Shown here: positions 1 through 64,000 of the stretch, in pieces
How the letters are laid out: every line of letters begins with the position of its first letter
How positions within the stretch are numbered: the stretch's first letter is position 1
Virus record (IMG/VR): IMGVR_UViG_3300027822_000002
DNA: 64,000 nucleotides
Source: a virus
Direction: 5' to 3' (one strand)
The notes under the pieces: generated by a model
The model's input: only the letters and a program-made list of their open reading frames with translations
The model's database searches: none
Told to the model about the DNA's origin: nothing
Program-made: the position numbers and the translations under genes

Positions 1-1227
1 CCACTCTTTATTCACCTCAATAAAGGCATCGAGCTTGGGCTTCAGGGCACCATCAGCCTCCAGAAGCTTTTGCCGTTCATAGGCATTGGCATCCGCAAGG
101 GTTTTGATGCTCTGGGCATCAATGCGGGCTTTTTCCAAAGCAATCTCAGCAGTCTGCTTGTCAATCTCAGCCTGACGAAGAAGCTTTTCTGCGGAGATAA
201 CCGCCAACTTCTTATCCGTTTCGGCTTTGGTTTCACGAGCAATCTGGTCTTTCTTTACCTTTGCGTGCTCAATGGCAATTTCTTTCTGGCCACGGGCAAC
301 CTCATATAAACGCTGCTCTTCTTCTTCCAGCCGCTTTTCCCGAGCAATAGCTCTTTTGGCGGCAGCATCTCGACGTTCCTGAATTCTCTCTTCGAACTCA
401 TCATCAGCATCGAACTGAGTCAGGATTGCGTCAGCCACATTGATTCCAGACAACTGGAAGTTGTGACGAGTTCTGATAACAACACCATCTTTATCCTTGA
501 TCTCCTCAAGAACATAAACAAGGCGAGTGGTGTCGCCTGTTTTGCCGGCTCCGGGAAGATTGGTGCCGGTAGCTCCTACGTCGCTACCAGCGACAGGAAT
601 ACGTTTCTGGGTCCGGCGAGTTGCAGGAATTCCCTTTTGCATAATCTGCCGGAACTTCTGTTTGAACTGGTTTCGCTCTGAAGTGAAGTATCCTTCTGCT
701 GTTACCAGTGAAGCGGTGGCATCAAAGGCTTGTTCAACAGATGGCTTGAGAGCCGTTGAAACAAGTCTTCCGGGCGATCTGTAGCGATGGGCAATTTCGA
801 GAAACTGCTCAATATCGTCTGGCACCCGAAACCTCACAACAGCAGTCACCGTACCTTTAACGTTATCAGCCATTGTGATTGTGTAGGGGAGTAGCTGAGA
901 TGATGGAGCACCGGCTGTATCGCCGTCAGTCTTGCTGTGGTCGTAAGCTATAGTTACTTCCCGCTTCCAAGGGATAGGGTCACGCCAACCAGCAAAAAAC
1001 CAACCAGTTTTGCTGACCACTCGTTCGGTACCGAAGATATCCCGAACATGGTAGATATACCCGGGTTCAGCATATTGGAAACCACCAAGGAAAACTCCGG
1101 CAACAATCATGGGGACAGAAACAAGCCTCATAAAGGCTTTAATCCTGCCGGTATTTAGACCCTCGAACTCGCGGGGGACGAAAAATGCCCCCACAAGAAC
1201 GAGGAGTCCAACAAATGTCAAAAACAT
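1..1227 (-). CDS. SPFH/band-7 (flotillin/HflK-like) membrane protein, C-terminus beyond window start
   Basis: Hand translation of minus strand from ATG at 1227 with GAGGAG ribosome-binding site (RBS). No stop codon was found to position 1, which is why it is absent from the ORF track. N-terminal transmembrane (TM) helix MFLTFVGLLVLVGAFF, then an Ala/Glu/Lys-rich coiled coil (AIAREKRLEEEEQRL...AEIALEKARIDAQ) typical of band-7 proteins. Confidence 0.5.
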   Translation of the reverse strand, partial: MFLTFVGLLVLVGAFFVPREFEGLNTGRIKAFMRLVSVPMIVAGVFLGGFQYAEPGYIYHVRDIFGTERVVSKTGWFFAGWRDPIPWKREVTIAYDHSKTDGDTAGAPSSQLLPYTITMADNVKGTVTAVVRFRVPDDIEQFLEIAHRYRSPGRLVSTALKPSVEQAFDATASLVTAEGYFTSERNQFKQKFRQIMQKGIPATRRTQKRIPVAGSDVGATGTNLPGAGKTGDTTRLVYVLEEIKDKDGVVIRTRHNFQLSGINVADAILTQFDADDEFEERIQERRDAAAKRAIAREKRLEEEEQRLYEVARGQKEIAIEHAKVKKDQIARETKAETDKKLAVISAEKLLRQAEIDKQTAEIALEKARIDAQSIKTLADANAYERQKLLEADGALKPKLDAFIEVNKEW

Positions 1228-1261
1228 GTTAAAACTCCTCGATCAGTTGTGGTTAAAACCG

Positions 1262-1534
1262 TTAGTTACGTTCTACTTCATTCTCCCAGTCATGATCACG
1301 GGTTTCACCGGCACCGCCAGCATCACCACCGGCATCACCGCCGTCGCCGCCATCATCGCCGCCATCATCACCACCGTCGTCACCACCGTCGTCGCCGCCA
1401 TGGCCATGACCGCCATGACCGCCGCCGTGACCACCACCATGGCCGCCACCATGACCGCTTCCACCAGCATATGCCGGAGCAACAGTGCTTGCTGCAAACA
1501 TCAAACAAACCATCAACACTTTAAAAAAGTTCAT
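1262..1534 (-). CDS. secreted Gly/His-rich and Asp/Gly-rich repeat protein, putative metal-binding
   Basis: Signal peptide MNFFKVLMVCLMFAASTVAPAYA with AYA cleavage site. Followed by (GGGH)n and (DDGG)n repeats encoded by short tandem nucleotide repeats. Confidence 0.55.
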   Translation of the reverse strand: MNFFKVLMVCLMFAASTVAPAYAGGSGHGGGHGGGHGGGHGGHGHGGDDGGDDGGDDGGDDGGDGGDAGGDAGGAGETRDHDWENEVERN

Positions 1535-1546
1535 TTTCTCTTCCTC

Positions 1547-1897
1547 TTAGTTAAGTTTAGTCTTCTTGAGCCTACCAAGCTCCTTCTCAGCAAATTCGTT
1601 GAACTCCTTTGCTGATTCTCTCATGGCATCTTCGCCACCATTTTCATATTCTTCGTTAAGGCTTTCTCCAGCATTGTTCATACCTACAAGCTCATGTCTT
1701 ATCAATCGGATGAGTTCCTCATCATCAATAGATAGACCTTCTTGCTTGCCCATAAATTTAACTATCTCCCAGTTGGCTAGAAGATTATAAACAGCAGCCA
1801 TCAAGATAATTCCGCCCTCCTCAGACTCACCAAACACGGCGTTTAGCTGAGAGGCGTACAAAACTGCTTTTCTTCTTTGTTCTGGTGATATCTTCAT
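1547..1897 (-). CDS. hypothetical protein
   Basis: ORF with protein-like composition, co-oriented in the minus block. Confidence 0.45.
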   Translation of the reverse strand: MKISPEQRRKAVLYASQLNAVFGESEEGGIILMAAVYNLLANWEIVKFMGKQEGLSIDDEELIRLIRHELVGMNNAGESLNEEYENGGEDAMRESAKEFNEFAEKELGRLKKTKLN

Positions 1898-2038
1898 CAG
1901 GTTTCTCCTTACAAAAACACTTTCTGTTTCTCCACTCCTCCCAAGCTAATGGGGCATCTAGATAACTTTCAGTTCTGTAGTCACAAAGATCGCATTCGTT
2001 GTAAAACCAAAAAATCCCCTGCTTATCAAGTATGAATT

Positions 2039-2824
2039 TCACAGCTTGTGTTTTCTTGCCCAATAATCAATACTTGCAGTGCCTTTGAATATTTCGAAAT
2101 AGTGAGACCTTAGGCCCCTCAAAATATTAAATTTTACAACTCTTTTTTCGTTTGCTGTTGCTACAACCCTTGTGGCTGACCAACTATACCAGTTTCCTAA
2201 TATAGCTCTAGAGAACTTAGAAAGTGGAGCTTTGCCGTCTAAAAAATAATGAACCTCACTCAGCCAAAGCGGCGGCATACAACGAATCCTATGACTTTTA
2301 GAAACAATATTATCAAGCCATTCGTCCACCTCCTCCTGTCTCTCTGTAGTTAATACCCCATATCCATATAACTCAAACATCCTCTCAATGATTGGATTTT
2401 CCTGTAGATAACGAGCTAGTTGGGTTATATCTACAGGTTTACTAGAGGCCATTTTATTCAAGTTTACACCATCCCGAAAAACAGATATTCCTGAATCTGT
2501 TCCGGAAATGACATCTCCATCCATTGTTAATCCGTAACTAGTATCAGAAACAGTCAGGGTGCCATATTTGGTTTTATGGGGGAACAGGAATGTGAAAGAA
2601 TCACTGGTTTCAGAAAATGAATACCCCCTTGGAAGAGGTCCATACCTAACAGTTTTTGTACCGACCTTGGTTGAGAAGTTAAACGGAGCATCTTCATCTG
2701 GATTAATGGAAACCTCAAATGACCCTCTAATATGCTTCTTTCCCTTGGTGATGGTAAAATGTGTTAAACGAGAGAAGATATCCCCGTCCCTTTTGGTCTT
2801 GTTGCCAGTTATGTGGACTCTCAT
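2039..2824 (-). CDS. hypothetical protein (261 aa)
   Basis: Long ORF, no recognisable motif. Confidence 0.5.
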   Translation of the reverse strand: MRVHITGNKTKRDGDIFSRLTHFTITKGKKHIRGSFEVSINPDEDAPFNFSTKVGTKTVRYGPLPRGYSFSETSDSFTFLFPHKTKYGTLTVSDTSYGLTMDGDVISGTDSGISVFRDGVNLNKMASSKPVDITQLARYLQENPIIERMFELYGYGVLTTERQEEVDEWLDNIVSKSHRIRCMPPLWLSEVHYFLDGKAPLSKFSRAILGNWYSWSATRVVATANEKRVVKFNILRGLRSHYFEIFKGTASIDYWARKHKL

Positions 2825-3250
2825 TTAATATTCCTCTGCTAATGCCACTGTCAAAATTCTTTTTGTTTTCGGGTCAGTATAATCAGGAGCCGACCCCTTT
2901 AAATCTTCATCAAAGTAATCTATCTTCCAAAAATATTTCTGCCCCTCAACTTCAAAACCCCCAAAATCCCGCTCTCCATATGGATTATTATCCTCGGTGA
3001 AGACAGAAAAACTCCGCACCACCCCCATAACATCAATCCCGTCCTCTATTTTCTTGGCAACTCCATCAGATACATAAGTCAGACCGCCCTCGCCTTTTAT
3101 GCGGAGTTTATCATTGAGGATTGCAATGCTCTCAGAATTACTCTTAACAGCTTCAAGGGCAGTCCCAGTGCTTTGGCCTGACATCCTATTGATCATATCA
3201 ACGAAAACTTCTACTAGGACGCCGAATTCTTCTTGTTCATCTTTGTTCAT
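2825..3250 (-). CDS. hypothetical protein
   Basis: ORF abutting the neighbouring gene (stop/start overlap). Confidence 0.5.
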   Translation of the reverse strand: MNKDEQEEFGVLVEVFVDMINRMSGQSTGTALEAVKSNSESIAILNDKLRIKGEGGLTYVSDGVAKKIEDGIDVMGVVRSFSVFTEDNNPYGERDFGGFEVEGQKYFWKIDYFDEDLKGSAPDYTDPKTKRILTVALAEEY

Positions 3251-3501
3251 TTGCTTATCAGGCTGTGCAAGTGCCTTGTCACATCCTCCATATATCTCAA
3301 TCGCTCAAGGGCATTCTCCGACTTGCTATCAATCCAAGCCTTGACAATCCCCCATGGAAGATCAGTCAAACAACGAGTCTGCCAGCTACCATCAACCTTG
3401 ACCCTGAGATAAATTCCATCCCGCTCTTTTTCCTTGACGGGATCAGTTTCGATAATAGCTACCGCTCCCTCTCGTCCATGATATTCAAAGCGCATCTTCA
3501 T
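3247..3501 (-). CDS. hypothetical protein
   Basis: ORF overlapping its neighbours by 4 nt. Confidence 0.4.
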   Translation of the reverse strand: MKMRFEYHGREGAVAIIETDPVKEKERDGIYLRVKVDGSWQTRCLTDLPWGIVKAWIDSKSENALERLRYMEDVTRHLHSLISK

Positions 3502-3754
3502 CCTCCGTTATTTTCCTCTCCCAAATCTCCCTTGATTTCTTCCCCAAGTCGATGGCCATGTCAGGAAACATTGAAATGCCCACAACAATCTCCGCAGCCT
3601 CTTGATCGGAGAACCCGGCATCCACCATGCTTTCAACATACCTCTGTTGATCATCGTTAAGGCCCTCAACAATACCGAGTTTCTTGGCATGCTCATATGT
3701 GAGGACTAACCCAATCCCCGCTCTAACACCACACCTATCTGGTTTCTTACCCAC
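3485..3754 (-). CDS. small protein, paralog of 3769..4083
   Basis: Shares the block GFSD..AAEI....MFPD.A......REVWE and GLVL..HA...GI with the adjacent gene. Confidence 0.5.
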   Translation of the reverse strand: MGKKPDRCGVRAGIGLVLTYEHAKKLGIVEGLNDDQQRYVESMVDAGFSDQEAAEIVVGISMFPDMAIDLGKKSREIWERKITEDEDAL

Positions 3755-3768
3755 GGTCGTTTCACTCC

Positions 3769-4083
3769 TTAGTGTTTATCCAGCTCTTTCAACATCTCCG
3801 CCTCCCAAACCTCTCTTGTCTTGTTTGAGATTTCTGCTGCAAGATCAGGAAACATAGTGACTGACGTCAGAATTTCCGCAGCATGACCATCAGAAAACCC
3901 CCTAGAAGTCAGCTCTTTTTTGTATTTCTTGAAAAGTGGCGTAAGGGCCTTCAAAATACCAATCTCGATTGCATGATCTCGCGCCAACACCAGCCCTAAA
4001 ACAGGAATAATCTCGCATTTTTTAAGGTCGTCATTCATGGTAATCTCCTTCCGATTTTTAATTATTGCAACAGAATGCGGCAA
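3769..4083 (-). CDS. small protein, paralog of 3485..3754
   Basis: See the paralog; tandem duplication. Confidence 0.5.
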   Translation of the reverse strand: MPHSVAIIKNRKEITMNDDLKKCEIIPVLGLVLARDHAIEIGILKALTPLFKKYKKELTSRGFSDGHAAEILTSVTMFPDLAAEISNKTREVWEAEMLKELDKH

Positions 4084-4112
4084 AATTTTGACGGCTCACC
4101 CGTGATTAAGAA

Positions 4113-4373
4113 TCATCCCTTATTGAAGGTTATTATCACTGAGTTTATATGACAGTCATTGCCCATCATAAGCCCAGAAATTAGAGCAGCGTCATTCATT
4201 GCATATCCAATATGAGCGTAATCTTTCATAATTTCTGCTGAAACAATCCCCAAGTCTGCTCTTGTTCTAACCAGCACAGAGCCTTTATGGAAGTCCTCAA
4301 TCTCATCGTCAAGGCGATCAGCTACACGAATAACGTCTTCTGCTTTAGCCTTTATCTTCACTCTATATTTCAT
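4113..4373 (-). CDS. hypothetical protein
   Basis: ORF. Confidence 0.4.
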   Translation of the reverse strand: MKYRVKIKAKAEDVIRVADRLDDEIEDFHKGSVLVRTRADLGIVSAEIMKDYAHIGYAMNDAALISGLMMGNDCHINSVIITFNKG

Positions 4374-4429
4374 GGTAGAATTTCCCTTAGAAATACCTTT
4401 TCAGGTATGTATCTCTATGGAGGATTGCT

Positions 4430-4645
4430 GTGGGTGACATCATTGATTTCAAAACTAAGAAAAAGATACCCAATGGGTATGCACAATCAGAGATTGTTTC
4501 TGAAGAAGCTGAGTGGCATAGAGTATGGGTATGTAATTGTGAGAGTCAGACATTCTTTCTCTACGAAGACGGACATGTTCAGTGCGCCTCCTGCGATGCC
4601 TATATGGATTCAATAAAAGGGTTCTGGGACCCGGAGAAAAAATAA
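4430..4645 (+). CDS. small Cys-rich zinc-ribbon-like protein (GTG start)
   Basis: GGAGGA RBS 6 nt before GTG. Motif CNC...C..C. Lone plus-strand gene inside the minus block. Confidence 0.4.
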   Translation: MGDIIDFKTKKKIPNGYAQSEIVSEEAEWHRVWVCNCESQTFFLYEDGHVQCASCDAYMDSIKGFWDPEKK

Positions 4646-4684
4646 TACACAATCAAAGATTGTCTCTCCGAGCCCCACTAAGGA

Positions 4685-5023
4685 TTAATACCCGATCCAG
4701 TTAGATAAACATCCACTGACCGTTTCGGATTCAAGCTCACCATATTTCTTGACTAGTCGCTCGACCTCTTTCCTTGTTGAGGAATACGGTGTTGGTCGAT
4801 TATCTCTCTTACACTTCTCCGTTGTCAGATAATCACGACCACGCAGAAATGCATAAGCAAGCTGCGTTTCTCTTGCCGCTCTCCTAACCACAAATATTCG
4901 ATGATGGTGGAGTTTATCTAGGGTTGGGTAGTCCCTGCGCTCTTTGGCCTTCTTTTCCTCTTTACGGATTATGCGGGCCTCTTCGGCAAGGTGTTTGATT
5001 TTGATTTTAAGTTCAATGCTCAT
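4685..5023 (-). CDS. hypothetical basic protein
   Basis: ORF. Confidence 0.4.
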   Translation of the reverse strand: MSIELKIKIKHLAEEARIIRKEEKKAKERRDYPTLDKLHHHRIFVVRRAARETQLAYAFLRGRDYLTTEKCKRDNRPTPYSSTRKEVERLVKKYGELESETVSGCLSNWIGY

Positions 5024-5123
5024 TTTTCTTTTCTCCAGTTAAAACAAAGGTTAAAACTGGAAAAGGTGGTGATCGGCATCTATGTCATAGTCGCTTCGCT
5101 CCTATTACACCCCTCCGGGGTTT

Positions 5124-5360
5124 CTATGCAGGCCAGAGGCAAATAACCTCTTCCCCCTCTATTATATCCTCCTTGTTGTAGCCCTGACTCCTTAATTCAT
5201 CTGTTAATTCAGGGAAGCCAATATCTTCGCCGTTGAATTTCAAACCATCTGAAATCTCGTAAAGATATGAAAACCCGTTACCCTCTGAATCTCTAGACAT
5301 CAAAACCTTAGTTTCCGGAGGTAGTTTTTTCAATTTTCTGATCAAATCTTTAATCTTCAT
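5124..5360 (-). CDS. hypothetical protein (start trimmed to MKIKDLIRK)
   Basis: The N-terminal 27 codons of track ORF 5124..5441 read through the tRNA-like element and look non-coding. Confidence 0.4.
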   Translation of the reverse strand: MKIKDLIRKLKKLPPETKVLMSRDSEGNGFSYLYEISDGLKFNGEDIGFPELTDELRSQGYNKEDIIEGEEVICLWPA

Positions 5361-5372
5361 TTCACACCTCAT

Positions 5373-5443
5373 TGGCGGGCATTGCTGGAATCGAACCAGC
5401 CGGGGCTTAGGTTTAGAATCCGGCCCCGCCCCACGGAACACCC
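5373..5443 (-). ncRNA. tRNA-like element: T-arm GCTGG-TTCGATT-CCAGC, acceptor GGGTGTT/AATGCCC, discriminator G, encoded CCA; no canonical D-arm found
   Basis: Reverse complement of 5373-5443 was read by hand. T-loop consensus GGTTCGATTCC is present. A 7 bp acceptor pairing (two G-U pairs) is followed by GCCA. Confidence 0.35.
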
Positions 5444-5842
5444 TTAGTACCGAGAACTATAGACCGCATTTGAGAACTTGGCCATCTTTATCCAGTCCCA
5501 GTCATCATTGATGATGTGATTGGCATCTACCGAGTCAAGTTCAACATCATCCCCTACACTATTGTCCAAAACATTAATGAGTTTGTCATACTCCTTCACC
5601 TTGTTTTCCGGCGTAGCAAGGTCAATCCTAACCATAACAGGCTTGACGTCTTCCGGGGACTTTATATCTTTGTTAGATTTGTTGATCTTTTTAGAGAACT
5701 CGGAAAGCTCTTTCTTAAGATCACGGTGGTAGACCTCTACCGCTTTGATGTAGTCGGAGCGATGCTCCTCTCTGAACTTCTTCAGAGTTTCAACAAGGTA
5801 ATCCACCTTGTAAGTGGCCTTCATTCCTTCACTTAGTCTCAT
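5444..5842 (-). CDS. hypothetical protein
   Basis: ORF. Confidence 0.45.
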   Translation of the reverse strand: MRLSEGMKATYKVDYLVETLKKFREEHRSDYIKAVEVYHRDLKKELSEFSKKINKSNKDIKSPEDVKPVMVRIDLATPENKVKEYDKLINVLDNSVGDDVELDSVDANHIINDDWDWIKMAKFSNAVYSSRY

Positions 5843-6086
5843 CTTCTTTTCCTTTCATTTGGTCCCCGACATATTTCCCCATGAAATAGAATGGCGCAAC
5901 ACAACACCACACAAGACCCGCAACAATAGCTAAAACCAGAACCGGAAGCCAAAACAGGCAGATTGAAAACAAAAAAACAGCATCATCTCCCTCGAAATCC
6001 TCACAAGTAGTGAAAAAACCTAGAGATAACCCAAATAGGACAACTGCAACTAAGAGATAAATAATTATGGTCATCACAAACCCCAT
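5829..6086 (-). CDS. small multi-TM membrane protein (start trimmed to MGFVMTIIIYLL)
   Basis: Hydrophobic helices; trimming reduces the overlap with the next gene. Confidence 0.4.
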   Translation of the reverse strand: MGFVMTIIIYLLVAVVLFGLSLGFFTTCEDFEGDDAVFLFSICLFWLPVLVLAIVAGLVWCCVAPFYFMGKYVGDQMKGKEDETK

Positions 6087-6556
6087 AGATTGATTATTGG
6101 GATGTTGTAGTCCTCGGCTATCCTGAGTCCTTGAGCAGTTCCGCCTTTGTATTCTCCTAGAGGAGTTTTTGGGCACCAACAAATGACAAGATCGGCTGGA
6201 AATTTACAGTCATATCCCAAAATAATATGAGAGTTTCTGGCATGGAGTCTTTTAACTGCCGGCGAGCAACAACCCCATGCTGGATGATATTTCTCTGCAA
6301 TCTTAAAACCATCATCATTTGGATTAGCTACGGTGTAAAGACTATCGTCCCAGTTATTAAATCCTGTCCAAGGAAGAAAAACCGTTCCATTATATCTTAA
6401 CCGAACACCGCTTGCAAAGGCATTGTCAGCTCCATCCGCTCCACCAGTACGTAGCTTCCAACCAGAATCCTCATACTCAGAAGCCATTTGCTTCATTATC
6501 TTAAGGATCCGATCAGGTGTCTGGCGACTGCCAATTCCTGCGTATGTCTTTCTCAT
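6074..6556 (-). CDS. SLOG/DprA-LOG-like Rossmann-fold protein
   Basis: Motifs GIGSRQTP and TGGADGADNAFA resemble the Rossmann-fold families named for DprA (DNA-processing protein A) and LOG (Lonely Guy cytokinin-activating enzyme). Confidence 0.45.
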   Translation of the reverse strand: MRKTYAGIGSRQTPDRILKIMKQMASEYEDSGWKLRTGGADGADNAFASGVRLRYNGTVFLPWTGFNNWDDSLYTVANPNDDGFKIAEKYHPAWGCCSPAVKRLHARNSHIILGYDCKFPADLVICWCPKTPLGEYKGGTAQGLRIAEDYNIPIINLWGL

Positions 6557-6691
6557 CTTTTCTCTCCTTTAAAACCTCAGCAATACACTTTAGGCCACGC
6601 CCAATGTCAGAAAGACCTAAGCCTATAAAAAGGCCAGCAAATAGAAACATCCGAAGGATGTGTATCCTTCTTCTGCTATTCCCCACCCCAT

Positions 6692-7039
6692 TTAATCTCT
6701 CCTTGTTAGTTCTGCCCAAGCCTTGGGAAAATTGTCCTCAACAAATCGATAGAGAGTTTCTATCTCAGCATCACCGTTGTATCTCCTAGCTATAGCCGCA
6801 ATAAGACAATACAACTCTGACTCCAAGCCATCTATCTTGTCTTTAAGGACACCAACATGATCCTCTACAACCTCTACATTGGTTGAATCCATAGTCACTG
6901 TTATGCCATCATGAAACTCAACCTCACAAGCCTTGCCGTCAGCATATACCTCAACAATCATTCCACGGGTGCCAGAAGGAATCATTCCAGCATGATAACC
7001 AACACGATTTTTAGTTTTGACAATGCTGTACAGGTTCAT
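6692..7039 (-). CDS. hypothetical protein
   Basis: ORF. Confidence 0.45.
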   Translation of the reverse strand: MNLYSIVKTKNRVGYHAGMIPSGTRGMIVEVYADGKACEVEFHDGITVTMDSTNVEVVEDHVGVLKDKIDGLESELYCLIAAIARRYNGDAEIETLYRFVEDNFPKAWAELTRRD

Positions 7040-7635
7040 CTCACACCAGCCGTTTCACAACCTACAATTAAGGTTCCAATGCCGAATACTAAGGCAGTAA
7101 ATTCCCAGTTATTTTTCATTGCAAGAATAAATATTCCAGAGAAAATGAAAGTGACAATCATGCTATCCATTTTTCTAACCGTCTTTCATCATCTTTTCTA
7201 TCTTCTTTAAAGACATAATTCCTCTCCCAATATCAATAAGAATCCCTCGAGCAGTCCCTAAGTCATACTCCTGCTTCCAAGCCCATTCGGTAAACTCATC
7301 AAATGCTTGAACCACCTCTGGGGTGGATTTTTCTTCAAGCTCCGCACGTATATCAAACACATCATCCTGAATTCCCATTAGATCATTCTCCAATCCACCT
7401 TAGAATTTCGTTGAAGGGAATGCCGTAACTCCCACAAGGATATCGTGAACACAAGTTCCACCAGATTTGTTTACTTCGTGATCAATTTGTCTGACCATCC
7501 ATTTAGCGTCCCCAGTTTCGTCAATCTTTACAACATCATCTTTTCTGGGGACATGTTGAAGGCTATACCCAAATATGCTGCCTATCTGGCTCTCGTCTGC
7601 GTAGTGTCTGAAATACACTCTGGTAATAGTTGTTT

Positions 7636-7986
7636 TCATTTCTTCATACCCTCCAAAGACGTCTTGGCAGCATCAATGAGAGAAAACCATCTTTTCCTCT
7701 CCAGCCTACGACCCTGTTCGATCCCCAATTGCACCGCAATGCTGAAGAGAGCGTGATAAGCCATTTTGCCATTCTGCCATGCTATTCTAAGATCCTCCGG
7801 TCTCAGCATCTCCTCTGGGGATGAACCAGATATCAATTCCTCTCCACCAATGTTGTATCCTGAATAGGGAATAGCTGATAAAGATTTTCGTTCAATATCA
7901 TAAGCTGACAAAAGACTTTTAACTATTGGTTCCACCAAATCTTCAAGGTCCACTGTCTCAATGGGATCTTCAGGCCATTCCTTCAA
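7636..7986 (-). CDS. hypothetical protein
   Basis: ORF; upstream ORFs 7400..7639 and 7175..7393 are co-oriented with 4 nt overlaps. Confidence 0.4.
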   Translation of the reverse strand: MKEWPEDPIETVDLEDLVEPIVKSLLSAYDIERKSLSAIPYSGYNIGGEELISGSSPEEMLRPEDLRIAWQNGKMAYHALFSIAVQLGIEQGRRLERKRWFSLIDAAKTSLEGMKK

Positions 7987-8140
7987 GACTTCTCCTCCTT
8001 CTTCTCTATAAACCCAATAGCCATCAGGAAGTTCAGCGCCTCAATATTCTCGTTGGTCGCTGGGACGGTTTCCTCGTCGTGGATAGCAATCAGGATTTTT
8101 TCTTGTAATGGGGTTAAAACAATGTCTTTGGGGTCAACCA

Positions 8141-8464
8141 TTAAGCCAACTCCACTTTGGGCTTAACCCCGGAATCAACAAGCCTCTGTTTGACCTTTTC
8201 ACGGTCAAACTCGTGGTCCTCAATCCCATAATGGGATATAGCTTGTCGCAATTCCCTTTCCCCGTCAGTAGGGCCTATAGGACGATAATTCATGACGAAC
8301 TGATATATGGCCTCATTCCGCCAATGACGCGCTTCTGACTTCCAGTATTTGTTCACAGTAATCTCCTTGGGACTGCCGATGAGAGCAGCTACTCCCACCG
8401 GCAGGTTCTTCCTCATCCAGTCCCCACTCTCTCTTGGCTTGCTTAAACGGGGCAGAGCTACCAT
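8141..8464 (-). CDS. hypothetical protein
   Basis: ORF. Confidence 0.4.
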   Translation of the reverse strand: MVALPRLSKPRESGDWMRKNLPVGVAALIGSPKEITVNKYWKSEARHWRNEAIYQFVMNYRPIGPTDGERELRQAISHYGIEDHEFDREKVKQRLVDSGVKPKVELA

Positions 8465-8966
8465 TCCCTTGCTAAGGGCCTCAATGGGGGTCGATCACTG
8501 GATGGGGAATTCACATATTATAATTGTGGCAAAAAAATTCGGCGAAATTTTGGCGGGACACCCGCAACTAAGGGGCTTCAACCTTCGTCTCTTTCGACAG
8601 AACTGTCATAACCTTGCCGCAATCCAGACAAACCACATGAGAACCAGATGCCACAACGTCGCCCTCGCTGGTATGCTGGACAACTCTTCTAAACTGTTGG
8701 ACTTCATGATCTAGATGAGCGCAGATATAGCGCTGATTCACTAAATCCAATGGCTTTCTTAAAATATCCTTAATGGTCATTTCATTCCCATCCATAATCA
8801 GAGATTATTTCTTCCCTCATTTCCAACCCCCGCATCTAGCGCATTTTCTCTTCCTATCGGGGTGCCCCTCAAACTTGTGACCCAAAACTCCGCACAGACT
8901 ACGCCTGAACTTACGGACTGAATTCTCTATGACATAAGCCAACATTAGTTTAAACACTGTACCCTC

Positions 8967-9155
8967 TCAATCCCAGTGAACCTTCTCAACCACACTCCCC
9001 TTAGATTCTCCACACCTCAGACAAACAAACCTAACACCCTCGACACGTCCAGAATTTCCCATCATCGAGATAGGGAGTATGTCATATTCATAATGCTCTT
9101 CAGTAAGCTCATCATGCTTACACCTAAAACTCCGAACCCATTTTAAAAATTCCAT
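8967..9155 (-). CDS. small zinc-ribbon protein (CxxC...CxxC)
   Basis: CKHDELTEEH...CLRCGESKG cysteine pairs. Confidence 0.35.
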   Translation of the reverse strand: MEFLKWVRSFRCKHDELTEEHYEYDILPISMMGNSGRVEGVRFVCLRCGESKGSVVEKVHWD

Positions 9156-9380
9156 CTCCTAGTCCTCTTCCCCCAGTTTATCAAGAGCCCAACTATATTC
9201 CTTTAATATATCCTTAGCAGCCCCTAGCTGAGGCTCAACAGGACCAAGATCAGTCTTCTTGATATACCTCCCGTTAACAATCTCAACGCCCCGCATCATA
9301 CAAGGACATAGAGGCTCTCCATTCTGTGGCCCAATACAGTTGCAAGCAAAAGATTCTTCCATGTTTAATGTGTATGGCAT

Positions 9381-9746
9381 TTAATATCCCCTAAATTCCC
9401 AATCTAATGTGAAAAGGGGCTTCACCCAGTCCGGACAAGACCCTCTAGCAAACAAAACAATCCCAGTTGCATCCCTATCTCCCCTCAATTCCTCCATGCT
9501 CTTGCCGGTAGTAAGGACATCATCGACAATCAAAAGCCCCGCACCCTCACTCCTATACTCCATTAAAGCATCTGCTAAGGCCAACCCACCCTTAGGAACC
9601 CCCTCAACCTCTGAGAACTGGATAGAATGGGCAATGATAGTGGCAATGCAGTGCCAGTCTTTCGAAGTCAGGGCATCACAATCAATCTTCCATGGCAGTA
9701 CCTGACCAGAAGAGCTTCTGAACCAACCAAGACTGAAAAGATTCAT
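9381..9746 (-). CDS. phosphoribosyltransferase-domain protein
   Basis: Phosphoribosyl pyrophosphate (PRPP)-binding motif GLLIVDDVLTTGKSM. Confidence 0.6.
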   Translation of the reverse strand: MNLFSLGWFRSSSGQVLPWKIDCDALTSKDWHCIATIIAHSIQFSEVEGVPKGGLALADALMEYRSEGAGLLIVDDVLTTGKSMEELRGDRDATGIVLFARGSCPDWVKPLFTLDWEFRGY

Positions 9747-9942
9747 GCGGAGATTCCTTTCTTGATCTTTTTAACCTCAACTCCCAAAGAAAATGCCGCA
9801 GAATTAAGGATCTGTTTGGCATGGGGATCAGACATCTGATCTGACCGCCTATATAACCAAGCTATACAGGCCCTCATAGCCCTTCTGTGGCCGCATTTAT
9901 AGTCGTAGGTCCTCTTTTTAACTATGAAGCCTCTGTCCTTCT

Positions 9943-10322
9943 TCATGCTGGGTTTTCCTCACTCATTATTTCTCTTGCGTCTTCCTTTCTACGGGTGATC
10001 CAGATAGTTTCCTTGGGACCAACAACACTACACGACCCCTGAATTAACCTCTCCAAAAGATAATGTGCCAGTTGAATAGCCTCATCTTCTAATTCCTCAT
10101 GGGTTTTAGGGAATCTTGGATAATTTATAAGCCTCACAACACAACCAGACTCCCTGCCACCAGTATAAATGAATTCTGTCTTCTCAACAGAATAACAAGC
10201 ACCACTCGCTGCTCTAGCCTGCAAAATAGATTTACATTCAGTCATGTCTCCCGAAATGAATATCTCAAAAACAATAGTGGGGGACCTCTTCTCAAGAGTC
10301 GATAAGCTGAATCCAGACATGC
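9943..10322 (-). CDS. hypothetical protein (start trimmed to MSGFSLSTLEK)
   Basis: Upstream part of track ORF 9943..10665 lies in a GC-rich region with non-protein-like composition. Confidence 0.35.
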
Positions 10323-10943
10323 GGGGTTTACCTTCCTTATTATAGCGGCGAGGAGCATCTTTTCTGACACCCCCCGCCTCACCTTGGTTGCAACTTAACG
10401 CCTCGGATTGCCAAGACGACAAGGTTGGATTTTTTCTACAAAATTTTTCGGGGCTTGTCAATTTATTTCTGGCATAAAAAATCCTCGCGCGCTGTTTTGA
10501 ATGTGAAATAGGGTAATCGTTGGTGTGGAATACTATGCGCACGGTGGGAGCGGCGGCCCTGAAATAGGGGGGGTGGGGGGTCTCCCTTGGGCCGGTGTTC
10601 ACGTTTTGTTCTGGCTGGTTTGGGACAGCATTCCGACAGTTGTTCACGGTTTGTTCCAGTCTCACCTACTACATGTGGTATGTCATGCCCCTAATCAGGG
10701 GTCTAACCCCCGTGAAATGGGAGACTACCTACTACATGTTGTGTTTGATGACAGGTTGTCGCACGTATGCGCTACCCGCGACGGTGTCATGGGTGGTGTG
10801 CACGTGTGTGTGATGCGGGGGATGTGAGGGGGGAGATAGATACCACATACAGTGGTGGGGGAACGTTAGTGACCACGGCGGCGGGGCTTAGTATCGCTAT
10901 GTTAACGACCTATTTCCCCGCACTGTGGGGTAATACTTACCCC

Positions 10944-11135
10944 TTAACCTTGAGGAGATAGGCGCTGAAGCCGATCAATCATCTGATGCAGCGCCTTTGA
11001 TGATGTCATTTCATCTCTCGTTACACCTTCATCGTTGGTGTATCTGACACGGTATGTATCTCCATACCTCTCGTGTACGGTTATGCCGTTGTCCTTCAGG
11101 ATGTCTGTGTATTGGTGTATGTTGTCTTTGTACAT
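10944..11135 (-). CDS. hypothetical small protein
   Basis: AGGAGA RBS 7 nt before ATG; protein-like composition. Confidence 0.4.
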   Translation of the reverse strand: MYKDNIHQYTDILKDNGITVHERYGDTYRVRYTNDEGVTRDEMTSSKALHQMIDRLQRLSPQG

Positions 11136-11371
11136 TTGTATGTTCTCCTATTGGTGCGGATGTAGTTGGGGGGTTGGGGATATACCACACATCAGGGGTC
11201 GGACCTGAGTATGCGGCATTCATGCGGGGCTAATCGTGTTGGGAACTATCCAAACGCATTCAGATGAGGCAGTAAGTAGATCGCCATAGGGTAGCAGGAC
11301 ATCCATGGTTTCTGCACTCAATGGATGTGTAGACCACTTGCGAGTTTGTTTGATGTGGATGATATACATAC

Positions 11372-11568
11372 CTAAGCCTCCATACATGGGGTGAGTGGAT
11401 TACAGGGCTTGCTGTAAATATGCATCAACTCCCGCAATATGAATTGGCGTTGCAGCATCTCAATGCGCTTGACCCGCTCAAGGTGATTGCGCTCATCTGC
11501 TAGGCGCTTGCCCGTCAGGCTGCCTATAACAGCAGCCCACAGTACCATCACAATAATAAACAGTTTCA
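11372..11568 (-). CDS. small TM plus coiled-coil protein
   Basis: AGGAGGG RBS; MKLFIIVMVLWAAVIGSL helix. Confidence 0.4.
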
Positions 11569-11585
11569 TAATCTTCCCTCCTAAA

Positions 11586-11610
11586 GAGGATGCGGGGCTT
11601 TCGCCCCACA
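11586..11610 (-). terminator. hairpin GGGGC-GAAA-GCCCC followed by a U-rich run, downstream of the 11623..12240 gene
   Basis: Read directly on the minus strand. Confidence 0.4.
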
Positions 11611-11622
11611 CCCAGTTGGTAG

Positions 11623-12240
11623 TTAAGCCGCTTCGGCTTCGTCTTCGTCGGCAGGATTGTCGAGCTTTTGCTCGGCACATGTCTGATCAGACAAATCCCG
11701 GAGGGATGCCAGCAAGTCAGCTGGTGTCATGCCCTCTTCAAGACGCTCGCTATAGGTGTCATTGACCGTCTGGTCAACGATCCAACCCGGCACCTGATAG
11801 AGGCCAATGCCTTGGGCATTCGGGTTGTCGTGGACCTTGACCTGTGAAAGCGGATAACCGCTCTGGAACACCCGGCGGCCCTTGATCATGTCCTCGCCGA
11901 TATAGGTGGCGATGGTGACCTGCTTGCCAGTTTCACTGGTTGCAATATGCATACCGGGCAGGACAAAGTCCGCTTCGTTGCCGTCTGTAAGCGCTGAATA
12001 CTTCTCCGAGACCTTGCCGCCAACGTGATCAATGGAACCCGGCGAGAACGAGAGTTCTTCACCAGTCTCGACGACGGTACCGATAAGGTAGAAGTCGCCT
12101 TCCTTCCACTTGCTCTCACGTTGGCCACGGATCACCACGGCTGTACCTTCGGCACACTTGGTCCCGCCACCATTACGCTTGGATTTGCGCAGGTTCTTGT
12201 TGACACGACCATTGAACGGAAATTTGATTTTGTCTGACAT
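11623..12240 (-). CDS. hypothetical protein (start MSDKIKFPFNGR, AAGGAGA RBS)
   Basis: Internal start with a strong RBS; the N-terminal 43 codons of the track ORF are probably not translated. Confidence 0.5.
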   Translation of the reverse strand: MSDKIKFPFNGRVNKNLRKSKRNGGGTKCAEGTAVVIRGQRESKWKEGDFYLIGTVVETGEELSFSPGSIDHVGGKVSEKYSALTDGNEADFVLPGMHIATSETGKQVTIATYIGEDMIKGRRVFQSGYPLSQVKVHDNPNAQGIGLYQVPGWIVDQTVNDTYSERLEEGMTPADLLASLRDLSDQTCAEQKLDNPADEDEAEAA

Positions 12241-12561
12241 GATAGTCTCCTTTGATCCCCTAAAGGGGCTTGATTGGCGGGCTGATTGCCGCCGACCACT
12301 CCAATCATCCAGATTAATGTGGCAGGATTGAGACTGGATTTGGGAATCTTCAAGGTGATATTGTGGCAAGAATGTGGCAGCGGTCAGCTTTCAGGGAAAG
12401 CTGGCGACCCACACGAAAACTGTCGAGCATACGCGGGTGATGTGCGCGCAGTACGCGTATAGGAGCGCGTATATACCCGCATACCTTCATGCGCAACTAT
12501 GGGTGAAGCTGGGGACTAGAGCATCCTATTTAAATCAGTTTGAATGAAGAATGGGTGCGGG

Positions 12562-12587
12562 GCTTGAGAAAGAATGCGTTAGCATTC
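12562..12587 (-). terminator. hairpin AGAATGC-GTTA-GCATTCT followed by a U-rich run
   Basis: Perfect 7 bp inverted repeat 10 nt after the stop codon of 12597..12785. Confidence 0.4.
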
Positions 12588-12596
12588 TGCATGAGA

Positions 12597-12785
12597 TCAC
12601 TTCGATCTCCACCAATCAGCTATATCCTGACAGGTGTATTCAACAATCAATGCCAAAGCCAATGGCCATAAAGGCAGAAACATTAGGCAGAAGATAATGC
12701 TTGAGGAGCGCTTCTTTTCTTTCTCCCTCTGCCATCTGAATCTATCTTGCTGGGCCTTATATTCTTCCCATTCATGATCGATCAT
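12597..12785 (-). CDS. small membrane protein
   Basis: Hydrophobic core FCLMFLPLWPLALALIV. Confidence 0.35.
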   Translation of the reverse strand: MIDHEWEEYKAQQDRFRWQREKEKKRSSSIIFCLMFLPLWPLALALIVEYTCQDIADWWRSK

Positions 12786-12913
12786 TCATCTGTCTCCGAT
12801 GCTCTGGTATAGCTAAGAAGAAGTTCTTCAGAGATTTCCAGAAGCTGCTTGATCCAATGTATATCAATCCCCCAAATAACTTTGTGTAGAACACATGAGT
12901 GCCCCCAACATAT

Positions 12914-13450
12914 TTATACATCTTCTTCCCTTTCAGTTAGCTCATTGACATTTATATTTATTCCTAAATCAGACAGCCTCTCGCTAAGCTCCGCAGCAAG
13001 CTCAACAGCAGTCTCATGCTTTATAATCTCTTCGTTTGGCTTAGTTATGCCGATTGCTTTACCAATCTCCCTTAAGGCACTCACTCTAGCCGATGAGGTA
13101 TCTCCGTTGTCAGCTTCCTTCCAAATACTCTCATACCATCTCTCATGGCTGCGGTATTGTATCTCCTTCAGTCTTTTCTCTTTATTATCAATGAGTTCCT
13201 TGATTCTGGCATCAATGTGTGGCTTGTGCCTTAACTCTGAGGCTTTCACCGAGACTGCCGAGTCTGCCATGGAGGTATTGTAGGCTGATCGGTATGCCTC
13301 AAGTTGAGTGGCACCTGATGTGATGTGCTTACAGAACATCTCTTGACACTCAGTCAGGCCACTTGTCACCACTAGTGTTTTGGAAGCAGGGTTCTTGTCT
13401 TCTACTAGCATATCATCCGGGGTTTTTAGGGTTGTGCGGGGCTTAGTCAC
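12914..13450 (-). CDS. terminase small subunit (Terminase_2-like)
   Basis: LTECQEMFCKHITSGATQLEAYRSAYNTSMADSAVSVKASELRHKPHIDARIKEL fits the TerS helix-turn-helix consensus. Confidence 0.55.
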   Translation of the reverse strand: MTKPRTTLKTPDDMLVEDKNPASKTLVVTSGLTECQEMFCKHITSGATQLEAYRSAYNTSMADSAVSVKASELRHKPHIDARIKELIDNKEKRLKEIQYRSHERWYESIWKEADNGDTSSARVSALREIGKAIGITKPNEEIIKHETAVELAAELSERLSDLGININVNELTEREEDV

Positions 13451-13609
13451 GTGAAAAGACCATAACTAAGGTGAAATAAGCTAAAACAACGTGAAACAGG
13501 TTAAATTCCATAAGTGCCTCCATCTAATGTCAGTATATCAGATGCTTAGACAATTGACAGGCGTGGGCGGTCATTTTTTCGCCATATTTGGCTGGCAGGA
13601 TCGACAGGC

Positions 13610-13945
13610 TTGCAGCAGCCCCCACATGTTTCAAAGTGCTCTTCCCTCCCTGAGCGAAGCATGTGGGGGCACCCAACCAAGGAGACAACCATGCCAAAGG
13701 AAGATCATACTATCGTCATAGTCGAAAACTATTGGGAAGGGTATCTCCATTCCATAGCTTGGTTTGGCGCTTTGGTGGCCATGATCATCTTTGCTGTCTA
13801 CATTGAATCCTCAGCAATGCAGTGGATCATGGGTATCATGTGGTTTCTGGCAATGATCACATGGGTTGTAAATCTCAACAAGAAGATCAGAATGACGCTT
13901 GATGAAGCGGCTGCAAAGATTGAGGAGCTTAAGAAGGAGAAGTAA
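13610..13945 (+). CDS. membrane protein
   Basis: Two hydrophobic helices. Confidence 0.4.
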   Translation: MQQPPHVSKCSSLPERSMWGHPTKETTMPKEDHTIVIVENYWEGYLHSIAWFGALVAMIIFAVYIESSAMQWIMGIMWFLAMITWVVNLNKKIRMTLDEAAAKIEELKKEK

Positions 13946-14120
13946 GATGAAACACCTGTAGAACTCCCCAAAACACAACAGATACATAATTTAGTGGAAT
14001 GCCGCATTACGACCAAACCCATCAGAGGACTGTAAGGATCGTAAATGGGTCCGGAGGTCATTTATAACTATGTATAGCGCATGACTGGTCGCGTCGGTAG
14101 GTTTTTACATGATGTGAGGG

Positions 14121-14363
14121 TTGCATCATCTTGGTATTGAGGGAGACTCAATGCTGGGGGACTGTGAACAGGAGATGTTCAGTGAACCAGTCCCCCTTAA
14201 CAAGGAGATTGACATGAAGTACATCCCATACGTTCTTGCGTTTGCCGGCTCCGCAGTTCTTGGGTGGCAAATGGCACCACTCAGTTCAGACCAATTCATT
14301 ATAGGTGCAATTGGCTACTTCTTTGCATTAGTTGGATATGGAATGCTTTGGAGGAGGTCATGA
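14121..14363 (+). CDS. small membrane protein
   Basis: TM helices; ATGA-coupled to the next gene. Confidence 0.4.
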   Translation: MHHLGIEGDSMLGDCEQEMFSEPVPLNKEIDMKYIPYVLAFAGSAVLGWQMAPLSSDQFIIGAIGYFFALVGYGMLWRRS

Positions 14364-14515
14364 AGGTATTGTCTCTGTTAATGATGGTCATAGCTGGTGG
14401 CGGCATCGGTTGGATGTCCTCAAAGGTTGGCATGAAAGAAAATGGATGGATCATCTTTCTTCTCTTTTTCTTGGGTATTTTCGGGACAATGCTCAGGTGC
14501 TTAGCACATGTCTAA
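14360..14515 (+). CDS. small 2-TM protein (start trimmed to MKVLSLLMMVIAGG, GGAGG RBS)
   Basis: RBS plus ATGA overlap. Confidence 0.35.
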   Translation: MKVLSLLMMVIAGGGIGWMSSKVGMKENGWIIFLLFFLGIFGTMLRCLAHV

Positions 14516-14722
14516 GGGATACGCAATCAAACAGGGCGATGAGATCAACATGAAGACTGTTGGTCCAACCAAAATATCCGCCATTGTCAATGGGATATGT
14601 GTTTTGGGTGGAGTTATGGCAATGCGAGACTGGAGTGACAAGGATATCCTCCATGTGTGGGCACAGCTTGTCCCCCAACTGTCTCCCGAACCAGAAGTTA
14701 TTAAAGTGGAGGTTAAGGAATT

Positions 14723-15010
14723 ATGAAGGATGAAAAGATGGATTCAAGATATAAACAAGCAAAAGAGATGTATGACGGACTCCCCACACACATAAAAGAA
14801 GATGTGGTGGATGCGGGGCTTTGGGCTCGCGACACTCTCATGAGGGAGGAGGGTGAGGGACATATCATAAATGTCACCGCGAATGACAAACGAGAGTGTT
14901 CCTGCTCTTTTGCAAAACCAGAATGGGGTGGGGATCACTCTGGACCCTATATGGAACTTGCATCAGAAGCCATAGTTATGGCTGTATGCACCTACCTGAA
15001 CGGAATGTAA
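14723..15010 (+). CDS. hypothetical protein
   Basis: ORF. Confidence 0.4.
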   Translation: MKDEKMDSRYKQAKEMYDGLPTHIKEDVVDAGLWARDTLMREEGEGHIINVTANDKRECSCSFAKPEWGGDHSGPYMELASEAIVMAVCTYLNGM

Positions 15011-15454
15011 CGTGATAAAACTCAATGACTCAATGCACACTGCCACCCACAATTTCCTTGTCGCTGAAGGAACCATCAGTCCTGTGATTATCTACCGGTC
15101 TGACGGAAAACCAATCAAAGCTGACAGCATGTGGGCCGCGACAGGTTGGCTCAAAGCCAACGGCTACTACGATGATCCAACAAAATCCCATTCGATTGAA
15201 ACTATCTGAGAAAGAATCCCTGATTCTGGATGCGAATGAAATGAGCACCGCTGTAGCAATATTCCTTCTAGTAGGCTCCGCATTTCTCTTTATGGTTAGC
15301 GGCTCCCTCTACAACGAGAAAGACATCTATAGCGGTGGTAACTCTTTTCTGATGGCCTCAATTATTATGGCATTGGGGATTCTAATCCTCATAACCCTAT
15401 GAAGGAAAATACCATGCCTGAACATCAAGTCAATGAGGGAATGTCCATGCTTAT

Positions 15455-15733
15455 GTGGTGGGGTTCTGTCACTTGGGTTGGATTTGTTTGTGCGGGGCTT
15501 GTCTTCGTTGCGGTGATGTTTTGGAGGAGTTTGTGAGGCTCATTAAAGCAATGAAGATGGCTGCATTATCTGTAGTGACTGTTGCCGCTTGTGCAATCCC
15601 AATCATTCTGATCGGGTGGTTCGCGGCCTTCATGGGGAACAAATATGGGATGCTGGTCGCGGTCATGATTTTATGCTTCTCGGCATATCCGTTCCTAGTT
15701 GGTGTGTGCCTCATCACTATGGATGATAAATAG
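15455..15733 (+). CDS. multi-TM small membrane protein
   Basis: Hydrophobic helices. Confidence 0.4.
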   Translation: MVGFCHLGWICLCGACLRCGDVLEEFVRLIKAMKMAALSVVTVAACAIPIILIGWFAAFMGNKYGMLVAVMILCFSAYPFLVGVCLITMDDK

Positions 15734-16276
15734 ATCCGCGTGGGCTGCCAAAATTCCGCCGCATTCGACTGCCATTATGGAAAATAGACGGCAAGAACAA
15801 GGAGGCACGACTATGCTGCTGCGAGTTCAGTTATATGACGAAATCCCATCTTTTGGGAGTGGTCATCGAATTGTGAGAGTAGAGAAAAAGGGGTGGAAAT
15901 GGGTTCACTTGAGATGCCCTGCAAACAACAAGAGAGCAAAGATTTCAAGAGCCCAATGGAATCTTATTGAAAGGAAGGCAAAAGAGAATGTCAGAACCAA
16001 CCGACAAGGAAATGAAAAAATTTCAAGAAGACGGCAACAAGGTGGCCAGAAAACTAGCACAAGCTCTCAAAGAGCTTTGTGACGAAGATAACTCCATAGA
16101 TTCAACCAGCGTTATTGGTGGCTCTATCATGTTTGCATGTGGAGTTGGTATTGCAACCGAGAGATATGACAAAGAAAAGTTTCTTGGCGGATGCAGTATC
16201 GGATGGGAGCTTGTTGAAGGAAGAGTAGAGCAGGTGACCGAAGATAAAGAATCCCACACACTCAATTGAGGTCATT

Positions 16277-16660
16277 ATGGCAGATGTGAGAAAAATATCA
16301 GACATTGTCAATGCTGTCACTATTGAAGCTCAGAAGAAGATGGTTGAGATAGGGGCGGATTATGCGGAGCTTAGTTGCGCGATCTCAATTGTTAATGCTG
16401 CAATCTTCTCGAACGTGGCCATTGATACATCCGACAAAAAATTCATTGAACAATGCTTGGCAGCAAGGAGCTTGTTCGACAAATATTTCAAATCAGTACG
16501 ACTGGTTGGAAGTGTGGATGAGGCATTGAATTATGCCGATAGCGTTTCTGACATGGGTTCCAGAGAATTGGCAGAGAAGCTTTCAGAGGAGTCTGATGGC
16601 AAGATGATAAGAGTTGGAAAGTCCATTGAAGACCTTTTCAAGGGAGACAAATATGAGTGA
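16277..16660 (+). CDS. hypothetical protein
   Basis: ORF. Confidence 0.4.
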   Translation: MADVRKISDIVNAVTIEAQKKMVEIGADYAELSCAISIVNAAIFSNVAIDTSDKKFIEQCLAARSLFDKYFKSVRLVGSVDEALNYADSVSDMGSRELAEKLSEESDGKMIRVGKSIEDLFKGDKYE

Positions 16661-16928
16661 TATAGACCGGAAAAAGATGCTTGAGATTGCCAACGCAATA
16701 AGTCAAGCAGGAGGTGATAAAGCCAATGAGGTTGGGGCCTTGAGTGGCGAATTGATTGGGGCTCTTGGCATCAATACTGCAACATATTTTGCCAAATCTG
16801 CGGAAGAGTTTGGAACAGATCACGGCAAGGAAGAGTTCATGTCGTTCATGGAGTCGTGTTGGGATGCCTCTATAGCAACAGACGAGGAGGGCGGAATTAC
16901 CGTCGTAAGAGATGATAACGTTCATTGA
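16614..16928 (+). CDS. hypothetical protein
   Basis: ORF. Confidence 0.4.
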   Translation: MESPLKTFSRETNMSDIDRKKMLEIANAISQAGGDKANEVGALSGELIGALGINTATYFAKSAEEFGTDHGKEEFMSFMESCWDASIATDEEGGITVVRDDNVH

Positions 16929-17141
16929 TAATGGAGAAGAAATAACCCTGATTGGTGTTGGAGACAAGCGCCAAATTGTTGGGGAAGAAGACATCGTAAC
17001 CTATCTTCATGATGGGGACGCTGTAATGAAGATGCGGGACACACTAGAGGGGCGTGAATACAGCCTGTCTTATGTGGGCAACTTCGAAGACGGAAAGCCA
17101 GTCTGGCAAGATTTTATAATCTGGGAATAAGGAAAAACGAA

Positions 17142-18344
17142 ATGCTTTCAGATAAATTGAAGAAGATGGACCCCGCTCTTAAAGACACCTTGAAGGTGGT
17201 TCTGCAAACGGGTGCCAAGGTCAACAACATCGAGGAAGAGGTTGAGGAACTAGAACAGCGAGTGAGAACTGCTGAAGACAACACTGCTAAGGCAAAAGAA
17301 GATTTGAAAGCCAAATCTTTTGCTCCCCTTGTTCTGAATATCGACAAGTCCCTTTCCAAGATTCCCACAGCTGGAGAGTTCCCTGAAGGAAATATGGTCA
17401 CCAAGAAGGCTGCCGAAGTGTTTGGGTTCACGGAACTTGACTTTGATATTCCCTTTTGGGAGTGGAAAACGCCGCATCCTCTAGTCCCCAAAATCGAAGA
17501 GGGGTATGAATTCAACGTTGGACATCTCCGCAGCATTCTCTATGCTCTGGTGTTCAACATTCCACAGTGGTTGGTTGGCCATACCGGAACCGGCAAAACC
17601 ACTCACGTCCTTCAGATCCTTGCAAGAATGAACTGGCCATGTATCCGGGCAAACTTTGATTCCGAGCTGACTCGTATGGAGGTGATCGGCAAAGAAACCC
17701 TCATCACCGATGCTTCAGGAAACACTGTAACAAAGTTCTCTGAAACAATTCTTCCTATGGCAATGCGGCATGGGTTTGTTTTTCTCGGAGATGAGTGGGA
17801 CTGCATCCGACCAGATGTTGCCTATGTCTTCCAGCCCGTTCTTGAGGGTGGAAATCTTGTGATCATGGAAGACAACGCCAGAGTCGTTGAACGGCATCCA
17901 ATGTTCCGCATTGTTGCTACTGGCAACACAAAAGGTCAGGGTGATGAAAGCGGAATCTATAACGGCACTCGTCCCCAATCAGGCGCTTCCATGGATCGCT
18001 TCCCGGTCATGATTGAATTTGACTACATGACCAAAAAAGAGGTTGGCAGCATTCTCAGCAAGAAGTTTGAATCTGTTGATGAGGATGTTGTTGAGAACCT
18101 CACGAAGTTTGCCCACGAATACTGGATCGCATTCCAGAATGCCCAGCTAACTACTCCTCTTACCCTTCGGGGATTGGAGAATGTTCTGGAGATGTACAGG
18201 TTCTTCCGGTCTTCAGGTATGGCAAAGAAAGACTCGATCAGAGTTTCTGTGTTGAATACCTGTGTGTCTAAGGCTAACAAGGTCGAAAACCAAGTCATCA
18301 ATGGCCTTACTGATCGGACAGTTCTGAGTGGAGGTGTGAAGTAA
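17142..18344 (+). CDS. cobS: AAA+ ATPase, CobS/MoxR-like
   Basis: Walker A GHTGTGKTT; Walker B FLGDEWD; followed by a von Willebrand factor A (vWA) gene, as in phage cobS-cobT pairs. Confidence 0.75.
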   Translation: MLSDKLKKMDPALKDTLKVVLQTGAKVNNIEEEVEELEQRVRTAEDNTAKAKEDLKAKSFAPLVLNIDKSLSKIPTAGEFPEGNMVTKKAAEVFGFTELDFDIPFWEWKTPHPLVPKIEEGYEFNVGHLRSILYALVFNIPQWLVGHTGTGKTTHVLQILARMNWPCIRANFDSELTRMEVIGKETLITDASGNTVTKFSETILPMAMRHGFVFLGDEWDCIRPDVAYVFQPVLEGGNLVIMEDNARVVERHPMFRIVATGNTKGQGDESGIYNGTRPQSGASMDRFPVMIEFDYMTKKEVGSILSKKFESVDEDVVENLTKFAHEYWIAFQNAQLTTPLTLRGLENVLEMYRFFRSSGMAKKDSIRVSVLNTCVSKANKVENQVINGLTDRTVLSGGVK

Positions 18345-20119
18345 TGGTGGAGAAAAGCGGTGCTAAGCTCGTTAGCGAGATGGCCGGAACGACTAAAATA
18401 TTTGGTCGAGATGACAAGCTGGCAGTTGTCTTTTCCGGAAAGCGAGCCTCTTCAAAGAAGGGGCTCGTTGTTCTGCCAGATATTTCTGAGACAGAGGTGA
18501 CGCCTAAACAATCAGCGTTGATGCGGGGCTTTGTCGATCAGGAAAGCGGTTATGTCAAACACTCTGATCTCGGAGAAATTGATCGTTTATCGGAGGTTAA
18601 CCCTCTGAAAGCAGCGGTGCTGAAGGGTATTGAGGACGTCAGGATCACTCAAAAGCGGCAGCAAGAATACATGGGATCGAGAAGAAACCTGTCAGAGCTT
18701 TTGAACTCAACGGCCAAGTCCTTCAAGAAAAACTTCAAGGCCGACGAGGATGCAGACTGGAAAGAATCCCTTCCATTTGCCATCTCTCTTTTGGGTAGAG
18801 ACCTCCCCGGTATTGATGCTGATCTCGACGGCATTAGAGAGAAACTACCAGAGGAGACTGTAAAGAAATTCGATGATTTCAGATCGAAAATACAGACTTC
18901 GTCTTCTTTTGAAGAATCTCTGGAGATTGCCAGCGAACTAATTGACACACCAGATGAAGAAAGTGAGAGTGAAGATAGCAAGGGCGAAGGGGACAACGAT
19001 GATGCGGAATCCGAGCGGGGCAAAGAAGCCTACGAAAAAATGACAAAAATGAATTCGGAAGAAATCAACAAACTGGAACTATCTACCGCCGACAATTATG
19101 GCAAAGAAATCTATGATATTGATGAGTTCATCTATGCCTCGGACGCCTATGGCATAACTCCACATGAAAAAATCAAATGCGAAGATGCCATAGGAGCAAT
19201 CAACAACTTCAAAAGGATAAGTTCCTCCGATTATCAAACCGCAGTTACAGGAAAGATATCCTCCGTGGTTATGGTTGCCAAAAAGAAGTTGGAGTATCTT
19301 CTGTTCTCAAAGATAGACAGAAATTGGCTTTCAGCTCAGCCAGAGGGCAGGCTTGACAACAAGAGGGTTGCATCTGTCCCAACTGGGAACAGGCTAGTGT
19401 TCAAAACAAGAGCTCCTCGAAAGGAAGTTGACACTGCTGTTATGGTATTGGTTGATCTCTCAGGATCAATGCATGGGCGTAAAGTTGAAGTTGCTCAACA
19501 ATGTGCGTTGGTTTTCTCAGAATGCCTAAACAAATGTGGAGTGAACTTTTCTATATGTGGGTTTAACGACCCACATGAAGGCTATTATTTCAAAAATGTG
19601 GATGATGTTCACCCATATCATCGAGCAGAACTTGGTGCAAGTAAGTGTGAAGATATGTGCAGAAGCAGAGGTGGAGAAAACAGCATACGCAGCAACATGT
19701 CTTACGACTACAGCTTAGGAAAAACAAGAAGATATCATGCTGGTCATCTTTATGTCTACAAGAGTTTTCAAGACAAATACATTCAAGTCAGAAAGAGTAT
19801 TCTGGCAATGGAACACCATTGCGGGGGCAACAACTATGATTGCTCCGCCCTTCACCATTCCTATCATATGTTGAAGAAGCAACAAGAAAGAAAGAAGGTG
19901 ATGTTTGTTCTTTCGGATGGACAGCCATCGTCTTGGTCAGAGGCTTACCACCCTACAGAAGAAAAGATCAAGGAGATTGAGGCGGATAAGTCTGTCATTT
20001 TGATGGGTATTGGTATCCTCCACAACACTGCTGAGATGTATAAAAATCACACAGTTGTCAAAAGTGTTGATGATTTAGGAAACAGATGTTTTGAAACGTT
20101 AGCAGCACAACTGTCTTAG
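18344..20119 (+). CDS. cobT: vWA-domain protein, CobT-like
   Basis: Metal ion-dependent adhesion site (MIDAS) motif VLVDLSGSM; acidic linker; ATGA overlap with cobS. Confidence 0.65.
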   Translation: MVEKSGAKLVSEMAGTTKIFGRDDKLAVVFSGKRASSKKGLVVLPDISETEVTPKQSALMRGFVDQESGYVKHSDLGEIDRLSEVNPLKAAVLKGIEDVRITQKRQQEYMGSRRNLSELLNSTAKSFKKNFKADEDADWKESLPFAISLLGRDLPGIDADLDGIREKLPEETVKKFDDFRSKIQTSSSFEESLEIASELIDTPDEESESEDSKGEGDNDDAESERGKEAYEKMTKMNSEEINKLELSTADNYGKEIYDIDEFIYASDAYGITPHEKIKCEDAIGAINNFKRISSSDYQTAVTGKISSVVMVAKKKLEYLLFSKIDRNWLSAQPEGRLDNKRVASVPTGNRLVFKTRAPRKEVDTAVMVLVDLSGSMHGRKVEVAQQCALVFSECLNKCGVNFSICGFNDPHEGYYFKNVDDVHPYHRAELGASKCEDMCRSRGGENSIRSNMSYDYSLGKTRRYHAGHLYVYKSFQDKYIQVRKSILAMEHHCGGNNYDCSALHHSYHMLKKQQERKKVMFVLSDGQPSSWSEAYHPTEEKIKEIEADKSVILMGIGILHNTAEMYKNHTVVKSVDDLGNRCFETLAAQLS

Positions 20120-20128
20120 GAGCTAGAA

Positions 20129-20608
20129 ATGTCAGATGATGATGAAGAAGAATTCGGCATTGGAGATGCCTCTTTCGAGGGCATGAAGCCAAAGAAAAAA
20201 AAAGAAGTCCCTGCCTATCGGGATGGTGGCTGGTATGGCTCCGATCTTTATGGAGACAGCTATTATAAAAACAGAACCACATCCGGAGGATGGAAGTCTG
20301 GTTGGGCCGCATCTCCAAGCAGCCGAATTCAGACAAAAATCAGTATGTTACAGTCTCTTTCTGTAAAGTTTACGAGGGGTGGAATTGATGAAGATGCCAT
20401 GAAAGAGGAGGCTCTTCAAACTATTTTTGATTCTATTGAGATTCTCATGGAAGCCGCCGATCTGAAGTTCTCAGAAGACGAACTCTATGATGAAGACGGG
20501 GTGCTTCTCGGAAGTCCCGAGGATGTTGTCAGGAAGAATTTTGTTTCTGAGCTAATGCCGCCCCATATTGAAACTGAAGAAGAAGAGGAATACAATTATG
20601 GATTTTAA
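20129..20608 (+). CDS. acidic hypothetical protein
   Basis: ORF. Confidence 0.45.
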   Translation: MSDDDEEEFGIGDASFEGMKPKKKKEVPAYRDGGWYGSDLYGDSYYKNRTTSGGWKSGWAASPSSRIQTKISMLQSLSVKFTRGGIDEDAMKEEALQTIFDSIEILMEAADLKFSEDELYDEDGVLLGSPEDVVRKNFVSELMPPHIETEEEEEYNYGF

Positions 20609-21233
20609 TGACAGCAAACGTTTGTGGGATTATCTACAACCTGTTCTTGTCAAAGAAGGCAGCGGAGTGAAATACAAGTCCGCCGCATTCTCAGATGCTC
20701 ATGCGGCTAAAAAGCTCGGCATCGATGAGACAAAGGTTGCCAGATTTCGCCGGAAGTATTTTGGGCCGCTAACTGCCAAGACCACCGTCGAAAAGGATGA
20801 CCTCTTGAAGGAGATTGAGAACAGTCTCACCAAGGTCAGAGGTGGGTATGTATACAAGGATGGCATAACCGATGAAACAATCGGTGAAAAGTTCGGGCTT
20901 CATTTCTGTACTGTTGGAGTTGCCAGAAAGAAGAAATTCGGCATCTTCCCCAGACGTAGGGATTCAAAATCCAAGAAAGCATCCATGAACGCCATTGAAC
21001 GGCAGGTTGCGGAGCTTCAAAGCACTCTCAGCACAGTTCACCAGATAGTGAGCCAGATCAACCACGACCAAACTGAGCACACGGCGAAAGTGAACGGTTT
21101 CATCGAGGGTTTGAATGCTTCCAGAGAACGGAAGCTGAAATCTGACAAGTTCTATGACTTCAGAGTTGGTGGAAACCCGCCTGCTGAATCTCGTTCAGAA
21201 TCCCCCTTCAAACCAACGGATGGCGATGTTTAA
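20568..21233 (+). CDS. hypothetical protein
   Basis: ORF. Confidence 0.45.
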   Translation: MKLKKKRNTIMDFNDSKRLWDYLQPVLVKEGSGVKYKSAAFSDAHAAKKLGIDETKVARFRRKYFGPLTAKTTVEKDDLLKEIENSLTKVRGGYVYKDGITDETIGEKFGLHFCTVGVARKKKFGIFPRRRDSKSKKASMNAIERQVAELQSTLSTVHQIVSQINHDQTEHTAKVNGFIEGLNASRERKLKSDKFYDFRVGGNPPAESRSESPFKPTDGDV

Positions 21234-21530
21234 AGCTTGACCATGAAGCCATCGCTATGAATACCCAAGGTTTTTGCAGTTTTCGCCTTGGGGGCAGCAA
21301 GACGGTAAGTGCTGCCGGAATAACACCGTCAGCCAGTGGTGATCCTCCTAACTGTCTCTCAGCAGTTCACGCGACTGGCATCTATTATAACATGAGGTAA
21401 GGCATGTCTGAAAAAGAAGAAGAAATGTCTCCAGAACAAGTGGAGGCCATGAAGGAAGCCCTCATAAAGATGCTTTCATCTAAAAAGCGTAAGAGGGAGA
21501 TTTTTGATTTTGACATAGAGGTAGAAGAAG

Positions 21531-22151
21531 ATGAGCGATAAACAAAAATGCCTGAACGCCTGCAATGCAGCAAGAGAACTTGCAGAAAAGGCTTTTGCTG
21601 ATAAGGTTGAGAGCGTAGAACCTACACTGTTTGTTACCACAAATGAGGGTGAGGGGTTTGTTTTTGTCATTAGGGATGATGCGGGGTTTTATGCTGGTAT
21701 CAAGGCCGTGACCAGTTCCAAAAACATCATGTCTATGGGGATTATGATTGAGGGCTCCGCAAGGCGAGTTCCCGAGGGTATGAGAAAGCTCTCAAAAGAA
21801 AAGATCATGGAAAACAAAGATTTCTTGGGCGACAAGCATGACTGCATCGTGACATTCTTCGCAAAGGAAGATGCCTACAGTATGAAGATGTGGTCAATCG
21901 ATGATGACAGAAACCTCATCGAGGAAGACGAGAAAGACTTCCTGAATGACGAAGCTGCGAACAACCCTCAGGAAGCAGCAATGATTTGTGGCTTCTCTCC
22001 TATCTTTGGAGATGGTAAAGGCAAAATCCTAAACAGGGAGACGGCAATTGAGATAGGAAGGCGATACAACATGATGGTTGCAGCGGTTAAAAAAGATACT
22101 CCGCTGGATAATTCATTTCCCCTTGCTGATTTTCTCCCCGCCCAAAGCTGA
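21531..22151 (+). CDS. hypothetical protein
   Basis: ORF. Confidence 0.45.
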   Translation: MSDKQKCLNACNAARELAEKAFADKVESVEPTLFVTTNEGEGFVFVIRDDAGFYAGIKAVTSSKNIMSMGIMIEGSARRVPEGMRKLSKEKIMENKDFLGDKHDCIVTFFAKEDAYSMKMWSIDDDRNLIEEDEKDFLNDEAANNPQEAAMICGFSPIFGDGKGKILNRETAIEIGRRYNMMVAAVKKDTPLDNSFPLADFLPAQS

Positions 22152-22400
22152 ATAACCGCACTTGTCGACCCAGCTATCCTCATGATCAGGGTTATGAGCC
22201 AGCCGTACAGTCTTCACCGCGTCCATCATCAGGGCCACTTGCTCTGGTGATGGGGGTGGCATCTTGTAGTCCTTGCTCCTCAGAATAATTCCCCAAACAA
22301 CCCCCACATCACAGGCATTTCTATACCAACTCCCATACTCAGCATCTCGCTCAGTAGAAGTTAGATCAGAAGCTTTTTTAAGTATTTCTTTTCTATTCAT
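22113..22400 (-). CDS. hypothetical protein
   Basis: ORF. Confidence 0.4.
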   Translation of the reverse strand: MNRKEILKKASDLTSTERDAEYGSWYRNACDVGVVWGIILRSKDYKMPPPSPEQVALMMDAVKTVRLAHNPDHEDSWVDKCGYSALGGEKISKGK

Positions 22401-22765
22401 ATGTCTATCTTACTCTTTCTTAAGTATATTATTGCTCTTTTAAGTATTGATTCACTATCCCCCAACTGACCCAATCCAGCGTTACAGTTGCTACAAAGAA
22501 GCCCCCTTACTGTCCCAGTTTCATGGCAATGATCAATAGATAGATTTATCTTATAACATGTTCCACCACATATAGCACACACCCCGTTTTGCTCAAGAAA
22601 AGCTTCGTCGTAATCAAAATCATTACCGTATCTAGCAATATAGTTTTTCCTTGTGTGTTTTTTTTGGCAGTCTTTGCATTTTGATCTTAGTGACTTACTA
22701 TTTTCAGATCTCTTGTAAAATTCTTTCTTGTTTTTCTTCTTACCGCAATCCCCGCACTTCTTCAT
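22397..22765 (-). CDS. recombination endonuclease VII (T4 gp49-like)
   Basis: DHCHETGTVRGLLCSNCNAGLG motif plus N-terminal zinc-binding cysteines. Confidence 0.7.
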   Translation of the reverse strand: MKKCGDCGKKKNKKEFYKRSENSKSLRSKCKDCQKKHTRKNYIARYGNDFDYDEAFLEQNGVCAICGGTCYKINLSIDHCHETGTVRGLLCSNCNAGLGQLGDSESILKRAIIYLRKSKIDI

Positions 22766-22774
22766 CTATCCCCG

Positions 22775-24595
22775 CTAGAATCTGTTGCGTTCTAATTCCA
22801 GTGCCTCCCCATATGGGTCCATCTCTATTTCAATTGAATGATACGTGGTTGTTGCAGGACTATAGCCTATCTGGCATTCCCCTCTCTTGCCGACCCATGC
22901 CCATCTAATCTTCCACACATTAATAGAAACCGGACCGGTGTCATTCCTGTGTACTGTTAAACCGCAGTCCGCCTTAGAGAACCAAGCCGCCGATCCTGAT
23001 ATGTCGTTCCCTTCCGGAACAGGAAGAGACCCATCCGCAAGCCTCCGCATCTTCATGGGATGAGCCACAAACCAAACATGAAGGCCATATGACATGGCCA
23101 TTACCTTGATTGCAGTGAGCATCTCAGTAACCCATTCAGTCTCACTCATATCTCGTGGGCGGTAAATGTAATTGTACGGGTCAATAACCACCCCTCTAAT
23201 CCCATACCTCAAGACAGCAGCTTTGATCCTTTCTATAATGGAGGCAAGGTTTGAGAGATTACCGTCAGATTGATGGATGAAACAGAAATGATCGTTAACC
23301 CAGTGCGCTCCCTCAGTTTTTTCAGTCTCGGACATCATCGGGGTTGGTCCAGCAAAGATAGGCTTACGGATACGCTTTTGGATAAATTTGCAGATGTGAT
23401 AGGCGGGCGGGTTCTCAAACGAACAGACAGCGAACCTCCATCCCTTATTTTCAGCTAAATTAACCATTATCTGGTCAACAAACTCTGATTTTCCTGAAGA
23501 GGGGTACCCAGTTACAATACTAAGATCGCCCGGAAGGACACTGTAGAGCTGATCAACATCCGGATATCCTGTTGGCTCACCACTGGCTAGCCCTTCTTTA
23601 AATATCCTATCAATCTCATCAAAGTACTCACTAGCTCCGTAGAGCCCGTCAACAGGCCAAGGCTCCGCATCCTTAACACACTCCACAATATATTTAGGCC
23701 CCTTATCTATCAGGGCATCGTTAGCATCCTTATACCCATTAAGATCAACCTTCATGCATTTGGCCCGGCCAACCCTTCGGGCTAGCTCTTCAGCCAGAAA
23801 CCCTCCGGGGGCGTCTGCATCAGTTGCAATGAAAACCCTTGATGCGGCATCGATGTAATCCTTCGCGTCCCACAAACATTTAAATCTTGATTGATCGTTT
23901 TCGGGGGTCGGGTCATCGATGCCGCAGGGCTTATTGATAGCTCCATTGGGAAGGCTTACCGCTCGTATCCCACATTCAGCCATCGCCAAAACATCCAACT
24001 CACCCTCTACAAAGAAAAGATCATCACCGATCTTGACCTTATCAATGCCGTATAGAGTTTGGGGTGAGCCGTTGGAGGAAAATGCTTTTTCAGTTGTTGA
24101 TCTGATCTTAGCCGCATAAGCCATTGTTTTGTTGTAGTAATTCAAACTTACAGCGGGAGTACTACGACCAATATCTGTAAAATAATGGGATGTCAGGCCC
24201 TCAATGCCATAGTCAGCTAATGTAGCGGGAGAAATCTTCCTTCCTTCAAAGAACTCTTCATGCTCTGGCCCCCATTCATATTCTAACTCCTTAGCTACTG
24301 CCGCCACTGGCTTCTCCCTTCTTATTTCTGCTGTTGGATTATTTTCTTCAAGAGGTATGGCCCCGCGCTCTTCACAATGATGGCAAAAGAATACAGCCTT
24401 ACCATCAAGTTTGGTGACTGCCATTTCGGTCTTGGTCTGGTGGTGAGATTTCCGCATGTGGCTGCAAAATGGACATATAATCCGCGCCCTTGGTCGGAAC
24501 CTCACTGCATTAATGATACTGGAGAATGGCCCTGAGGATACACTCATCAGGGGGCATATATACCAATGAAAAAATCTTTGCAAGCCCCTTGACAC
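22775..24595 (-). CDS. bifunctional DNA primase/helicase (T7 gp4-like)
   Basis: Zinc ribbon CPFC...CHHC. Toprim (topoisomerase-primase) motif IATDADAPG. DnaB-like Walker A GYPSSGKS. Confidence 0.8.
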   Translation of the reverse strand: MSRGLQRFFHWYICPLMSVSSGPFSSIINAVRFRPRARIICPFCSHMRKSHHQTKTEMAVTKLDGKAVFFCHHCEERGAIPLEENNPTAEIRREKPVAAVAKELEYEWGPEHEEFFEGRKISPATLADYGIEGLTSHYFTDIGRSTPAVSLNYYNKTMAYAAKIRSTTEKAFSSNGSPQTLYGIDKVKIGDDLFFVEGELDVLAMAECGIRAVSLPNGAINKPCGIDDPTPENDQSRFKCLWDAKDYIDAASRVFIATDADAPGGFLAEELARRVGRAKCMKVDLNGYKDANDALIDKGPKYIVECVKDAEPWPVDGLYGASEYFDEIDRIFKEGLASGEPTGYPDVDQLYSVLPGDLSIVTGYPSSGKSEFVDQIMVNLAENKGWRFAVCSFENPPAYHICKFIQKRIRKPIFAGPTPMMSETEKTEGAHWVNDHFCFIHQSDGNLSNLASIIERIKAAVLRYGIRGVVIDPYNYIYRPRDMSETEWVTEMLTAIKVMAMSYGLHVWFVAHPMKMRRLADGSLPVPEGNDISGSAAWFSKADCGLTVHRNDTGPVSINVWKIRWAWVGKRGECQIGYSPATTTYHSIEIEMDPYGEALELERNRF

Positions 24596-24666
24596 GGGTT
24601 GTGGGTCTGATCTTTAACATTACAAAAAATTAATGTTGAAATCGTCCTGAAAATTCAAACTGCGCT

Positions 24667-24695
24667 TGACAGAAAATAAGAAAATCAGTATAATA
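24667..24695 (+). promoter_or_regulatory. consensus sigma-70 promoter, TTGACA-N17-TATAAT
   Basis: Exact hexamers at 24667-24672 and 24690-24695 with a 17 nt spacer, in the divergent intergenic region. Confidence 0.55.
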
Positions 24696-24838
24696 TACGT
24701 GCATTGACTAGGTTGATATACGTGGCCAAACTAGATACAGAACAAAACGCTAAACAAATATAATAAAAAAAGACTGGTCAGAAATCGCTATACAGAGATA
24801 AACAGAATGTATTTCTCTTGGCATTTAAGCACAGGTCT

Positions 24839-24872
24839 ATTCTCTTTTAGAGAATATTTTATTGTTTAAAAA
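24839..24872 (+). terminator. AU-rich hairpin ATTCTCT-TTT-AGAGAAT plus U-tract (weak terminator or attenuator)
   Basis: Perfect 7 bp inverted repeat followed by ATTTTATTGTTT. Confidence 0.3.
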
Positions 24873-24933
24873 CAAAGACTTAGCTGAACCCCGCATACTG
24901 TCTCCAGACATAATTTCTTTATGAAATTATTTT

Positions 24934-25233
24934 ATGGTATTGACATCTATGTCTCAGACAGCTATTTTCTACCCACCAGAACTCGCGGAGGTAAATGTGG
25001 GTAAGGTTGAGGTGATCGCAAGGGCTATATGTTTTGCTGCTGGAATCGAGAATACCAAAACACACTGTCCTCACTGTAAGGTTGGGAAATGCCAGTTATG
25101 GAAATCTTTCAGAGAAGAAGCTAGGGCAGCAACCAAATCTTATGACGAATACAGAGAAAAGACGGAAGCGGAGAGTAAAGCAGCGCTGCAAGCGAGAGAG
25201 GAATCTCGGTTTGGAAGACTGTTTGGAGACTAA
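24934..25233 (+). CDS. hypothetical protein
   Basis: ORF; the true start may be MSQTAIF at 24949. Confidence 0.4.
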   Translation: MVLTSMSQTAIFYPPELAEVNVGKVEVIARAICFAAGIENTKTHCPHCKVGKCQLWKSFREEARAATKSYDEYREKTEAESKAALQAREESRFGRLFGD

Positions 25234-25534
25234 GAACTCCATTCTCAGGCACCTTGAGGCCAAAAGGAAAGTTAGGAAAAAGAGAGCAGAGAGTCTGGAT
25301 ATCTAAGTTGAGGACATCTGAATGTTTATGTTTACGCGATTCTTGAAGGCATCATATTCCCGCTGAAGCTCTCCGCTCAGCAGTAAGTGTTTTGAAAGCT
25401 CCGAAATCAGATTCATTTTCTCTGATATGTATGAGGCATCAATAGATGCCATTTCGCAAACTCGGAAGAAATCGGGAGTATCAATCCACTCAAGAGCCTC
25501 AACCCGCTCGTCTTCGTCACCATGAATGATGTCC

Positions 25535-25924
25535 CTAACCGCTTGGACAATCACCGCTCTCCAGAGCCTTAATTTCAATAAGACATCTAGGGTTGCTTCT
25601 GTCGAGTCCCCACTCAATGATTTTTCGCTTGACTTGTCTGTCATTCTGGTATGCCACTCCCTGTAGAAGGTCTAGGATTAAGGATTCGTCTAGGTCGGGG
25701 CGTCTTGATGCGTAGTGGATTTGCATGTAGACCTCAACATCTTCTGTTATGAGTTCAGGTAAAACATGCGCCTGCATCTTAAAGCAATCACAGTAATCTA
25801 AAGCTTTTTTTGATTTAATGAAGCGTGGTTTCCCCCCCACAAATACTGCCCTCCGAGAATTTGCCTTTGATGCTGGCTCACCCAATATTACGGCAGTGTA
25901 TAGGTTTTTCTTCGAATCAGACAT
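25535..25924 (-). CDS. RusA-like Holliday junction resolvase
   Basis: Size plus motifs AVILGEPASKANSRR and DLDESLILDLLQGVAYQNDRQV resemble the RusA family. Confidence 0.45.
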   Translation of the reverse strand: MSDSKKNLYTAVILGEPASKANSRRAVFVGGKPRFIKSKKALDYCDCFKMQAHVLPELITEDVEVYMQIHYASRRPDLDESLILDLLQGVAYQNDRQVKRKIIEWGLDRSNPRCLIEIKALESGDCPSG

Positions 25925-25945
25925 ATAAATGTTTATCCAACATGA

Positions 25946-26872
25946 ATGTTTCCTTATATTCTTATACCATGTATAGTTGACATGTCAAATAAGGGATGCT
26001 ACAGGGGAGGTATGAAGCTCATAAACAAGACTGGACTTCCAGACTCTTTTTTGAACTTTGCAGAGAAAGATCCCTACTCTAAAGGACATGCAGACTTCTC
26101 GGTAACTCAGCTAATCGATTCTCCTAAAATATCTCAGCTTCAGGAAGAGAACAATGCGGAGCTTGAGGTTGATGTTGCTGATAGGGTGTGGGCCTTAATG
26201 GGGACTGCGGTCCACTCCATTCTAGAGGGGGGTGCGGGGCCTGATGATATTGTCGAAGAGCGCATTTTTGTCACGGTGAATGGCAAGGTAGTTAGCGGGG
26301 CTGTGGACGTTCTTACGCCCATTGGTGATTCTTATGAAATGGATGACTACAAACTAACCAGAGCATGGTCTGTAATGGCAGACAAGCCTGAATGGGAGAA
26401 ACAGCTGAATACCTATCGGGTGATGCTACATATGAATGGGAAGAAGATTGACAGTCTTAATATTATTGCTATCATACGCGATTGGTCAGCTAAAAAGGCC
26501 CAATTTGACAGGAATTATCCACAAAAACCCATAATCAAGATAGAGATCCCGATTTGGCCGCTTGACAAGGCTGAGGCGTTCCTGCTAGAGAGGGTGACAC
26601 TTCATTCAGCCAGTCGCGCCGCGTCGGAGCCGTTCCCGTGTATTGATATAGAGCGCTGGACAAGACCGGAAAGATACGCTGTAATGAAAAAAGGAACAAA
26701 GCGAGCCTTAAAGATTTGGCCAACCCGTAAGGACGCGGAGAGATATGCTGGTGAGTGCCGGATTAAATTCACTGGGGATTATTTTGTTGAAGAGAGACCT
26801 GCCGAACATGTGAGGTGTGAAGGCAATTACTGTCAGGTCAACCAGTGGTGCAATCAATGGGGTAAATCATGA
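25946..26872 (+). CDS. PD-(D/E)XK superfamily exonuclease, Cas4/RecB-like, with a C-terminal Cys cluster
   Basis: Motif GTAVHSILE, acidic residues, C-terminal C-x4-C-x5-C; sits next to a resolvase and the helicase. Confidence 0.5.
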   Translation: MFPYILIPCIVDMSNKGCYRGGMKLINKTGLPDSFLNFAEKDPYSKGHADFSVTQLIDSPKISQLQEENNAELEVDVADRVWALMGTAVHSILEGGAGPDDIVEERIFVTVNGKVVSGAVDVLTPIGDSYEMDDYKLTRAWSVMADKPEWEKQLNTYRVMLHMNGKKIDSLNIIAIIRDWSAKKAQFDRNYPQKPIIKIEIPIWPLDKAEAFLLERVTLHSASRAASEPFPCIDIERWTRPERYAVMKKGTKRALKIWPTRKDAERYAGECRIKFTGDYFVEERPAEHVRCEGNYCQVNQWCNQWGKS

Positions 26873-27264
26873 GAAGCTTCAAGCAATACGGTCATAATGA
26901 TATTTTAAAAAATCCCAGACCAGTTGTTGAGACTTGGCGAGCCGGGATGGAAAGAGAAAGCATGGAGGGTTGGAGGGAGGTAGAGGTACCATACATTACT
27001 CTTGACCCTTCTTGGAAGATATCTGTTATACCGCCCTTTAATGGTGCTGCTGCTAGATTTCTCATAGGGCACAAAAATGATGAAGATGTATATGTGTCTG
27101 TTTATCTAGATACCTGCGAAGCCCTTGGGTGTTCTGAAGATGTTTATTGGGAAACTTATCCAGTAGATGGGTGTGTTCACAGATGCTCATTAGAGAATGT
27201 TGAAGAGTTAAAGAAAACAATAAGAAAATCAATAAGACAACAGATCAGAAATGTGAGGAAATAA
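26869..27264 (+). CDS. hypothetical protein
   Basis: ORF, ATGA-coupled. Confidence 0.4.
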   Translation: MRSFKQYGHNDILKNPRPVVETWRAGMERESMEGWREVEVPYITLDPSWKISVIPPFNGAAARFLIGHKNDEDVYVSVYLDTCEALGCSEDVYWETYPVDGCVHRCSLENVEELKKTIRKSIRQQIRNVRK

Positions 27265-28037
27265 TGGCAACTGGTGATCATGATATTTACAGTATTCCTA
27301 CTGGTTGCGTCGGTACAGATAGTGGAATTGTCTGGACTGATCCTACTCCGAAAGCAAGCACATCAAGATTTATGGTGCCACTAACACCGAAAGGAAGTGA
27401 GAGCATGAAGGAATTGAATAAATCCATAACCAAAACAATTGATGAGGTGCCAGACCTCAGAAAAGAAGCTGAGAATAAATTTGGCGGCTTTAACTATGTA
27501 TCTATTGATGAGTATTATAAAGAAGTTGCAGCTATTGCTGCAAAGAACGGTATTTCTTGGTCCTGTGTGGAAGTATCCTGTGAACAGTTTGGAAATGCAG
27601 TTAATTCAAAGGGGAAAGAAACCCCTGTATTTAGATTTACATACAAATTTAATGTTATGCATGGTGAAGAGCAATTCGGTGATTTCACTAGATTCTCCAT
27701 AATCCACCCATTTCAGGGTCCGCAGACAGCTGGTTCTGCCGCATCTTACGCAGAAAAGCTTTTCATGCGGACAACTTTTAAGGTGGTGACTGGTGAGGGT
27801 GATGCAGATGCTGTCGACACTACCATAGAGTTGACAGCCGAAAAACCCCGCAGTAAGGGATATGCTGAGATGGAGAAACTCATCAGAGAAGAGAGTGATT
27901 TGACAAAACTTGTCCTTGAATATAGAAGCAAGGCCGATAAAATTAAGAAATTGACAGTTGCAGACAAAAAGGATATTGACAACTTGTACACCGCTCGCGT
28001 AAGAGAGCTTTCATCTGAAGCCAGCCTATCATTATGA
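27264..28037 (+). CDS. hypothetical protein. Its position after the exonuclease suggests a single-strand annealing or DNA-binding protein, but no motif supports this
   Basis: Synteny only. Confidence 0.4.
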   Translation: MATGDHDIYSIPTGCVGTDSGIVWTDPTPKASTSRFMVPLTPKGSESMKELNKSITKTIDEVPDLRKEAENKFGGFNYVSIDEYYKEVAAIAAKNGISWSCVEVSCEQFGNAVNSKGKETPVFRFTYKFNVMHGEEQFGDFTRFSIIHPFQGPQTAGSAASYAEKLFMRTTFKVVTGEGDADAVDTTIELTAEKPRSKGYAEMEKLIREESDLTKLVLEYRSKADKIKKLTVADKKDIDNLYTARVRELSSEASLSL

Positions 28038-28088
28038 GGTATCAGAAATGATGATAATCATGTATAATACAGAACGAGGTTCTTTCTA

Positions 28089-28352
28089 ATGACTGACGCA
28101 AAGTACGAAGACAAGGGCGGACTGTTCCGCAACACCTACAAAAAGCCCGGTGAGAAAACTCCAGACTGGAGAACGAAGATTAACATCTCTTATGATCTTC
28201 TCAAGGCTTTGGTAGCGGATTACAAGGGCGGAGTTGATCCTGTTCTTGAGATTGCTGTATGGGACGGAGATGTCGATCCTAACAGGGGATTTATCAAGGT
28301 TCAACGTCCACGAGAGAAGACAGATGACGGTGGGTTGGCCGATCCTTTCTAG
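28089..28352 (+). CDS. hypothetical protein
   Basis: ORF. Confidence 0.4.
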   Translation: MTDAKYEDKGGLFRNTYKKPGEKTPDWRTKINISYDLLKALVADYKGGVDPVLEIAVWDGDVDPNRGFIKVQRPREKTDDGGLADPF

Positions 28353-28450
28353 AAGAGGGGCTCTCTAGAGAGGGAACCTCACGGGTTTTCTCACATCTCC
28401 TTCCCGTGGGGTAGGGGGGTCACTTTCGGGTGGCCCCTCTTTTATTGCGT
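28353..28450 (+). terminator. multi-stem structured element ending in GCCCCTCTTTTATT (intrinsic terminator)
   Basis: Outer arms AAGAGGGGC/GCCCCTCTT. Inner palindrome TCTCTAGAGAG and hairpin CACGGG...CCCGTG. Confidence 0.4.
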
Positions 28451-28522
28451 GTGATCTGCCACAATTTGGCCACAATTCCGCGCAATAATAGAAGATTAGG
28501 ATCGAGTCACAAGGAGAGAAAA

Positions 28523-28744
28523 ATGACAACGAAAATTAGTGAGCTTAGAGAAGGGGACTGGATAAAGGTGACTGGTGATTATTTTGATTGCATGTGTGAG
28601 GGAGACCTAAAGCAGGTTAAGCTTAGCACTGGAGGTGATTTTTTTATAGATTGCACAGAAGGAGGTCATTTACTTGATGGTCAATGCGAGGATGACGATA
28701 GTACTCTTATCGGCCTAGAGAAGGTTGATATAAAAGCTCTTTAG
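28523..28744 (+). CDS. hypothetical protein (start MTTKISELREG, AAGGAGAG RBS)
   Basis: RBS-supported internal start. Confidence 0.4.
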   Translation: MTTKISELREGDWIKVTGDYFDCMCEGDLKQVKLSTGGDFFIDCTEGGHLLDGQCEDDDSTLIGLEKVDIKAL

Positions 28745-28754
28745 AAAGGGAAAG

Positions 28755-29132
28755 ATGAAATCACATGAGTTAGGCTGGGAGGATAAGTACAGGTTATTCG
28801 ATGAGGTTCATTCGACAACCCCACATCATAGGACAGTTGTCAATTATGACAAGATCGATAGGCTGTGGGTACATCAGATTGTGGATTACACATTGTTTGG
28901 GATTATTCCATCCGATCCATATGTCTATTGTGTTCTGATTAATGATATTTTCGAACTCACTGAAAGGACAATAAGGAGCGGAAAATACAAGGACATAAAG
29001 CCTTTGGCAGAATGGATTCTGAACTATGTTCCTGCTGCTGCTTTTGGTGGTCAGGAAGAGATTGAAGCTTGGCAAAAGTGTGGAGGTTGTGTGGGATTAT
29101 CATGGCAACGAAACCGCTTGAAATCAGCATAA
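28755..29132 (+). CDS. hypothetical protein
   Basis: ORF. Confidence 0.4.
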   Translation: MKSHELGWEDKYRLFDEVHSTTPHHRTVVNYDKIDRLWVHQIVDYTLFGIIPSDPYVYCVLINDIFELTERTIRSGKYKDIKPLAEWILNYVPAAAFGGQEEIEAWQKCGGCVGLSWQRNRLKSA

Positions 29133-29912
29133 GGGAAATTTTTGACATGGCCGAGCAAAACGGCTATAACTATCAGTATGTAAGGGCTGAGATTGCTAAT
29201 GCTCACCCAGAGTTGAACTGGAAGGAGATTGATATTTTCATAGCAGGTGAAAAGATTGACCGACGAAAAAGACGACGACAACAATGTGGTCAAGTTTCCG
29301 GGCACTAAAGAGATTTACAAAGGTGAAGTTCATAAAGACAACGAGGAAATCGAGGGGTTTGGGGTTTCTCAAGCCCTGACAGACTTCATAGATGAACTAG
29401 AAAAAGGAGACGTAAAGAGTATAGCAATAATCTATACAAAAAACAGTGGTGACATGGAGGCGATAGTAAGCGACCAAACCACGGCAGAATTGATATTAAA
29501 GTCAGTTTATTTTGAAAGGAATGTGGCTAAATTTGTTGATAAATTGATTGACAAGAAATAATAAATAATCAGAAGAGGTGAAAATGCCCACGGTTATGTT
29601 TTATGTTGATAATTATTACTCTGATGGTGAGAAGGTTAACGAGGTTTTGGAAGAGATGGAGGATGTGGATGAGGTAGTGGTTTTGGAGGGGCACAGATTT
29701 TACAACAAGGCTAGGAAATGGGCTGCACATAAGTCCATCAAGACTAGTAAATACGATGACAGGCCCGGACTTTACGGTAAGTATTCCAGAGATGTGATGT
29801 TCAGGAATGCTATTCAAGGGTCCAAACCAGACAAGATTGTCAGCTTCGGTAAGCGTCATTTCGGGTTGCTATCTCAAGCTGAACTGAACAATATAAAAGT
29901 GGAGATTGTAAG

Positions 29913-30650
29913 ATGAAGAATAAGATTGATTCACATATATCGGCCATCAACACACTCAGGTTCGGAGTTTTGGTTGCTGCCCCAGAAATGAAAAGAAGTA
30001 AACACAACATCAAAGAATTTCAACGAGATTCTCAACGCCCCCACAAAACATTTGGCCTCAAACATCGCGCCCTAACAACCGCCGCCCTTGCCCAACATTC
30101 TCTATCTAGAGCCCAAAAGGATGTGAGGGCTTTATATATTGCTTATGGCCTTGCAAGGGGTCGCATATATCAAGAGATAGAGGTTGATGCAAAGACAGAG
30201 CCTGATTGGAAATCGGTATTTATGGCTTTGGACTCTTGCAATCTTGTTATTGAGTCAGAGGGAGTTCTGTGGGATTTTGAATACTTCTCTCTTCGTAACA
30301 GTCATGACATAACATTTGGAGAATGGCAAAGAGGCGGTCCCCACCTTCCCGAAATGGTTGTGAGGTATATCGAGAGGGGAGAAGTTTTTGGCGATCCAGA
30401 TGATGCTCTCTTTGAAGCTAAGATGATTAACGAGAGCGATGACCTCGAAAATCCGCTTGAAAGCATTGAATACGGCGATGGGGAGTATTTTGATCCGGAT
30501 GATGTGGAGAAGAGGCGTGAGTTCATTGAGGGGATGGTGGGAGAAAATCAAACATTACCAGCCATGTCGATGGAGTTCAGACCGTGCCAATGTGGAAGTG
30601 GGAAATCATGGCAGGAATGTTGTGAGGGGGGCAAGGTGGCTGTAATTTGA
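29913..30650 (+). CDS. SEC-C motif metal-binding protein
   Basis: C-terminal CQCGSGKSWQECC. Confidence 0.5.
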   Translation: MKNKIDSHISAINTLRFGVLVAAPEMKRSKHNIKEFQRDSQRPHKTFGLKHRALTTAALAQHSLSRAQKDVRALYIAYGLARGRIYQEIEVDAKTEPDWKSVFMALDSCNLVIESEGVLWDFEYFSLRNSHDITFGEWQRGGPHLPEMVVRYIERGEVFGDPDDALFEAKMINESDDLENPLESIEYGDGEYFDPDDVEKRREFIEGMVGENQTLPAMSMEFRPCQCGSGKSWQECCEGGKVAVI

Positions 30651-30988
30651 GTGATCCAGTAAGGATCAGATCAAAAACGCATCTTGACTTTGTGCGAGGT
30701 CATGGTTGCTGTGTCTGTAACTATGATCTTTTTGAAGTCCCCGGAATAAGGAGTCATGCCCATCACTTGACCTTTGTTCAGCCTCGTGCTATGTCGCTGA
30801 AGACTGGTGATCAGTTCACTGTACCCCTGTGCAGGGAGCATCACTTTGATCTTCACTCTTTAGGCGACGAGGCATTATGGTGGGACCTACACGGACTAGA
30901 CGCCCTCTCTTTAGCGGAGAGACTGTACTCAAGAAGTCGAGGCCGACATATGAGACGGCAGAGGATACCGAAAACGAAAGGAAAGTGA
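30647..30988 (+). CDS. YbcO-like (DUF1364) putative nuclease
   Basis: GCCVCN...HHL......GDQFTVPLCREHH motif. Confidence 0.45.
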   Translation: MSDPVRIRSKTHLDFVRGHGCCVCNYDLFEVPGIRSHAHHLTFVQPRAMSLKTGDQFTVPLCREHHFDLHSLGDEALWWDLHGLDALSLAERLYSRSRGRHMRRQRIPKTKGK

Positions 30989-31365
30989 TTAGGAGGGTCG
31001 CGGAGAAGCTGGGGTTATCAGCGGCAAAAGCCCCGAAGTTCTACCCATTTGATTACTCTCTAGTTAGCGGGAAGAAGATTGTTGGATTTTACGAGGTTAA
31101 ATGCCGGAATTACCCCATCCATAAGATCGATCCTGTTAAGATTAGCGTTCATAAAGTTTGCCAAATAGTTCAGATGAGCCAACTATCTGGTGTTCCGGCT
31201 CACCTTGTTGTTGCTTGTGAAGACGGTATTTGGGACTGCGGGTTAATGCCCCACGTCGTTAAGACATTTGATGTGACAATGTGGGGTCGGAATGAACCCA
31301 GAGACTGGCAGGATACTGAGCCATGTTTCAGTATCCCAGTAAACAGGATGGTAAAAATAGAATGA
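30976..31365 (+). CDS. putative PD-(D/E)XK fold nuclease (GTG start)
   Basis: D-x13-EVK motif (FDYSLVSGKKIVGFYEVKCR); AAGGAAAG RBS. Confidence 0.3.
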   Translation, partial: ERKVIRRVAEKLGLSAAKAPKFYPFDYSLVSGKKIVGFYEVKCRNYPIHKIDPVKISVHKVCQIVQMSQLSGVPAHLVVACEDGIWDCGLMPHVVKTFDVTMWGRNEPRDWQDTEPCFSIPVNRMVKIE

Positions 31366-32396
31366 CAGATAACTTAAGCTTAAGCTATGAACTCAGAGAC
31401 GGGGAGTTGATTATAACCCTTTTAGAAAATTATTACATGGGAACTAATGAGATTTCAGAGGTGTATATTCCGCTTAAGGAATTAAAAGAAGAGTTGGACA
31501 AGATTAAATGAAGAAAGTTAATAAGAAACTCCGCAACAAAACTATTAATAATCTTGGTAGGATCATTGAGGAAATCTGGGGGTCTCGCTGCTATGAGGCT
31601 GAATTTGGCTGTCCATGCTGTGCTGCTTGGGCAGTGTTTGACAATGCTGTCCATCTGACTGACTTGTCTTATTTTGAAGATGAGGAGAAATGAGGCATGT
31701 CCTATTGTAGGTTGTCTTCAGATAATTTCTGGTGTGATGTATATTGCTATGAGGATGTTAATGGTGGATTTACAACGCATGTGGCAAGTAGAAGAAAAAT
31801 CAGAAAGACAAAATCTCCAAATTACATGACTTCGGAAGCTATTGCAGACAAAGAAAACTTTACAAAAATAATGGACACATGGAGAAAAGAATTTGACTCT
31901 ATACCATATGAGGATATTGGTCTTTCAAGGGATGGCTACACATTCTATGATGACACTAGAGAGGGAATGATAGAAACTCTTGCTTCCCTGAAGAAAGAGG
32001 GATATGTTGTACCAGACTGGGTCTTTAATAGCATTCAAGAAGAGATTGATGAAGATGCTGGCAAATGAGAGAAAGAGGTTCCTTGCGGATTTAGAGCATG
32101 ATGCTTCGCCTATTTCATCTCTTGTTTATGCCGAGATGGTAAAGTTATCCGCTTGGAGGATAAAACATCAGCCGGGGTCTATTGAGATGGCAATGATATC
32201 TTGTCATGAGGATGCTTTGCTTAATCTATATAGGAGAAGTAAAGATGTCACTGATAAAACCTGACTCAAAGTTTGACTGGGACTGTTGGTGCGGGGTTGG
32301 GCTTTCAATGGGTTTCGATAACATATGGGCAGTCATCATCTGGTACTCAGCTTGGGCTATAGCGTGGGCAACGATAAGGAAGGCAGAGGGGGATAT

Positions 32397-32816
32397 TTGA
32401 CCACTCATTTTGAGGCCATCAAGGTCAGTCAGAACAAAGAGAAAAACTATATAACGTTCTCTGTTCACCCTGATGATGTTGATAATCTCATAGAGTTCTA
32501 CAAAGACAGAGTGGGGTCAAGATACATGGTTGCAGTGGCAGCTATCGGGGATAACGAAGAGGTTGTTCCGGTGATGGACAAAACAGAGGGTCAGAAAGCA
32601 TATCAGTCATTTTCTTCTCTTTGTAGGAATGAGAAGTTCCAGACTTGGTTGCATGAAGGTGGTTTTTCTGCGGGAGTTTCTGAAGAAGAAGCTGTTAAGG
32701 GGGTGAAGAATTATATTTCAGTCGACAGTAGATCGGAACTATTAGACAACACTGAAGCAAGGCGGAGATTTGTAGGTTTAAGAAACGTTTTCTGGGAAAG
32801 TTTAAAAAGGAGATGA
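32397..32816 (+). CDS. hypothetical protein (TTG start after GAGGGGG RBS)
   Basis: ORF. Confidence 0.35.
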   Translation: MTTHFEAIKVSQNKEKNYITFSVHPDDVDNLIEFYKDRVGSRYMVAVAAIGDNEEVVPVMDKTEGQKAYQSFSSLCRNEKFQTWLHEGGFSAGVSEEEAVKGVKNYISVDSRSELLDNTEARRRFVGLRNVFWESLKRR

Positions 32817-32820
32817 GAGA

Positions 32821-33186
32821 ATGAGCAGTGAGATGGGCAGGAGGTTGAGGAGCAATTTAGTTAAATTTATAGCCTCCTTAAACGGGGGTTATGGCCCTAT
32901 TGTTGATCTTTGTCCAGACATTGAAGACGGAAGCTGTGGAACACAGAGATGCAATATTGCCAGAAATATCCTGAGAGACATCGAAGCAGAGATTGAGGTT
33001 CAGGTTGCCGCTAGAGTTGCAGAAAGAAATGAAGCGGTTGCTGAGTTGGCTAAGCAGAATGCAGAACTTGTTGCCAAGCTTGAGAAGTGGAAAGTGACAG
33101 AGAAAAACAAGAGAAAAATAAGGACAACAACAACTTACTCTGATTTTGCAAGGAATGATAGTTTTAGATGGTTTGATAGTTGGTAA
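32821..33186 (+). CDS. hypothetical coiled-coil protein
   Basis: ORF. Confidence 0.4.
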   Translation: MSSEMGRRLRSNLVKFIASLNGGYGPIVDLCPDIEDGSCGTQRCNIARNILRDIEAEIEVQVAARVAERNEAVAELAKQNAELVAKLEKWKVTEKNKRKIRTTTTYSDFARNDSFRWFDSW

Positions 33187-33392
33187 CCCACAAGAACTTT
33201 AACCGACCACAGAACTGGGTAAACAGGGCTGATCTAGCTAAGCAGATAGGGGTCAAGGTGAGTTCTATTCGGTACTTAATGAAGAAACATCCGTCCTTCC
33301 CAAGGCCAAGATATCTAACGCCCCGTATGTTGGTTTGGCACCTTGAGGAAGTTGAAGACTGGATTAAGGAAAGGAAAAAGAGAGATGAATGA
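33180..33392 (+). CDS. AlpA/excisionase-like helix-turn-helix DNA-binding protein
   Basis: NRADLAKQIGVKVSSIRYLMKKHPSFPRPRYLTPRMLVWHLEEVEDWI resembles the AlpA family. Confidence 0.5.
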   Translation: MVTHKNFNRPQNWVNRADLAKQIGVKVSSIRYLMKKHPSFPRPRYLTPRMLVWHLEEVEDWIKERKKRDE

Positions 33393-33682
33393 GTGGAGCT
33401 TTATAGTTGCTGTGATGGCTGTTGTTGGCAGCCTTATGCTTGCTGATAGGTATCTTGATAGGATACTTCCGGAAACCCAAAGGGTGAATGTGGAGAAGAA
33501 GCAGGATCGTCTTATTGTTCCGCGAGATTTGGGAACAAGGTGATGGATTTCTTCAGGAATTACTCCTATGTGGAGATTTTTATTCTTGCGGGGTTTTCTG
33601 CTTTCATAATTCATGTTGCAGAATTCTCTGCTAATGCAATGGATGAGGCAGTTAAGAGGATTGAAATGAGAGAACCTATCGC

Positions 33683-34396
33683 TTGTCACAACCCTCACTC
33701 CCCAAAGGTGCCAATGTGAAGATCGGAATATTAAGCGATCTCCATCTTGAGTTTGGGGGTCCAACAAAAATGCCAAATAATGATGCAGATATATATATCA
33801 TTGCTGGCGATATCCATCCTAACGACAACAAAAGAGAAAAATATATCAAGAGGTTAGAGGAAGATGGTAAGCCAGTCTTTCATATTATGGGCAATCATGA
33901 CCATTGGTATAGTCAGTTTCCTTCTCCTAACGAAACAATTCGATCCGCTTATCTGGGTGGGGATAATGGTGGGGTTAGTATTGCTGGCGCAACTCTCTGG
34001 ACTGATATGTCTGGCCCCTTAGATTGGCTTGATTATGTTGAGTATCTAAATGATGCTGTGAGAATGAAGGGGGCAGATCAGGATTCTATGCAGGAAACTC
34101 ACAAGGTTCACAGGGAGTTTCTCTTTAACTCTGGGGCCGATATTATTGTTAGTCATCATGCTCCTTCATACATGTCTGTTTCTAGTAGATTCAGAGGCGA
34201 TGCCGCCAACAAGTTTTTCTGTACTGAATTTCATGAACGCATTATGAATATGGATAATCCGCCTAAACTGTGGATACATGGACATATCCATGAGAAAAAA
34301 GATTATATGATCGGAGATACCAGAGTGATATGTAACCCATGGGGATACGGAATGTATGAAGTACATGAAAGAGGTTTAATTGTGATTGAGGTTTGA
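33683..34396 (+). CDS. calcineurin-like metallophosphoesterase
   Basis: Motifs IIAGDIH, GNHDHW and HGHIH. Confidence 0.65.
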   Translation: MSQPSLPKGANVKIGILSDLHLEFGGPTKMPNNDADIYIIAGDIHPNDNKREKYIKRLEEDGKPVFHIMGNHDHWYSQFPSPNETIRSAYLGGDNGGVSIAGATLWTDMSGPLDWLDYVEYLNDAVRMKGADQDSMQETHKVHREFLFNSGADIIVSHHAPSYMSVSSRFRGDAANKFFCTEFHERIMNMDNPPKLWIHGHIHEKKDYMIGDTRVICNPWGYGMYEVHERGLIVIEV

Positions 34397-34873
34397 TTGG
34401 CAATCTCAAGATCAGAACAGCTTAAAGAACTTTTACCGGGCTTGAATGAGCTTTTTGGAAATAAAATGACAGGGGTTCCATATAGCATTCTTCCTTATTC
34501 GAAAAGGGGCTATTTCCATAAAAAGAGCAGAATAATGCCGTTAGAATATTACATACTTGATGAAAACAAAGAACTTATTCCTGCCACCTCTTCAGAGTGG
34601 GCTGTTTGGTTTGAAGATTTTGACAATCGTCGCGTGAATGAGACCTTTTTTGAAGAAAAGGAAATCAGAGTCTCAACAGTTTGTTTGGGTATGGATCATT
34701 CTTGGGGACACGGTGGCCCAACGTTTTTTGAAACGATGATCTTTGGTGATGGTTTTGAGGGTGATAATGAATATCAAACCAGATGCGGAACTTGGGAAGA
34801 AGCGGAAGTAATGCATAAAGCAGCCTGTGAGGTGGTTAGCTTTAAACTATATGGTCATAAACATGAGGGGTGA
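34397..34873 (+). CDS. hypothetical protein whose N-terminal 21 aa mimic the MCP N-terminus (TTG start)
   Basis: MAISRSEQLKELLPGLNELFG here versus MAISRAQQLKELLPGLNALFG at the start of 62528..63436. Confidence 0.45.
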   Translation: MAISRSEQLKELLPGLNELFGNKMTGVPYSILPYSKRGYFHKKSRIMPLEYYILDENKELIPATSSEWAVWFEDFDNRRVNETFFEEKEIRVSTVCLGMDHSWGHGGPTFFETMIFGDGFEGDNEYQTRCGTWEEAEVMHKAACEVVSFKLYGHKHEG

Positions 34874-35106
34874 TTATGCGGGATTTTAGATATTGTGATA
34901 TTTGGAAGATACCGACTTTAATTTCATTGATTGCTTTTGCTGTTAGTTTTTGGGGAGCAATATGGCTTCCAAGTAATTTGATTTTTGTAAAAATAATGTT
35001 TTCATTGTTCCCTGTTTTGGTTTTAACAGTAATTTTATTAGCATATTTTGAAGACGACAAGAGGAGAATTTTTGGTGAGAAAAGACAGCCTTCAGATACT
35101 GACTGA
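34870..35106 (+). CDS. small membrane protein
   Basis: Two TM helices. Confidence 0.4.
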   Translation: MIMRDFRYCDIWKIPTLISLIAFAVSFWGAIWLPSNLIFVKIMFSLFPVLVLTVILLAYFEDDKRRIFGEKRQPSDTD

Positions 35107-35345
35107 TAAAAGAACCGCATGTGATGTTCTTGAGCAGATGAGGAAGATGGACCAGACTAAGAATTATTCTGGTCTTCTTGCGGCAATTGAAGAGCTTCAG
35201 GAATACTACAATCTTATGGAGGCGGGCCTGTGGGATTCGAAGAGAGCTGCTGCTACGTGTCATAGCGATATCTTGAGGGAGAAAAGTTTTTCAGCCATGA
35301 AGAAGCTGGAAAAAAGATGGCCTTATCTTAAGAGGTGCAGGAAAG

Positions 35346-35783
35346 ATGCCAAGAAAAATAAAAGTTGACCGACGTGGATTTATGGGCCTTATGGGAGGTG
35401 CTGCGGTTGCTGGTAAGGGTGCCCTTAAGAGCGCAGCAACAAAGGTGGCGGGAATTGGGGTTCCGGGTTTGTATCCGCCAACTAAAAGTCCTGATCTGAG
35501 GGGCGAATCATATGAAGTTGCCGAAGAACATCGACTAGAATATGTAAAAAAATTGGCTGGGGTTCTTCCAAGATGGAAAGAGAGAGAATTCGAAAGATGG
35601 TCCAAGAATGTCTACACCATTGATCCAGACATATATGCATTGAAATCGATGTCTTTAACACGAATGGTACAGGCTCAGAGAAAGAGAAACTTTGAGAACA
35701 TGAAGAAAGATTTCTTCAATGAACCGATTTTTGCGGATGAAAGGAAGAAGTTCCTTAGCAAAATAAGTCTTGGCTGGCTGTGA
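35346..35783 (+). CDS. hypothetical protein
   Basis: ORF. Confidence 0.4.
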   Translation: MPRKIKVDRRGFMGLMGGAAVAGKGALKSAATKVAGIGVPGLYPPTKSPDLRGESYEVAEEHRLEYVKKLAGVLPRWKEREFERWSKNVYTIDPDIYALKSMSLTRMVQAQRKRNFENMKKDFFNEPIFADERKKFLSKISLGWL

Positions 35784-36262
35784 ATATAAAGATCAAATGC
35801 CCCGAATGTGACAAAAGGTTTGAGCGACTTCTTGATGTCGATCAGCATTTTGCCGAGAAACATCCAGTAACTGCAATGTACAAGGATAAACCTTATAGGG
35901 GCAAACTTGTCGGGAAAAAGCTTGTAGAGCTAGTTGCTGAGCTTAGGGAGCGTGAAGGCCATATGTGTTTCTTTTGTGGGCACTTTGTGCCCATGAACTC
36001 CCGCAATGATTTGTGCCGTCCTACTGTCGAGCATTTGTTAAGTCGTTCCCACGGTGGAACCAACCATTCAACTAACACAGTTCTGGCTCACAAAGTCTGC
36101 AATAAGATTGCCGGTAACCTCTCAATCAGAGATAAGGTTCTCCTAAGAGACGCTCTCCGACGTAATCCTCCTAAAGAAGTTCTATGTTATTGTAGTGGCT
36201 TCTTTAACAGATTGAGGTTGTGGTTTGATGGTAGTGAATACAGGAATGGCAGCAAGCCCTAG
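35780..36262 (+). CDS. HNH endonuclease with N-terminal C2H2-like zinc finger
   Basis: CPECDKRFERLLDVDQHFAEKH, then HNH-type histidine/asparagine residues around HLLSRSHGGTNHSTN and VLAHKVCN. Confidence 0.65.
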   Translation: MNIKIKCPECDKRFERLLDVDQHFAEKHPVTAMYKDKPYRGKLVGKKLVELVAELREREGHMCFFCGHFVPMNSRNDLCRPTVEHLLSRSHGGTNHSTNTVLAHKVCNKIAGNLSIRDKVLLRDALRRNPPKEVLCYCSGFFNRLRLWFDGSEYRNGSKP

Positions 36263-36320
36263 TGCTTTGGTAGTTATTGTCTTTTTTGCGGGGCTTTACT
36301 GGTGGCTCTTCTGCTCTTAA

Positions 36321-36491
36321 TCACTTTCTCCACCTGACCTTCGAGTATATCTGGACAATAAGCCAGACAAGGCCAGCTACTGGAAGTAGAAGTGCTGCGA
36401 CCTCAGAGACGTTGGTAAGAAGGGGCAGCCATGCGGGGCTTAAGATAGCTCCACTGGCTATAAAGGCATTCGCTTTGTCCATGGTGCTCAT
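36321..36491 (-). CDS. small 2-TM membrane protein (56 aa, below the track cutoff)
   Basis: GAGG RBS 5 nt before ATG; MSTMDKANAFIASGAILSPAWLPLL... Confidence 0.3.
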   Translation of the reverse strand: MSTMDKANAFIASGAILSPAWLPLLTNVSEVAALLLPVAGLVWLIVQIYSKVRWRK

Positions 36492-36499
36492 CGTGCCTC

Positions 36500-39400
36500 T
36501 TACTGGAAAAGAACTTCGTTCGTTGCATTAGTTATCACTCTCATCAGGTCCATTTTCTGCTTTTTATACTTTGATAGTAATGACCTTTTCTGCGTGGCAT
36601 TCATGTTAGGGTCAGCCCTTACTTTGTTTATCTGTTTGTTTATTTGGGAGAGCTGTCTAGATGTTCTATCTATTCTCTTCCTAAGCATTAATTTACCACG
36701 ATTTTCTTCGATGAGCTTTTGAGCTTCTTGAACTCTACCTCTGGTTGTTAACTCCTTAATGGTCATATGCAGTTCGGTTATTTCTTCTTTCATCTCATAG
36801 AAGTCTTCAGCAAACCGAGTTCCCCGCTCATCATCTGCCCTAACAAACCTGCTAAGCCCTGCAATCTGCCCCATCCAAGCTTGCCCACCGATAACAGAAG
36901 CATCCCCAAATAGTCCTGCTGGTTTGGACGGAACAGTACCAGTCATCTGTATTACAGAATCAGCAAAGGCTAGAAGCATCATAGACATGCTGCCTCCGTA
37001 GCCTTGGGCTAAATGCTCTAACATCAGAGGGCTGGTTCCTGTGGCCTCGCCCACCATTTTCGCAACATCGGTTGTTGAAGGCGTTGACCTCAAACCGGGA
37101 GCTAGGCGGCGAGCAGCTTGATTTTCAATCGGTCTTCCCAAGAACATATCAAAGTTAGTTAGAGCCTCAATGATGGGCTTTGCTGCCTGCGGAATGGGAT
37201 TAAGTTGGAAGGTGTTGGCTAGGATAGAGATAGTTCCTTTACCAAGATCGTCCGTCTCTCCTGTCCTCATTGCGTCAAGAGCCAGAACAGGCATTGCTCC
37301 AAAAGCAGCACCAATCTCGAATGAACGCGGGAGATAGAAGGTTTTGTCCCCAACATAGAATATGTCATAGTTGAGCTTTCTATCTAGCCGTTCTTCATCC
37401 CACCTGTCATCAAGTTGAGATATTCCATATATGGCACTATGAATACCAGCCAATAGAAGACCTTTAGTCATAAGGCCATGGGCAACCCCCAGAGTGTTGC
37501 CTGACTTCTCATTTTCCATCAAGCGATACAAGCCTTGAATACGGGCATTCAAAAACGGGATCATAGGAATGAGGTTCATCAACACCATGGGGATACCGGT
37601 ACCGCCAGACCCTCGACGAGAATAGTTGATGATATTCATACCCTGATAATCAGCTTCAAGTTTAGGCGTCCCAGCCTCCTGTAAATAGGTAGACACCGCT
37701 AAACGTTGAGCAAGCTCTGTAGCCTCGCCTATCTTGGTTAAGCCGTCCCACATCCCGCTGAGGCCATCAAAGAAGGCTCTGGAAGCCCCACCAGCGTACT
37801 CCCCCCTACGACGGGCCTCTTTACGCATTCCACGTTTCATCTTCTTAGAGAACGCCGAGAGATCACTGAGAGCACCCCTGTTCACATTACCAACATCAAA
37901 TCCCCCCATACCGGTATTGGCTTTGAATGCCATCACTTCATCTGTACCTCTGTAAACGTCTGACAAATATCCCAGTGTCTTGATGAATGACCTAACGGGT
38001 GGAATTTTATGCTTTACATAAGCATCAATATGCCCCCTCCATAGGTTGGCGAGCATGAATGCGGGGCTGTGAGTGATACCTTGTCGGAGAATAGCTGCTG
38101 GCTTGGAAAGCAGATTGATAAAACTACTAACTTGAGTTTTGTTCATTGAGGTGATGGCAACCCAAAGATCGTTGTCTTTGATCTTGTATTTAATCTCTTC
38201 ATTGCCCCTCCGGAAGGTCATAATAGACCCGCCCTTCTCATCCGCTGATCTCCTTACCTTAGACCCATATAGGTCACGTGTTCCAGCCTGATCATTGAGG
38301 GCATCGAGGGTAGTTGCGACTTGTTTGAGCGCTCTATTAGATAGAGACGCCCTAACAATACCCTCGATGTTTTTTCTTATCATGTCGATGGGATCATTGT
38401 CTAAAGGCTGATCGCCACCAAGCAATTCAATCGAGAACGGATTTGGATTGTTCAAAGACTGTAGAAATTTGTTAGACCAAGTCGCTCCAATATATGCCTG
38501 ATTTTCTACATCAACCTCCAGTTTTCTGTAGAAGGGAATGTAATCAAAGTTAAGTAGTTCGTCAGCTTTCTCTCTACTTATTACTTCACTCTCTACTGCG
38601 AAGTCAATAATATTACTGTTTAGCTTCTGGTACTTCTCAAATGCTCTTTCAAACTTCTGCGGAGCTGCTGCTAGAACTTCATTGATCTTCTCGTTGCTGA
38701 TCTTGAATAGCTTTGCCCCAGCATTATTCTCTCGATGAGATTTTTCTCTTCTAGCAATGCCATATATCTGGAAGAGCTGGTCTTCAGTGATCTGACGTCC
38801 ATTGAACTCGTGGGCGGTTTGAGGGTTTATTTCCTCAAAGACCTCAGCCAGAGAGGGGGCGTCTTCATCGATAGTGATATTGCCCTCCTCGTCATACTTA
38901 AGGCCACCCTTCTCAATGATTGCCTGAATGCGACCAGCCATTTGCGTGGCAAGCTCAAGCATCTTTCCCGCTGAGTCCTTGGCCATCGGGATGCCGGAGT
39001 TGCCTAAAGCAGCCTGCAATGCGCGGTCTTCTTTAAAGGCCCCCATCTGTTTGTGGGCAATGTTTCTAACCATCACATTACTGAGAGCCTGCCGACCCTC
39101 TTTAGTTGTGAGGTCCATCTGTGGGTCAAGATCGTCAGCTCCAATCAAGCCCCGCATCAATCTATTAATAGAGCCCCTAAATCCAAGCTCACCCTCTGGC
39201 GCAAGCGCCCGCGCAGCTACCTCAGCGATGGGTCCAGCATCATAATCCGGAAGCCTATAGCCACTTAGCCTATTTAGGGGGGCTTGACTGAATATTCTCT
39301 TGGATTGTTTTTCTGGATCAAGGGCGATCCACTTACCATCTGGATACGCAACTCCATCAAAACCTGCCCCACCAATCTCTTCTTTCGTTGTCTCCTGTCC

Positions 39401-42400
39401 AGCGGCAGCAAGGAAGGGGTTCTTAATCGAGAGATACTCTCCCCCAATGTCTAAGGGGAGCCCATTACCATCAACAACCTGAGAACCCTCAAACCATTCA
39501 GTAAATTCTTTTATGTCAGTTCCAGTTCTTATGGCATAACCCGAGAATCTTGCGTCGGCTGCGGTGCCGGGATCAAATTGATTGAAGATTGACTTGATTT
39601 GATGCGGATAAAACGCCACAATCTCATCTGCCTGACGATCCATCGTCTGGGCGATAACTCCATCATATCCCAATTCTTTTAGGAGCTTTGTTGCAGCTTT
39701 AACACTGATATTTCTCTTCTGGTTGAAATCATCGTATTCAAACTTGGGGTCAGGGGCAGTATTTTGGACAAGTTCAACCGCCCTGTCAGATTTTTCAGGA
39801 TGTCTCCTCCTGACAAGGGACATAAGGTTTGCCGCGTCTAAGTTACTTACAATAAAGGGATTTTTTATAGACAGCATTGTCGGGATGATCCGGTTTTGCT
39901 CCGCAAATGCACCACCAACCTCCGGTGAGTCATAGGGGGTAGCATAAGAAGACGCTGTTGTAGGACTTGGGGTGAAATAATGACCCTCCCCATACCATCC
40001 ATAATCAATCTTCCTATCTGGACTGACCTCAAACTGGTCAAATTCTTGCCCTTTTGTGCCATGAAACATGACAAGAGGATCGCCATCAGGAGTAATGACG
40101 TAGCTACCGTCAAACCATTTAATGAACTCTATCCAGTTTTCTTGCGGAGGTTTTGTTCTTGTGATAACTGGCTCAATGAAGACCCCGTCTATAAGAAAGC
40201 CCTTACGCTCTCTGCTTTTCTCATCTCCAAAGGTATCCGGCCTATCGGCCTCTAAGTCCTCTATTGAGTCTTGGGCAATAGCCTGCCCGATAGCAGCGTC
40301 AGCATAATCTTGCTCAGTGTTTGCAGTGTTGTAGTAGTCATCAATGATTGCGTCGTATTCTGCCTGAGATAGAACATTGCCCTCTTCATCGAGAGCGTCT
40401 CCGGTATTCGGATCAAACCTGACACCAGAAAATCTAGTGCCAGCTCCAGCAATTGCAGGACTGCGGGCACCTACCTGACCACTCTCAATAAGGCCAAATA
40501 CCTCACCAGCTCTCTGGTCTTGTGAGATTGGAAGTAGCTTCCTGAAGAAATCAAGTATCTTCCTGAAGACGTTTCTTTGTGCGGGGCGAGCCTTAAATCT
40601 TTCTGGACGCCTTCCGTATTCTTCGAATAAAGCCGCAACCGCTTCTTCATCTATAAGAGTCTGATAATTATCTCTTCCTCTGTATGTGTCTTTGTATTGA
40701 AGCTCCGCACCATCCATAAAGGATAAATCTTTGTAACCCTGCATGGGCATTCTGCGAGCCGCTTCAACCAGTTGACCCCATTCCTTGGTTGAGATAAGGT
40801 TCATCATCTTCATAGCATGTAGGGCCTCATGCTTTGCAGTAGAGATGATGGTATCAATAGCTTCCTTGTCGCCCACAGCAGCAGGCATTTCAGTAGCAAG
40901 ACGCATCATCACCCCAAGATTGGGATCAGTATATGTTTCACCCCGAGCTACAATATTTGCTCGCCTGTCTTGAATGAAGCTTTGAAACTTGACCTTAACC
41001 TTATCGTCTAGGTTAAAGTCTGCCAGCAACTTATTAACTTTACCGACTATTTCCCTTGACTCATCGATAGATTTTGCGGGGGCAAGATCAATATCCGGCC
41101 CGATCTCATCTTGAAGGGTACGGCGGTATCTGATTGCCTCTTCCATCGTGGGGAAGGTTTGATCAACGGTTTCGCTAAGCTTGTTCCCAAAGGCATCAAA
41201 ACTTTCTTCAACAACCGCAAACCCAAACTCCCCTTCTGAAGCCTGTTCAATCTCAAACTCTCTATCTGGCTTCTTCTTTCTGAGATCATTAACAAGAACC
41301 TCAGCCTGTTCTCTAGACATGGGCTTACCACGTTTCTTGCCTGTCTTGAGATCAATGATCCTGAAGGTTGGCTCCGCACCTTTCTTATAAATCTCCTTGG
41401 CATGAAAAACCTTACCAGCAGTGTCTGGGTGGAGAAGCTGTTTCTTTATTGTCTCTTCATTAAAGTTCGTTGGTTCCTCAAAGGAAAAATCTCTACCTTT
41501 GATGGCCACGCTCTTATTGATATTCTTCTGGGATGTCCTGCGGATAGTGCGGAGTTCTCTAAGCCTCTCCTTATCCTTTTCAGTTTTACTATCCTTCTCC
41601 TCGATGGCCTCGATTTTCTTGTTAAGCGGTTCAATTGTGCTTGAGTAAAGAGACCGCTTTCTCTCATTGCGTCGTAGAAGTGCCTGTCTAAAGTCAGGGG
41701 AAATATCGCTAGATTCAATGACCGCCTTAGCCTCATCGAATTCTCCTCTAGTTTCAAGTTGTCCTGCTGCTTTTGAGGATTTAACTCTCCTGTCTAACTC
41801 CTGTGTATTTTCGACCCAATCGTTTGCCTCCTTCTCCGTTTTGAATCCGGCTCTGTATTGATTTCCTGTCTCTTCACCGACAACAATGAAGCCCTTGCTT
41901 GGCCTGCGAACCTCCTTGCGGGTGCCTGCATCTTCACCCCTTTCTCCATACGAGAATTGGCCTCTATCTGCAACAATCTTAACTGACTCTTGCGGGGCTC
42001 TTTGATCGGGATCAAGCGGGTCTGCGCGATCAAGTGATTCATCTGACAGTGAGAGAACAAGCTCATCTGTCGGAACATTATCAAGAGTTGCCGTTCTGTC
42101 TTGAGTCTGAATCTCTTCAATAGTCTTCCCAAGTGATAACGCTTCTCTCTGACCACGCTTAGTAAACTCCTTCTCTTCTCTTGCTCTATTTCTGGCTTTA
42201 AAGAAATCTTGACTTCCGCCAAGGGTTCCGCCGACAGCCCCACCTAATGCTGCTCCCAATATGGCTGAGTTGATCAGCTCGTCCGCCACTTCTGGAGATA
42301 GCTCGAAAAGTTTTTCAGGATCAGCCTGAACAATTTCAAGAGCTTGCTGACCAGCTTCTGTAAATCCTTCAATAGCTCCCGAGGTAACAGCGTTCTTTGC

Positions 42401-43090
42401 AAATATGGGGATGGCCTTAGTTGTCGATCCGGCTGCCCTAGACATGACCTTACCAACACCGGGGGCAGCCACATTAATCAAACTTTCTAATGCAGCCTGT
42501 CCACTGGCAGCTGCTGCGGCATCTCCAAGTCTTACGTCCTCAAGAGAAACGCCGTTCTCTTGCATTTGCCTCTCAACATTACCACCAACAAAAAATGGGA
42601 ACGTGAAGAGAGCGCCACCAGCAGCACCGGCAACAGCAGCGGGAATAGCAGCAGGAGCAGCAGCAACAGCCGCACCACCAGCACCCAATGTACCAAGAAG
42701 ATAGGGAGCACTTTGAGCCGCCCCTTCGTAGAGATAGGATGCGGCCTCTCCGACAGAACCAACATCTTTATACGAAGTTACAGTCGGTTGAAATCCGGAT
42801 GCAGCCAAGCGATTAGCTTCAGCAGATTCCATTAAGCTCTTTTCAGTGTCAGCTAGCCCAAGACGGTTAGCGGCTGCTCCCAAGGCTGTTTGGAAGTCAG
42901 CTTGCATCCTATCAATGCCAGCAGCGAAAGGCCCTTGCTCGGGCACTTGAGGTTCGACAGGAGGTTGTTCAACCGGTTCTTCCTGTAAGCCCATTAGAGC
43001 TTGAGCAGTATCAGGTCTGAATTTTTCGAAGACACCCTGATTACTAACGATGTCCTGCAATTGAGATTGAGAAAGCTTAGAGAGGTCCAT
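36500..43090 (-). CDS. 2196 aa multi-domain virion/ejection protein
   Basis: N-terminal Gly/Ala-rich TM region. HEALH zincin motif (aa 753-757). ART H-Y-E signature FHGTKG...YGWYGEGHYF (aa 1009-1040) plus a degenerate repeat of it. Confidence 0.8.
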   Translation of the reverse strand: MDLSKLSQSQLQDIVSNQGVFEKFRPDTAQALMGLQEEPVEQPPVEPQVPEQGPFAAGIDRMQADFQTALGAAANRLGLADTEKSLMESAEANRLAASGFQPTVTSYKDVGSVGEAASYLYEGAAQSAPYLLGTLGAGGAAVAAAPAAIPAAVAGAAGGALFTFPFFVGGNVERQMQENGVSLEDVRLGDAAAAASGQAALESLINVAAPGVGKVMSRAAGSTTKAIPIFAKNAVTSGAIEGFTEAGQQALEIVQADPEKLFELSPEVADELINSAILGAALGGAVGGTLGGSQDFFKARNRAREEKEFTKRGQREALSLGKTIEEIQTQDRTATLDNVPTDELVLSLSDESLDRADPLDPDQRAPQESVKIVADRGQFSYGERGEDAGTRKEVRRPSKGFIVVGEETGNQYRAGFKTEKEANDWVENTQELDRRVKSSKAAGQLETRGEFDEAKAVIESSDISPDFRQALLRRNERKRSLYSSTIEPLNKKIEAIEEKDSKTEKDKERLRELRTIRRTSQKNINKSVAIKGRDFSFEEPTNFNEETIKKQLLHPDTAGKVFHAKEIYKKGAEPTFRIIDLKTGKKRGKPMSREQAEVLVNDLRKKKPDREFEIEQASEGEFGFAVVEESFDAFGNKLSETVDQTFPTMEEAIRYRRTLQDEIGPDIDLAPAKSIDESREIVGKVNKLLADFNLDDKVKVKFQSFIQDRRANIVARGETYTDPNLGVMMRLATEMPAAVGDKEAIDTIISTAKHEALHAMKMMNLISTKEWGQLVEAARRMPMQGYKDLSFMDGAELQYKDTYRGRDNYQTLIDEEAVAALFEEYGRRPERFKARPAQRNVFRKILDFFRKLLPISQDQRAGEVFGLIESGQVGARSPAIAGAGTRFSGVRFDPNTGDALDEEGNVLSQAEYDAIIDDYYNTANTEQDYADAAIGQAIAQDSIEDLEADRPDTFGDEKSRERKGFLIDGVFIEPVITRTKPPQENWIEFIKWFDGSYVITPDGDPLVMFHGTKGQEFDQFEVSPDRKIDYGWYGEGHYFTPSPTTASSYATPYDSPEVGGAFAEQNRIIPTMLSIKNPFIVSNLDAANLMSLVRRRHPEKSDRAVELVQNTAPDPKFEYDDFNQKRNISVKAATKLLKELGYDGVIAQTMDRQADEIVAFYPHQIKSIFNQFDPGTAADARFSGYAIRTGTDIKEFTEWFEGSQVVDGNGLPLDIGGEYLSIKNPFLAAAGQETTKEEIGGAGFDGVAYPDGKWIALDPEKQSKRIFSQAPLNRLSGYRLPDYDAGPIAEVAARALAPEGELGFRGSINRLMRGLIGADDLDPQMDLTTKEGRQALSNVMVRNIAHKQMGAFKEDRALQAALGNSGIPMAKDSAGKMLELATQMAGRIQAIIEKGGLKYDEEGNITIDEDAPSLAEVFEEINPQTAHEFNGRQITEDQLFQIYGIARREKSHRENNAGAKLFKISNEKINEVLAAAPQKFERAFEKYQKLNSNIIDFAVESEVISREKADELLNFDYIPFYRKLEVDVENQAYIGATWSNKFLQSLNNPNPFSIELLGGDQPLDNDPIDMIRKNIEGIVRASLSNRALKQVATTLDALNDQAGTRDLYGSKVRRSADEKGGSIMTFRRGNEEIKYKIKDNDLWVAITSMNKTQVSSFINLLSKPAAILRQGITHSPAFMLANLWRGHIDAYVKHKIPPVRSFIKTLGYLSDVYRGTDEVMAFKANTGMGGFDVGNVNRGALSDLSAFSKKMKRGMRKEARRRGEYAGGASRAFFDGLSGMWDGLTKIGEATELAQRLAVSTYLQEAGTPKLEADYQGMNIINYSRRGSGGTGIPMVLMNLIPMIPFLNARIQGLYRLMENEKSGNTLGVAHGLMTKGLLLAGIHSAIYGISQLDDRWDEERLDRKLNYDIFYVGDKTFYLPRSFEIGAAFGAMPVLALDAMRTGETDDLGKGTISILANTFQLNPIPQAAKPIIEALTNFDMFLGRPIENQAARRLAPGLRSTPSTTDVAKMVGEATGTSPLMLEHLAQGYGGSMSMMLLAFADSVIQMTGTVPSKPAGLFGDASVIGGQAWMGQIAGLSRFVRADDERGTRFAEDFYEMKEEITELHMTIKELTTRGRVQEAQKLIEENRGKLMLRKRIDRTSRQLSQINKQINKVRADPNMNATQKRSLLSKYKKQKMDLMRVITNATNEVLFQ

Positions 43091-43107
43091 AACCCTATTA
43101 TGCCATA

Positions 43108-44556
43108 TTATTTAAGGGCTTGAGCCGCTCCTGCCGCAAGATTGGTTGGCTGAGCCATAAAGTTGAATTGCCTTAATAGCTCATCAATACCCTTCATCTC
43201 AGCAAGGATTTTTGTGCTTTGTCTCTGCTTTTCTTCGGGAGCTAGGCTGATGTTCTCTGAGATGTCATTCAAAGCGCTTCGTAAGTCGGTTTTTGCCTTC
43301 ATCAGGGAAGTATAATTTTTCACTGCGTTGTCAACAGTTTTTGACCCAGCTCCAGATGCCTTGAGTTTAGCCTTAAGGGCTTCTCCTTGAAGCTTAACAC
43401 GCTGTTCCTCAAGCCCCACCCTGTAGATATTGATGGCATCGTTGAACTTGCCGCTTCTATATGCCTCTCGTGCAGCAGCTCTTCTTTCCTGAGCGTTAAC
43501 AAGACTTTTGGAAAATTCTCGTTGAGAAGCAGTCACTGATTTGAAAGACGGAAGAGAAGCCGCGGCTCCCCTACTGATATTTGTCAGGGCATTGCTGTTG
43601 GTTCCGGCGGCAATGTTAAAGCCAAGAGAAGCAAGAGCAATGCCCTTATCTCTCTCCATCATTTCTTCATTCCGATTTGTCATATCTTGAATGATACGAT
43701 CATATTCAAGAGACGCATCCCCTCTATCAGAGGAGATACCCTTTAACTCAGAAAGTGCCTGAGTGAAGTAGTCAGTTGCCGTGGGGGCTGGAGTTGGGAT
43801 GATGGAGGTTGGCCCCTGTGGGTCAGAAATTGGAGGTTCTCTAAATGCATCCGGATGCCTACCCGGCAGGGGTGGCAGGGTTGCAATTCCACTGGGGGTG
43901 TCGGCCTGTGCTCTTATTGTTGTTTGAGCTGGGGGAGTTTGTGCAAAGTTAAGAGCCTCAGAAACAGCTCTATTAGCTTTTTGTACATTGCGAGGCATAT
44001 TGAGTGGGCTGTCATACAAGATGCTGCCCAATCCAGAAGCAGCGCTACCAAGTCCCTGAGCTGCTTTGGCTGGGTAGTATTGCCAACGAGGAGTGGCTTT
44101 AGGATCAAGGTACTGATCCAGAAATCCTCCGGCTCCTCCAGTTGTCTGTCTTCCGATCTGTGCTGGATGTCTGCTGTTTAACATATCCCAAGGGATACCA
44201 CCGCCATTAGCATAACCAACTGGGCCGCCCTGAGCAAAATTAACCGGTGGTATACCGGCATTCTGCGGAGCTTGGCCTTGAGGAATAGTGGGTAGGCCAC
44301 CGTTCATTGGGGTTGGGGCCTTTGGCATTCCAGATGGGAATGTACTATCTGGAAGAGACGGTGTTTGATTTAGAACGTCATCTAGAACAGAGGTTTGCGG
44401 GGCTTGCCCTGAAAACTCTTTACGCATTTCCGAACGTCTATCCAGCTCCGCCATAACGAGAAACGGCGGAACTTCCCCACTAGGACTACGCATCTGTTGA
44501 TCAAGTTGATCATCAGAGAAATTCTTTAGAAGGTCGTGAGCTTTGAATAGGTTCAT
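43108..44556 (-). CDS. internal virion/ejection protein (Q/A/P-rich)
   Basis: Composition, and position between the fibers and the giant protein. Confidence 0.5.
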   Translation of the reverse strand: MNLFKAHDLLKNFSDDQLDQQMRSPSGEVPPFLVMAELDRRSEMRKEFSGQAPQTSVLDDVLNQTPSLPDSTFPSGMPKAPTPMNGGLPTIPQGQAPQNAGIPPVNFAQGGPVGYANGGGIPWDMLNSRHPAQIGRQTTGGAGGFLDQYLDPKATPRWQYYPAKAAQGLGSAASGLGSILYDSPLNMPRNVQKANRAVSEALNFAQTPPAQTTIRAQADTPSGIATLPPLPGRHPDAFREPPISDPQGPTSIIPTPAPTATDYFTQALSELKGISSDRGDASLEYDRIIQDMTNRNEEMMERDKGIALASLGFNIAAGTNSNALTNISRGAAASLPSFKSVTASQREFSKSLVNAQERRAAAREAYRSGKFNDAINIYRVGLEEQRVKLQGEALKAKLKASGAGSKTVDNAVKNYTSLMKAKTDLRSALNDISENISLAPEEKQRQSTKILAEMKGIDELLRQFNFMAQPTNLAAGAAQALK

Positions 44557-45857
44557 CCTAGTAATCCAGCTTGGCTAAGTCCACCTAGGCCCAATCCCAA
44601 ACCAGCTAATTGACTAACGAAGTTAGGATTGTTCTGAGTGGTTACTGTTGAATTTGGACTAATCGGGACGCCCTGAAGGATTGAGCTGAGGAACTGCAAC
44701 TGGCCCCTCTCATAATCACGCTGAGAGATGAAGTCTCCATATCCGATATCTGCAACTTGCTGATTAAAGGCTTGCTGCATGAGACCGGCATCATTAAGAT
44801 TACTCAACCTCTGATATGCTAATTCCTGTGTTAGCCTTCCGAGATCACCCAACTGTCCAGCACCAGCCAGACCAAGCCTTGCAGCCTCCTGTTCTAATTG
44901 CGCTGCATACTGCCTCGATGCTTCAGTCGCCTTATTGGCCTCTAAAGCCTGTTGATCATAAAAACGAGAGGATGCGTCTGCCAGTTCTTGAGTTCTTAAC
45001 CCTTGGGCATCAGCGAACTGATTAGCTACATCCTGATACTGGGTTCCCTGTTGACCCAGTTGCTCAAAGAACTGTCTTGATTGATCTTCAGCCGCTGTTC
45101 TTGCCAGTCCTTGCTGTGCTCCGAATTGACGCGAGGCATCACTAAGTTGTTGAACCTGAAGACCTCTGTTTTCATCTACGTTGAACTGCTCTCGTGCCTG
45201 AATATAAGCATTCTGGAGGGCCTGAGCTTCTGTGTCTCTTTGCTGTTCTCTAAATGTTCTTTGGTTAACAGCGTCTTCAACGAAGCGCCTAGACCCCCCG
45301 AACGCCCCTGCACGTACAGCGTCAGCTTGAGTTTGTTCCCTTAACTGCTGATAGTTTTCTGTTTCCCTGCGTTGCAATCTATCTAATACAGACTCAACAT
45401 ATGGATTCATATATTGCTCAGCTTGAGCAGCTCCGAATCTGTCTGCGGTAAATACCGTTGGATCATACAGGCCAGCCTGACCGTAACTTGTAGGGTCATA
45501 TTGGGTTTGGTATGTTTGGGGATCGTAGGCGGTAGAGAAACCGGTTGGAGAGTATGTGCTTCCAAATAATGCTGGATTGTATTGTCCAGAACCGAAAGCA
45601 GCTTCAGTCCCAAATGCAGTTGCAGCAGCAGCGCTATCAACGGTTGGGTTGCCGTAAGCTGACAAGTCTCTTGTACCTGCAAAATACGCATTGGACTCTG
45701 GCGTGAAGTCTGCAAGGCGTTGCCCCCCGTATGGAACATACGGAGTATTTGAGGTGGCTTCAGCTCTCTCAGCTAACCTTTCATAGTATGGCTGAGCATA
45801 TTCTGGTAGGTTAGTTTGAGTGACTGTACTATCTTGGCTTCCGCCGCCGCCGGCCAT
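44553..45857 (-). CDS. Q-rich coiled-coil internal virion protein
   Basis: Repetitive Q/A coiled coil. Confidence 0.5.
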   Translation of the reverse strand: MAGGGGSQDSTVTQTNLPEYAQPYYERLAERAEATSNTPYVPYGGQRLADFTPESNAYFAGTRDLSAYGNPTVDSAAAATAFGTEAAFGSGQYNPALFGSTYSPTGFSTAYDPQTYQTQYDPTSYGQAGLYDPTVFTADRFGAAQAEQYMNPYVESVLDRLQRRETENYQQLREQTQADAVRAGAFGGSRRFVEDAVNQRTFREQQRDTEAQALQNAYIQAREQFNVDENRGLQVQQLSDASRQFGAQQGLARTAAEDQSRQFFEQLGQQGTQYQDVANQFADAQGLRTQELADASSRFYDQQALEANKATEASRQYAAQLEQEAARLGLAGAGQLGDLGRLTQELAYQRLSNLNDAGLMQQAFNQQVADIGYGDFISQRDYERGQLQFLSSILQGVPISPNSTVTTQNNPNFVSQLAGLGLGLGGLSQAGLLG

Positions 45858-46267
45858 TAAATTTCCCTTTCAATAACGGTGTAGGCAACCTTAAAGCCGT
45901 ACTTCTGACCAAGTTTAACCCAACCCCGTCTTCCTCCACATTCAATATGAGTACATTTATGAACTTGACCCCAACCCCTCATCTTTATGAACATCTCCTC
46001 CATCCATTCCTTAAACCGACTACCAGCCAGCAATTCTACGTAAAGAGACCTTCTTTCAACATAGTTTACAATTCTGACTGTAAATACTGCAAGTATTTTC
46101 TTTTCGTGTAGAACTACCCATAAACTTATTCTATCATTCAAAAGCTCATCCAACACGGAAATATTGCTAAATCTTCCACCTGAGATCTTTGTTGCCCTCT
46201 CAAGTATCGGAGTTATTTCTCCCCAAGTTTCGTTTAGCCTTTCGCGAGGAACTAGAGATATTTCCAT
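45857..46267 (-). CDS. small structural-module protein
   Basis: ORF. Confidence 0.45.
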   Translation of the reverse strand: MEISLVPRERLNETWGEITPILERATKISGGRFSNISVLDELLNDRISLWVVLHEKKILAVFTVRIVNYVERRSLYVELLAGSRFKEWMEEMFIKMRGWGQVHKCTHIECGGRRGWVKLGQKYGFKVAYTVIEREI

Positions 46268-48342
46268 TATACTGTTCCAAATTTAGGCGGTGATGCGGGG
46301 CTCCCTGTCTTTGCTTGTCTAATTTGCCCCATCATTTGATCTATTGCTGCAATGCCAGCATTAGTGTCTCCATCTCCTACATGTGAGACAACATCACTTG
46401 GTACTACATATTCTCCTGAAGACAGGCGCGCCGGTTCACGCCCATCGATGGTCGCAGGAATGCTGTCAGACACCCCGCTACCGGGGCCTATGACCCCCCC
46501 ACCTTGACTTTCTGGAGATTCCATGCCAGAAAATGTGTCCATAAAATCGTCAAATGCTTCATCACCAAGAACCAGCCTAAGCATCTCAAGGTCCATTTGA
46601 GGATTCTCAGTCTGTCCTTGAATAGCCAGCAATGCTCTTTGCATGAGTTTGTCAACTGTCTCAGGTGCAACATCTTGAGGCTGTGCAAGCTGATCGGTCT
46701 GAGTGACTGGACCACCTTCCGCAAATCCACGAACTTGCCTAATTGAAACAAACTCAGGATCAAGACCCGGTCGATAATCCGGGGGGATATCAGCCGTTTC
46801 AAATTCCGCAAATGCCTCTTCTTCACCACGCCCAGAACTTCTTCGCCGTGTACTGCCACCATCATCCTGAAAAGCTTGACCAAGTAACGCTACACCGCCT
46901 ACTGTCAGGAGTGGGTTTTCTTTAGCGAATGTTCCAACCTTTTTCAAAGCGCTTTGAGGATCTAAAATATCTCCTTGCGGGGCTTGAACATCTCCGGGTA
47001 CATTTCCTAAATTGGAGGTGCTATCTAGATTTGTTAAGTCTGGGCTAGCCAAATCACCAACATCAGCTCCAGCAAAGTCTTGTCCAAGAGTAGTGTCCGT
47101 AGCAAATGGATCACTAAACTGTGGTCTGCCAAAATTTGTGACTTCTGCTTCAAATGGAGAGATGTTGCCGGGAACGCCTTGTGGGCTTGTTACATTTTGA
47201 GGCGCGAATCCCAGAGGTTGAGATGTCACCCCTTGAGGAGTTACAGAATCTCCGAAAACTCCCGGCAATCTACTGTCTGTAATTGGCTTAAAGCTTTCAG
47301 GGGGAGTTATCTGTAAATCGGTTGGAACCCTAGGACCGAACGGTGAGGTTTGTGACCCAAAGGGATCAACAAGATTTTCTGGCGTGGCAACTGAAATATT
47401 ACCACCAACATCTATTGTACCGGGGCTTACTTGCTGCTGAAGGGATGGATCAAATATAGGATTGGTCGAACCTAGCGGCCCTTGAATGGGGTCTACTGCT
47501 CTTGGTCCAAGATTTTGTGGGAGGATTCTATCTTGGAACTTAAAATTAGTGAAGCTGTCAAGACCCTCGCCAACTTCGCCAGAAATATCTGGCAACGGTT
47601 CAAAACTTTGAGGTGGCTGCAACGGAGTTGGCTCCGGAACTGGAGGAGCATTTAACAGAGTATCGGTGAAGTTAGGGGGTAGTGATTCTCCACCCAATGG
47701 GGGAACATTTCCTGCCGTCAGAGATGGGTCTAGGGCTGGAGGTGGTTGCAAGGCCGGAAGCGGCTGAGCACCGGGAAGATTGCCTGCAATGTTGGATTGA
47801 ATACCCTCTAACGAAGGTGGCGTTATTCCTTGCAATCCACCCACATTGGAGCTAACAGTTTGAAGACCTGTTGCGGGGTTTATCGGGGCTGCTTGAGATA
47901 TGGGAGCTGCGGGTTGCAACGCTGCTTCAGGTAAGGTGGAGAGTTCCGGCAAGCCAGCAGTGAGTTCTGGTAGAGCGCTAGCGCCAGCTACTTCAGGTAG
48001 TGCAGCAGCACCAGCAACCTCAGGCAATGCTGCCCCAGCCACCTCAGGCAGTACCGCTGTAGATGCTGCAAGTTCTGGGATAGCCCCAGCGGCTAGCGGT
48101 CCAGTTGCAGCTAGTGGAGCTGTAGTTGCTGGTAGCCCGGCAAGCCCAGCTCCTAGTGTGCTGCCAGCAAGGGGGGCTGTAGTTGCGGCAGTTAACGCCG
48201 GCGCTCCTAAACCAGCCAATCCCGCTCCGCCTGCTAGGGGGGCTGCGGTCGCAGTAATAGCTGGTAGAGCGGCAGCTGTTCCAGCTCCGGCTGCGCCCGC
48301 TGCTGCCGGTAGGGCTGCTGCTGCTATTGGTGCTCCGGGCAT
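46267..48342 (-). CDS. internal virion protein with N-terminal Ala/Pro-rich tandem repeats (ALPEVAGAA)
   Basis: 27 nt imperfect tandem repeats at about 47940-48110. Confidence 0.5.
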   Translation of the reverse strand: MPGAPIAAAALPAAAGAAGAGTAAALPAITATAAPLAGGAGLAGLGAPALTAATTAPLAGSTLGAGLAGLPATTAPLAATGPLAAGAIPELAASTAVLPEVAGAALPEVAGAAALPEVAGASALPELTAGLPELSTLPEAALQPAAPISQAAPINPATGLQTVSSNVGGLQGITPPSLEGIQSNIAGNLPGAQPLPALQPPPALDPSLTAGNVPPLGGESLPPNFTDTLLNAPPVPEPTPLQPPQSFEPLPDISGEVGEGLDSFTNFKFQDRILPQNLGPRAVDPIQGPLGSTNPIFDPSLQQQVSPGTIDVGGNISVATPENLVDPFGSQTSPFGPRVPTDLQITPPESFKPITDSRLPGVFGDSVTPQGVTSQPLGFAPQNVTSPQGVPGNISPFEAEVTNFGRPQFSDPFATDTTLGQDFAGADVGDLASPDLTNLDSTSNLGNVPGDVQAPQGDILDPQSALKKVGTFAKENPLLTVGGVALLGQAFQDDGGSTRRRSSGRGEEEAFAEFETADIPPDYRPGLDPEFVSIRQVRGFAEGGPVTQTDQLAQPQDVAPETVDKLMQRALLAIQGQTENPQMDLEMLRLVLGDEAFDDFMDTFSGMESPESQGGGVIGPGSGVSDSIPATIDGREPARLSSGEYVVPSDVVSHVGDGDTNAGIAAIDQMMGQIRQAKTGSPASPPKFGTV

Positions 48343-48660
48343 TAGTTTTTCCTTGTATTCACGGGGTTGATACTGTTACAGTTCCGACTTGTCCAGTTCC
48401 AAAACTTCCTTGAGTGTAAGTAACACCGGCCAAAACTACCTTGAGGACACCATCATCGCCATAGAATATTGTGCCCACCTCCTTATTATACGCGTTTCCC
48501 GCTATTTGCGTTATTACAAGCTCTGTATTTCTACCTATGCCGGGGTTTCTAAAGATATTGAATTGTAGTTCAACTATTCTAATGACCTCATTTATATAGC
48601 TTTGGCTATATTCAACAGGGGCGCGAGGTAATCTAGCTGTGATGGCGGCAGGAAAATCCA

Positions 48661-50835
48661 TCATGATTTTCCACCATCTGGCCTAATCCTCAACCTTGGA
48701 GAGCCAACTCTCCAACCAGTGCCAAGCTCCGCACTATCTACTTTAAAGATCATAGACCTACCCCTAACCCTAACATGGAGAAGGTTAGTATATTGCTCGA
48801 TGGGAGAAGTTGCTGTCCTTGCAGCAATTTCCGGATCAGTCTCTGAATAAGATTCACCCGGCCAATCTTGTGAGATCACAGAGAATGTTGCTGTTGGGTT
48901 AGCATTCGTGGATGATCTAAAGGTCACGTCGGGTATGATTTTGTCGGCAAAAATAAACTCATCTCCATCGCCAATTTCCAGTGGAGATGACAGTATAAAT
49001 GGGGACAACGGCACAGCCGGGGTTTGGGATGTGTCATCAAATCCCGTATCGTGGAAAAAGTAATTGTTGTTCTCATCCACAGCCCTTGGTCTATTACCAA
49101 AACTTGTATCAATCCAAGCAAGCCTTCCAATAGAACCGTAGTACCAAATATTATCTCTGTAGTTGTAAATGACATATCTGTCTGGAAGGGTTGAGGACTC
49201 AGACGGATAAAACCATATCACCTCATGGAATTGTCGATTAGTGCCAGCAACGACATTGAATTCATTATCGAAATTGATATCCAGAAAAACCTTATCCCAG
49301 ACTGTGCAGGGAATAGGTTCAACTGAACCTCTGTAGGAATAGAAATTATCCCTACCCATCCAGTAAGTTGTATCATTTACTGTTACAGAAGCTGCTGGAC
49401 CCCAAATAGATATGTTTGAAGAGACCGGCTTAATGCCGTAGAAGAACGGTGGGCCAATATACTGCATAGATGAGAGAGATGTGTCAGTAAATATTAATAT
49501 TTCTGCTCTTGTCTCTAGCGCCGTTACAAAACGTGAGCCCGTTTGAATGCGGAGTTCCCCAGCAGAGTTTGTAATGTCTGGTACCCAAGTTATCATTCCC
49601 TCAGAATCAGACCATCTTACTAGAAGTCTGTCTTGATCTGAGGACCCTACAGGATTTGTTGCAAATGCTACAACATTTCTGGCATCTGACACCAAGACCT
49701 GAGCTGCTACAGTGGGGACACCACTATCCGCCCCAGAAAGAGTGGAGATTGCAACTGATGCAGTCCCACCGTTTTGATCCCAGAAATACAGAACTCCGTT
49801 ACGAGGACAAGAAACCAAATCTTCGCCAAAGTTATCGTATGTCCAGTATCTTGGTATACCAGTTTGAACACTTGTGGAACCAGCTTCACCCCAACCAGTT
49901 GCGGTTGATTCAAAATATTTGAACGAAACAAAACTACCGCCGCCAGCTACTGTAGAGGTTGCGACTTGAGATGACTTAGCTGTTATTTCGTATGTGTTGG
50001 CAGTTGAGTTTGCAATCAAAAATGAGCCAGTCAAAAACTCCGGATCTATACCACCTATGGCAGCTGCATCGTCAAGAATGACATAATCACCATCTGAGGC
50101 TCCATGAAGGGTGTGATTAACAACAACCGTTCCGCTAGTATTTGTGGTGTCGAGGGGGTTATTAACTGTAGCGCTAAGACGGACTGCACTGCCTCCCCAA
50201 GGTCCTGACCCCCAACCTGTTCCAGACGTTCCTGAAGCCGTTCCGGTGTTAATTTGATATGTAGCAAGAACGCTTGCACCACCACCTGATGCCGTACTTG
50301 TTGCGGCAGTAGTGACTTCAATCTCATATGTATCGGAATCAATAAGAGTGGTTATTTGATGTTCGTCATTTAGTTCTGCTGCCGGGATACCATTAGTCGT
50401 TGCTGCACCAGAGAATGTGACAAAATCATTCATGATGGCACCATGAGAGACGTGAGTTACAGTTACTGTAGTGGAGGTATCTACTGTAGAAAAAGGATTA
50501 GATGCAAGGGCTACATTCTCTGTTCTGTTTGGGGTGATGTCTGTAAAGACTCCACCCTCTTCAGCATACAGTTTTAGGCTTGTGCCAAAAGCGGTTAAAT
50601 CGCTGCCGTCAGTTGTCGTCCAAGAGAATAGATTTCTGCACAATCCCAAGAATGTATTGGATGTTACCTTCTGCCATCCACCAATAGTTTCCGGCTTTCC
50701 ATTTCTGAATCTTATAAGATCACAGTCAAACCACCCGCCCTTATTGGAATAGCTTGTCCAATCTCTATTTATTCCGGGAGCAAAATCTAGCTTGAAATAC
50801 TTCACTAGTCTCTCACCCTGAGTATCCACTTCCAA
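48661..50835 (-). CDS. tail nozzle / tail tubular protein B-like
   Basis: Size, beta-rich composition and weak resemblance to T7 gp12. Confidence 0.4.
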   Translation of the reverse strand: MEVDTQGERLVKYFKLDFAPGINRDWTSYSNKGGWFDCDLIRFRNGKPETIGGWQKVTSNTFLGLCRNLFSWTTTDGSDLTAFGTSLKLYAEEGGVFTDITPNRTENVALASNPFSTVDTSTTVTVTHVSHGAIMNDFVTFSGAATTNGIPAAELNDEHQITTLIDSDTYEIEVTTAATSTASGGGASVLATYQINTGTASGTSGTGWGSGPWGGSAVRLSATVNNPLDTTNTSGTVVVNHTLHGASDGDYVILDDAAAIGGIDPEFLTGSFLIANSTANTYEITAKSSQVATSTVAGGGSFVSFKYFESTATGWGEAGSTSVQTGIPRYWTYDNFGEDLVSCPRNGVLYFWDQNGGTASVAISTLSGADSGVPTVAAQVLVSDARNVVAFATNPVGSSDQDRLLVRWSDSEGMITWVPDITNSAGELRIQTGSRFVTALETRAEILIFTDTSLSSMQYIGPPFFYGIKPVSSNISIWGPAASVTVNDTTYWMGRDNFYSYRGSVEPIPCTVWDKVFLDINFDNEFNVVAGTNRQFHEVIWFYPSESSTLPDRYVIYNYRDNIWYYGSIGRLAWIDTSFGNRPRAVDENNNYFFHDTGFDDTSQTPAVPLSPFILSSPLEIGDGDEFIFADKIIPDVTFRSSTNANPTATFSVISQDWPGESYSETDPEIAARTATSPIEQYTNLLHVRVRGRSMIFKVDSAELGTGWRVGSPRLRIRPDGGKS

Positions 50836-52949
50836 TTTGCTGCTGTAATAGTTCTAACAGTAAAAGGTGTGTTGAAATCTAGAATATTAGGAAGAACACT
50901 ACCAGCTATGATTACAACATTTGTTGTATCTACAATTATGTGATTTGATCTCGCTGCATTCCCTGCATCCCCTAAATTAGACATCAAAACTCTTTGACCT
51001 ACAGTGTAATTATATTCTGTTGTAGTATTTTCCAGCCAGAGTTGAACATCCTCTGGCCTAGCTCCAAGGCCATGAGCTTGAGTGGTTTTAGTAGATATAG
51101 CGTAGGTTCCTAGATCATATTCAGTCCATGTCTCGCCAGCAGCTGTTGTCTGGGTTGTATTGTCGTTGAACCTAAGAGTTCCTACATTAGCAACTTCACC
51201 GTTCTGGAAATCCCATCGTGTAGCACTATGATCCCACGCTGCCCGTATCGTTGATCCGGAAATGAACTCCACATCATTTGCTTTACTTGCATGAGATTCT
51301 CCATAAAGGGTTAAGCCACCACCAAGTGAAGTAGTTGAACCACCGCTAAGATCGAGATTGCTGGTGGTAGACCCCCTGATAAGAGTATCAATACCACTTA
51401 ATGCGTTTCCTTCAAAATCCCAAAGTCCTGCACTGTTGTCCCAAGACATGTTAATGATGCTACCAGTACGGAATTCCACATCATTAGCTTGGGAGCCATG
51501 TGTGGAGCCATACAGTTTTATATTAGAGCCAGTGTCAGTTGCGTTGCCACCAGAAATTTCCAAGAATGCAGTGTCAAGATTTCTATATATCAAGTCCTTA
51601 CGCATTTGCAGGCCAACAGAGCCTGTTATGTCAGCAAATCTTGCGAAATCAACACCATCAACACAAAACGAAAGGAAGTCAGTTGTCCCTGTGTTTTCCC
51701 CGTACACACCAGTTCCATTTCCAGCACCGTCAGCGTCAACAGAAAATACTGGAGCAATAGCCGACCCTTGGTCATTCGCTTTGAATTGATGCCCGCTAGA
51801 TGCCTCAATATGACCAGAGACCACAAGCTCATCAGCATCCAAGGTCATTCTTGCAACACCAGAACTGGCATACCAAGTATGGATATTTCCACTATCATCC
51901 CATAGATATACAAGACTGGCAGATGATTTTATGTCAAAATCCAAAGCCTTAGTTGCGTGAGATTCACCGTACATACTTACTGTAGCCCCGAGGGCTCCGG
52001 TACTACCGCCACTAACAGTTAATCCACCTGCTGTATCCCCCCGAACAAGATCATACAAATCGGTGTTAATAGCTCCAACTGTGATTTCTGAATCAGAAAT
52101 CTGTAGCCTTTCGCTGGTGGCATTGTCATCAATTCCAGTAGATGTTAAAGCCCCGCATGTAAGAGCACCAACATTCGTAATTGCATTACTCTGGAAATCA
52201 AAGCTAGTGGTATTCCATTCAAGAATTACTGTGGAATCTTCTTTAAACTCTATATAGCTTGGCTTAGTGGCATGGGTGCTTCCGTATCCAACAAATCCAC
52301 CGCCCAAATCAACGGCATTAGAGCCAAAAACTCCTAATGCTCCAGTTGTTGAGGTGACCCTAACGATCGGGTAGACTGAAGTGTCATTGGGTCCAAGCTG
52401 TAGGGAAGCATCTTCAATACCCAATCTCTTGGCAGATGCGTTATCATCAATACCGTTTGTAGTAAATGCGGAGGTTATCGTTAGTGTGCCGGAAACAGTC
52501 CAGTTACCAGTAATTGTTTCGGCGTCATCTACTTTAGCTTCATCACCATCAACTACTGCAAAGCAATCTGTTCCATCACAGAAAACTTCTCCAACTTTAC
52601 CATTCTTGACGGCTACGCCAGTACCGCCAGATGTCTTAATAGTAAGATCGAAACCACCTGAGGTATTGTTTCTGACGATATAAGACTTTTCTACCGAAGG
52701 AATAACAATATTTCTTCCAGTCGTCAGAGTACCGCTGACATTGAGAATTTTCTTCCTTGCTTCGTCTGTAACGGCATTAAAGGATGTGAGAGTATAGTCA
52801 GTAGCGTCAGTGTGGGTGATAGTTGCAACACCACTGATCGCCTCTTCGAGAAGGACAAGATTGTCATCAGTGGTTCTTCCCCAAGTCCCACTTTGCTCCC
52901 CATCCCCGAGATTTTCGATTCTCAATCTAGTAGAGAATGTGCTTACCAC
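50805..52949 (-). CDS. tail fiber protein with four internal repeats of about 85 aa (YG[ES][ST]HA[ST]K...WD..)
   Basis: Repeated blocks YGSTHATKPSYIEF, YGESHATKALDFDI, YGSTHGSQANDVEF and YGESHASKANDVEF. Confidence 0.5.
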   Translation of the reverse strand: MVSTFSTRLRIENLGDGEQSGTWGRTTDDNLVLLEEAISGVATITHTDATDYTLTSFNAVTDEARKKILNVSGTLTTGRNIVIPSVEKSYIVRNNTSGGFDLTIKTSGGTGVAVKNGKVGEVFCDGTDCFAVVDGDEAKVDDAETITGNWTVSGTLTITSAFTTNGIDDNASAKRLGIEDASLQLGPNDTSVYPIVRVTSTTGALGVFGSNAVDLGGGFVGYGSTHATKPSYIEFKEDSTVILEWNTTSFDFQSNAITNVGALTCGALTSTGIDDNATSERLQISDSEITVGAINTDLYDLVRGDTAGGLTVSGGSTGALGATVSMYGESHATKALDFDIKSSASLVYLWDDSGNIHTWYASSGVARMTLDADELVVSGHIEASSGHQFKANDQGSAIAPVFSVDADGAGNGTGVYGENTGTTDFLSFCVDGVDFARFADITGSVGLQMRKDLIYRNLDTAFLEISGGNATDTGSNIKLYGSTHGSQANDVEFRTGSIINMSWDNSAGLWDFEGNALSGIDTLIRGSTTSNLDLSGGSTTSLGGGLTLYGESHASKANDVEFISGSTIRAAWDHSATRWDFQNGEVANVGTLRFNDNTTQTTAAGETWTEYDLGTYAISTKTTQAHGLGARPEDVQLWLENTTTEYNYTVGQRVLMSNLGDAGNAARSNHIIVDTTNVVIIAGSVLPNILDFNTPFTVRTITAANWKWILRVRD

Positions 52950-52987
52950 TGTCTTTTCCTATTCTATTTCCTATAATTATATAACAA

Positions 52988-55333
52988 CTAGTCTTTTCGT
53001 AGAGTTATACTCTTCAAGAAGTGTACAGCAGACCCTGTTGCTGTGGGATTTCTCATCAGTACACCAACTTTTTGTGATGTTTCACCGGGTGTAAAGCTGA
53101 GAATAAAGCTCTGATCAGAAGCACTATTTCCAACTAGTTGGTTTAGATTGTTTGTTTCGCCAACATCATCATTAATATTAAGCTCAAAAACCGCCGTGCC
53201 CGATGGACAATTTACCGTAAAAAGGATTTCAGAGTGAACACCGACAGAGAACCCAGCAACTACAATACTTGCCCCCGCAAATACAGCATCATCTGTCAGT
53301 GTAAGAGCGTCTTCAACAGCATCATAACCCAACGATGCATTGCCTTCAGTCCAAGTGCCTGTTGTATCAGTCGTGAAATCATCATCAAGTATGATAGTAC
53401 CTTGAAAGGTATCCGTGGTGACTGTCCACGTATCTCCCTGAGTTCTACCGACAAGAACATCAGCAGTGTGAACTGTCAGTTCCATGTCTCCAGTTGTCAA
53501 CCGTAACTGCATTGACTCTCCAGCAAACATGACAGCATCATCCGAAGTCCAATCAACCAAAACTCCGGTATCGTCATCAACTGCATTTGATTTTATGCGA
53601 AATTCAACGGTCGACCCAGAAACGCCAACCGCAAGGCCAGAAGCTGGAATGCTGCCCGGTGTAATTAGGTTTGATCTTACAACCGTTTCTTCTGCCGCTC
53701 CAGTTACATCTGTGAAAAGACCGGTAAAACTAACACTGTCATTAAATCTTGGAGCTGTCGTTGCGTCTGTATAAGTGTTTCCCTCAGAACCCGGAACCAA
53801 GTTTGTTGAATCTAAGCGTCCACCAGATTTAGGCTGGAAGGCTGCTATGACCTCTTGGATGTTTTTAAAACCAGTAAAGCTCGGACCAGCAAAAAGCTCA
53901 TCGTAGCTATCAGCTTGACCTGTGGTTGCGGGGTCAATATCAACATTATTCTGAATACGATCGGAACTGTTAAAACTAGAATGACCCGGACTAACGTTAT
54001 CGGCAATGACATTTCCAAAGACAGTATGTCCCATGGATTGTAGGGTCCGAATGAACGGATAGGCACTAGGGCTTGTATCCCAATCAGTATTTATTACAAC
54101 AGTGTTGTTGGCAATTGTAGAATTTGCGGAGTTGTAGATAGTAATTCCGTGACTAATTGCAGTTACAACAAGATTATCAACACACTCTACAGTGTAGTTG
54201 TTAAGAAATATGTCTTCTAGAAAAATGCCTTGGTAAACGTGTTTAGTCGGTATATTGTCGAATCTTCCGGCGTAGTGGACATTCCCATTGATTTTTAGTC
54301 CGGTAATGTTCGTTGCGGGCAATGGTTGGAAAAAATCACCGTGATTTGAATCCGCGGGGCTTGACAGGGGGGAGTGTGAAATATTTCTTGAATAACTGCT
54401 ATTATCTATATCTCCACCGGGAACAATAGCGTCTGCCCCCCAGTCATAAAAAACATTATCTTCTATAGTGAATGGTCCACCCGGCATATTGTAAAGACGC
54501 CAAGAACCCCTCATCGTGCAATTTGTTATTGTTACATTGGAGACTAGGGTATTCCCGTCCGAACCAAATATTCCCCTCCAAGTGTAAGAGATAATGTTTG
54601 CCGGATAACCAAACACTTGAACAAGCTCTAAAAGATTAGAGGCAATGTCACAGTCATCAAATGTTACATCGTCATTAGTGTCACGCCATAGCCATGCAGC
54701 ACCATTGGCATTGTCCACGCCAAGTTCGAATGGAAAATACATGTCAATGCTTTGAAAGCGAACACTGGTTAATGCGGTATTTTGTACTGATCCACTTGAT
54801 ACAATTCTAGCTTTATTATCTGGGTCTGCCGATGCTATTGTCCACAATGAGGTGTGAGCGCCATTCCACCACAGTTCAGTCCACGTGTAACTTCGACCAT
54901 ACCTGAACTCCATAGATTTCCCACTACGGGTAGCTACGGATATTGCAGCAACAGTGTCAGCCTCCGCATCACTTGATACTGTATAAACATTAGCTCTTGT
55001 TGGAATAACTAAAGTAAACTGGTCACTAGTTCCAAAGGCATTTGAGGCAGTACATCCCGTCCAAGTGTATACGGCATCGGTTACTAGTGCTTTGGCTCTA
55101 ATTCCATCACCGCTTACTTCAAAGTGATCTCCACCTACGGTTCTCGTGCCCAAAATTAGGGATGTTGGAATTCCTCCAGAATGCCACAACGCGCGATTTG
55201 CAAAGCCTGCCTGTGCTGGAACAGATGCATCATTTAATTGACCAAAACCCCCCGCCAATATCTGATCTCCAACATGTGGTTTTGTTGATGATCGGTCAGC
55301 TTGAGTGGGTCTAGTTGGGCTGAAGAATCCCAT
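52988..55333 (-). CDS. tailspike with right-handed beta-helix (pectate-lyase fold)
   Basis: Repeated N-x-[IV]-x-NN and N.T[IV].N rungs; a candidate polysaccharide depolymerase. Confidence 0.5.
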   Translation of the reverse strand: MGFFSPTRPTQADRSSTKPHVGDQILAGGFGQLNDASVPAQAGFANRALWHSGGIPTSLILGTRTVGGDHFEVSGDGIRAKALVTDAVYTWTGCTASNAFGTSDQFTLVIPTRANVYTVSSDAEADTVAAISVATRSGKSMEFRYGRSYTWTELWWNGAHTSLWTIASADPDNKARIVSSGSVQNTALTSVRFQSIDMYFPFELGVDNANGAAWLWRDTNDDVTFDDCDIASNLLELVQVFGYPANIISYTWRGIFGSDGNTLVSNVTITNCTMRGSWRLYNMPGGPFTIEDNVFYDWGADAIVPGGDIDNSSYSRNISHSPLSSPADSNHGDFFQPLPATNITGLKINGNVHYAGRFDNIPTKHVYQGIFLEDIFLNNYTVECVDNLVVTAISHGITIYNSANSTIANNTVVINTDWDTSPSAYPFIRTLQSMGHTVFGNVIADNVSPGHSSFNSSDRIQNNVDIDPATTGQADSYDELFAGPSFTGFKNIQEVIAAFQPKSGGRLDSTNLVPGSEGNTYTDATTAPRFNDSVSFTGLFTDVTGAAEETVVRSNLITPGSIPASGLAVGVSGSTVEFRIKSNAVDDDTGVLVDWTSDDAVMFAGESMQLRLTTGDMELTVHTADVLVGRTQGDTWTVTTDTFQGTIILDDDFTTDTTGTWTEGNASLGYDAVEDALTLTDDAVFAGASIVVAGFSVGVHSEILFTVNCPSGTAVFELNINDDVGETNNLNQLVGNSASDQSFILSFTPGETSQKVGVLMRNPTATGSAVHFLKSITLRKD

Positions 55334-55336
55334 TAT

Positions 55337-56077
55337 TTAAGCATCCAAGAATGTGCCAGTTACAGTTATGGCGCTATCCAATATAGTTCCTTCACTGTGT
55401 GCATCATTCCAGCCTTCAGATGTGTTACCATCCCGCTCATCAGCAGTCATTAAGCCGCCTAGTTTGACCGTTGCTGATCCAACAGTATCTAAGTCTGGTG
55501 GTGTCCCACTGTTATACAATGTTGCGGCGCTAAAGGTAGCGGCTCGATCAAGAATTACGTCAGCAACTTCGCCATCGATCTGGCGTCCATTGGCTGATCT
55601 ATTAAACAACATTGGAGAAGCAGACCTAAGCGTTCCAGTGCCTGCGGTGATAGTTGAAACATTCGCATTCATCGTAACATTGACACCATCAATTTTGATC
55701 TCAAGAGACGGAACGCCAAGATCAACTTGGATAAATAGATGGTATTGAGTTCCCGTTGAAAACTCTACGTTTGTGCTTTGAGAGCTGTAAACTGTTGCAC
55801 TGGCGCTATCCTTAATCTGAACGTCTAGCTTCCCACCACCATTAGAGAAAACTAAACACCCACCAGAGCTGTCACAGTCCAAAAATCTGGCACCGTTGAT
55901 CGTATCTGTTGTTAAATCAAACCAGATTGAAAATGTAAGCGCAGCAGAATTGGCAAACGTGCTGTCGAGTGCAATATCAGCACCATCAACCCCACTTGCT
56001 GAATTTGTGTCAATAAGATTCTGCGTATAGCCAGTCGTGACTGGGCCACCTACCCCCAACAAAGATAGATTGCTCAT
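55337..56077 (-). CDS. structural protein
   Basis: ORF. Confidence 0.4.
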   Translation of the reverse strand: MSNLSLLGVGGPVTTGYTQNLIDTNSASGVDGADIALDSTFANSAALTFSIWFDLTTDTINGARFLDCDSSGGCLVFSNGGGKLDVQIKDSASATVYSSQSTNVEFSTGTQYHLFIQVDLGVPSLEIKIDGVNVTMNANVSTITAGTGTLRSASPMLFNRSANGRQIDGEVADVILDRAATFSAATLYNSGTPPDLDTVGSATVKLGGLMTADERDGNTSEGWNDAHSEGTILDSAITVTGTFLDA

Positions 56078-56745
56078 TAGACAGCACTCTTGAAGCCAAC
56101 CATGGAACAGTACATTGTAGTTGTTGCAGCCCCAGCATCAAAATTCCATGCTGTGTTTGCTGTACCGGCTACAGGAACTGGAAGAGGAACAATTGCACCA
56201 CCATTTGCGGGTACAGGTATTGTTAACTTTGTAGTGGCACCATCCTTGATCTCACAGAATGTGTTTCCAGCTGATGTGTTGGTAAGCATAACTGCTGTCA
56301 GGTAGGTTTTCACGCCTGCCCCCTGAGCTGTAATGCAAGCTGTCGATGCCCCGTCAGTGTTTGATGCATTGCCGCTAACAAGATCTTCGAGTCCGCAGTG
56401 AGGCCGCGTGATTAGAACACCATCAATTCCTGCAAACAGATCGGTCCTGTCATCGTCTGACACTGCTGTCTGACTGGATATCCCAGTAATAGCTTTAGCG
56501 CCAATCTTAACTGGTTCACCACTGTCAACTGCACTATGAGCAACTTGAGCAATAGGATCAATAACTGTACCAGCATCTGTTACTTGTTTTACATGAAGCC
56601 CCTGAGCATCAACAGGAGCAATTCCAGCATTCAAGCTTGGATCACCAATAACAACAACCTGTCGGTGATTCCCGCTGGTTGCCTCTGTTCTTGTATCAAT
56701 GTTTGTTCCGGTTCCTGCAGTGACGGCAACCGCTGAGTCTGCCAT
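56077..56745 (-). CDS. structural protein
   Basis: ORF. Confidence 0.4.
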   Translation of the reverse strand: MADSAVAVTAGTGTNIDTRTEATSGNHRQVVVIGDPSLNAGIAPVDAQGLHVKQVTDAGTVIDPIAQVAHSAVDSGEPVKIGAKAITGISSQTAVSDDDRTDLFAGIDGVLITRPHCGLEDLVSGNASNTDGASTACITAQGAGVKTYLTAVMLTNTSAGNTFCEIKDGATTKLTIPVPANGGAIVPLPVPVAGTANTAWNFDAGAATTTMYCSMVGFKSAV

Positions 56746-57156
56746 ATCGTTTCCTTAAGATGAGTATGTTAAAGCTAGGAGCAACCCAATGGGGTTGCCA
56801 ACACCCGGAGTGGGGCCGGGTCCAGACGAGCCCTTAGCTCCAGTAAGAGTTAAGAGAAGGTCCATTTATCACCCCTCCACAAGACAATTAACTTTTGTTG
56901 CAACACCAGAATCAATAGTACAGTGTAAATCAGTCTTAAAAAGTATTCCGTCACTAACAACTTCTAGCGAAGAATCTTGATTGTTTGTGTTCACAGCAAG
57001 CTGCAAAAGTATTGATCCAGACGCTCCACCGTCTCTAAAAGTTAGATTGCCACTTGAATTTCCGCCTGTCCAGATTACCCCCCGAAGCCGACACCTTGTT
57101 CCGTGTACAGTTCCAGTAGCAGTAACTGATTCTGATCGAAGGTCGCGAGCACCCAT

Positions 57157-57585
57157 TTATTCAATCCTTATAATTGCATTAGTAGAGTCTGCTGTTGGGA
57201 ATTGAACTATAAAATCTGAAGCAGAAGATGATCTATCAAGTCCAAAGTCTAAAACTATTACAGCCCTATTTGATTTACTTGAGTTGTATATTAGTGCACC
57301 TCTGGCAGTTATAGTTGAAGCAGACCAAGTTGTATCTGCAAAATCCCCAAAAGCTATTACGCCAGCAGAAGTCGGAGTTACGTTCGTTAGGGTATTTCCA
57401 CCAGCTGTATATCCAGTACCAGAAACTTCATCTGTGGCACTATAAACAGTTGTTGATGCCCCAAGAGTTGCTGAGGAGGTGTAAAGCGCAATTTTGAATG
57501 TATCCCCGGAACCATTTGTGAAATCATGGGTTGCCGTTAGACATTCAACTTTAAATGATGTGCAGAGTGCTTGGGAGATCGCCAC
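57157..57585 (-). CDS. structural protein
   Basis: ORF. Confidence 0.4.
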   Translation of the reverse strand: MAISQALCTSFKVECLTATHDFTNGSGDTFKIALYTSSATLGASTTVYSATDEVSGTGYTAGGNTLTNVTPTSAGVIAFGDFADTTWSASTITARGALIYNSSKSNRAVIVLDFGLDRSSSASDFIVQFPTADSTNAIIRIE

Positions 57586-58028
57586 TATGAATTCTCCAAA
57601 TAAAATGCAGCTAATCTTAAGGTGTCTGGATTATCAGAAAATAACCCTAATCCAGCATTGCATTTAAAACACAGCAAACCGCGAACGTTTTTAGTTTCGT
57701 GACAATGGTCAATAGCAAATCTCTGTGTCCTAGAATTCCTAGGATCACTTGAACTACAAATTTTACAACTTTTATTCTGATTTAAAAGCATGTTTTCATA
57801 ATCTTCTGGGCTAATACCATACTGTGATTTTAGCTTACTTTTCCGCTCAATATCTTTTTGTGATTTACAATTGTTCTTTTTCTTCTCTCGAAATTTTTCC
57901 CTAGAACAAGATTTGCAACATGAAAGAAAGCTTCCTGTTCTTGGACCGGTCTTTCTCACACTCCAATCTCCACCTCCAACAAAGGTTTTGCATTGAGGGC
58001 ATTTTCTAAGGTCTTCGACTATTGCCAT
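57585..58028 (-). CDS. second endonuclease VII homolog
   Basis: DHCHETKNVRGLLCFKCNAGLG motif. Confidence 0.7.
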   Translation of the reverse strand: MAIVEDLRKCPQCKTFVGGGDWSVRKTGPRTGSFLSCCKSCSREKFREKKKNNCKSQKDIERKSKLKSQYGISPEDYENMLLNQNKSCKICSSSDPRNSRTQRFAIDHCHETKNVRGLLCFKCNAGLGLFSDNPDTLRLAAFYLENS

Positions 58029-58050
58029 AGAGGAATTTTACCACAAATCA

Positions 58051-58674
58051 TTATATGCTCTCTATCTGAGTGTAGTATTCATCAAATGCGGGGCGATCTG
58101 CACCAAGCTTCCTGAGATCAGCAAGAGCTGATTGGAACTGGGCTTCATACATCTGCATAACCTCAGCATTACCCTTCATAAACCTGTATCCTTCTGTTAT
58201 AGTTCCATATAGAAGGGCATTTTCAGCATTGTCCCCGATCCAAGTTGTTGATGCGGTCACAATGGAAGTGGGCAATCTGTAGTATGAGATTTCTGTTGTG
58301 TAGGCAGCGTCAGGTATTGGGCCAACTAGGAAGGTTGACTCATCTCTTGAGGCATAATATCTCGGCCTTCCAGAATATGAAGACAGTGGGTATGCTTCCT
58401 CAATAAAACCCTGTTCGACTGGAATAAGCATATGACCTCTAGTCCCGTCGACAACTTTGAAATGGTACGGAGCAAGAAATCCAGTGGGCTTGGAGAGAGT
58501 TTTTGTACTGATTGTAAAAGAGGGCGTTGCTTGAGTTCTGAAGGCTGGATGCTTTGTACTACGAACAATTCTCTCTTCAGCCAGCCTGATAAAATCATCA
58601 ATATCAGCAACAAAAGTTGTACCAGCCTCTTCAAGATACTCCTGAACTCTTGATACAAGGGTTGCATAATTCAT
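58051..58674 (-). CDS. structural protein
   Basis: ORF. Confidence 0.4.
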   Translation of the reverse strand: MNYATLVSRVQEYLEEAGTTFVADIDDFIRLAEERIVRSTKHPAFRTQATPSFTISTKTLSKPTGFLAPYHFKVVDGTRGHMLIPVEQGFIEEAYPLSSYSGRPRYYASRDESTFLVGPIPDAAYTTEISYYRLPTSIVTASTTWIGDNAENALLYGTITEGYRFMKGNAEVMQMYEAQFQSALADLRKLGADRPAFDEYYTQIESI

Positions 58675-58984
58675 GATACAGACACCGTAACTGTCCCAGT
58701 TGAGGTTTTAAGTTTAGTGGACTCATGCCCTACAGGATTCCAACTCCACAATCTCCTGCTTTCTTCCTCCGCTTGATCGACTCTTGGATACTGTAAAGCA
58801 ATCCTATCTTCGATGTTAATACGTCCTATCTGAAGTTGCTCATGATCAATATCAAAACACTCTGGGCAAACCCTAAGACCGGTTTTCTTGAGGTTGACAA
58901 ATTCAGACTTCAGGGCGTGATAGTCATAGCGTTGACCACACCTGTCACAAAATCCATAGGCAAATTTACCGGCAGCGAAGTCGT

Positions 58985-59668
58985 TCATATCCTGTAATCA
59001 TCCCAAGACGGGACAATGCTCCACTGTGCTCTCTCCCTGTCTTCTTCTTCCGCAAGTCTAAATTGAATATCGTATTCTGCCTTGAGGAAGGGAACCTTCT
59101 TAGCTCCCTCAGGAAATTTCATTGCAATCTGGTAGGCAAGCCCCGCAACTAGAGCTGGAAGAAACCTGATTGGAACATCTTGATTAATCTCAGGATTATC
59201 CCCGACATCCTGCATTTGCCTTAATCTCCAATACACCAGTGTCTGATTGTTTAGCGTGTCTCCGGGGCGTGGATAAAGAGTTATGGTAGGAGCATCCCTA
59301 AGTCTGTTGATGTAATACTGGGATGGTTGTCCAGTTTGAGTTTTATTGGGGATCGAAGAGAACGTTGATACAGAGATTCTGGTGACAGTGTAATCGCTGT
59401 TGTTGTTTCTGATCACAGCTTCAAGAACATCAATTGTGTCTGCTGGGAGGGTGTAAGTTCCTGTCCCAGATAACAATGTGAGGCTCTGTTCCTCTAGAGT
59501 CCAGAGATTGATGCCCCTGTTGCTCCATTCAGTAAGAAGAAGACCAAGACTTCTTTTTGCCGTCTTATATGAATAACCACCCCTCATAGATACACCAGCC
59601 CTTTCAAAGGCTTCTTCTATGATGTCTCCAAAATCCAGATTAAAGGTAGTTGTTCCTGAAGTCGCCAT
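58985..59668 (-). CDS. structural protein
   Basis: ORF. Confidence 0.4.
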   Translation of the reverse strand: MATSGTTTFNLDFGDIIEEAFERAGVSMRGGYSYKTAKRSLGLLLTEWSNRGINLWTLEEQSLTLLSGTGTYTLPADTIDVLEAVIRNNNSDYTVTRISVSTFSSIPNKTQTGQPSQYYINRLRDAPTITLYPRPGDTLNNQTLVYWRLRQMQDVGDNPEINQDVPIRFLPALVAGLAYQIAMKFPEGAKKVPFLKAEYDIQFRLAEEEDRERAQWSIVPSWDDYRI

Positions 59669-60135
59669 TAGCCATTTTCACCAGCTCTGGTGCTTCTCCA
59701 TCCACCTGTATTAGCGGGAGTCTGGACTGGGGGAGTAGCATTAAATTGCGGTGGCGGAGTTGTTGGAAGAAATCCATAATCGATTTCTCCTCCCTGCCCG
59801 GCATATGGCGATGATGGGACAAAAGGCCCTTGAGCCTCAAGTGCTTGGAAGGGGTTTCTCAACGAACTCAATCCATACGAATTAGGCATCCCCGGAGTTT
59901 GAGTCGGAAATTGGAATCCGGGTGATGGAGCATTAGGAGTAAAGCTCATGCCCGGAACATCTACTGAACTTGACATACCCTGAAATGGGGTTGAGAAATT
60001 TGATAGGTTGGGAAGAGTGGGCGGAGTTACCCCAGATTGGGGAGTTAATGGAGCCGCTGGTTCTCCGGGCGCTTGCAGTTGAGTAGTTCCTTGGCCACCA
60101 GCCATATTAGAAATTCCTTTGGAATGTATGTTCAA
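59668..60135 (-). CDS. Pro/Gly-rich structural protein
   Basis: ORF. Confidence 0.4.
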   Translation of the reverse strand: MNIHSKGISNMAGGQGTTQLQAPGEPAAPLTPQSGVTPPTLPNLSNFSTPFQGMSSSVDVPGMSFTPNAPSPGFQFPTQTPGMPNSYGLSSLRNPFQALEAQGPFVPSSPYAGQGGEIDYGFLPTTPPPQFNATPPVQTPANTGGWRSTRAGENG

Positions 60136-60161
60136 GATGATACATCTTTTCCCTCATTCTC

Positions 60162-60392
60162 CTAGTTGCAGCTTTGCTTGTGAAATTTCTTTAGAGCTAC
60201 TAAGTCCCTTTTATTGAGAGTTCTTAATGCCCTAGCTTCCTTTTCGCTAAGCTTTAATCTATTCTTAACAAGATTCTCGTAGGTTTTGCAGAAATCACCC
60301 CCTGAAGTGGTGGCACATCCCTGAAGACCAAATACCCCAATAAACCCAATAACAAACAAACTAGCTGGTAAGCTCATCAACCAATTCCTCAT
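60162..60392 (-). CDS. o-spanin candidate (outer-membrane lipoprotein)
   Basis: Signal peptide ending GLQGC, later Cys residues; overlaps the i-spanin start. Confidence 0.4.
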   Translation of the reverse strand: MRNWLMSLPASLFVIGFIGVFGLQGCATTSGGDFCKTYENLVKNRLKLSEKEARALRTLNKRDLVALKKFHKQSCN

Positions 60393-60582
60393 CCGAAAGT
60401 TCTTCGACTTTTTCTCTTATGGACTTAGCAGCCTTTGCCTGTTTGGCAACGGCAATTAACTCATCAGCTAATTGTTTCTTCCTACCCTCGTTTATCCATT
60501 TACGTTTTTTACCCCACTCAACCCACCAGCCTATAATCTTCATACCAAGAAGCAGAAGAGAGAACCACTGTGTGGCCTTCAC
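60361..60582 (-). CDS. i-spanin candidate
   Basis: N-terminal TM helix plus a charged coiled coil. Confidence 0.4.
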   Translation of the reverse strand: MKATQWFSLLLLGMKIIGWWVEWGKKRKWINEGRKKQLADELIAVAKQAKAAKSIREKVEELSDEELVDELTS

Positions 60583-60752
60583 TCTGCTGGCTTATTGGCC
60601 GGAAAGATAAAGGTTGCAATAGCTGACAGAGCTACGGAGATAGCTCCGATAAATTCAGCAGACTGAAACTCCGCAGGCAACGCTACAACAGAGCCAACCA
60701 AACCAATAATCCCACCGACAAGTGAGCCAATAAACTTTGAATAATTTCCCAT
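60582..60752 (-). CDS. holin candidate (57 aa, 2 TM)
   Basis: Hand translation MGNYSKFIGSLVGGIIGLVGSVVALPAEFQSAEFIGAISVALSAIATFIFPANKPAE; its stop overlaps the i-spanin start. Confidence 0.4.
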
Positions 60753-60761
60753 GTCTTCCTC

Positions 60762-61496
60762 TTAAGCTAGAAACATTATGTATGCAATTATAACAGCAAT
60801 CGCCCCACCAGCATAAAACGCTAAATACCATTTACTGTTGATTTCAGGTTCTTGAACTGGTGGCATTTCGTCTTCCAAGGCAGCCTCTTCAAAAATCTCC
60901 AACTCCTCTACCAGTTCGTTTGGTTTTTCAACAGGTAAATCCGGCGGTTCTTTTGGCTCAACCGGCATCTTAGATTCGACCCAGCCCTTAGCATCAAAGT
61001 TGTGACTGTACACTGGTTTGTTTTTGTTATTTGTCTTATAGACAGGTACAATTCCGTCAGAAGAATAAACTCCATTAATCATGAGGGCAACTTCCCTCTT
61101 CCGTCTTGTTAGAATAGATGCGGGCTTTTTCCAGAACAGAATCCTCTTTTCAGCCTCCTCCATATTCCCGTCGAGAAGGTAAGGGACGAAACTTGCCTTT
61201 CTGATTCCCCCAGTGTTGTAATGGAAGTGAACCATACCATCGAACGCGTGTTGGGAAACTTCTCTATCACCAATAACAGCGTTGACCCCATTCTCATATT
61301 TGACCAAGTCTCGCATGAGGAGGTCCATACATTCCTCTACCGGCATTTCTTTTTTATAGTTTTCGGGGTTGGGCTCCCCAGCATTCCGGGTGTGCCCAAC
61401 TCCAATGGTCCATACATTCACGCTATCAAGATACCGCTTGATAACAATACCCTCTGAAGCACAAAGCTCAACTACCCCTTGAGGAGACATTTTCAT
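60762..61496 (-). CDS. glycoside hydrolase family 24 (GH24, T4-type) lysozyme with a C-terminal TM anchor
   Basis: E...D...TIGVGHT catalytic signature; C-terminal helix WYLAFYAGGAIAVIIAYIMFLA. Confidence 0.65.
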   Translation of the reverse strand: MKMSPQGVVELCASEGIVIKRYLDSVNVWTIGVGHTRNAGEPNPENYKKEMPVEECMDLLMRDLVKYENGVNAVIGDREVSQHAFDGMVHFHYNTGGIRKASFVPYLLDGNMEEAEKRILFWKKPASILTRRKREVALMINGVYSSDGIVPVYKTNNKNKPVYSHNFDAKGWVESKMPVEPKEPPDLPVEKPNELVEELEIFEEAALEDEMPPVQEPEINSKWYLAFYAGGAIAVIIAYIMFLA

Positions 61497-61883
61497 TTAA
61501 GCACCCCTATCAAACTTATAGCCAGAATTCTTTAGAACCATCATTAGGATATCTTTCCTGATTGTTGCACTAACTTCAAAACATCCAGTCTCATCATAAA
61601 ATAATGCCAGAGACATTGACCCTCTTTTAGGAACAAAGATACCAATACTTTTGGCCTTTAATGGCTTACCATATGGCATAACTCTCAGAAGTTCATCCCT
61701 GAATTTCTCCGAGTCGGGACTGAATAGGTGGATGTTATATTGTTTACTCTCCTCCCATTTCTTCATCATACTCTTATGAGTCGGAGCGCCATTGCATTCC
61801 CCCTCACGTTGAGCCCCCGGAGCCAACCCAATGTGATTGACTAAGAGAACTGAAGACAGAAGGGCAATTGCAATGATATTCAT
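61497..61883 (-). CDS. secreted protein with signal peptide
   Basis: MNIIAIALLSSVLLVNHIGLAPGA. Confidence 0.45.
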   Translation of the reverse strand: MNIIAIALLSSVLLVNHIGLAPGAQREGECNGAPTHKSMMKKWEESKQYNIHLFSPDSEKFRDELLRVMPYGKPLKAKSIGIFVPKRGSMSLALFYDETGCFEVSATIRKDILMMVLKNSGYKFDRGA

Positions 61884-61894
61884 TTTGTTATCCT

Positions 61895-62353
61895 TTACTG
61901 AAGGTTTTTAGCTTGAACATAGACAACAGTAACTACTGCCTGTCCAGCTGCTGCAACAGTACCAGTCTGATTGTAGGTGACAGTCACGGATACATCTGAA
62001 GTTCCGATGTCATCATAATTCGGAAGCTGGCTGACATCCGAAGACCCCAAAACCTTCGCAATAGAACTGACATCCAAGGCATCTGCAAAAAGATTGGCAG
62101 TAGTGCCGTCACCGATATCAAAGGTGTTGGTTGTTGCAGCATCAAATGCTACTACAACATCCACATGAAAGTCAAGAACCTGTGAGTTAGCGGGAACAAT
62201 CCCAATGACAGTTGTAGAGCCGTCTGCTGCAAAGTTCACAAGAGCACTCTGTGCCATAACCATATAACCAAGGTTAGCGGATGCGCCCTCTTTAATGTCA
62301 CCGGCCCTTACAGGACCGCTGAAAGTAGTATTTCCCATGATTTTTTTCCTCAT
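61895..62353 (-). CDS. head-associated structural protein
   Basis: Position immediately after the MCP. Confidence 0.4.
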   Translation of the reverse strand: MRKKIMGNTTFSGPVRAGDIKEGASANLGYMVMAQSALVNFAADGSTTVIGIVPANSQVLDFHVDVVVAFDAATTNTFDIGDGTTANLFADALDVSSIAKVLGSSDVSQLPNYDDIGTSDVSVTVTYNQTGTVAAAGQAVVTVVYVQAKNLQ

Positions 62354-62446
62354 GTACTAGGTTTCGTCAAGCAATCAGTACATTGTCTGCCGAGCCAGTT
62401 TGCCTGACTATCATCTCGGTATAACTATTCTACACTATTTTTAGGA

Positions 62447-62488
62447 GTAAGAAATAAAAGGAGGGGGCCTGAGGTGAGAGCCCCCTCC
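62447..62488 (-). terminator. strong intrinsic terminator GGAGGGGGC-loop-GCCCCCTCC plus UUUUAUUU
   Basis: 9 bp GC stem and a U-tract 40 nt after the MCP stop. Confidence 0.6.
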
Positions 62489-62527
62489 AGTCATCTAAGT
62501 TCCGCCCACTGATGAGGGTGGCTTAGA

Positions 62528-63436
62528 TTAAGCGGCGCCTGTAGACGCATACATTGCCAGTGGGTCACTAAAGCCAAAGCTATAGCGCTCACGAGCTTTG
62601 TACCTTGCATTACCCGTATCAAAATCTCCGTCCATCGAAGTGGACAGTGCAATACGGCTAAATTGCTTAGCACCATTCGGGCAGTCAGTCTTTACAAACC
62701 AAGCATCCGTGTCAGTGAGGTAGTGATTGATGCACCATCCTCTAGGAATAGCTTGATTGTTGCGGAGAGCGTTGATATCGTTATCCGCTGTCGCTACCCT
62801 CAGATCGGATTCAAGAATCCGAGTAGCAACAAACTGAAGAGCCGAAGGGACAATCAGTTTTACTGGACGAGCTGCAATCAAAAGACCGCGTTCATCCGTC
62901 CATGCGGCAATATCAATGACTGCCTGTTCAAGAGAAGTCTCGTTCAGATCAGCCGCAACTGCGGGGATGTTTGAGTTAGTACCACCACTCACAAGTGGAT
63001 GCGCAGCATTGAACAGACTTACACCATCGCCAGTGTTGTAAGAAGTGAACCCGTTATTCAGAGGGAACGCTGCTTTAACCTGTTTGGTGTATGCCACAGC
63101 TCTAGCAAGGGCCTTGGTATAACGCGAGGAGAGACTCTCATACAGGTTATCTTCCATTGCTTCTTCAGTAATGGAGAATCCCATAGCAATTGTCTCATGC
63201 GTATACCGAGCGGTCCATGCTTCCTGAGCATCATCATACTTGATCGCTTCGCCCTCCGGCTTGACTGGAGCAGCTGCAAAGCCTGAGAGCTTCACCTCCT
63301 CTTCAAAGCTACGCTCTGAAGTTTCCATGTCATAAATCTCTTTATGCTCGTTTTCATAAGCCTTATATTCCAGACCGAAAAGAGCGTTGAGACCGGGGAG
63401 CAGTTCTTTTAACTGTTGAGCACGACTAATAGCCAT
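62528..63436 (-). CDS. major capsid protein
   Basis: Size, composition and strong downstream terminator fit an HK97-like capsid protein. Confidence 0.5.
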   Translation of the reverse strand: MAISRAQQLKELLPGLNALFGLEYKAYENEHKEIYDMETSERSFEEEVKLSGFAAAPVKPEGEAIKYDDAQEAWTARYTHETIAMGFSITEEAMEDNLYESLSSRYTKALARAVAYTKQVKAAFPLNNGFTSYNTGDGVSLFNAAHPLVSGGTNSNIPAVAADLNETSLEQAVIDIAAWTDERGLLIAARPVKLIVPSALQFVATRILESDLRVATADNDINALRNNQAIPRGWCINHYLTDTDAWFVKTDCPNGAKQFSRIALSTSMDGDFDTGNARYKARERYSFGFSDPLAMYASTGAA

Positions 63437-63448
63437 TTTCTATTCCCC

Positions 63449-64000
63449 TTATACGCCGAGAGCAGTTTCATACTGGTGGATGCCGAAGTTCCATTTAACC
63501 AGACAATCGGTGAAAGCATCACCAACAGCAGAATCAGGACCATCAACAAAGCCAACAATACGAAGCGGCAAGGTAGCGGTTGTGTTAACAGATGACGCAC
63601 TCAAGGAGACGCGTGATTTACCATTCAAGGTATTACCGGCACCCTGCACAACCCCAGCATTGGCACCGAGCGCAGTCTGCGCTACAACACCATCAGCTTG
63701 AATCATAAACACAGCATCCGGGTCATCAAGAATGTAACCCACAGCATCATCCTCAGAAACCGTAGTATCAGCCAACCAGAAATTTTTCTGGAGAAACTGA
63801 CTCTGGTTGTCGTCGGTGAAAGAGCAACCCATGAAAATCCCAGCAGGGGTCATAGTGGTTGTTCCGGTGTCTTTTTCCATGGTTCCTGCTGTGACAATAT
63901 TCACAACATCGCCATTAAAGACATTAGTGTCATAGCCCGACGCAATCTTGATCATGCGAGTGGAGCCACAAAAGCTCTGTCCACCCAGTAGACCGATTGG
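63449..64000 (-). CDS. head protein (scaffold or decoration?), N-terminus beyond window end
   Basis: The reading frame stays open upstream of M at 63955 as far as the window edge. Confidence 0.4.
   Translation of the reverse strand, partial: PIGLLGGQSFCGSTRMIKIASGYDTNVFNGDVVNIVTAGTMEKDTGTTTMTPAGIFMGCSFTDDNQSQFLQKNFWLADTTVSEDDAVGYILDDPDAVFMIQADGVVAQTALGANAGVVQGAGNTLNGKSRVSLSASSVNTTATLPLRIVGFVDGPDSAVGDAFTDCLVKWNFGIHQYETALGV

Follow-up and report, generated by a model that had tools for sequence, protein, structure and literature searches.

Host Chi octamers accumulate in phage genomes (Bobay et al. 2013, PMC3784561; Zheng et al. 2025, PMC12315714). In the E. coli phage LLS, Chi outnumbers every other octamer, with 23 sites in a 20:3 split; the octamer that ranks second overlaps Chi, and near-variants are frequent too (PMC12315714). 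P1, also an E. coli phage, has 50 Chi sites, MD8 of P. aeruginosa has 32 copies of a different, host-specific Chi, and a recombination module is usually missing from Chi-rich lambdoid phages (PMC12315714). Other dispersed phage words are nick sites. The site of phage tf is 5'-TACT/RTGMC-3' (Glukhov et al. 2012, PMC3517423), a 9-mer (TACTRTGMC) with two degenerate positions that occurs in 14 copies, all nicked. In T5, phiKMV-like phages, and tf and its relatives, the nick sites all lie on one strand, and their positions are similar among tf relatives (PMC3517423).

We analysed a 64,000-nt window of the complete circular genome (73,206 bp, circular in assembly) of an uncultured phage. The genome contains 36 copies of the word TGCGGRGYTT, 32 of them within the window, where less than one copy is expected. 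It is about 40-fold over-represented overall, and each of its four variants exceeds expectation 25–90 times. The strongest form is TGCGGGGCTT. Exact matches to the core octamer, GCGGGGCT, number 21 in the window, where dinucleotide shuffles predict 0.91 and give 4 at most, and 23 in the 73.2 kb of the genome against about 2 expected from an order-3 Markov model (z ~15), which bears out the over-representation claimed in the initial annotation. The decamer proposed there, TGCGGGG(C/T)TT, is also enriched (19 copies of TGCGGGGYTT in the window against 0.16 expected), but the true motif is wider and more degenerate: with 9 copies of TGCGGAGCTT and 6 of TGCGGAGTTT where about 0.2 would be expected, the A-variants are as enriched as the G-variants. 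Among octamers of the window, GCGGGGCT ties for first place with the overlapping TGCGGGGC (17 plus-strand copies each), followed by the overlapping CGGGGCTT and then by the 7/8 variant GCGGAGCT. No conservation was found flanking the 10 bp. Gaps between copies reach 11 kb; given these gaps and the 10-nt length, a role as primase sites, suggested earlier, is unlikely.

Exactly ten copies of TGCGGGGCTT lie on the plus strand, as against 'about 10' full decamers reported initially, and four more lie on the minus strand. The plus-strand copies at 11591..11600 and 12556..12565 are intergenic, the former in a small hairpin (GGGGC-TTTC-GCCCC, 11594–11607). The copy at 13435..13444 is antisense to codons 3–6 of a terminase small-subunit-like (TerS-like) gene, and that at 18522..18531 lies in CobT over the conserved peptide LMRGFV, with copies at 14812..14821 and 15491..15500 between them. 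The others are at 36287..36296, directly downstream of the HNH gene 35780–36262, and at 36432..36441, 44396..44405 and 46976..46985. On the minus strand TGCGGGGCTT stands at 9534..9543, 39147..39156, 52148..52157 and 59138..59147. The form TGCGGGGTTT occurs on the plus strand at 10320..10329, where it abuts the start codon of the minus-strand gene 9943–10320, and at 21680..21689, 33587..33596 and 47872..47881; its minus-strand copy (27843..27852) is antisense within the ERF gene. Copies of TGCGGAGCTT are found on the plus strand at 16363..16372, 21008..21017, 26155..26164 (in the exonuclease gene) and 44264..44273, and on the minus strand at 7337..7346, 12986..12995 (within the TerS-like gene), 40700..40709 and 48724..48733. 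TGCGGAGTTT is on the plus strand at 3100..3109 and on the minus strand at 3009..3018, 8885..8894, 31526..31535 and 60666..60675. Further GCGGGGCT cores, all on the plus strand, are at 10881..10888 (GGCGGGGCTT, without the 5' T), 11224..11231 (TGCGGGGCTA), 26295..26302 (AGCGGGGCTG), 38061..38068 (TGCGGGGCTG, antisense in the gene of a 2196-aa virion protein), 41992..41999 and 46295..46302 (both TGCGGGGCTC), and 54354..54361 (CGCGGGGCTT). Eleven of the 15 plus-strand positions listed initially are right within 1 nt and four were off by 2–12 nt (38067 for 38061, 44402 for 44397, 46283 for 46295 and 54352 for 54354). Plus-strand octamers at 26295 and 46977 had been overlooked, and the minus-strand copy thought to be single is joined by three more, at 9535–9542, 39148–39155 and 59139–59146.

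TGCGGRGYTT is a DNA-level signal. Its copies use all six phases, and protein-preserving codon shuffles leave about 1.5 of the 30 in-gene copies, so that a codon-shuffled genome retains about as many as the fixed intergenic ones. The earlier view that the word appears in different frames and in genes of both orientations, as a signal in the DNA and not a codon or peptide effect, is confirmed on both counts. With some reserve, we read it as a short double-stranded DNA word kept at high copy by selection within this lineage of phages, where coding sequence tolerates it.

It is highly unlikely that the word has no function in the phage DNA itself, being instead a hitch-hiking host repeat (uptake-sequence-like or terminator-derived) or an RNA-level element such as one half of an intrinsic terminator. 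GCGGGGCTTTT is what the 3' arm of such a terminator typically looks like, it is the chief source of matches in bacterial and viral collections, and two of the 36 copies are in hairpins (11591, and about 70646–72, upstream of terL), but 30 of the 36 lie in genes without a partner arm or T-run. Orientation relative to transcription (23 co-oriented and 13 anti-oriented copies, tallied manually on called genes) is not significant. The uptake sequences of Neisseria (DUS) and Pasteurellaceae (USS) are a property of competent host genomes. They resemble our motif in being 10–12-nt words at about one copy per 1–2 kb, in both orientations and within genes in several frames, sometimes in hairpins; such enrichment would be unexpected in a phage. 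Nor is it obvious why a lytic-type phage should keep a host repeat at 40 times its expected frequency. When 185,579 genomes were searched for motif pairs lying close together, the matches listed (at least 120) were tandem repeats and terminators, mostly in high-GC genomes, with no candidate host among them.

Absence from related phages had been named as grounds for doubting the motif. In the nearest metagenomic relatives (53–69% protein identity) the motif is present, mostly at other positions. One relative (L005) has three copies in 6.5 kb against 0.06 expected, none of them at positions homologous to window copies. A second (L006) has one copy, at the CobT position matching 18522..18531, which is the only copy shared at a homologous position with a relative, and a third (L207) has two octamers in 3.4 kb. 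The motif is not enriched, however, in 160 more distant relatives (1.9 Mb in all): 80 CobT-anchored loci (1.19 Mb) gave 8 copies against 5.4 expected, as did 80 capsid-anchored loci (0.76 Mb, GC 36 to 60%, capsid protein 67–79% identical). In these comparisons copies turn over between relatives while density persists, which also speaks against a hitch-hiking repeat, and the motif is lineage-specific. No homologues of the GcrA-like gene were retrieved.

Strand asymmetry is moderate for the G-variant but had been overstated for the motif. Because copies had been overlooked on both strands, the GCGGGGCT ratio of plus to minus copies in the window is 17:4 (binomial p=0.007) and not 15:1; in the genome it is 17:6 (p=0.035). 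The full motif splits 19:13 in the window and only 21:15 in the genome (p ~0.4), because the equally enriched A-variants (TGCGGAGYTT) favour neither strand (7+/8−). From 10.3 to 48 kb the 7-mer TGCGGGG strongly favours the plus strand (24:5, p=5e-4), whichever way the genes point and in opposition to the local GC skew, which counts towards the Chi reading below. The clusters reported at 10.8–18.5 kb and 36–54 kb do not beat a uniform scan-statistic null (p=0.1–0.5), and concentration near a putative genome end has no statistical support from the scan statistic. The early gene block was said to carry only T-for-C variants, but a GCGGGGCT copy also falls within it (26295), as do three A-variants (16363, 21008 and 26155).

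Exact GCGGGGCT copies number 17 plus to 2 minus at 10.9–54.4 kb and 4 minus to 0 plus from 59.1 kb round to 9.5 kb, and the minus strand also has most of the one-mismatch copies left of 10 kb. A two-arc segmentation at its best accommodates 21 of the 23 copies (permutation p=0.04, with break points chosen post hoc). Such arcs would suit a KOPS- or SRS-like word that imparts chromosome polarity or architecture and follows replication forks running both ways from an origin near 10 kb to a terminus near 55–59 kb. This reading is very improbable: the segmentation is not significant for wider forms (p=0.34 for GCGGGGYT, 0.73 for TGCGGGG), copies including the A-variants split 21+/15−, the arcs are very unequal (~44 kb vs 29 kb), and no FtsK-like translocase, dif site or partition genes were seen in the phage. 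The polar chromosome words KOPS (GGGNAGGG) and SRS (GAGAAGGG) are, like our word, G-rich asymmetric octamers with one degenerate position, and there is a hint here of two arcs of opposite polarity, but that polarity is statistically marginal, the word is different and the phage genome has no FtsK/dif context. A packaging or orientation role, also suggested initially, would need consistent polarity; for the exact octamer this is only marginal, and the wider motif gives no significant result. The strand bias of Type III restriction sites (the T7 CAGCAG type), in which all sites have one orientation without over-representation, does not match a word that is strongly over-represented and present in both orientations.

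We tentatively favour the reading that TGCGGRGYTT is a Chi-like word, read by RecBCD or AddAB of the host. As in the Chi-rich phages, the top octamers include a short, G-rich, non-palindromic word (here tied with an overlapping one), whose roughly 23 copies, one per 2–3 kb, exceed expectation tens of times; behind it come overlapping octamers and 7/8 matches, the main variant has a moderate bias to one strand, and codon usage is no explanation. A Chi-like role, one of those proposed initially, is the best fit in that these statistics match LLS, P1 and MD8. The AddAB Chi words AGCGG and GAAGCGG are similarly G-rich, with GCGG inside. Chi likewise varies between host groups and many related phages lack our word; lineage specificity would be expected if the hosts of these relatives use other Chi words.

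The likeness to Chi-rich phages is incomplete. Ours is a new word with R/Y degeneracy, and its ten specified positions are long for a Chi word. The orientation bias (17:6, or 21:15 for the whole motif, with unbiased A-variants) is weaker than 20:3 and 32:0, and concentration near one end finds no statistical support. Unlike the LLS class, this phage has recombination genes of its own, which count against the Chi reading. A module on the plus strand (25946..28037) comprises an exonuclease gene (25946–26872), an ORF of no assigned function and the gene of an ERF annealing protein (27264–28037); RusA (25535–25924) and a DprA-like gene (6074–6556) are on the minus strand, and a PDDEXK nuclease gene is also present. 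Other features would fit a Chi word: no DNA polymerase gene was found in the phage, the DprA-like product is a putative RecA loader, the assembly is circular and the virion genes are P22-like. The last of these suggest headful packaging with free ends, and a permuted genome would account for an orientation bias weaker than in cos phages. No known RecBCD inhibitor was seen among the ~70 ORFs scanned.

If the word acts as Chi, a RecBCD- or AddAB-type helicase-nuclease of the host would enter phage DNA, injected or replicating, at a free end and, on encountering the word, shift from degradation to RecA loading. This shift would protect the genome and promote recombination, on which the circularisation of a terminally redundant, headful-packaged chromosome and the building of concatemers would depend. 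We infer the reader protein and all of this mechanism. The word would then be a candidate Chi sequence for a never-cultured host, usable as a host-prediction marker, and the stocking of host Chi words would no longer be confined to enteric and Pseudomonas phages, and would include a phage that has recombination genes of its own.

T5-like nick sites, also raised in the initial annotation, fit less well than Chi because known nick motifs are one-stranded and the split here is 21:15 (17:6 for the main variant). Under this reading, which we consider quite unlikely, one of four HNH/EndoVII-type ORFs (22397–22765, 30647–30988, 35780–36262 and 57585–58028) would encode a sequence-specific nicking endonuclease, and packaged DNA would be locally interrupted in one strand at the motif, like that of T5, phiKMV-like phages and Pseudomonas phage tf. 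The style of the word is that of these phages: a non-palindromic, asymmetric consensus of 9–10 nt with two degenerate positions (R and Y here), lineage-specific and present inside genes in many copies far above chance. Lineage specificity would suit a co-evolving nickase and its sites, and two copies lie closely downstream of HNH gene 35780–36262. Positions, similar among tf relatives, are mostly not conserved here, the L005 copies being non-homologous and only the CobT copy being shared, with L006. EndoVII-type enzymes are usually structure-specific resolvases, and we know of no nicked phage with anywhere near 36 sites.

Recognition by another sequence-specific dsDNA-binding protein, of phage or host, is unlikely. 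Candidates are a genome-organising or condensing protein and the TerS-like protein, with many pac-like sites; in a variant of this reading the sites would be a self-marking by which phage DNA is told apart from that of the host during the action of phage nucleases. A word of ten specified positions that tolerates two substitutions, stands in both orientations and lacks conservation beyond 10 bp is typical of a monomeric protein–DNA site, and the lineage specificity, the many nuclease genes of the phage and the TerS-like gene in the densest stretch agree with it. A candidate reader was not found, though, and this reading does not account for why the G-variant is partly strand-biased. To our knowledge no phage system has ~36 dispersed intragenic sites of this kind, and terminase small subunits normally recognise a single pac region.

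It is also conceivable, if somewhat unlikely, that the word is the address of an undescribed phage-specified system, for example of self-marking or nicking, and not host Chi. About 36 dispersed 10-bp sites on both strands could serve to organise, protect or process the chromosome; the TerS-like protein or any of the four HNH-family nucleases might read them, and word and reader would co-evolve within a narrow lineage. As the site of a nickase or another phage-specified protein, the motif would be the densest two-strand example known, and its reader would be expected among the unannotated genes. Under either reading, Chi-like or phage-specified, about 36 synonymous-site-constrained positions reflect selection on the DNA itself, a constraint relevant to annotating and recoding such genomes.

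The TerS-like gene (12914..13450, minus strand) matches PHROG TerS families (best E=1.9e-12) and, below the curated cut-off, Pfam Terminase_2 (E=8.6e-4). It sits inside the motif-densest stretch, and its surroundings are a candidate pac neighbourhood.

The over-represented word in this phage is a real and strong DNA-level motif, TGCGGRGYTT (R = G or A; Y = C or T), which is broader and less strand-asymmetric than the initial annotation described. Dinucleotide shuffles predict 0.91 copies of GCGGGGCT in the window (shuffle maximum 4), yet 21 are present; for TGCGGGGYTT, 0.16 are expected and 19 observed. No octamer in the window is commoner than GCGGGGCT and the overlapping TGCGGGGC, which tie; CGGGGCTT is next. 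To define the motif, we counted all single substitutions of TGCGGGGCTT, with expectations from an order-3 Markov model. Two positions tolerate change and are therefore written as degenerate: TGCGGGGCTT (10 plus, 6 minus), TGCGGGGTTT (4 plus, 1 minus), TGCGGAGCTT (5 plus, 4 minus) and TGCGGAGTTT (2 plus, 4 minus) are each expected about 0.2 times. The genome holds 36 copies of TGCGGRGYTT, 32 of them in the window and 30 inside genes, and the 7-mer TGCGGRG has about 80 occurrences against about 13 expected. No conservation was found beyond the 10-bp motif, and the zero information outside it rules out a longer repeat or mobile element as the source.

The word had been proposed to act in the DNA and not in the encoded protein, and this is upheld. 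Whether they run with or against a gene, copies occupy all three frames, over peptides as different as AGL, CGA, RGF, SPA, KPR and APQ. When synonymous codons were shuffled within each gene, leaving every protein sequence unchanged, counts dropped to roughly 1.5 above the six intergenic copies, which are fixed. The use of six frames and this loss of signal rule out a codon or peptide artefact. A composition or GC-skew artefact is ruled out as well: per-strand Markov expectations are 0.85 and 0.75, and the plus-strand bias is still present at 36-54 kb despite a slight C excess on that strand. Two copies participate in hairpins, AAGCCCCG-N11-CGGGGCTT just upstream of terL (genome ~70646-70672, outside the window) and GGGGC-TTTC-GCCCC between two minus-strand genes (window 11594-11607). 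Terminator arms were rejected as an explanation because the hairpins hold only these two copies. An Rfam search gave no matches, and it is very improbable that the motif is a host repeat or RNA-level element.

Of the strand asymmetry, a plus-strand excess stands in the window, with 17 plus and 4 minus copies of GCGGGGCT (p=0.007). The 15:1 ratio first given does not, because two plus-strand and three minus-strand copies had been overlooked; most of the coordinates given then are accurate to 1 nt, and four miss by 2-12 nt. Across the whole genome, the split is 17:6 for the G-variant octamer (p=0.035), 7:8 for A-variants and 21:15 for the whole motif (p=0.4). TGCGGGG alone is split 24:5 between strands at 10.3-48 kb (p=5e-4). 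Since this stretch covers both gene orientations and a region with a slightly C-rich plus strand, the strand bias is real but regional. Relative to transcription, 23 copies are co-oriented and 13 anti-oriented in a manual tally on called genes, which is not significant. The exact octamer appears bipolar: its plus-strand stretch spans 10.9-54.4 kb, and its minus-strand stretch runs from 59.1 kb around the circle to 9.5 kb. A two-arc segmentation at its best gives no more than p=0.04 (permutation) and is lost under wider motif definitions (p=0.34-0.73). The clustering reported initially was not reproduced by scan statistics (p=0.1-0.5). Both clustering and polarity signals are weak, and that the motif is a polarity word is the least probable of the readings considered here.

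A second word, CCTTGAGGA, has 7 plus-strand and no minus-strand copies (about 0.5 expected) at window 10948, 33341, 44276, 47231, 48439, 59080 and 61477, spread over different frames and gene orientations. Its one-mismatch variants are split 18:18, so the 7:0 split is probably an extreme that arose by chance.

The window comes from an uncultured tailed phage and covers 64 kb of it. Identical proteins occur in two independent assemblies, Logan SRR1313734 (73,236 bp) and ENA ERZ27237539 (73,347 bp), whose break points differ and whose excesses over 73,206 bp (30 and 141 nt) are exactly assembler k-mer overlaps. Joined to the retrieved locus L003 (genome coordinates 64001-73206), the window closes into a circle of 73,206 bp and 45.1% GC. 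The circular mapping, differing break points and overlap-sized excesses suggest a circularly permuted or terminally redundant chromosome. No DNA-level relative was found among 50,697 phage records, and the nearest cultured relatives (Planktothrix phage Pag-Yong1/MinM2, DSL-LC04, Roseobacter phages CRP-901/902 and Pelagibacter phage HTVC027P) share about 30-36% protein identity.

Relatives were also retrieved by protein anchor, independently of the motif, which gave three short contigs of the closest relatives. Two are from ERR688347: L005 (CobT 53% identical) has 3 TGCGGGGCTT-type copies in 6.5 kb (0.06 expected), and L207 (724-aa virion protein 69% identical) has 2 GCGGGGCT in 3.4 kb. L006, from JGI 3300041084 (CobT 59% identical), has 1 copy in 3.7 kb. 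Only the L006 copy, over the conserved CobT peptide LMRGFV, is homologous in position to a window copy, and the L005 copies lie elsewhere, so motif density is retained while positions change. Contigs L208 and L209 (~51-52% identity, 55-58% GC) have little or no motif. No enrichment was found in 80 IMG/VR loci anchored on CobT (8 copies in 1.19 Mb, 5.4 expected) or in 80 loci anchored on the capsid protein (67-79% identical; 0.76 Mb, GC 36-60%; again 8 against 5.4), and the latter have 142 copies of the 7-mer against 129 expected. Presence in related phages, on which the initial annotation let its claim depend, thus holds for the three closest contigs and fails for the 160 pooled loci, which rule out a family-wide trait. 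The top octamers of those loci are ribosome-binding or 5'-UTR words, tandem repeats and repeated tail-fibre peptides. Pag-Yong1, the nearest cultured relative, offers no equivalent, its top repeats being an intergenic 23-bp palindrome. Because the pooled relatives are unenriched, their own top words differ and Pag-Yong1 has a palindrome instead, the motif is a trait of one narrow lineage.

The most economical classification of the motif is as a new case of phage enrichment in a Chi-like word; we hold the Chi-like reading itself tentatively, at less than even odds, as the likeliest of the five named here. The AddAB-type Chi words AGCGG and GAAGCGG contain GCGG, and the motif is likewise G-rich and includes GCGG. 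Counts in published Chi-rich phages are not explained by codon usage, and many related phages have none (PMC12315714). LLS has 23 Chi sites split 20:3, half of them within 22% of the genome, with Chi the commonest octamer and an overlapping octamer second; MD8 carries the Pseudomonas Chi word 32 times; P1, with 50 Chi sites, depends on RecBCD and RecA for its circularisation through terminal redundancy (PMC12315714). The present genome is similar: the octamer has 23 copies split 17:6 and is tied with an overlapping octamer as commonest, overlapping and 7/8-match octamers rank next, and the word is DNA-level and lineage-specific. A permuted circular genome would blunt motif orientation bias. 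Against a Chi-like word, the A-variants have no strand bias, ten specified positions are long for Chi, and the LLS class is without a recombination module, whereas this phage carries one.

That module is unusually rich, comprising a DprA-like RecA mediator (E=1.5e-51), RusA, an exonuclease, ERF and a PDDEXK nuclease (6074-6556 (-), 25535-28037 and 30877-31365), and is accompanied by a Twinkle-type primase-helicase. The ORFs scanned included neither a DNA polymerase nor an integrase. Other window genes encode a CobS-like AAA protein and CobT, lysozyme, capsid protein, a 2196-aa virion protein and P22-like ejection, stabilisation and tail-fibre proteins; GroES-like, portal, TerL and GcrA-like genes lie outside the window. 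Four ORFs are of the HNH/endonuclease-VII family (22397-22765 (-), 30647-30988 (+), 35780-36262 (+) and 57585-58028 (-)), one of them placed mid virion module, between adaptor and tail genes. The presence of HNH genes would suit nick sites, as would the style of the motif, very similar to TACTRTGMC of phage tf, which has 14 copies, every one nicked (PMC3517423). All known nick motifs, however, are confined to one strand and keep similar positions among relatives (PMC3517423); neither is true here, and we consider nick sites unlikely.

Somewhat less unlikely is a site for another DNA-binding protein, the TerS-like protein included, whose gene (window 12914-13450 (-)) lies within the densest motif stretch. 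This gene matches four PHROG TerS families (best E=1.9e-12), and its Pfam Terminase_2 match falls below the Pfam cut-off. It is located among early genes, at a distance of about 16 kb from the gene for the large terminase subunit, TerL (~69119-70603, outside the window), and not adjoining it. No PDB relatives were found for TerL or the TerS-like protein. Readings other than the five named take the remaining probability. Next to the TerS-like gene, the intergenic region between divergent genes contains a 15-nt inverted repeat (window 13618-13670; GCCCCCACATGTTTC / GAAGCATGTGGGGGC, 93% complementary, 23-nt spacer), which could be an operator, origin element or terminator. No iterons were found near 10-14 kb.

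For host candidates, 185,579 genomes were scanned for two decamers within 31 nt, giving at least 120 matches; those listed are tandem repeats and terminator arms in mostly high-GC genomes, with no host candidate among them. A metagenome contig scan for the host found nothing, and literature searches returned only irrelevant matches for the motif sequence and none for the sample accessions. Upstream of terL is a gene for a GcrA-like cell-cycle regulator (L003 1716-2192, genome ~71245-71721, outside the window). The GcrA family is characteristic of Alphaproteobacteria and the phages that infect them, and so hints at the host; a word-indexed search with the protein found only the query itself and no homologues. 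Copies in L298, an unrelated contig, come from tandem intrinsic terminators, and enrichment in L233 is only weak and confounded by coding strand.

The same pair scan of viral contigs, aimed at unrelated phages rich in the motif, had several relatives among the matches listed, via a duplicated coding segment in homologues of gene 64511-65506 (scaffold-like, adjoining the GroES-like gene). Short tandem duplications there (L216 8592-8634, L260 1344-1377, L271 5780-5813; 64878 in the present genome) carry TGCGGRGCTT antisense and encode ASPAG/ASSAG-type repeats. The Pag-Yong1 genome (L001/L002, OL906435.1; H2-H4) has about 25 copies of its intergenic palindrome, ATCCGGTTCAGSCTGAACCGGAT. This one 65,014-bp genome appears in deposits with three different names and hosts, Planktothrix phage Pag-Yong1, Synechococcus phage MinM2 and Planktothrix phage Pra-JY27; its 69% GC looks odd for a cyanobacterial host. 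Tail-fibre genes of relatives (L360 17707-20740, L358 9017-12026) have many periodic N-T-T-G-type peptide repeats, in which ACCACAGG is split 15:0 between strands; such repeats mimic a strand-specific DNA motif in a k-mer scan.

Follow-up and report, generated by a model that had tools for sequence, protein, structure and literature searches.

We found that an open reading frame (ORF) of a phage genome opens with a peptide copied from the N-terminus (21 residues) of the major capsid protein (MCP) of the same phage, and that this short peptide is carried by at least ten unrelated families of small proteins in aquatic, as yet uncultured relatives with this type of MCP. The genome was read from a stretch of 64 000 nt, called the window below (IMG/VR virus record IMGVR_UViG_3300027822_000002). 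Judged from sequence comparison, the peptide looks like a selected, movable binding tag, very probably a functional interaction module common to the MCP and to the proteins that carry it. As to what this module may do, the reading that we favor, with a probability of roughly 0.45, is that the tag is a portable copy of the N-terminal arm (N-arm) of the MCP and docks its carriers on the partner of this arm, thus acting as a cargo-loading or capsid-targeting label.

Match between the tagged ORF and the major capsid protein

The tagged ORF (34397..34873, plus strand; TTG start, 158 aa) and the MCP gene (62528..63436, minus strand; 302 aa, with matches to Pfam Phage_capsid_4 and Mu-like_gpT) are situated in one genome. 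An initial annotation, made from the sequence alone, had described this ORF and the likeness of the two N-termini; its coordinates and sequence were re-read and are correct. The product of the ORF starts with MAISRSEQLKELLPGLNELFG; the tag itself, (M/L)AISRSEQLKELLPGLNELFG, is encoded by the TTG and the following 20 codons (34397..34459, plus strand), while the original, MAISRAQQLKELLPGLNALFG, is encoded by the first 21 MCP codons (63374..63436, minus strand). The two peptides are identical at 18 of 21 residues, as the annotation had stated, and the two DNA segments at 38 of 63 nt. By codon position, the identities are 13/21, 19/21 and 6/21 for the first, second and third positions, respectively. 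Leaving the start aside, 17 residues are identical, and 13 of these are written with different codons.

This match is far beyond chance. The ungapped BLOSUM62 score of the 20-mers is 85, to be compared with 27 ± 3 for the best match in 100 shuffled windows (maximum, 35); in a tblastn search of the MCP against the window the tag segment alone had E = 1.3e-5. The next-best real match in all six frames of the window scored only 24–29, so the window contains exactly two copies of the peptide. Likeness to the MCP spans the interval from the start-codon position to codon 21 and then ends; past codon 21 no longer or frameshifted MCP remnant was found in any frame. The remainders of the two proteins are unrelated, again as annotated, and the regions upstream of the ORF and of the MCP gene turned out to be unrelated as well.

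The tag is followed in the ORF by a linker (residues 22–46, NKMTGVPYSILPYSKRGYFHKKSRI; 34460..34534, plus strand), which has an in-frame ATG inside it (Met24, 34466, plus strand), and by a globular domain (residues 47–158; 34535..34873 including the stop codon, plus strand), delimited by alignment of homologues and by an AF2 model. In the model of the 158-aa protein, a helix is predicted with low confidence at residues 5–20, residues 19–45 appear disordered (pLDDT <50), and residues 48–155 form a confident alpha/beta domain (pLDDT >90); the predicted architecture is thus tag, flexible linker and domain.

The domain belongs to a widespread phage family of ∼100 aa proteins with an FETMIFG motif, the canonical start of which corresponds to Met47 (ATG at 34535, plus strand). 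All 170 homologues listed for the domain align from Met47, the non-identical ones down to E = 1.8e-21, and 169 of these 170 have neither the MCP-like peptide nor the linker. Columns W68, S93, T94, V95, H101, F111, E112, M114, F116, R129, A136 and H140 (window numbering) are invariant in the family alignment; H101, E112 and H140, together with the nearly invariant C130, have the look of a possible metal site. The domain had no match in Pfam, PHROG or NCBIfam, and comparison with PDB folds gave no convincing structural relative of known function.

The initial annotation had proposed shared recognition of the two N-termini and had reasoned that the idea would fall if the peptide were not conserved in homologues. 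The 169 listed homologues of the domain do lack it, but on other carriers the peptide is conserved, and its absence from the domain family therefore does not refute the idea. As for relatives of the window protein as a whole, a search by synteny with the upstream metallophosphoesterase gene in IMG/VR gave none, a search with residues 22–158 gave one distant locus only, and an exhaustive representative search with residues 1–50 returned only an identical protein (P0001), for which no encoding contig was found. A tagged gene next to an FETMIFG gene, a conceivable source of the fusion, was looked for in relatives, and no such neighbor was seen.

The N-terminus of the capsid protein

The window MCP shows 73% identity to its counterpart in Planktothrix phage Pag-Yong1 and 61–64% identity to those of Pelagibacter phages HTVC023P and HTVC027P; clustered at 90% identity, the family as a whole comprises >8000 clusters. 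Residues 1–24 hardly vary among 101 distinct MCP genes, with the consensus MAISR[AS]Q[LQMA]LKELLPGLNALFG[LM]EY, and dN/dS for codons 2–21 is as low as 0.035. The Phage_capsid_4 match covers MCP residues 41–297, and the tag segment (residues 1–21) lies N-terminal to it. The region preceding the capsid core of an HK97-type MCP is presumably the N-arm; from the Pfam boundaries and this general knowledge of the fold we infer that the peptide corresponds to the N-arm. The AF2 model of the MCP, built from a shallow alignment, had pLDDT of 34, and sequence and profile searches of the PDB yielded no solved homologue.

Selection on the tag and a tag-specific signature

For codons 2–21, comparison between tag families gave pS = 0.89 and pN = 0.16; comparison of the window tag with the 101 MCPs gave practically the same values, pS = 0.90 and pN = 0.15. 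Synonymous sites are saturated with respect to every MCP or tag sampled, in line with the annotation's remark that the two copies are no recent nucleotide repeat. Its further suggestion, protein-level selection on the peptide, is borne out by the gap between pS (∼0.9) and pN (∼0.15) and by the recurrence of the peptide on many unrelated proteins. When the 63 nt of the window tag were compared with 80 + 21 MCP 5′ ends, the best match was 47/63 nt and no recent MCP donor was identified; these sequences also exclude gene conversion by the MCP gene of the phage itself. Residues R5, K10, E11, L12, L13, P14, G15, N17 and F20 are invariant in tags and MCPs alike.

Two other positions separate the tags from the MCPs. 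Position 7 is Q in 101 of 101 MCPs, while in a scan not conditioned on this position E or D was found in 10 of 13 non-MCP loci against 0 of 10 MCP loci (hypergeometric p = 2.5e-4). Position 18 is A in 91 of 101 MCPs, while most tags have E, K or Q there. At both positions the window tag shows the tag-class state (E7 and E18). Its Q8, on the other hand, is unique among tags, and among MCPs it defines a subclade to which the window's own MCP belongs; Q7E and A18E are the sole differences between the window tag and those MCPs of this subclade that start with 'MAISRSQQ...' ('MAISRSQQLKELLPGLNALFG'). Two histories would fit these sequences: the window tag may have come from an MCP of its own clade and then converged on the tag-class states, or it may be co-evolving with the MCP of its own phage. 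Either history would imply selection on the tag as a tag. The window copy ends at G21, and the x-E-Y of residues 22–24, present in nearly all other tags and in all MCPs, is missing; it may therefore be a weakened copy.

Carriers of the peptide

The peptide was searched for in IMG/VR and in a collection of 5.8 billion proteins. A degenerate DNA pattern for ELLPGLNELFG (the E18 variant) matched 23 IMG/VR loci, 10 of which were MCPs with E18; the other 13 were ORFs of 53–97 aa in which the peptide came first and unrelated sequence followed. Another pattern, in which position 7 had to be E or D, matched 29 loci, none of them an MCP. In a protein search with two tag variants there were 608 matches. 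The best 120 of these 608 were all 29–82 aa long, and among these 120 the ones with Q7/A18 were fragments of MCPs cut by contig ends or sequencing adapters, while the ones with E/D7 were genuine small tagged proteins, some of them on contigs of 52–67 kb. MCP N-termini fused to translated sequencing adapters (public protein entries P0122, P0123, P0192, P0213, P0215 and P0233, ending in ...IGRAHV, ...SYTHLTLPTKRIV or ...EEHTSELQSH) are assembly artefacts and are easily mistaken for tagged mini-proteins.

The sequences joined to the peptide ('tails') fall into at least 10 unrelated families, and the phages that encode the carriers have an MCP of this family and are related to HTVC023P and Pag-Yong1. 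Many tagged proteins scarcely exceed the length of the tag (53–60 aa). No significant similarity between the tails and the MCP was found by a shuffle test, and a Pfam search with ten tagged proteins gave nothing significant. For tail family A, a continuation of MCP homology to ∼60 residues was considered and rejected (shuffle test z ≤1.5).

In three further families the peptide, here roughly its residues 3–24, is located near the C-terminus, behind a domain of 65–110 residues, and is not preceded by a start codon. The module is thus not tied to one position in a protein, and this position independence speaks against any mechanism for which the N-terminus must be free. A small domain ahead of a C-terminal tag resembles a helix-turn-helix by eye, an assignment that Pfam does not support.

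The nine cultured, deposited relatives have the MCP copy only and no tagged gene; the module is thus dispensable. Among 185 579 species genomes that were scanned, one match was found, on a 4.9 kb MAG contig. Apart from the window, no complete genome was obtained in which a tagged gene is paired with the MCP.

Genome context of the tagged genes

In the four tail families for which the context was read, and in the window, the tagged gene is always in a replication module. In families G, C and A, it comes just after a PDDEXK_1 nuclease gene, abutting or overlapping the end of this gene in families G and C and separated from it by one small gene in family A; the replication module of these three families encodes DNA polymerase A, an SNF2 helicase and a DUF927 primase and converges on a giant LPD38 gene. 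In family F, the tagged gene is two genes upstream of the polymerase gene. Two phages have directly after the tagged gene a gene for a conserved, very basic protein of ∼100 aa (L125, 1890–2213; L128, 10158–10439; ...RMERQRARRA.DK.G.D..G...D...H...).

The tagged ORF of the window is at the end of a plus-strand block that converges on the structural genes. This block encodes an adjacent cobaltochelatase-like pair, AAA_5 (dynein-related ATPase) and CobT/VWA (17142–20119, plus strand), an ERF recombinase, a PDDEXK_14 nuclease, a metallophosphoesterase (33683..34396, plus strand; Pfam Metallophos, E = 5e-12) and an HNH endonuclease (35780–36262, plus strand), the last gene before the convergent structural genes. 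The tagged gene follows the phosphoesterase gene and is 1.6 kb from the convergent gene of a giant polyvalent protein (36500–43090, minus strand; 2196 aa, with ART-PolyVal at residues 1002–1170 and LPD38 at residues 1894–2052), a place comparable to that in the other families. In relatives, the giant protein has 2062–2637 aa and in some cases an SLT lytic transglycosylase domain in addition. The label 'early region', given to the ORF by the initial annotation, seems reasonable from the position of the gene in the plus-strand replication block.

Proposed function and its alternatives

The scheme that we propose is as follows. Phages of this MCP family would fuse a peptide copied from the N-arm of their HK97-type MCP to the N- or C-terminal end of small accessory proteins, many of them unrelated to one another; in the window the tag would be translated from the TTG at 34397 and joined to the domain by a flexible linker of ∼25 residues. 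The tag would fold into the same amphipathic helix-turn-helix as the N-arm of the MCP and take the site of this arm, which is most probably on the capsid-binding end of the scaffolding protein or else on a neighboring capsid subunit; the carrier would thereby be tethered to assembling procapsids. In procapsids of 80alpha (PMC5644958) and of SPP1 (PMC6813328), scaffolding protein binds to the MCP at the N-terminal helix, so a free-standing copy of this helix should dock on the same partner. A label for cargo or targeting would fit with how diverse the carriers are, with the predicted tether architecture, with the position independence of the tag, and with positions 18 and 22, which vary, look exposed and are one helical turn apart. 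The location in replication modules fits a regulator or a decoy at least as well as it fits packaged cargo.

Within this proposal, one could speculate about a checkpoint: procapsids would capture tagged regulators or inhibitors and switch the infection from replication to packaging. Regulators encoded in the replication module, including the DNA-binding-looking ones tagged at the C-terminus, would then be sequestered, or packaged and exported, as heads assemble; one might liken this to the export of FlgM, which reports completion of the flagellar hook. We regard the checkpoint as unlikely; a weaker form, in which the tag serves as a general address by which effectors of diverse kinds are loaded into capsids for co-injection, is more probable.

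The tag could also bind the partner of the N-arm in order to regulate assembly rather than to package the carrier. N-arm mimics made in the middle phase of infection would occupy the scaffold (or the MCP) and time, limit or bias capsid assembly; in a variant of this idea they would interfere with co-infecting relatives, as CpmB of SaPI1 competes with the 80alpha scaffold. CpmB, a small protein that copies an assembly motif and competes through it, is a precedent (PMC5644958). Such modulation would agree with the nearness of tagged genes to genes for a PDDEXK nuclease, DNA polymerase and SNF2 helicase, in view of which expression probably occurs before, or independently of, that of the late head genes; it would agree as well with the many carriers scarcely longer than the tag, and affinity could be adjusted through the charge changes that recur at positions 7 and 18. 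However, a pure competitor would need neither ten or more different folded or charged tails nor a confident domain of 110 residues on a flexible tether; moreover, the window tag matches the phage's own MCP, including Q8, and so would poison the phage's own assembly. We consider this explanation possible though not probable.

A different doubt concerns the window gene itself, in which translation might start at the ATG at 34535 (or at 34466). The 138 nt upstream would then be a relic without a role, left by a once-separate tagged mini-gene or a captured fragment and open in frame by accident. The other 169 listed members of the domain family do start at the Met47 position, no relative was found that conserves the fusion of tag, linker and domain, the window tag lacks the conserved E23-Y24, and the start codon in question is TTG rather than ATG. 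The codon statistics are divided: the in-frame codon-usage score of the tag codons is 0.25, typical of genes, and that of the linker codons is 0.0, which is ambiguous. Still, a relic should hardly have kept 18 of 21 residues and all nine invariant positions while its synonymous sites became saturated (≤47/63 nt), nor should it show the tag-class states E7 and E18; also, the frame is open for 46 codons through tag and linker, and the other two frames are full of stops. The annotation had itself cautioned that the TTG may be unused. Among the three candidate starts (TTG 34397, ATG 34466 and ATG 34535), it is the TTG that has the best Shine-Dalgarno sequence, a GAGGT read at 34388..34392 (plus strand), 4 nt ahead of it, and the JGI gene call for the identical protein P0001 starts at the same TTG. 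A relic is thus an unlikely explanation of the window copy.

The phosphoesterase ORF and the tagged ORF are in one reading frame, separated solely by the TGA at 34394–34396, which abuts the TTG; read-through of this TGA would yield a three-part fusion. We considered read-through and do not favor it: the tagged genes of relatives overlap the gene ahead of them, and do so in another frame, and the same-frame arrangement in the window is therefore probably coincidental. A scan for promoters and terminators around the tagged ORF gave nothing beyond expectation.

Less likely still, in our judgment, the peptide could be an exapted oligomerisation helix, leucine-rich and amphipathic, that dimerises or multimerises its carriers, such as the C-terminally tagged proteins that look DNA-binding, and has no link to the capsid left. 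The leucines do have helical spacing, the peptide occurs C-terminal to a small domain that looks by eye like a helix-turn-helix, and the N-arms of SPP1 pair antiparallel with each other across capsomers (PMC6813328). A generic helix, however, would drift, whereas R5, K10, E11, P14, G15 and N17 are invariant and identical to those of the MCP; invariant polar and structural residues in all carriers indicate a shared, conserved partner. In addition, the helix-turn-helix assignment has no backing from Pfam. Finally, mimics with E7/E18 might be immune decoys that bind a host sensor of the MCP N-terminus without activating it, which we hold to be highly improbable: the probable expression ahead of the MCP and the systematic substitutions at two positions are circumstantial, neither a defence gene nor a sensor is implicated, cellular genomes have no tags apart from the one match on a MAG contig, and the diversity of tails would stay unexplained.

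Relation to known systems

Terminal peptides that target proteins to capsids have already been described in encapsulins and in a small number of model phages. Cargo-loading peptides of encapsulins are short, N- or C-terminal, equipped with flexible linkers, and tether diverse cargo inside a shell of the HK97 fold. The predicted tag-linker-domain layout of the window protein is of the same kind, and in other carriers the tag may be at either terminus. Unlike the tag, encapsulin peptides are not known to be copies of a segment of the shell protein, and encapsulins are cellular compartments, not virions. In 80alpha, the capsid and scaffold proteins share an N-terminal motif that is cleaved by the host protease Prp and thus have a common recognition partner; the motif mimics ribosomal protein L27 and needs a free N-terminal context. 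The tag, by contrast, is also found internally, and its carriers are small non-structural proteins.

In the account of PMC9024508, which cites Mullaney and Black (1996), the capsid targeting sequence (CTS) of the T4 internal proteins IPI, IPII and IPIII is enough to load foreign proteins into the head. The tag resembles the CTS in being short, conserved and terminal and in occurring on small phage proteins that otherwise differ widely. The CTS, however, is no copy of the MCP N-terminus and is removed by the prohead protease, while the tag is the MCP N-terminus and has C-terminal copies too, and packaging of its carriers is what we propose. Similarly, both DarB of P1 and a heterologous reporter are directed into the capsid by the ∼30 N-terminal residues of DarB (PMC9024508). 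The Dar proteins of P1 have no consensus among themselves or with the P1 MCP, whereas here a near-invariant peptide is common to the carriers and the MCP. The CpmB protein of SaPI1, small and equipped with a copied capsid-assembly motif, sits at a site that involves the N-arm helix of the MCP (PMC5644958). It mimics the end of the scaffold and the tag mimics the arm of the MCP; it is a single family encoded by a satellite, while the tag is present on many families, with tagged genes inside phage replication modules and on contigs that also encode the giant LPD38 protein.

We found no published description of a tag that copies the capsid protein's own N-arm and recurs on accessory proteins of many unrelated kinds; a full-text literature search for the peptide sequence likewise found no paper. 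If the tag does load cargo, very abundant phages would have a hidden set of packaged or co-injected effectors, and a handle of 21–27 residues would be available for loading proteins into HK97-type capsids; if it regulates assembly instead, it would represent a new kind of self-mimicry.

Head genes in relatives

The window ends just upstream of the MCP gene, and its head module is cut off there. In Pag-Yong1 (L124) a Cpn10/GroES homologue (6501–6881) is encoded between the portal and a putative scaffold of 295 aa, which suggests chaperonin-dependent folding of the capsid protein in this group; no protease Pfam domain was detected in this head module from portal to MCP. The closest relative of the window MCP (93% identity) is accompanied by a gene for a trypsin-like protease (L153, 3412–4266) two genes downstream of the MCP gene, a place where the window has no counterpart. 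In some relatives (L161, L165), though not in others, a gene resembling GIY-YIG/NUMOD3 homing endonucleases comes directly after the MCP gene.
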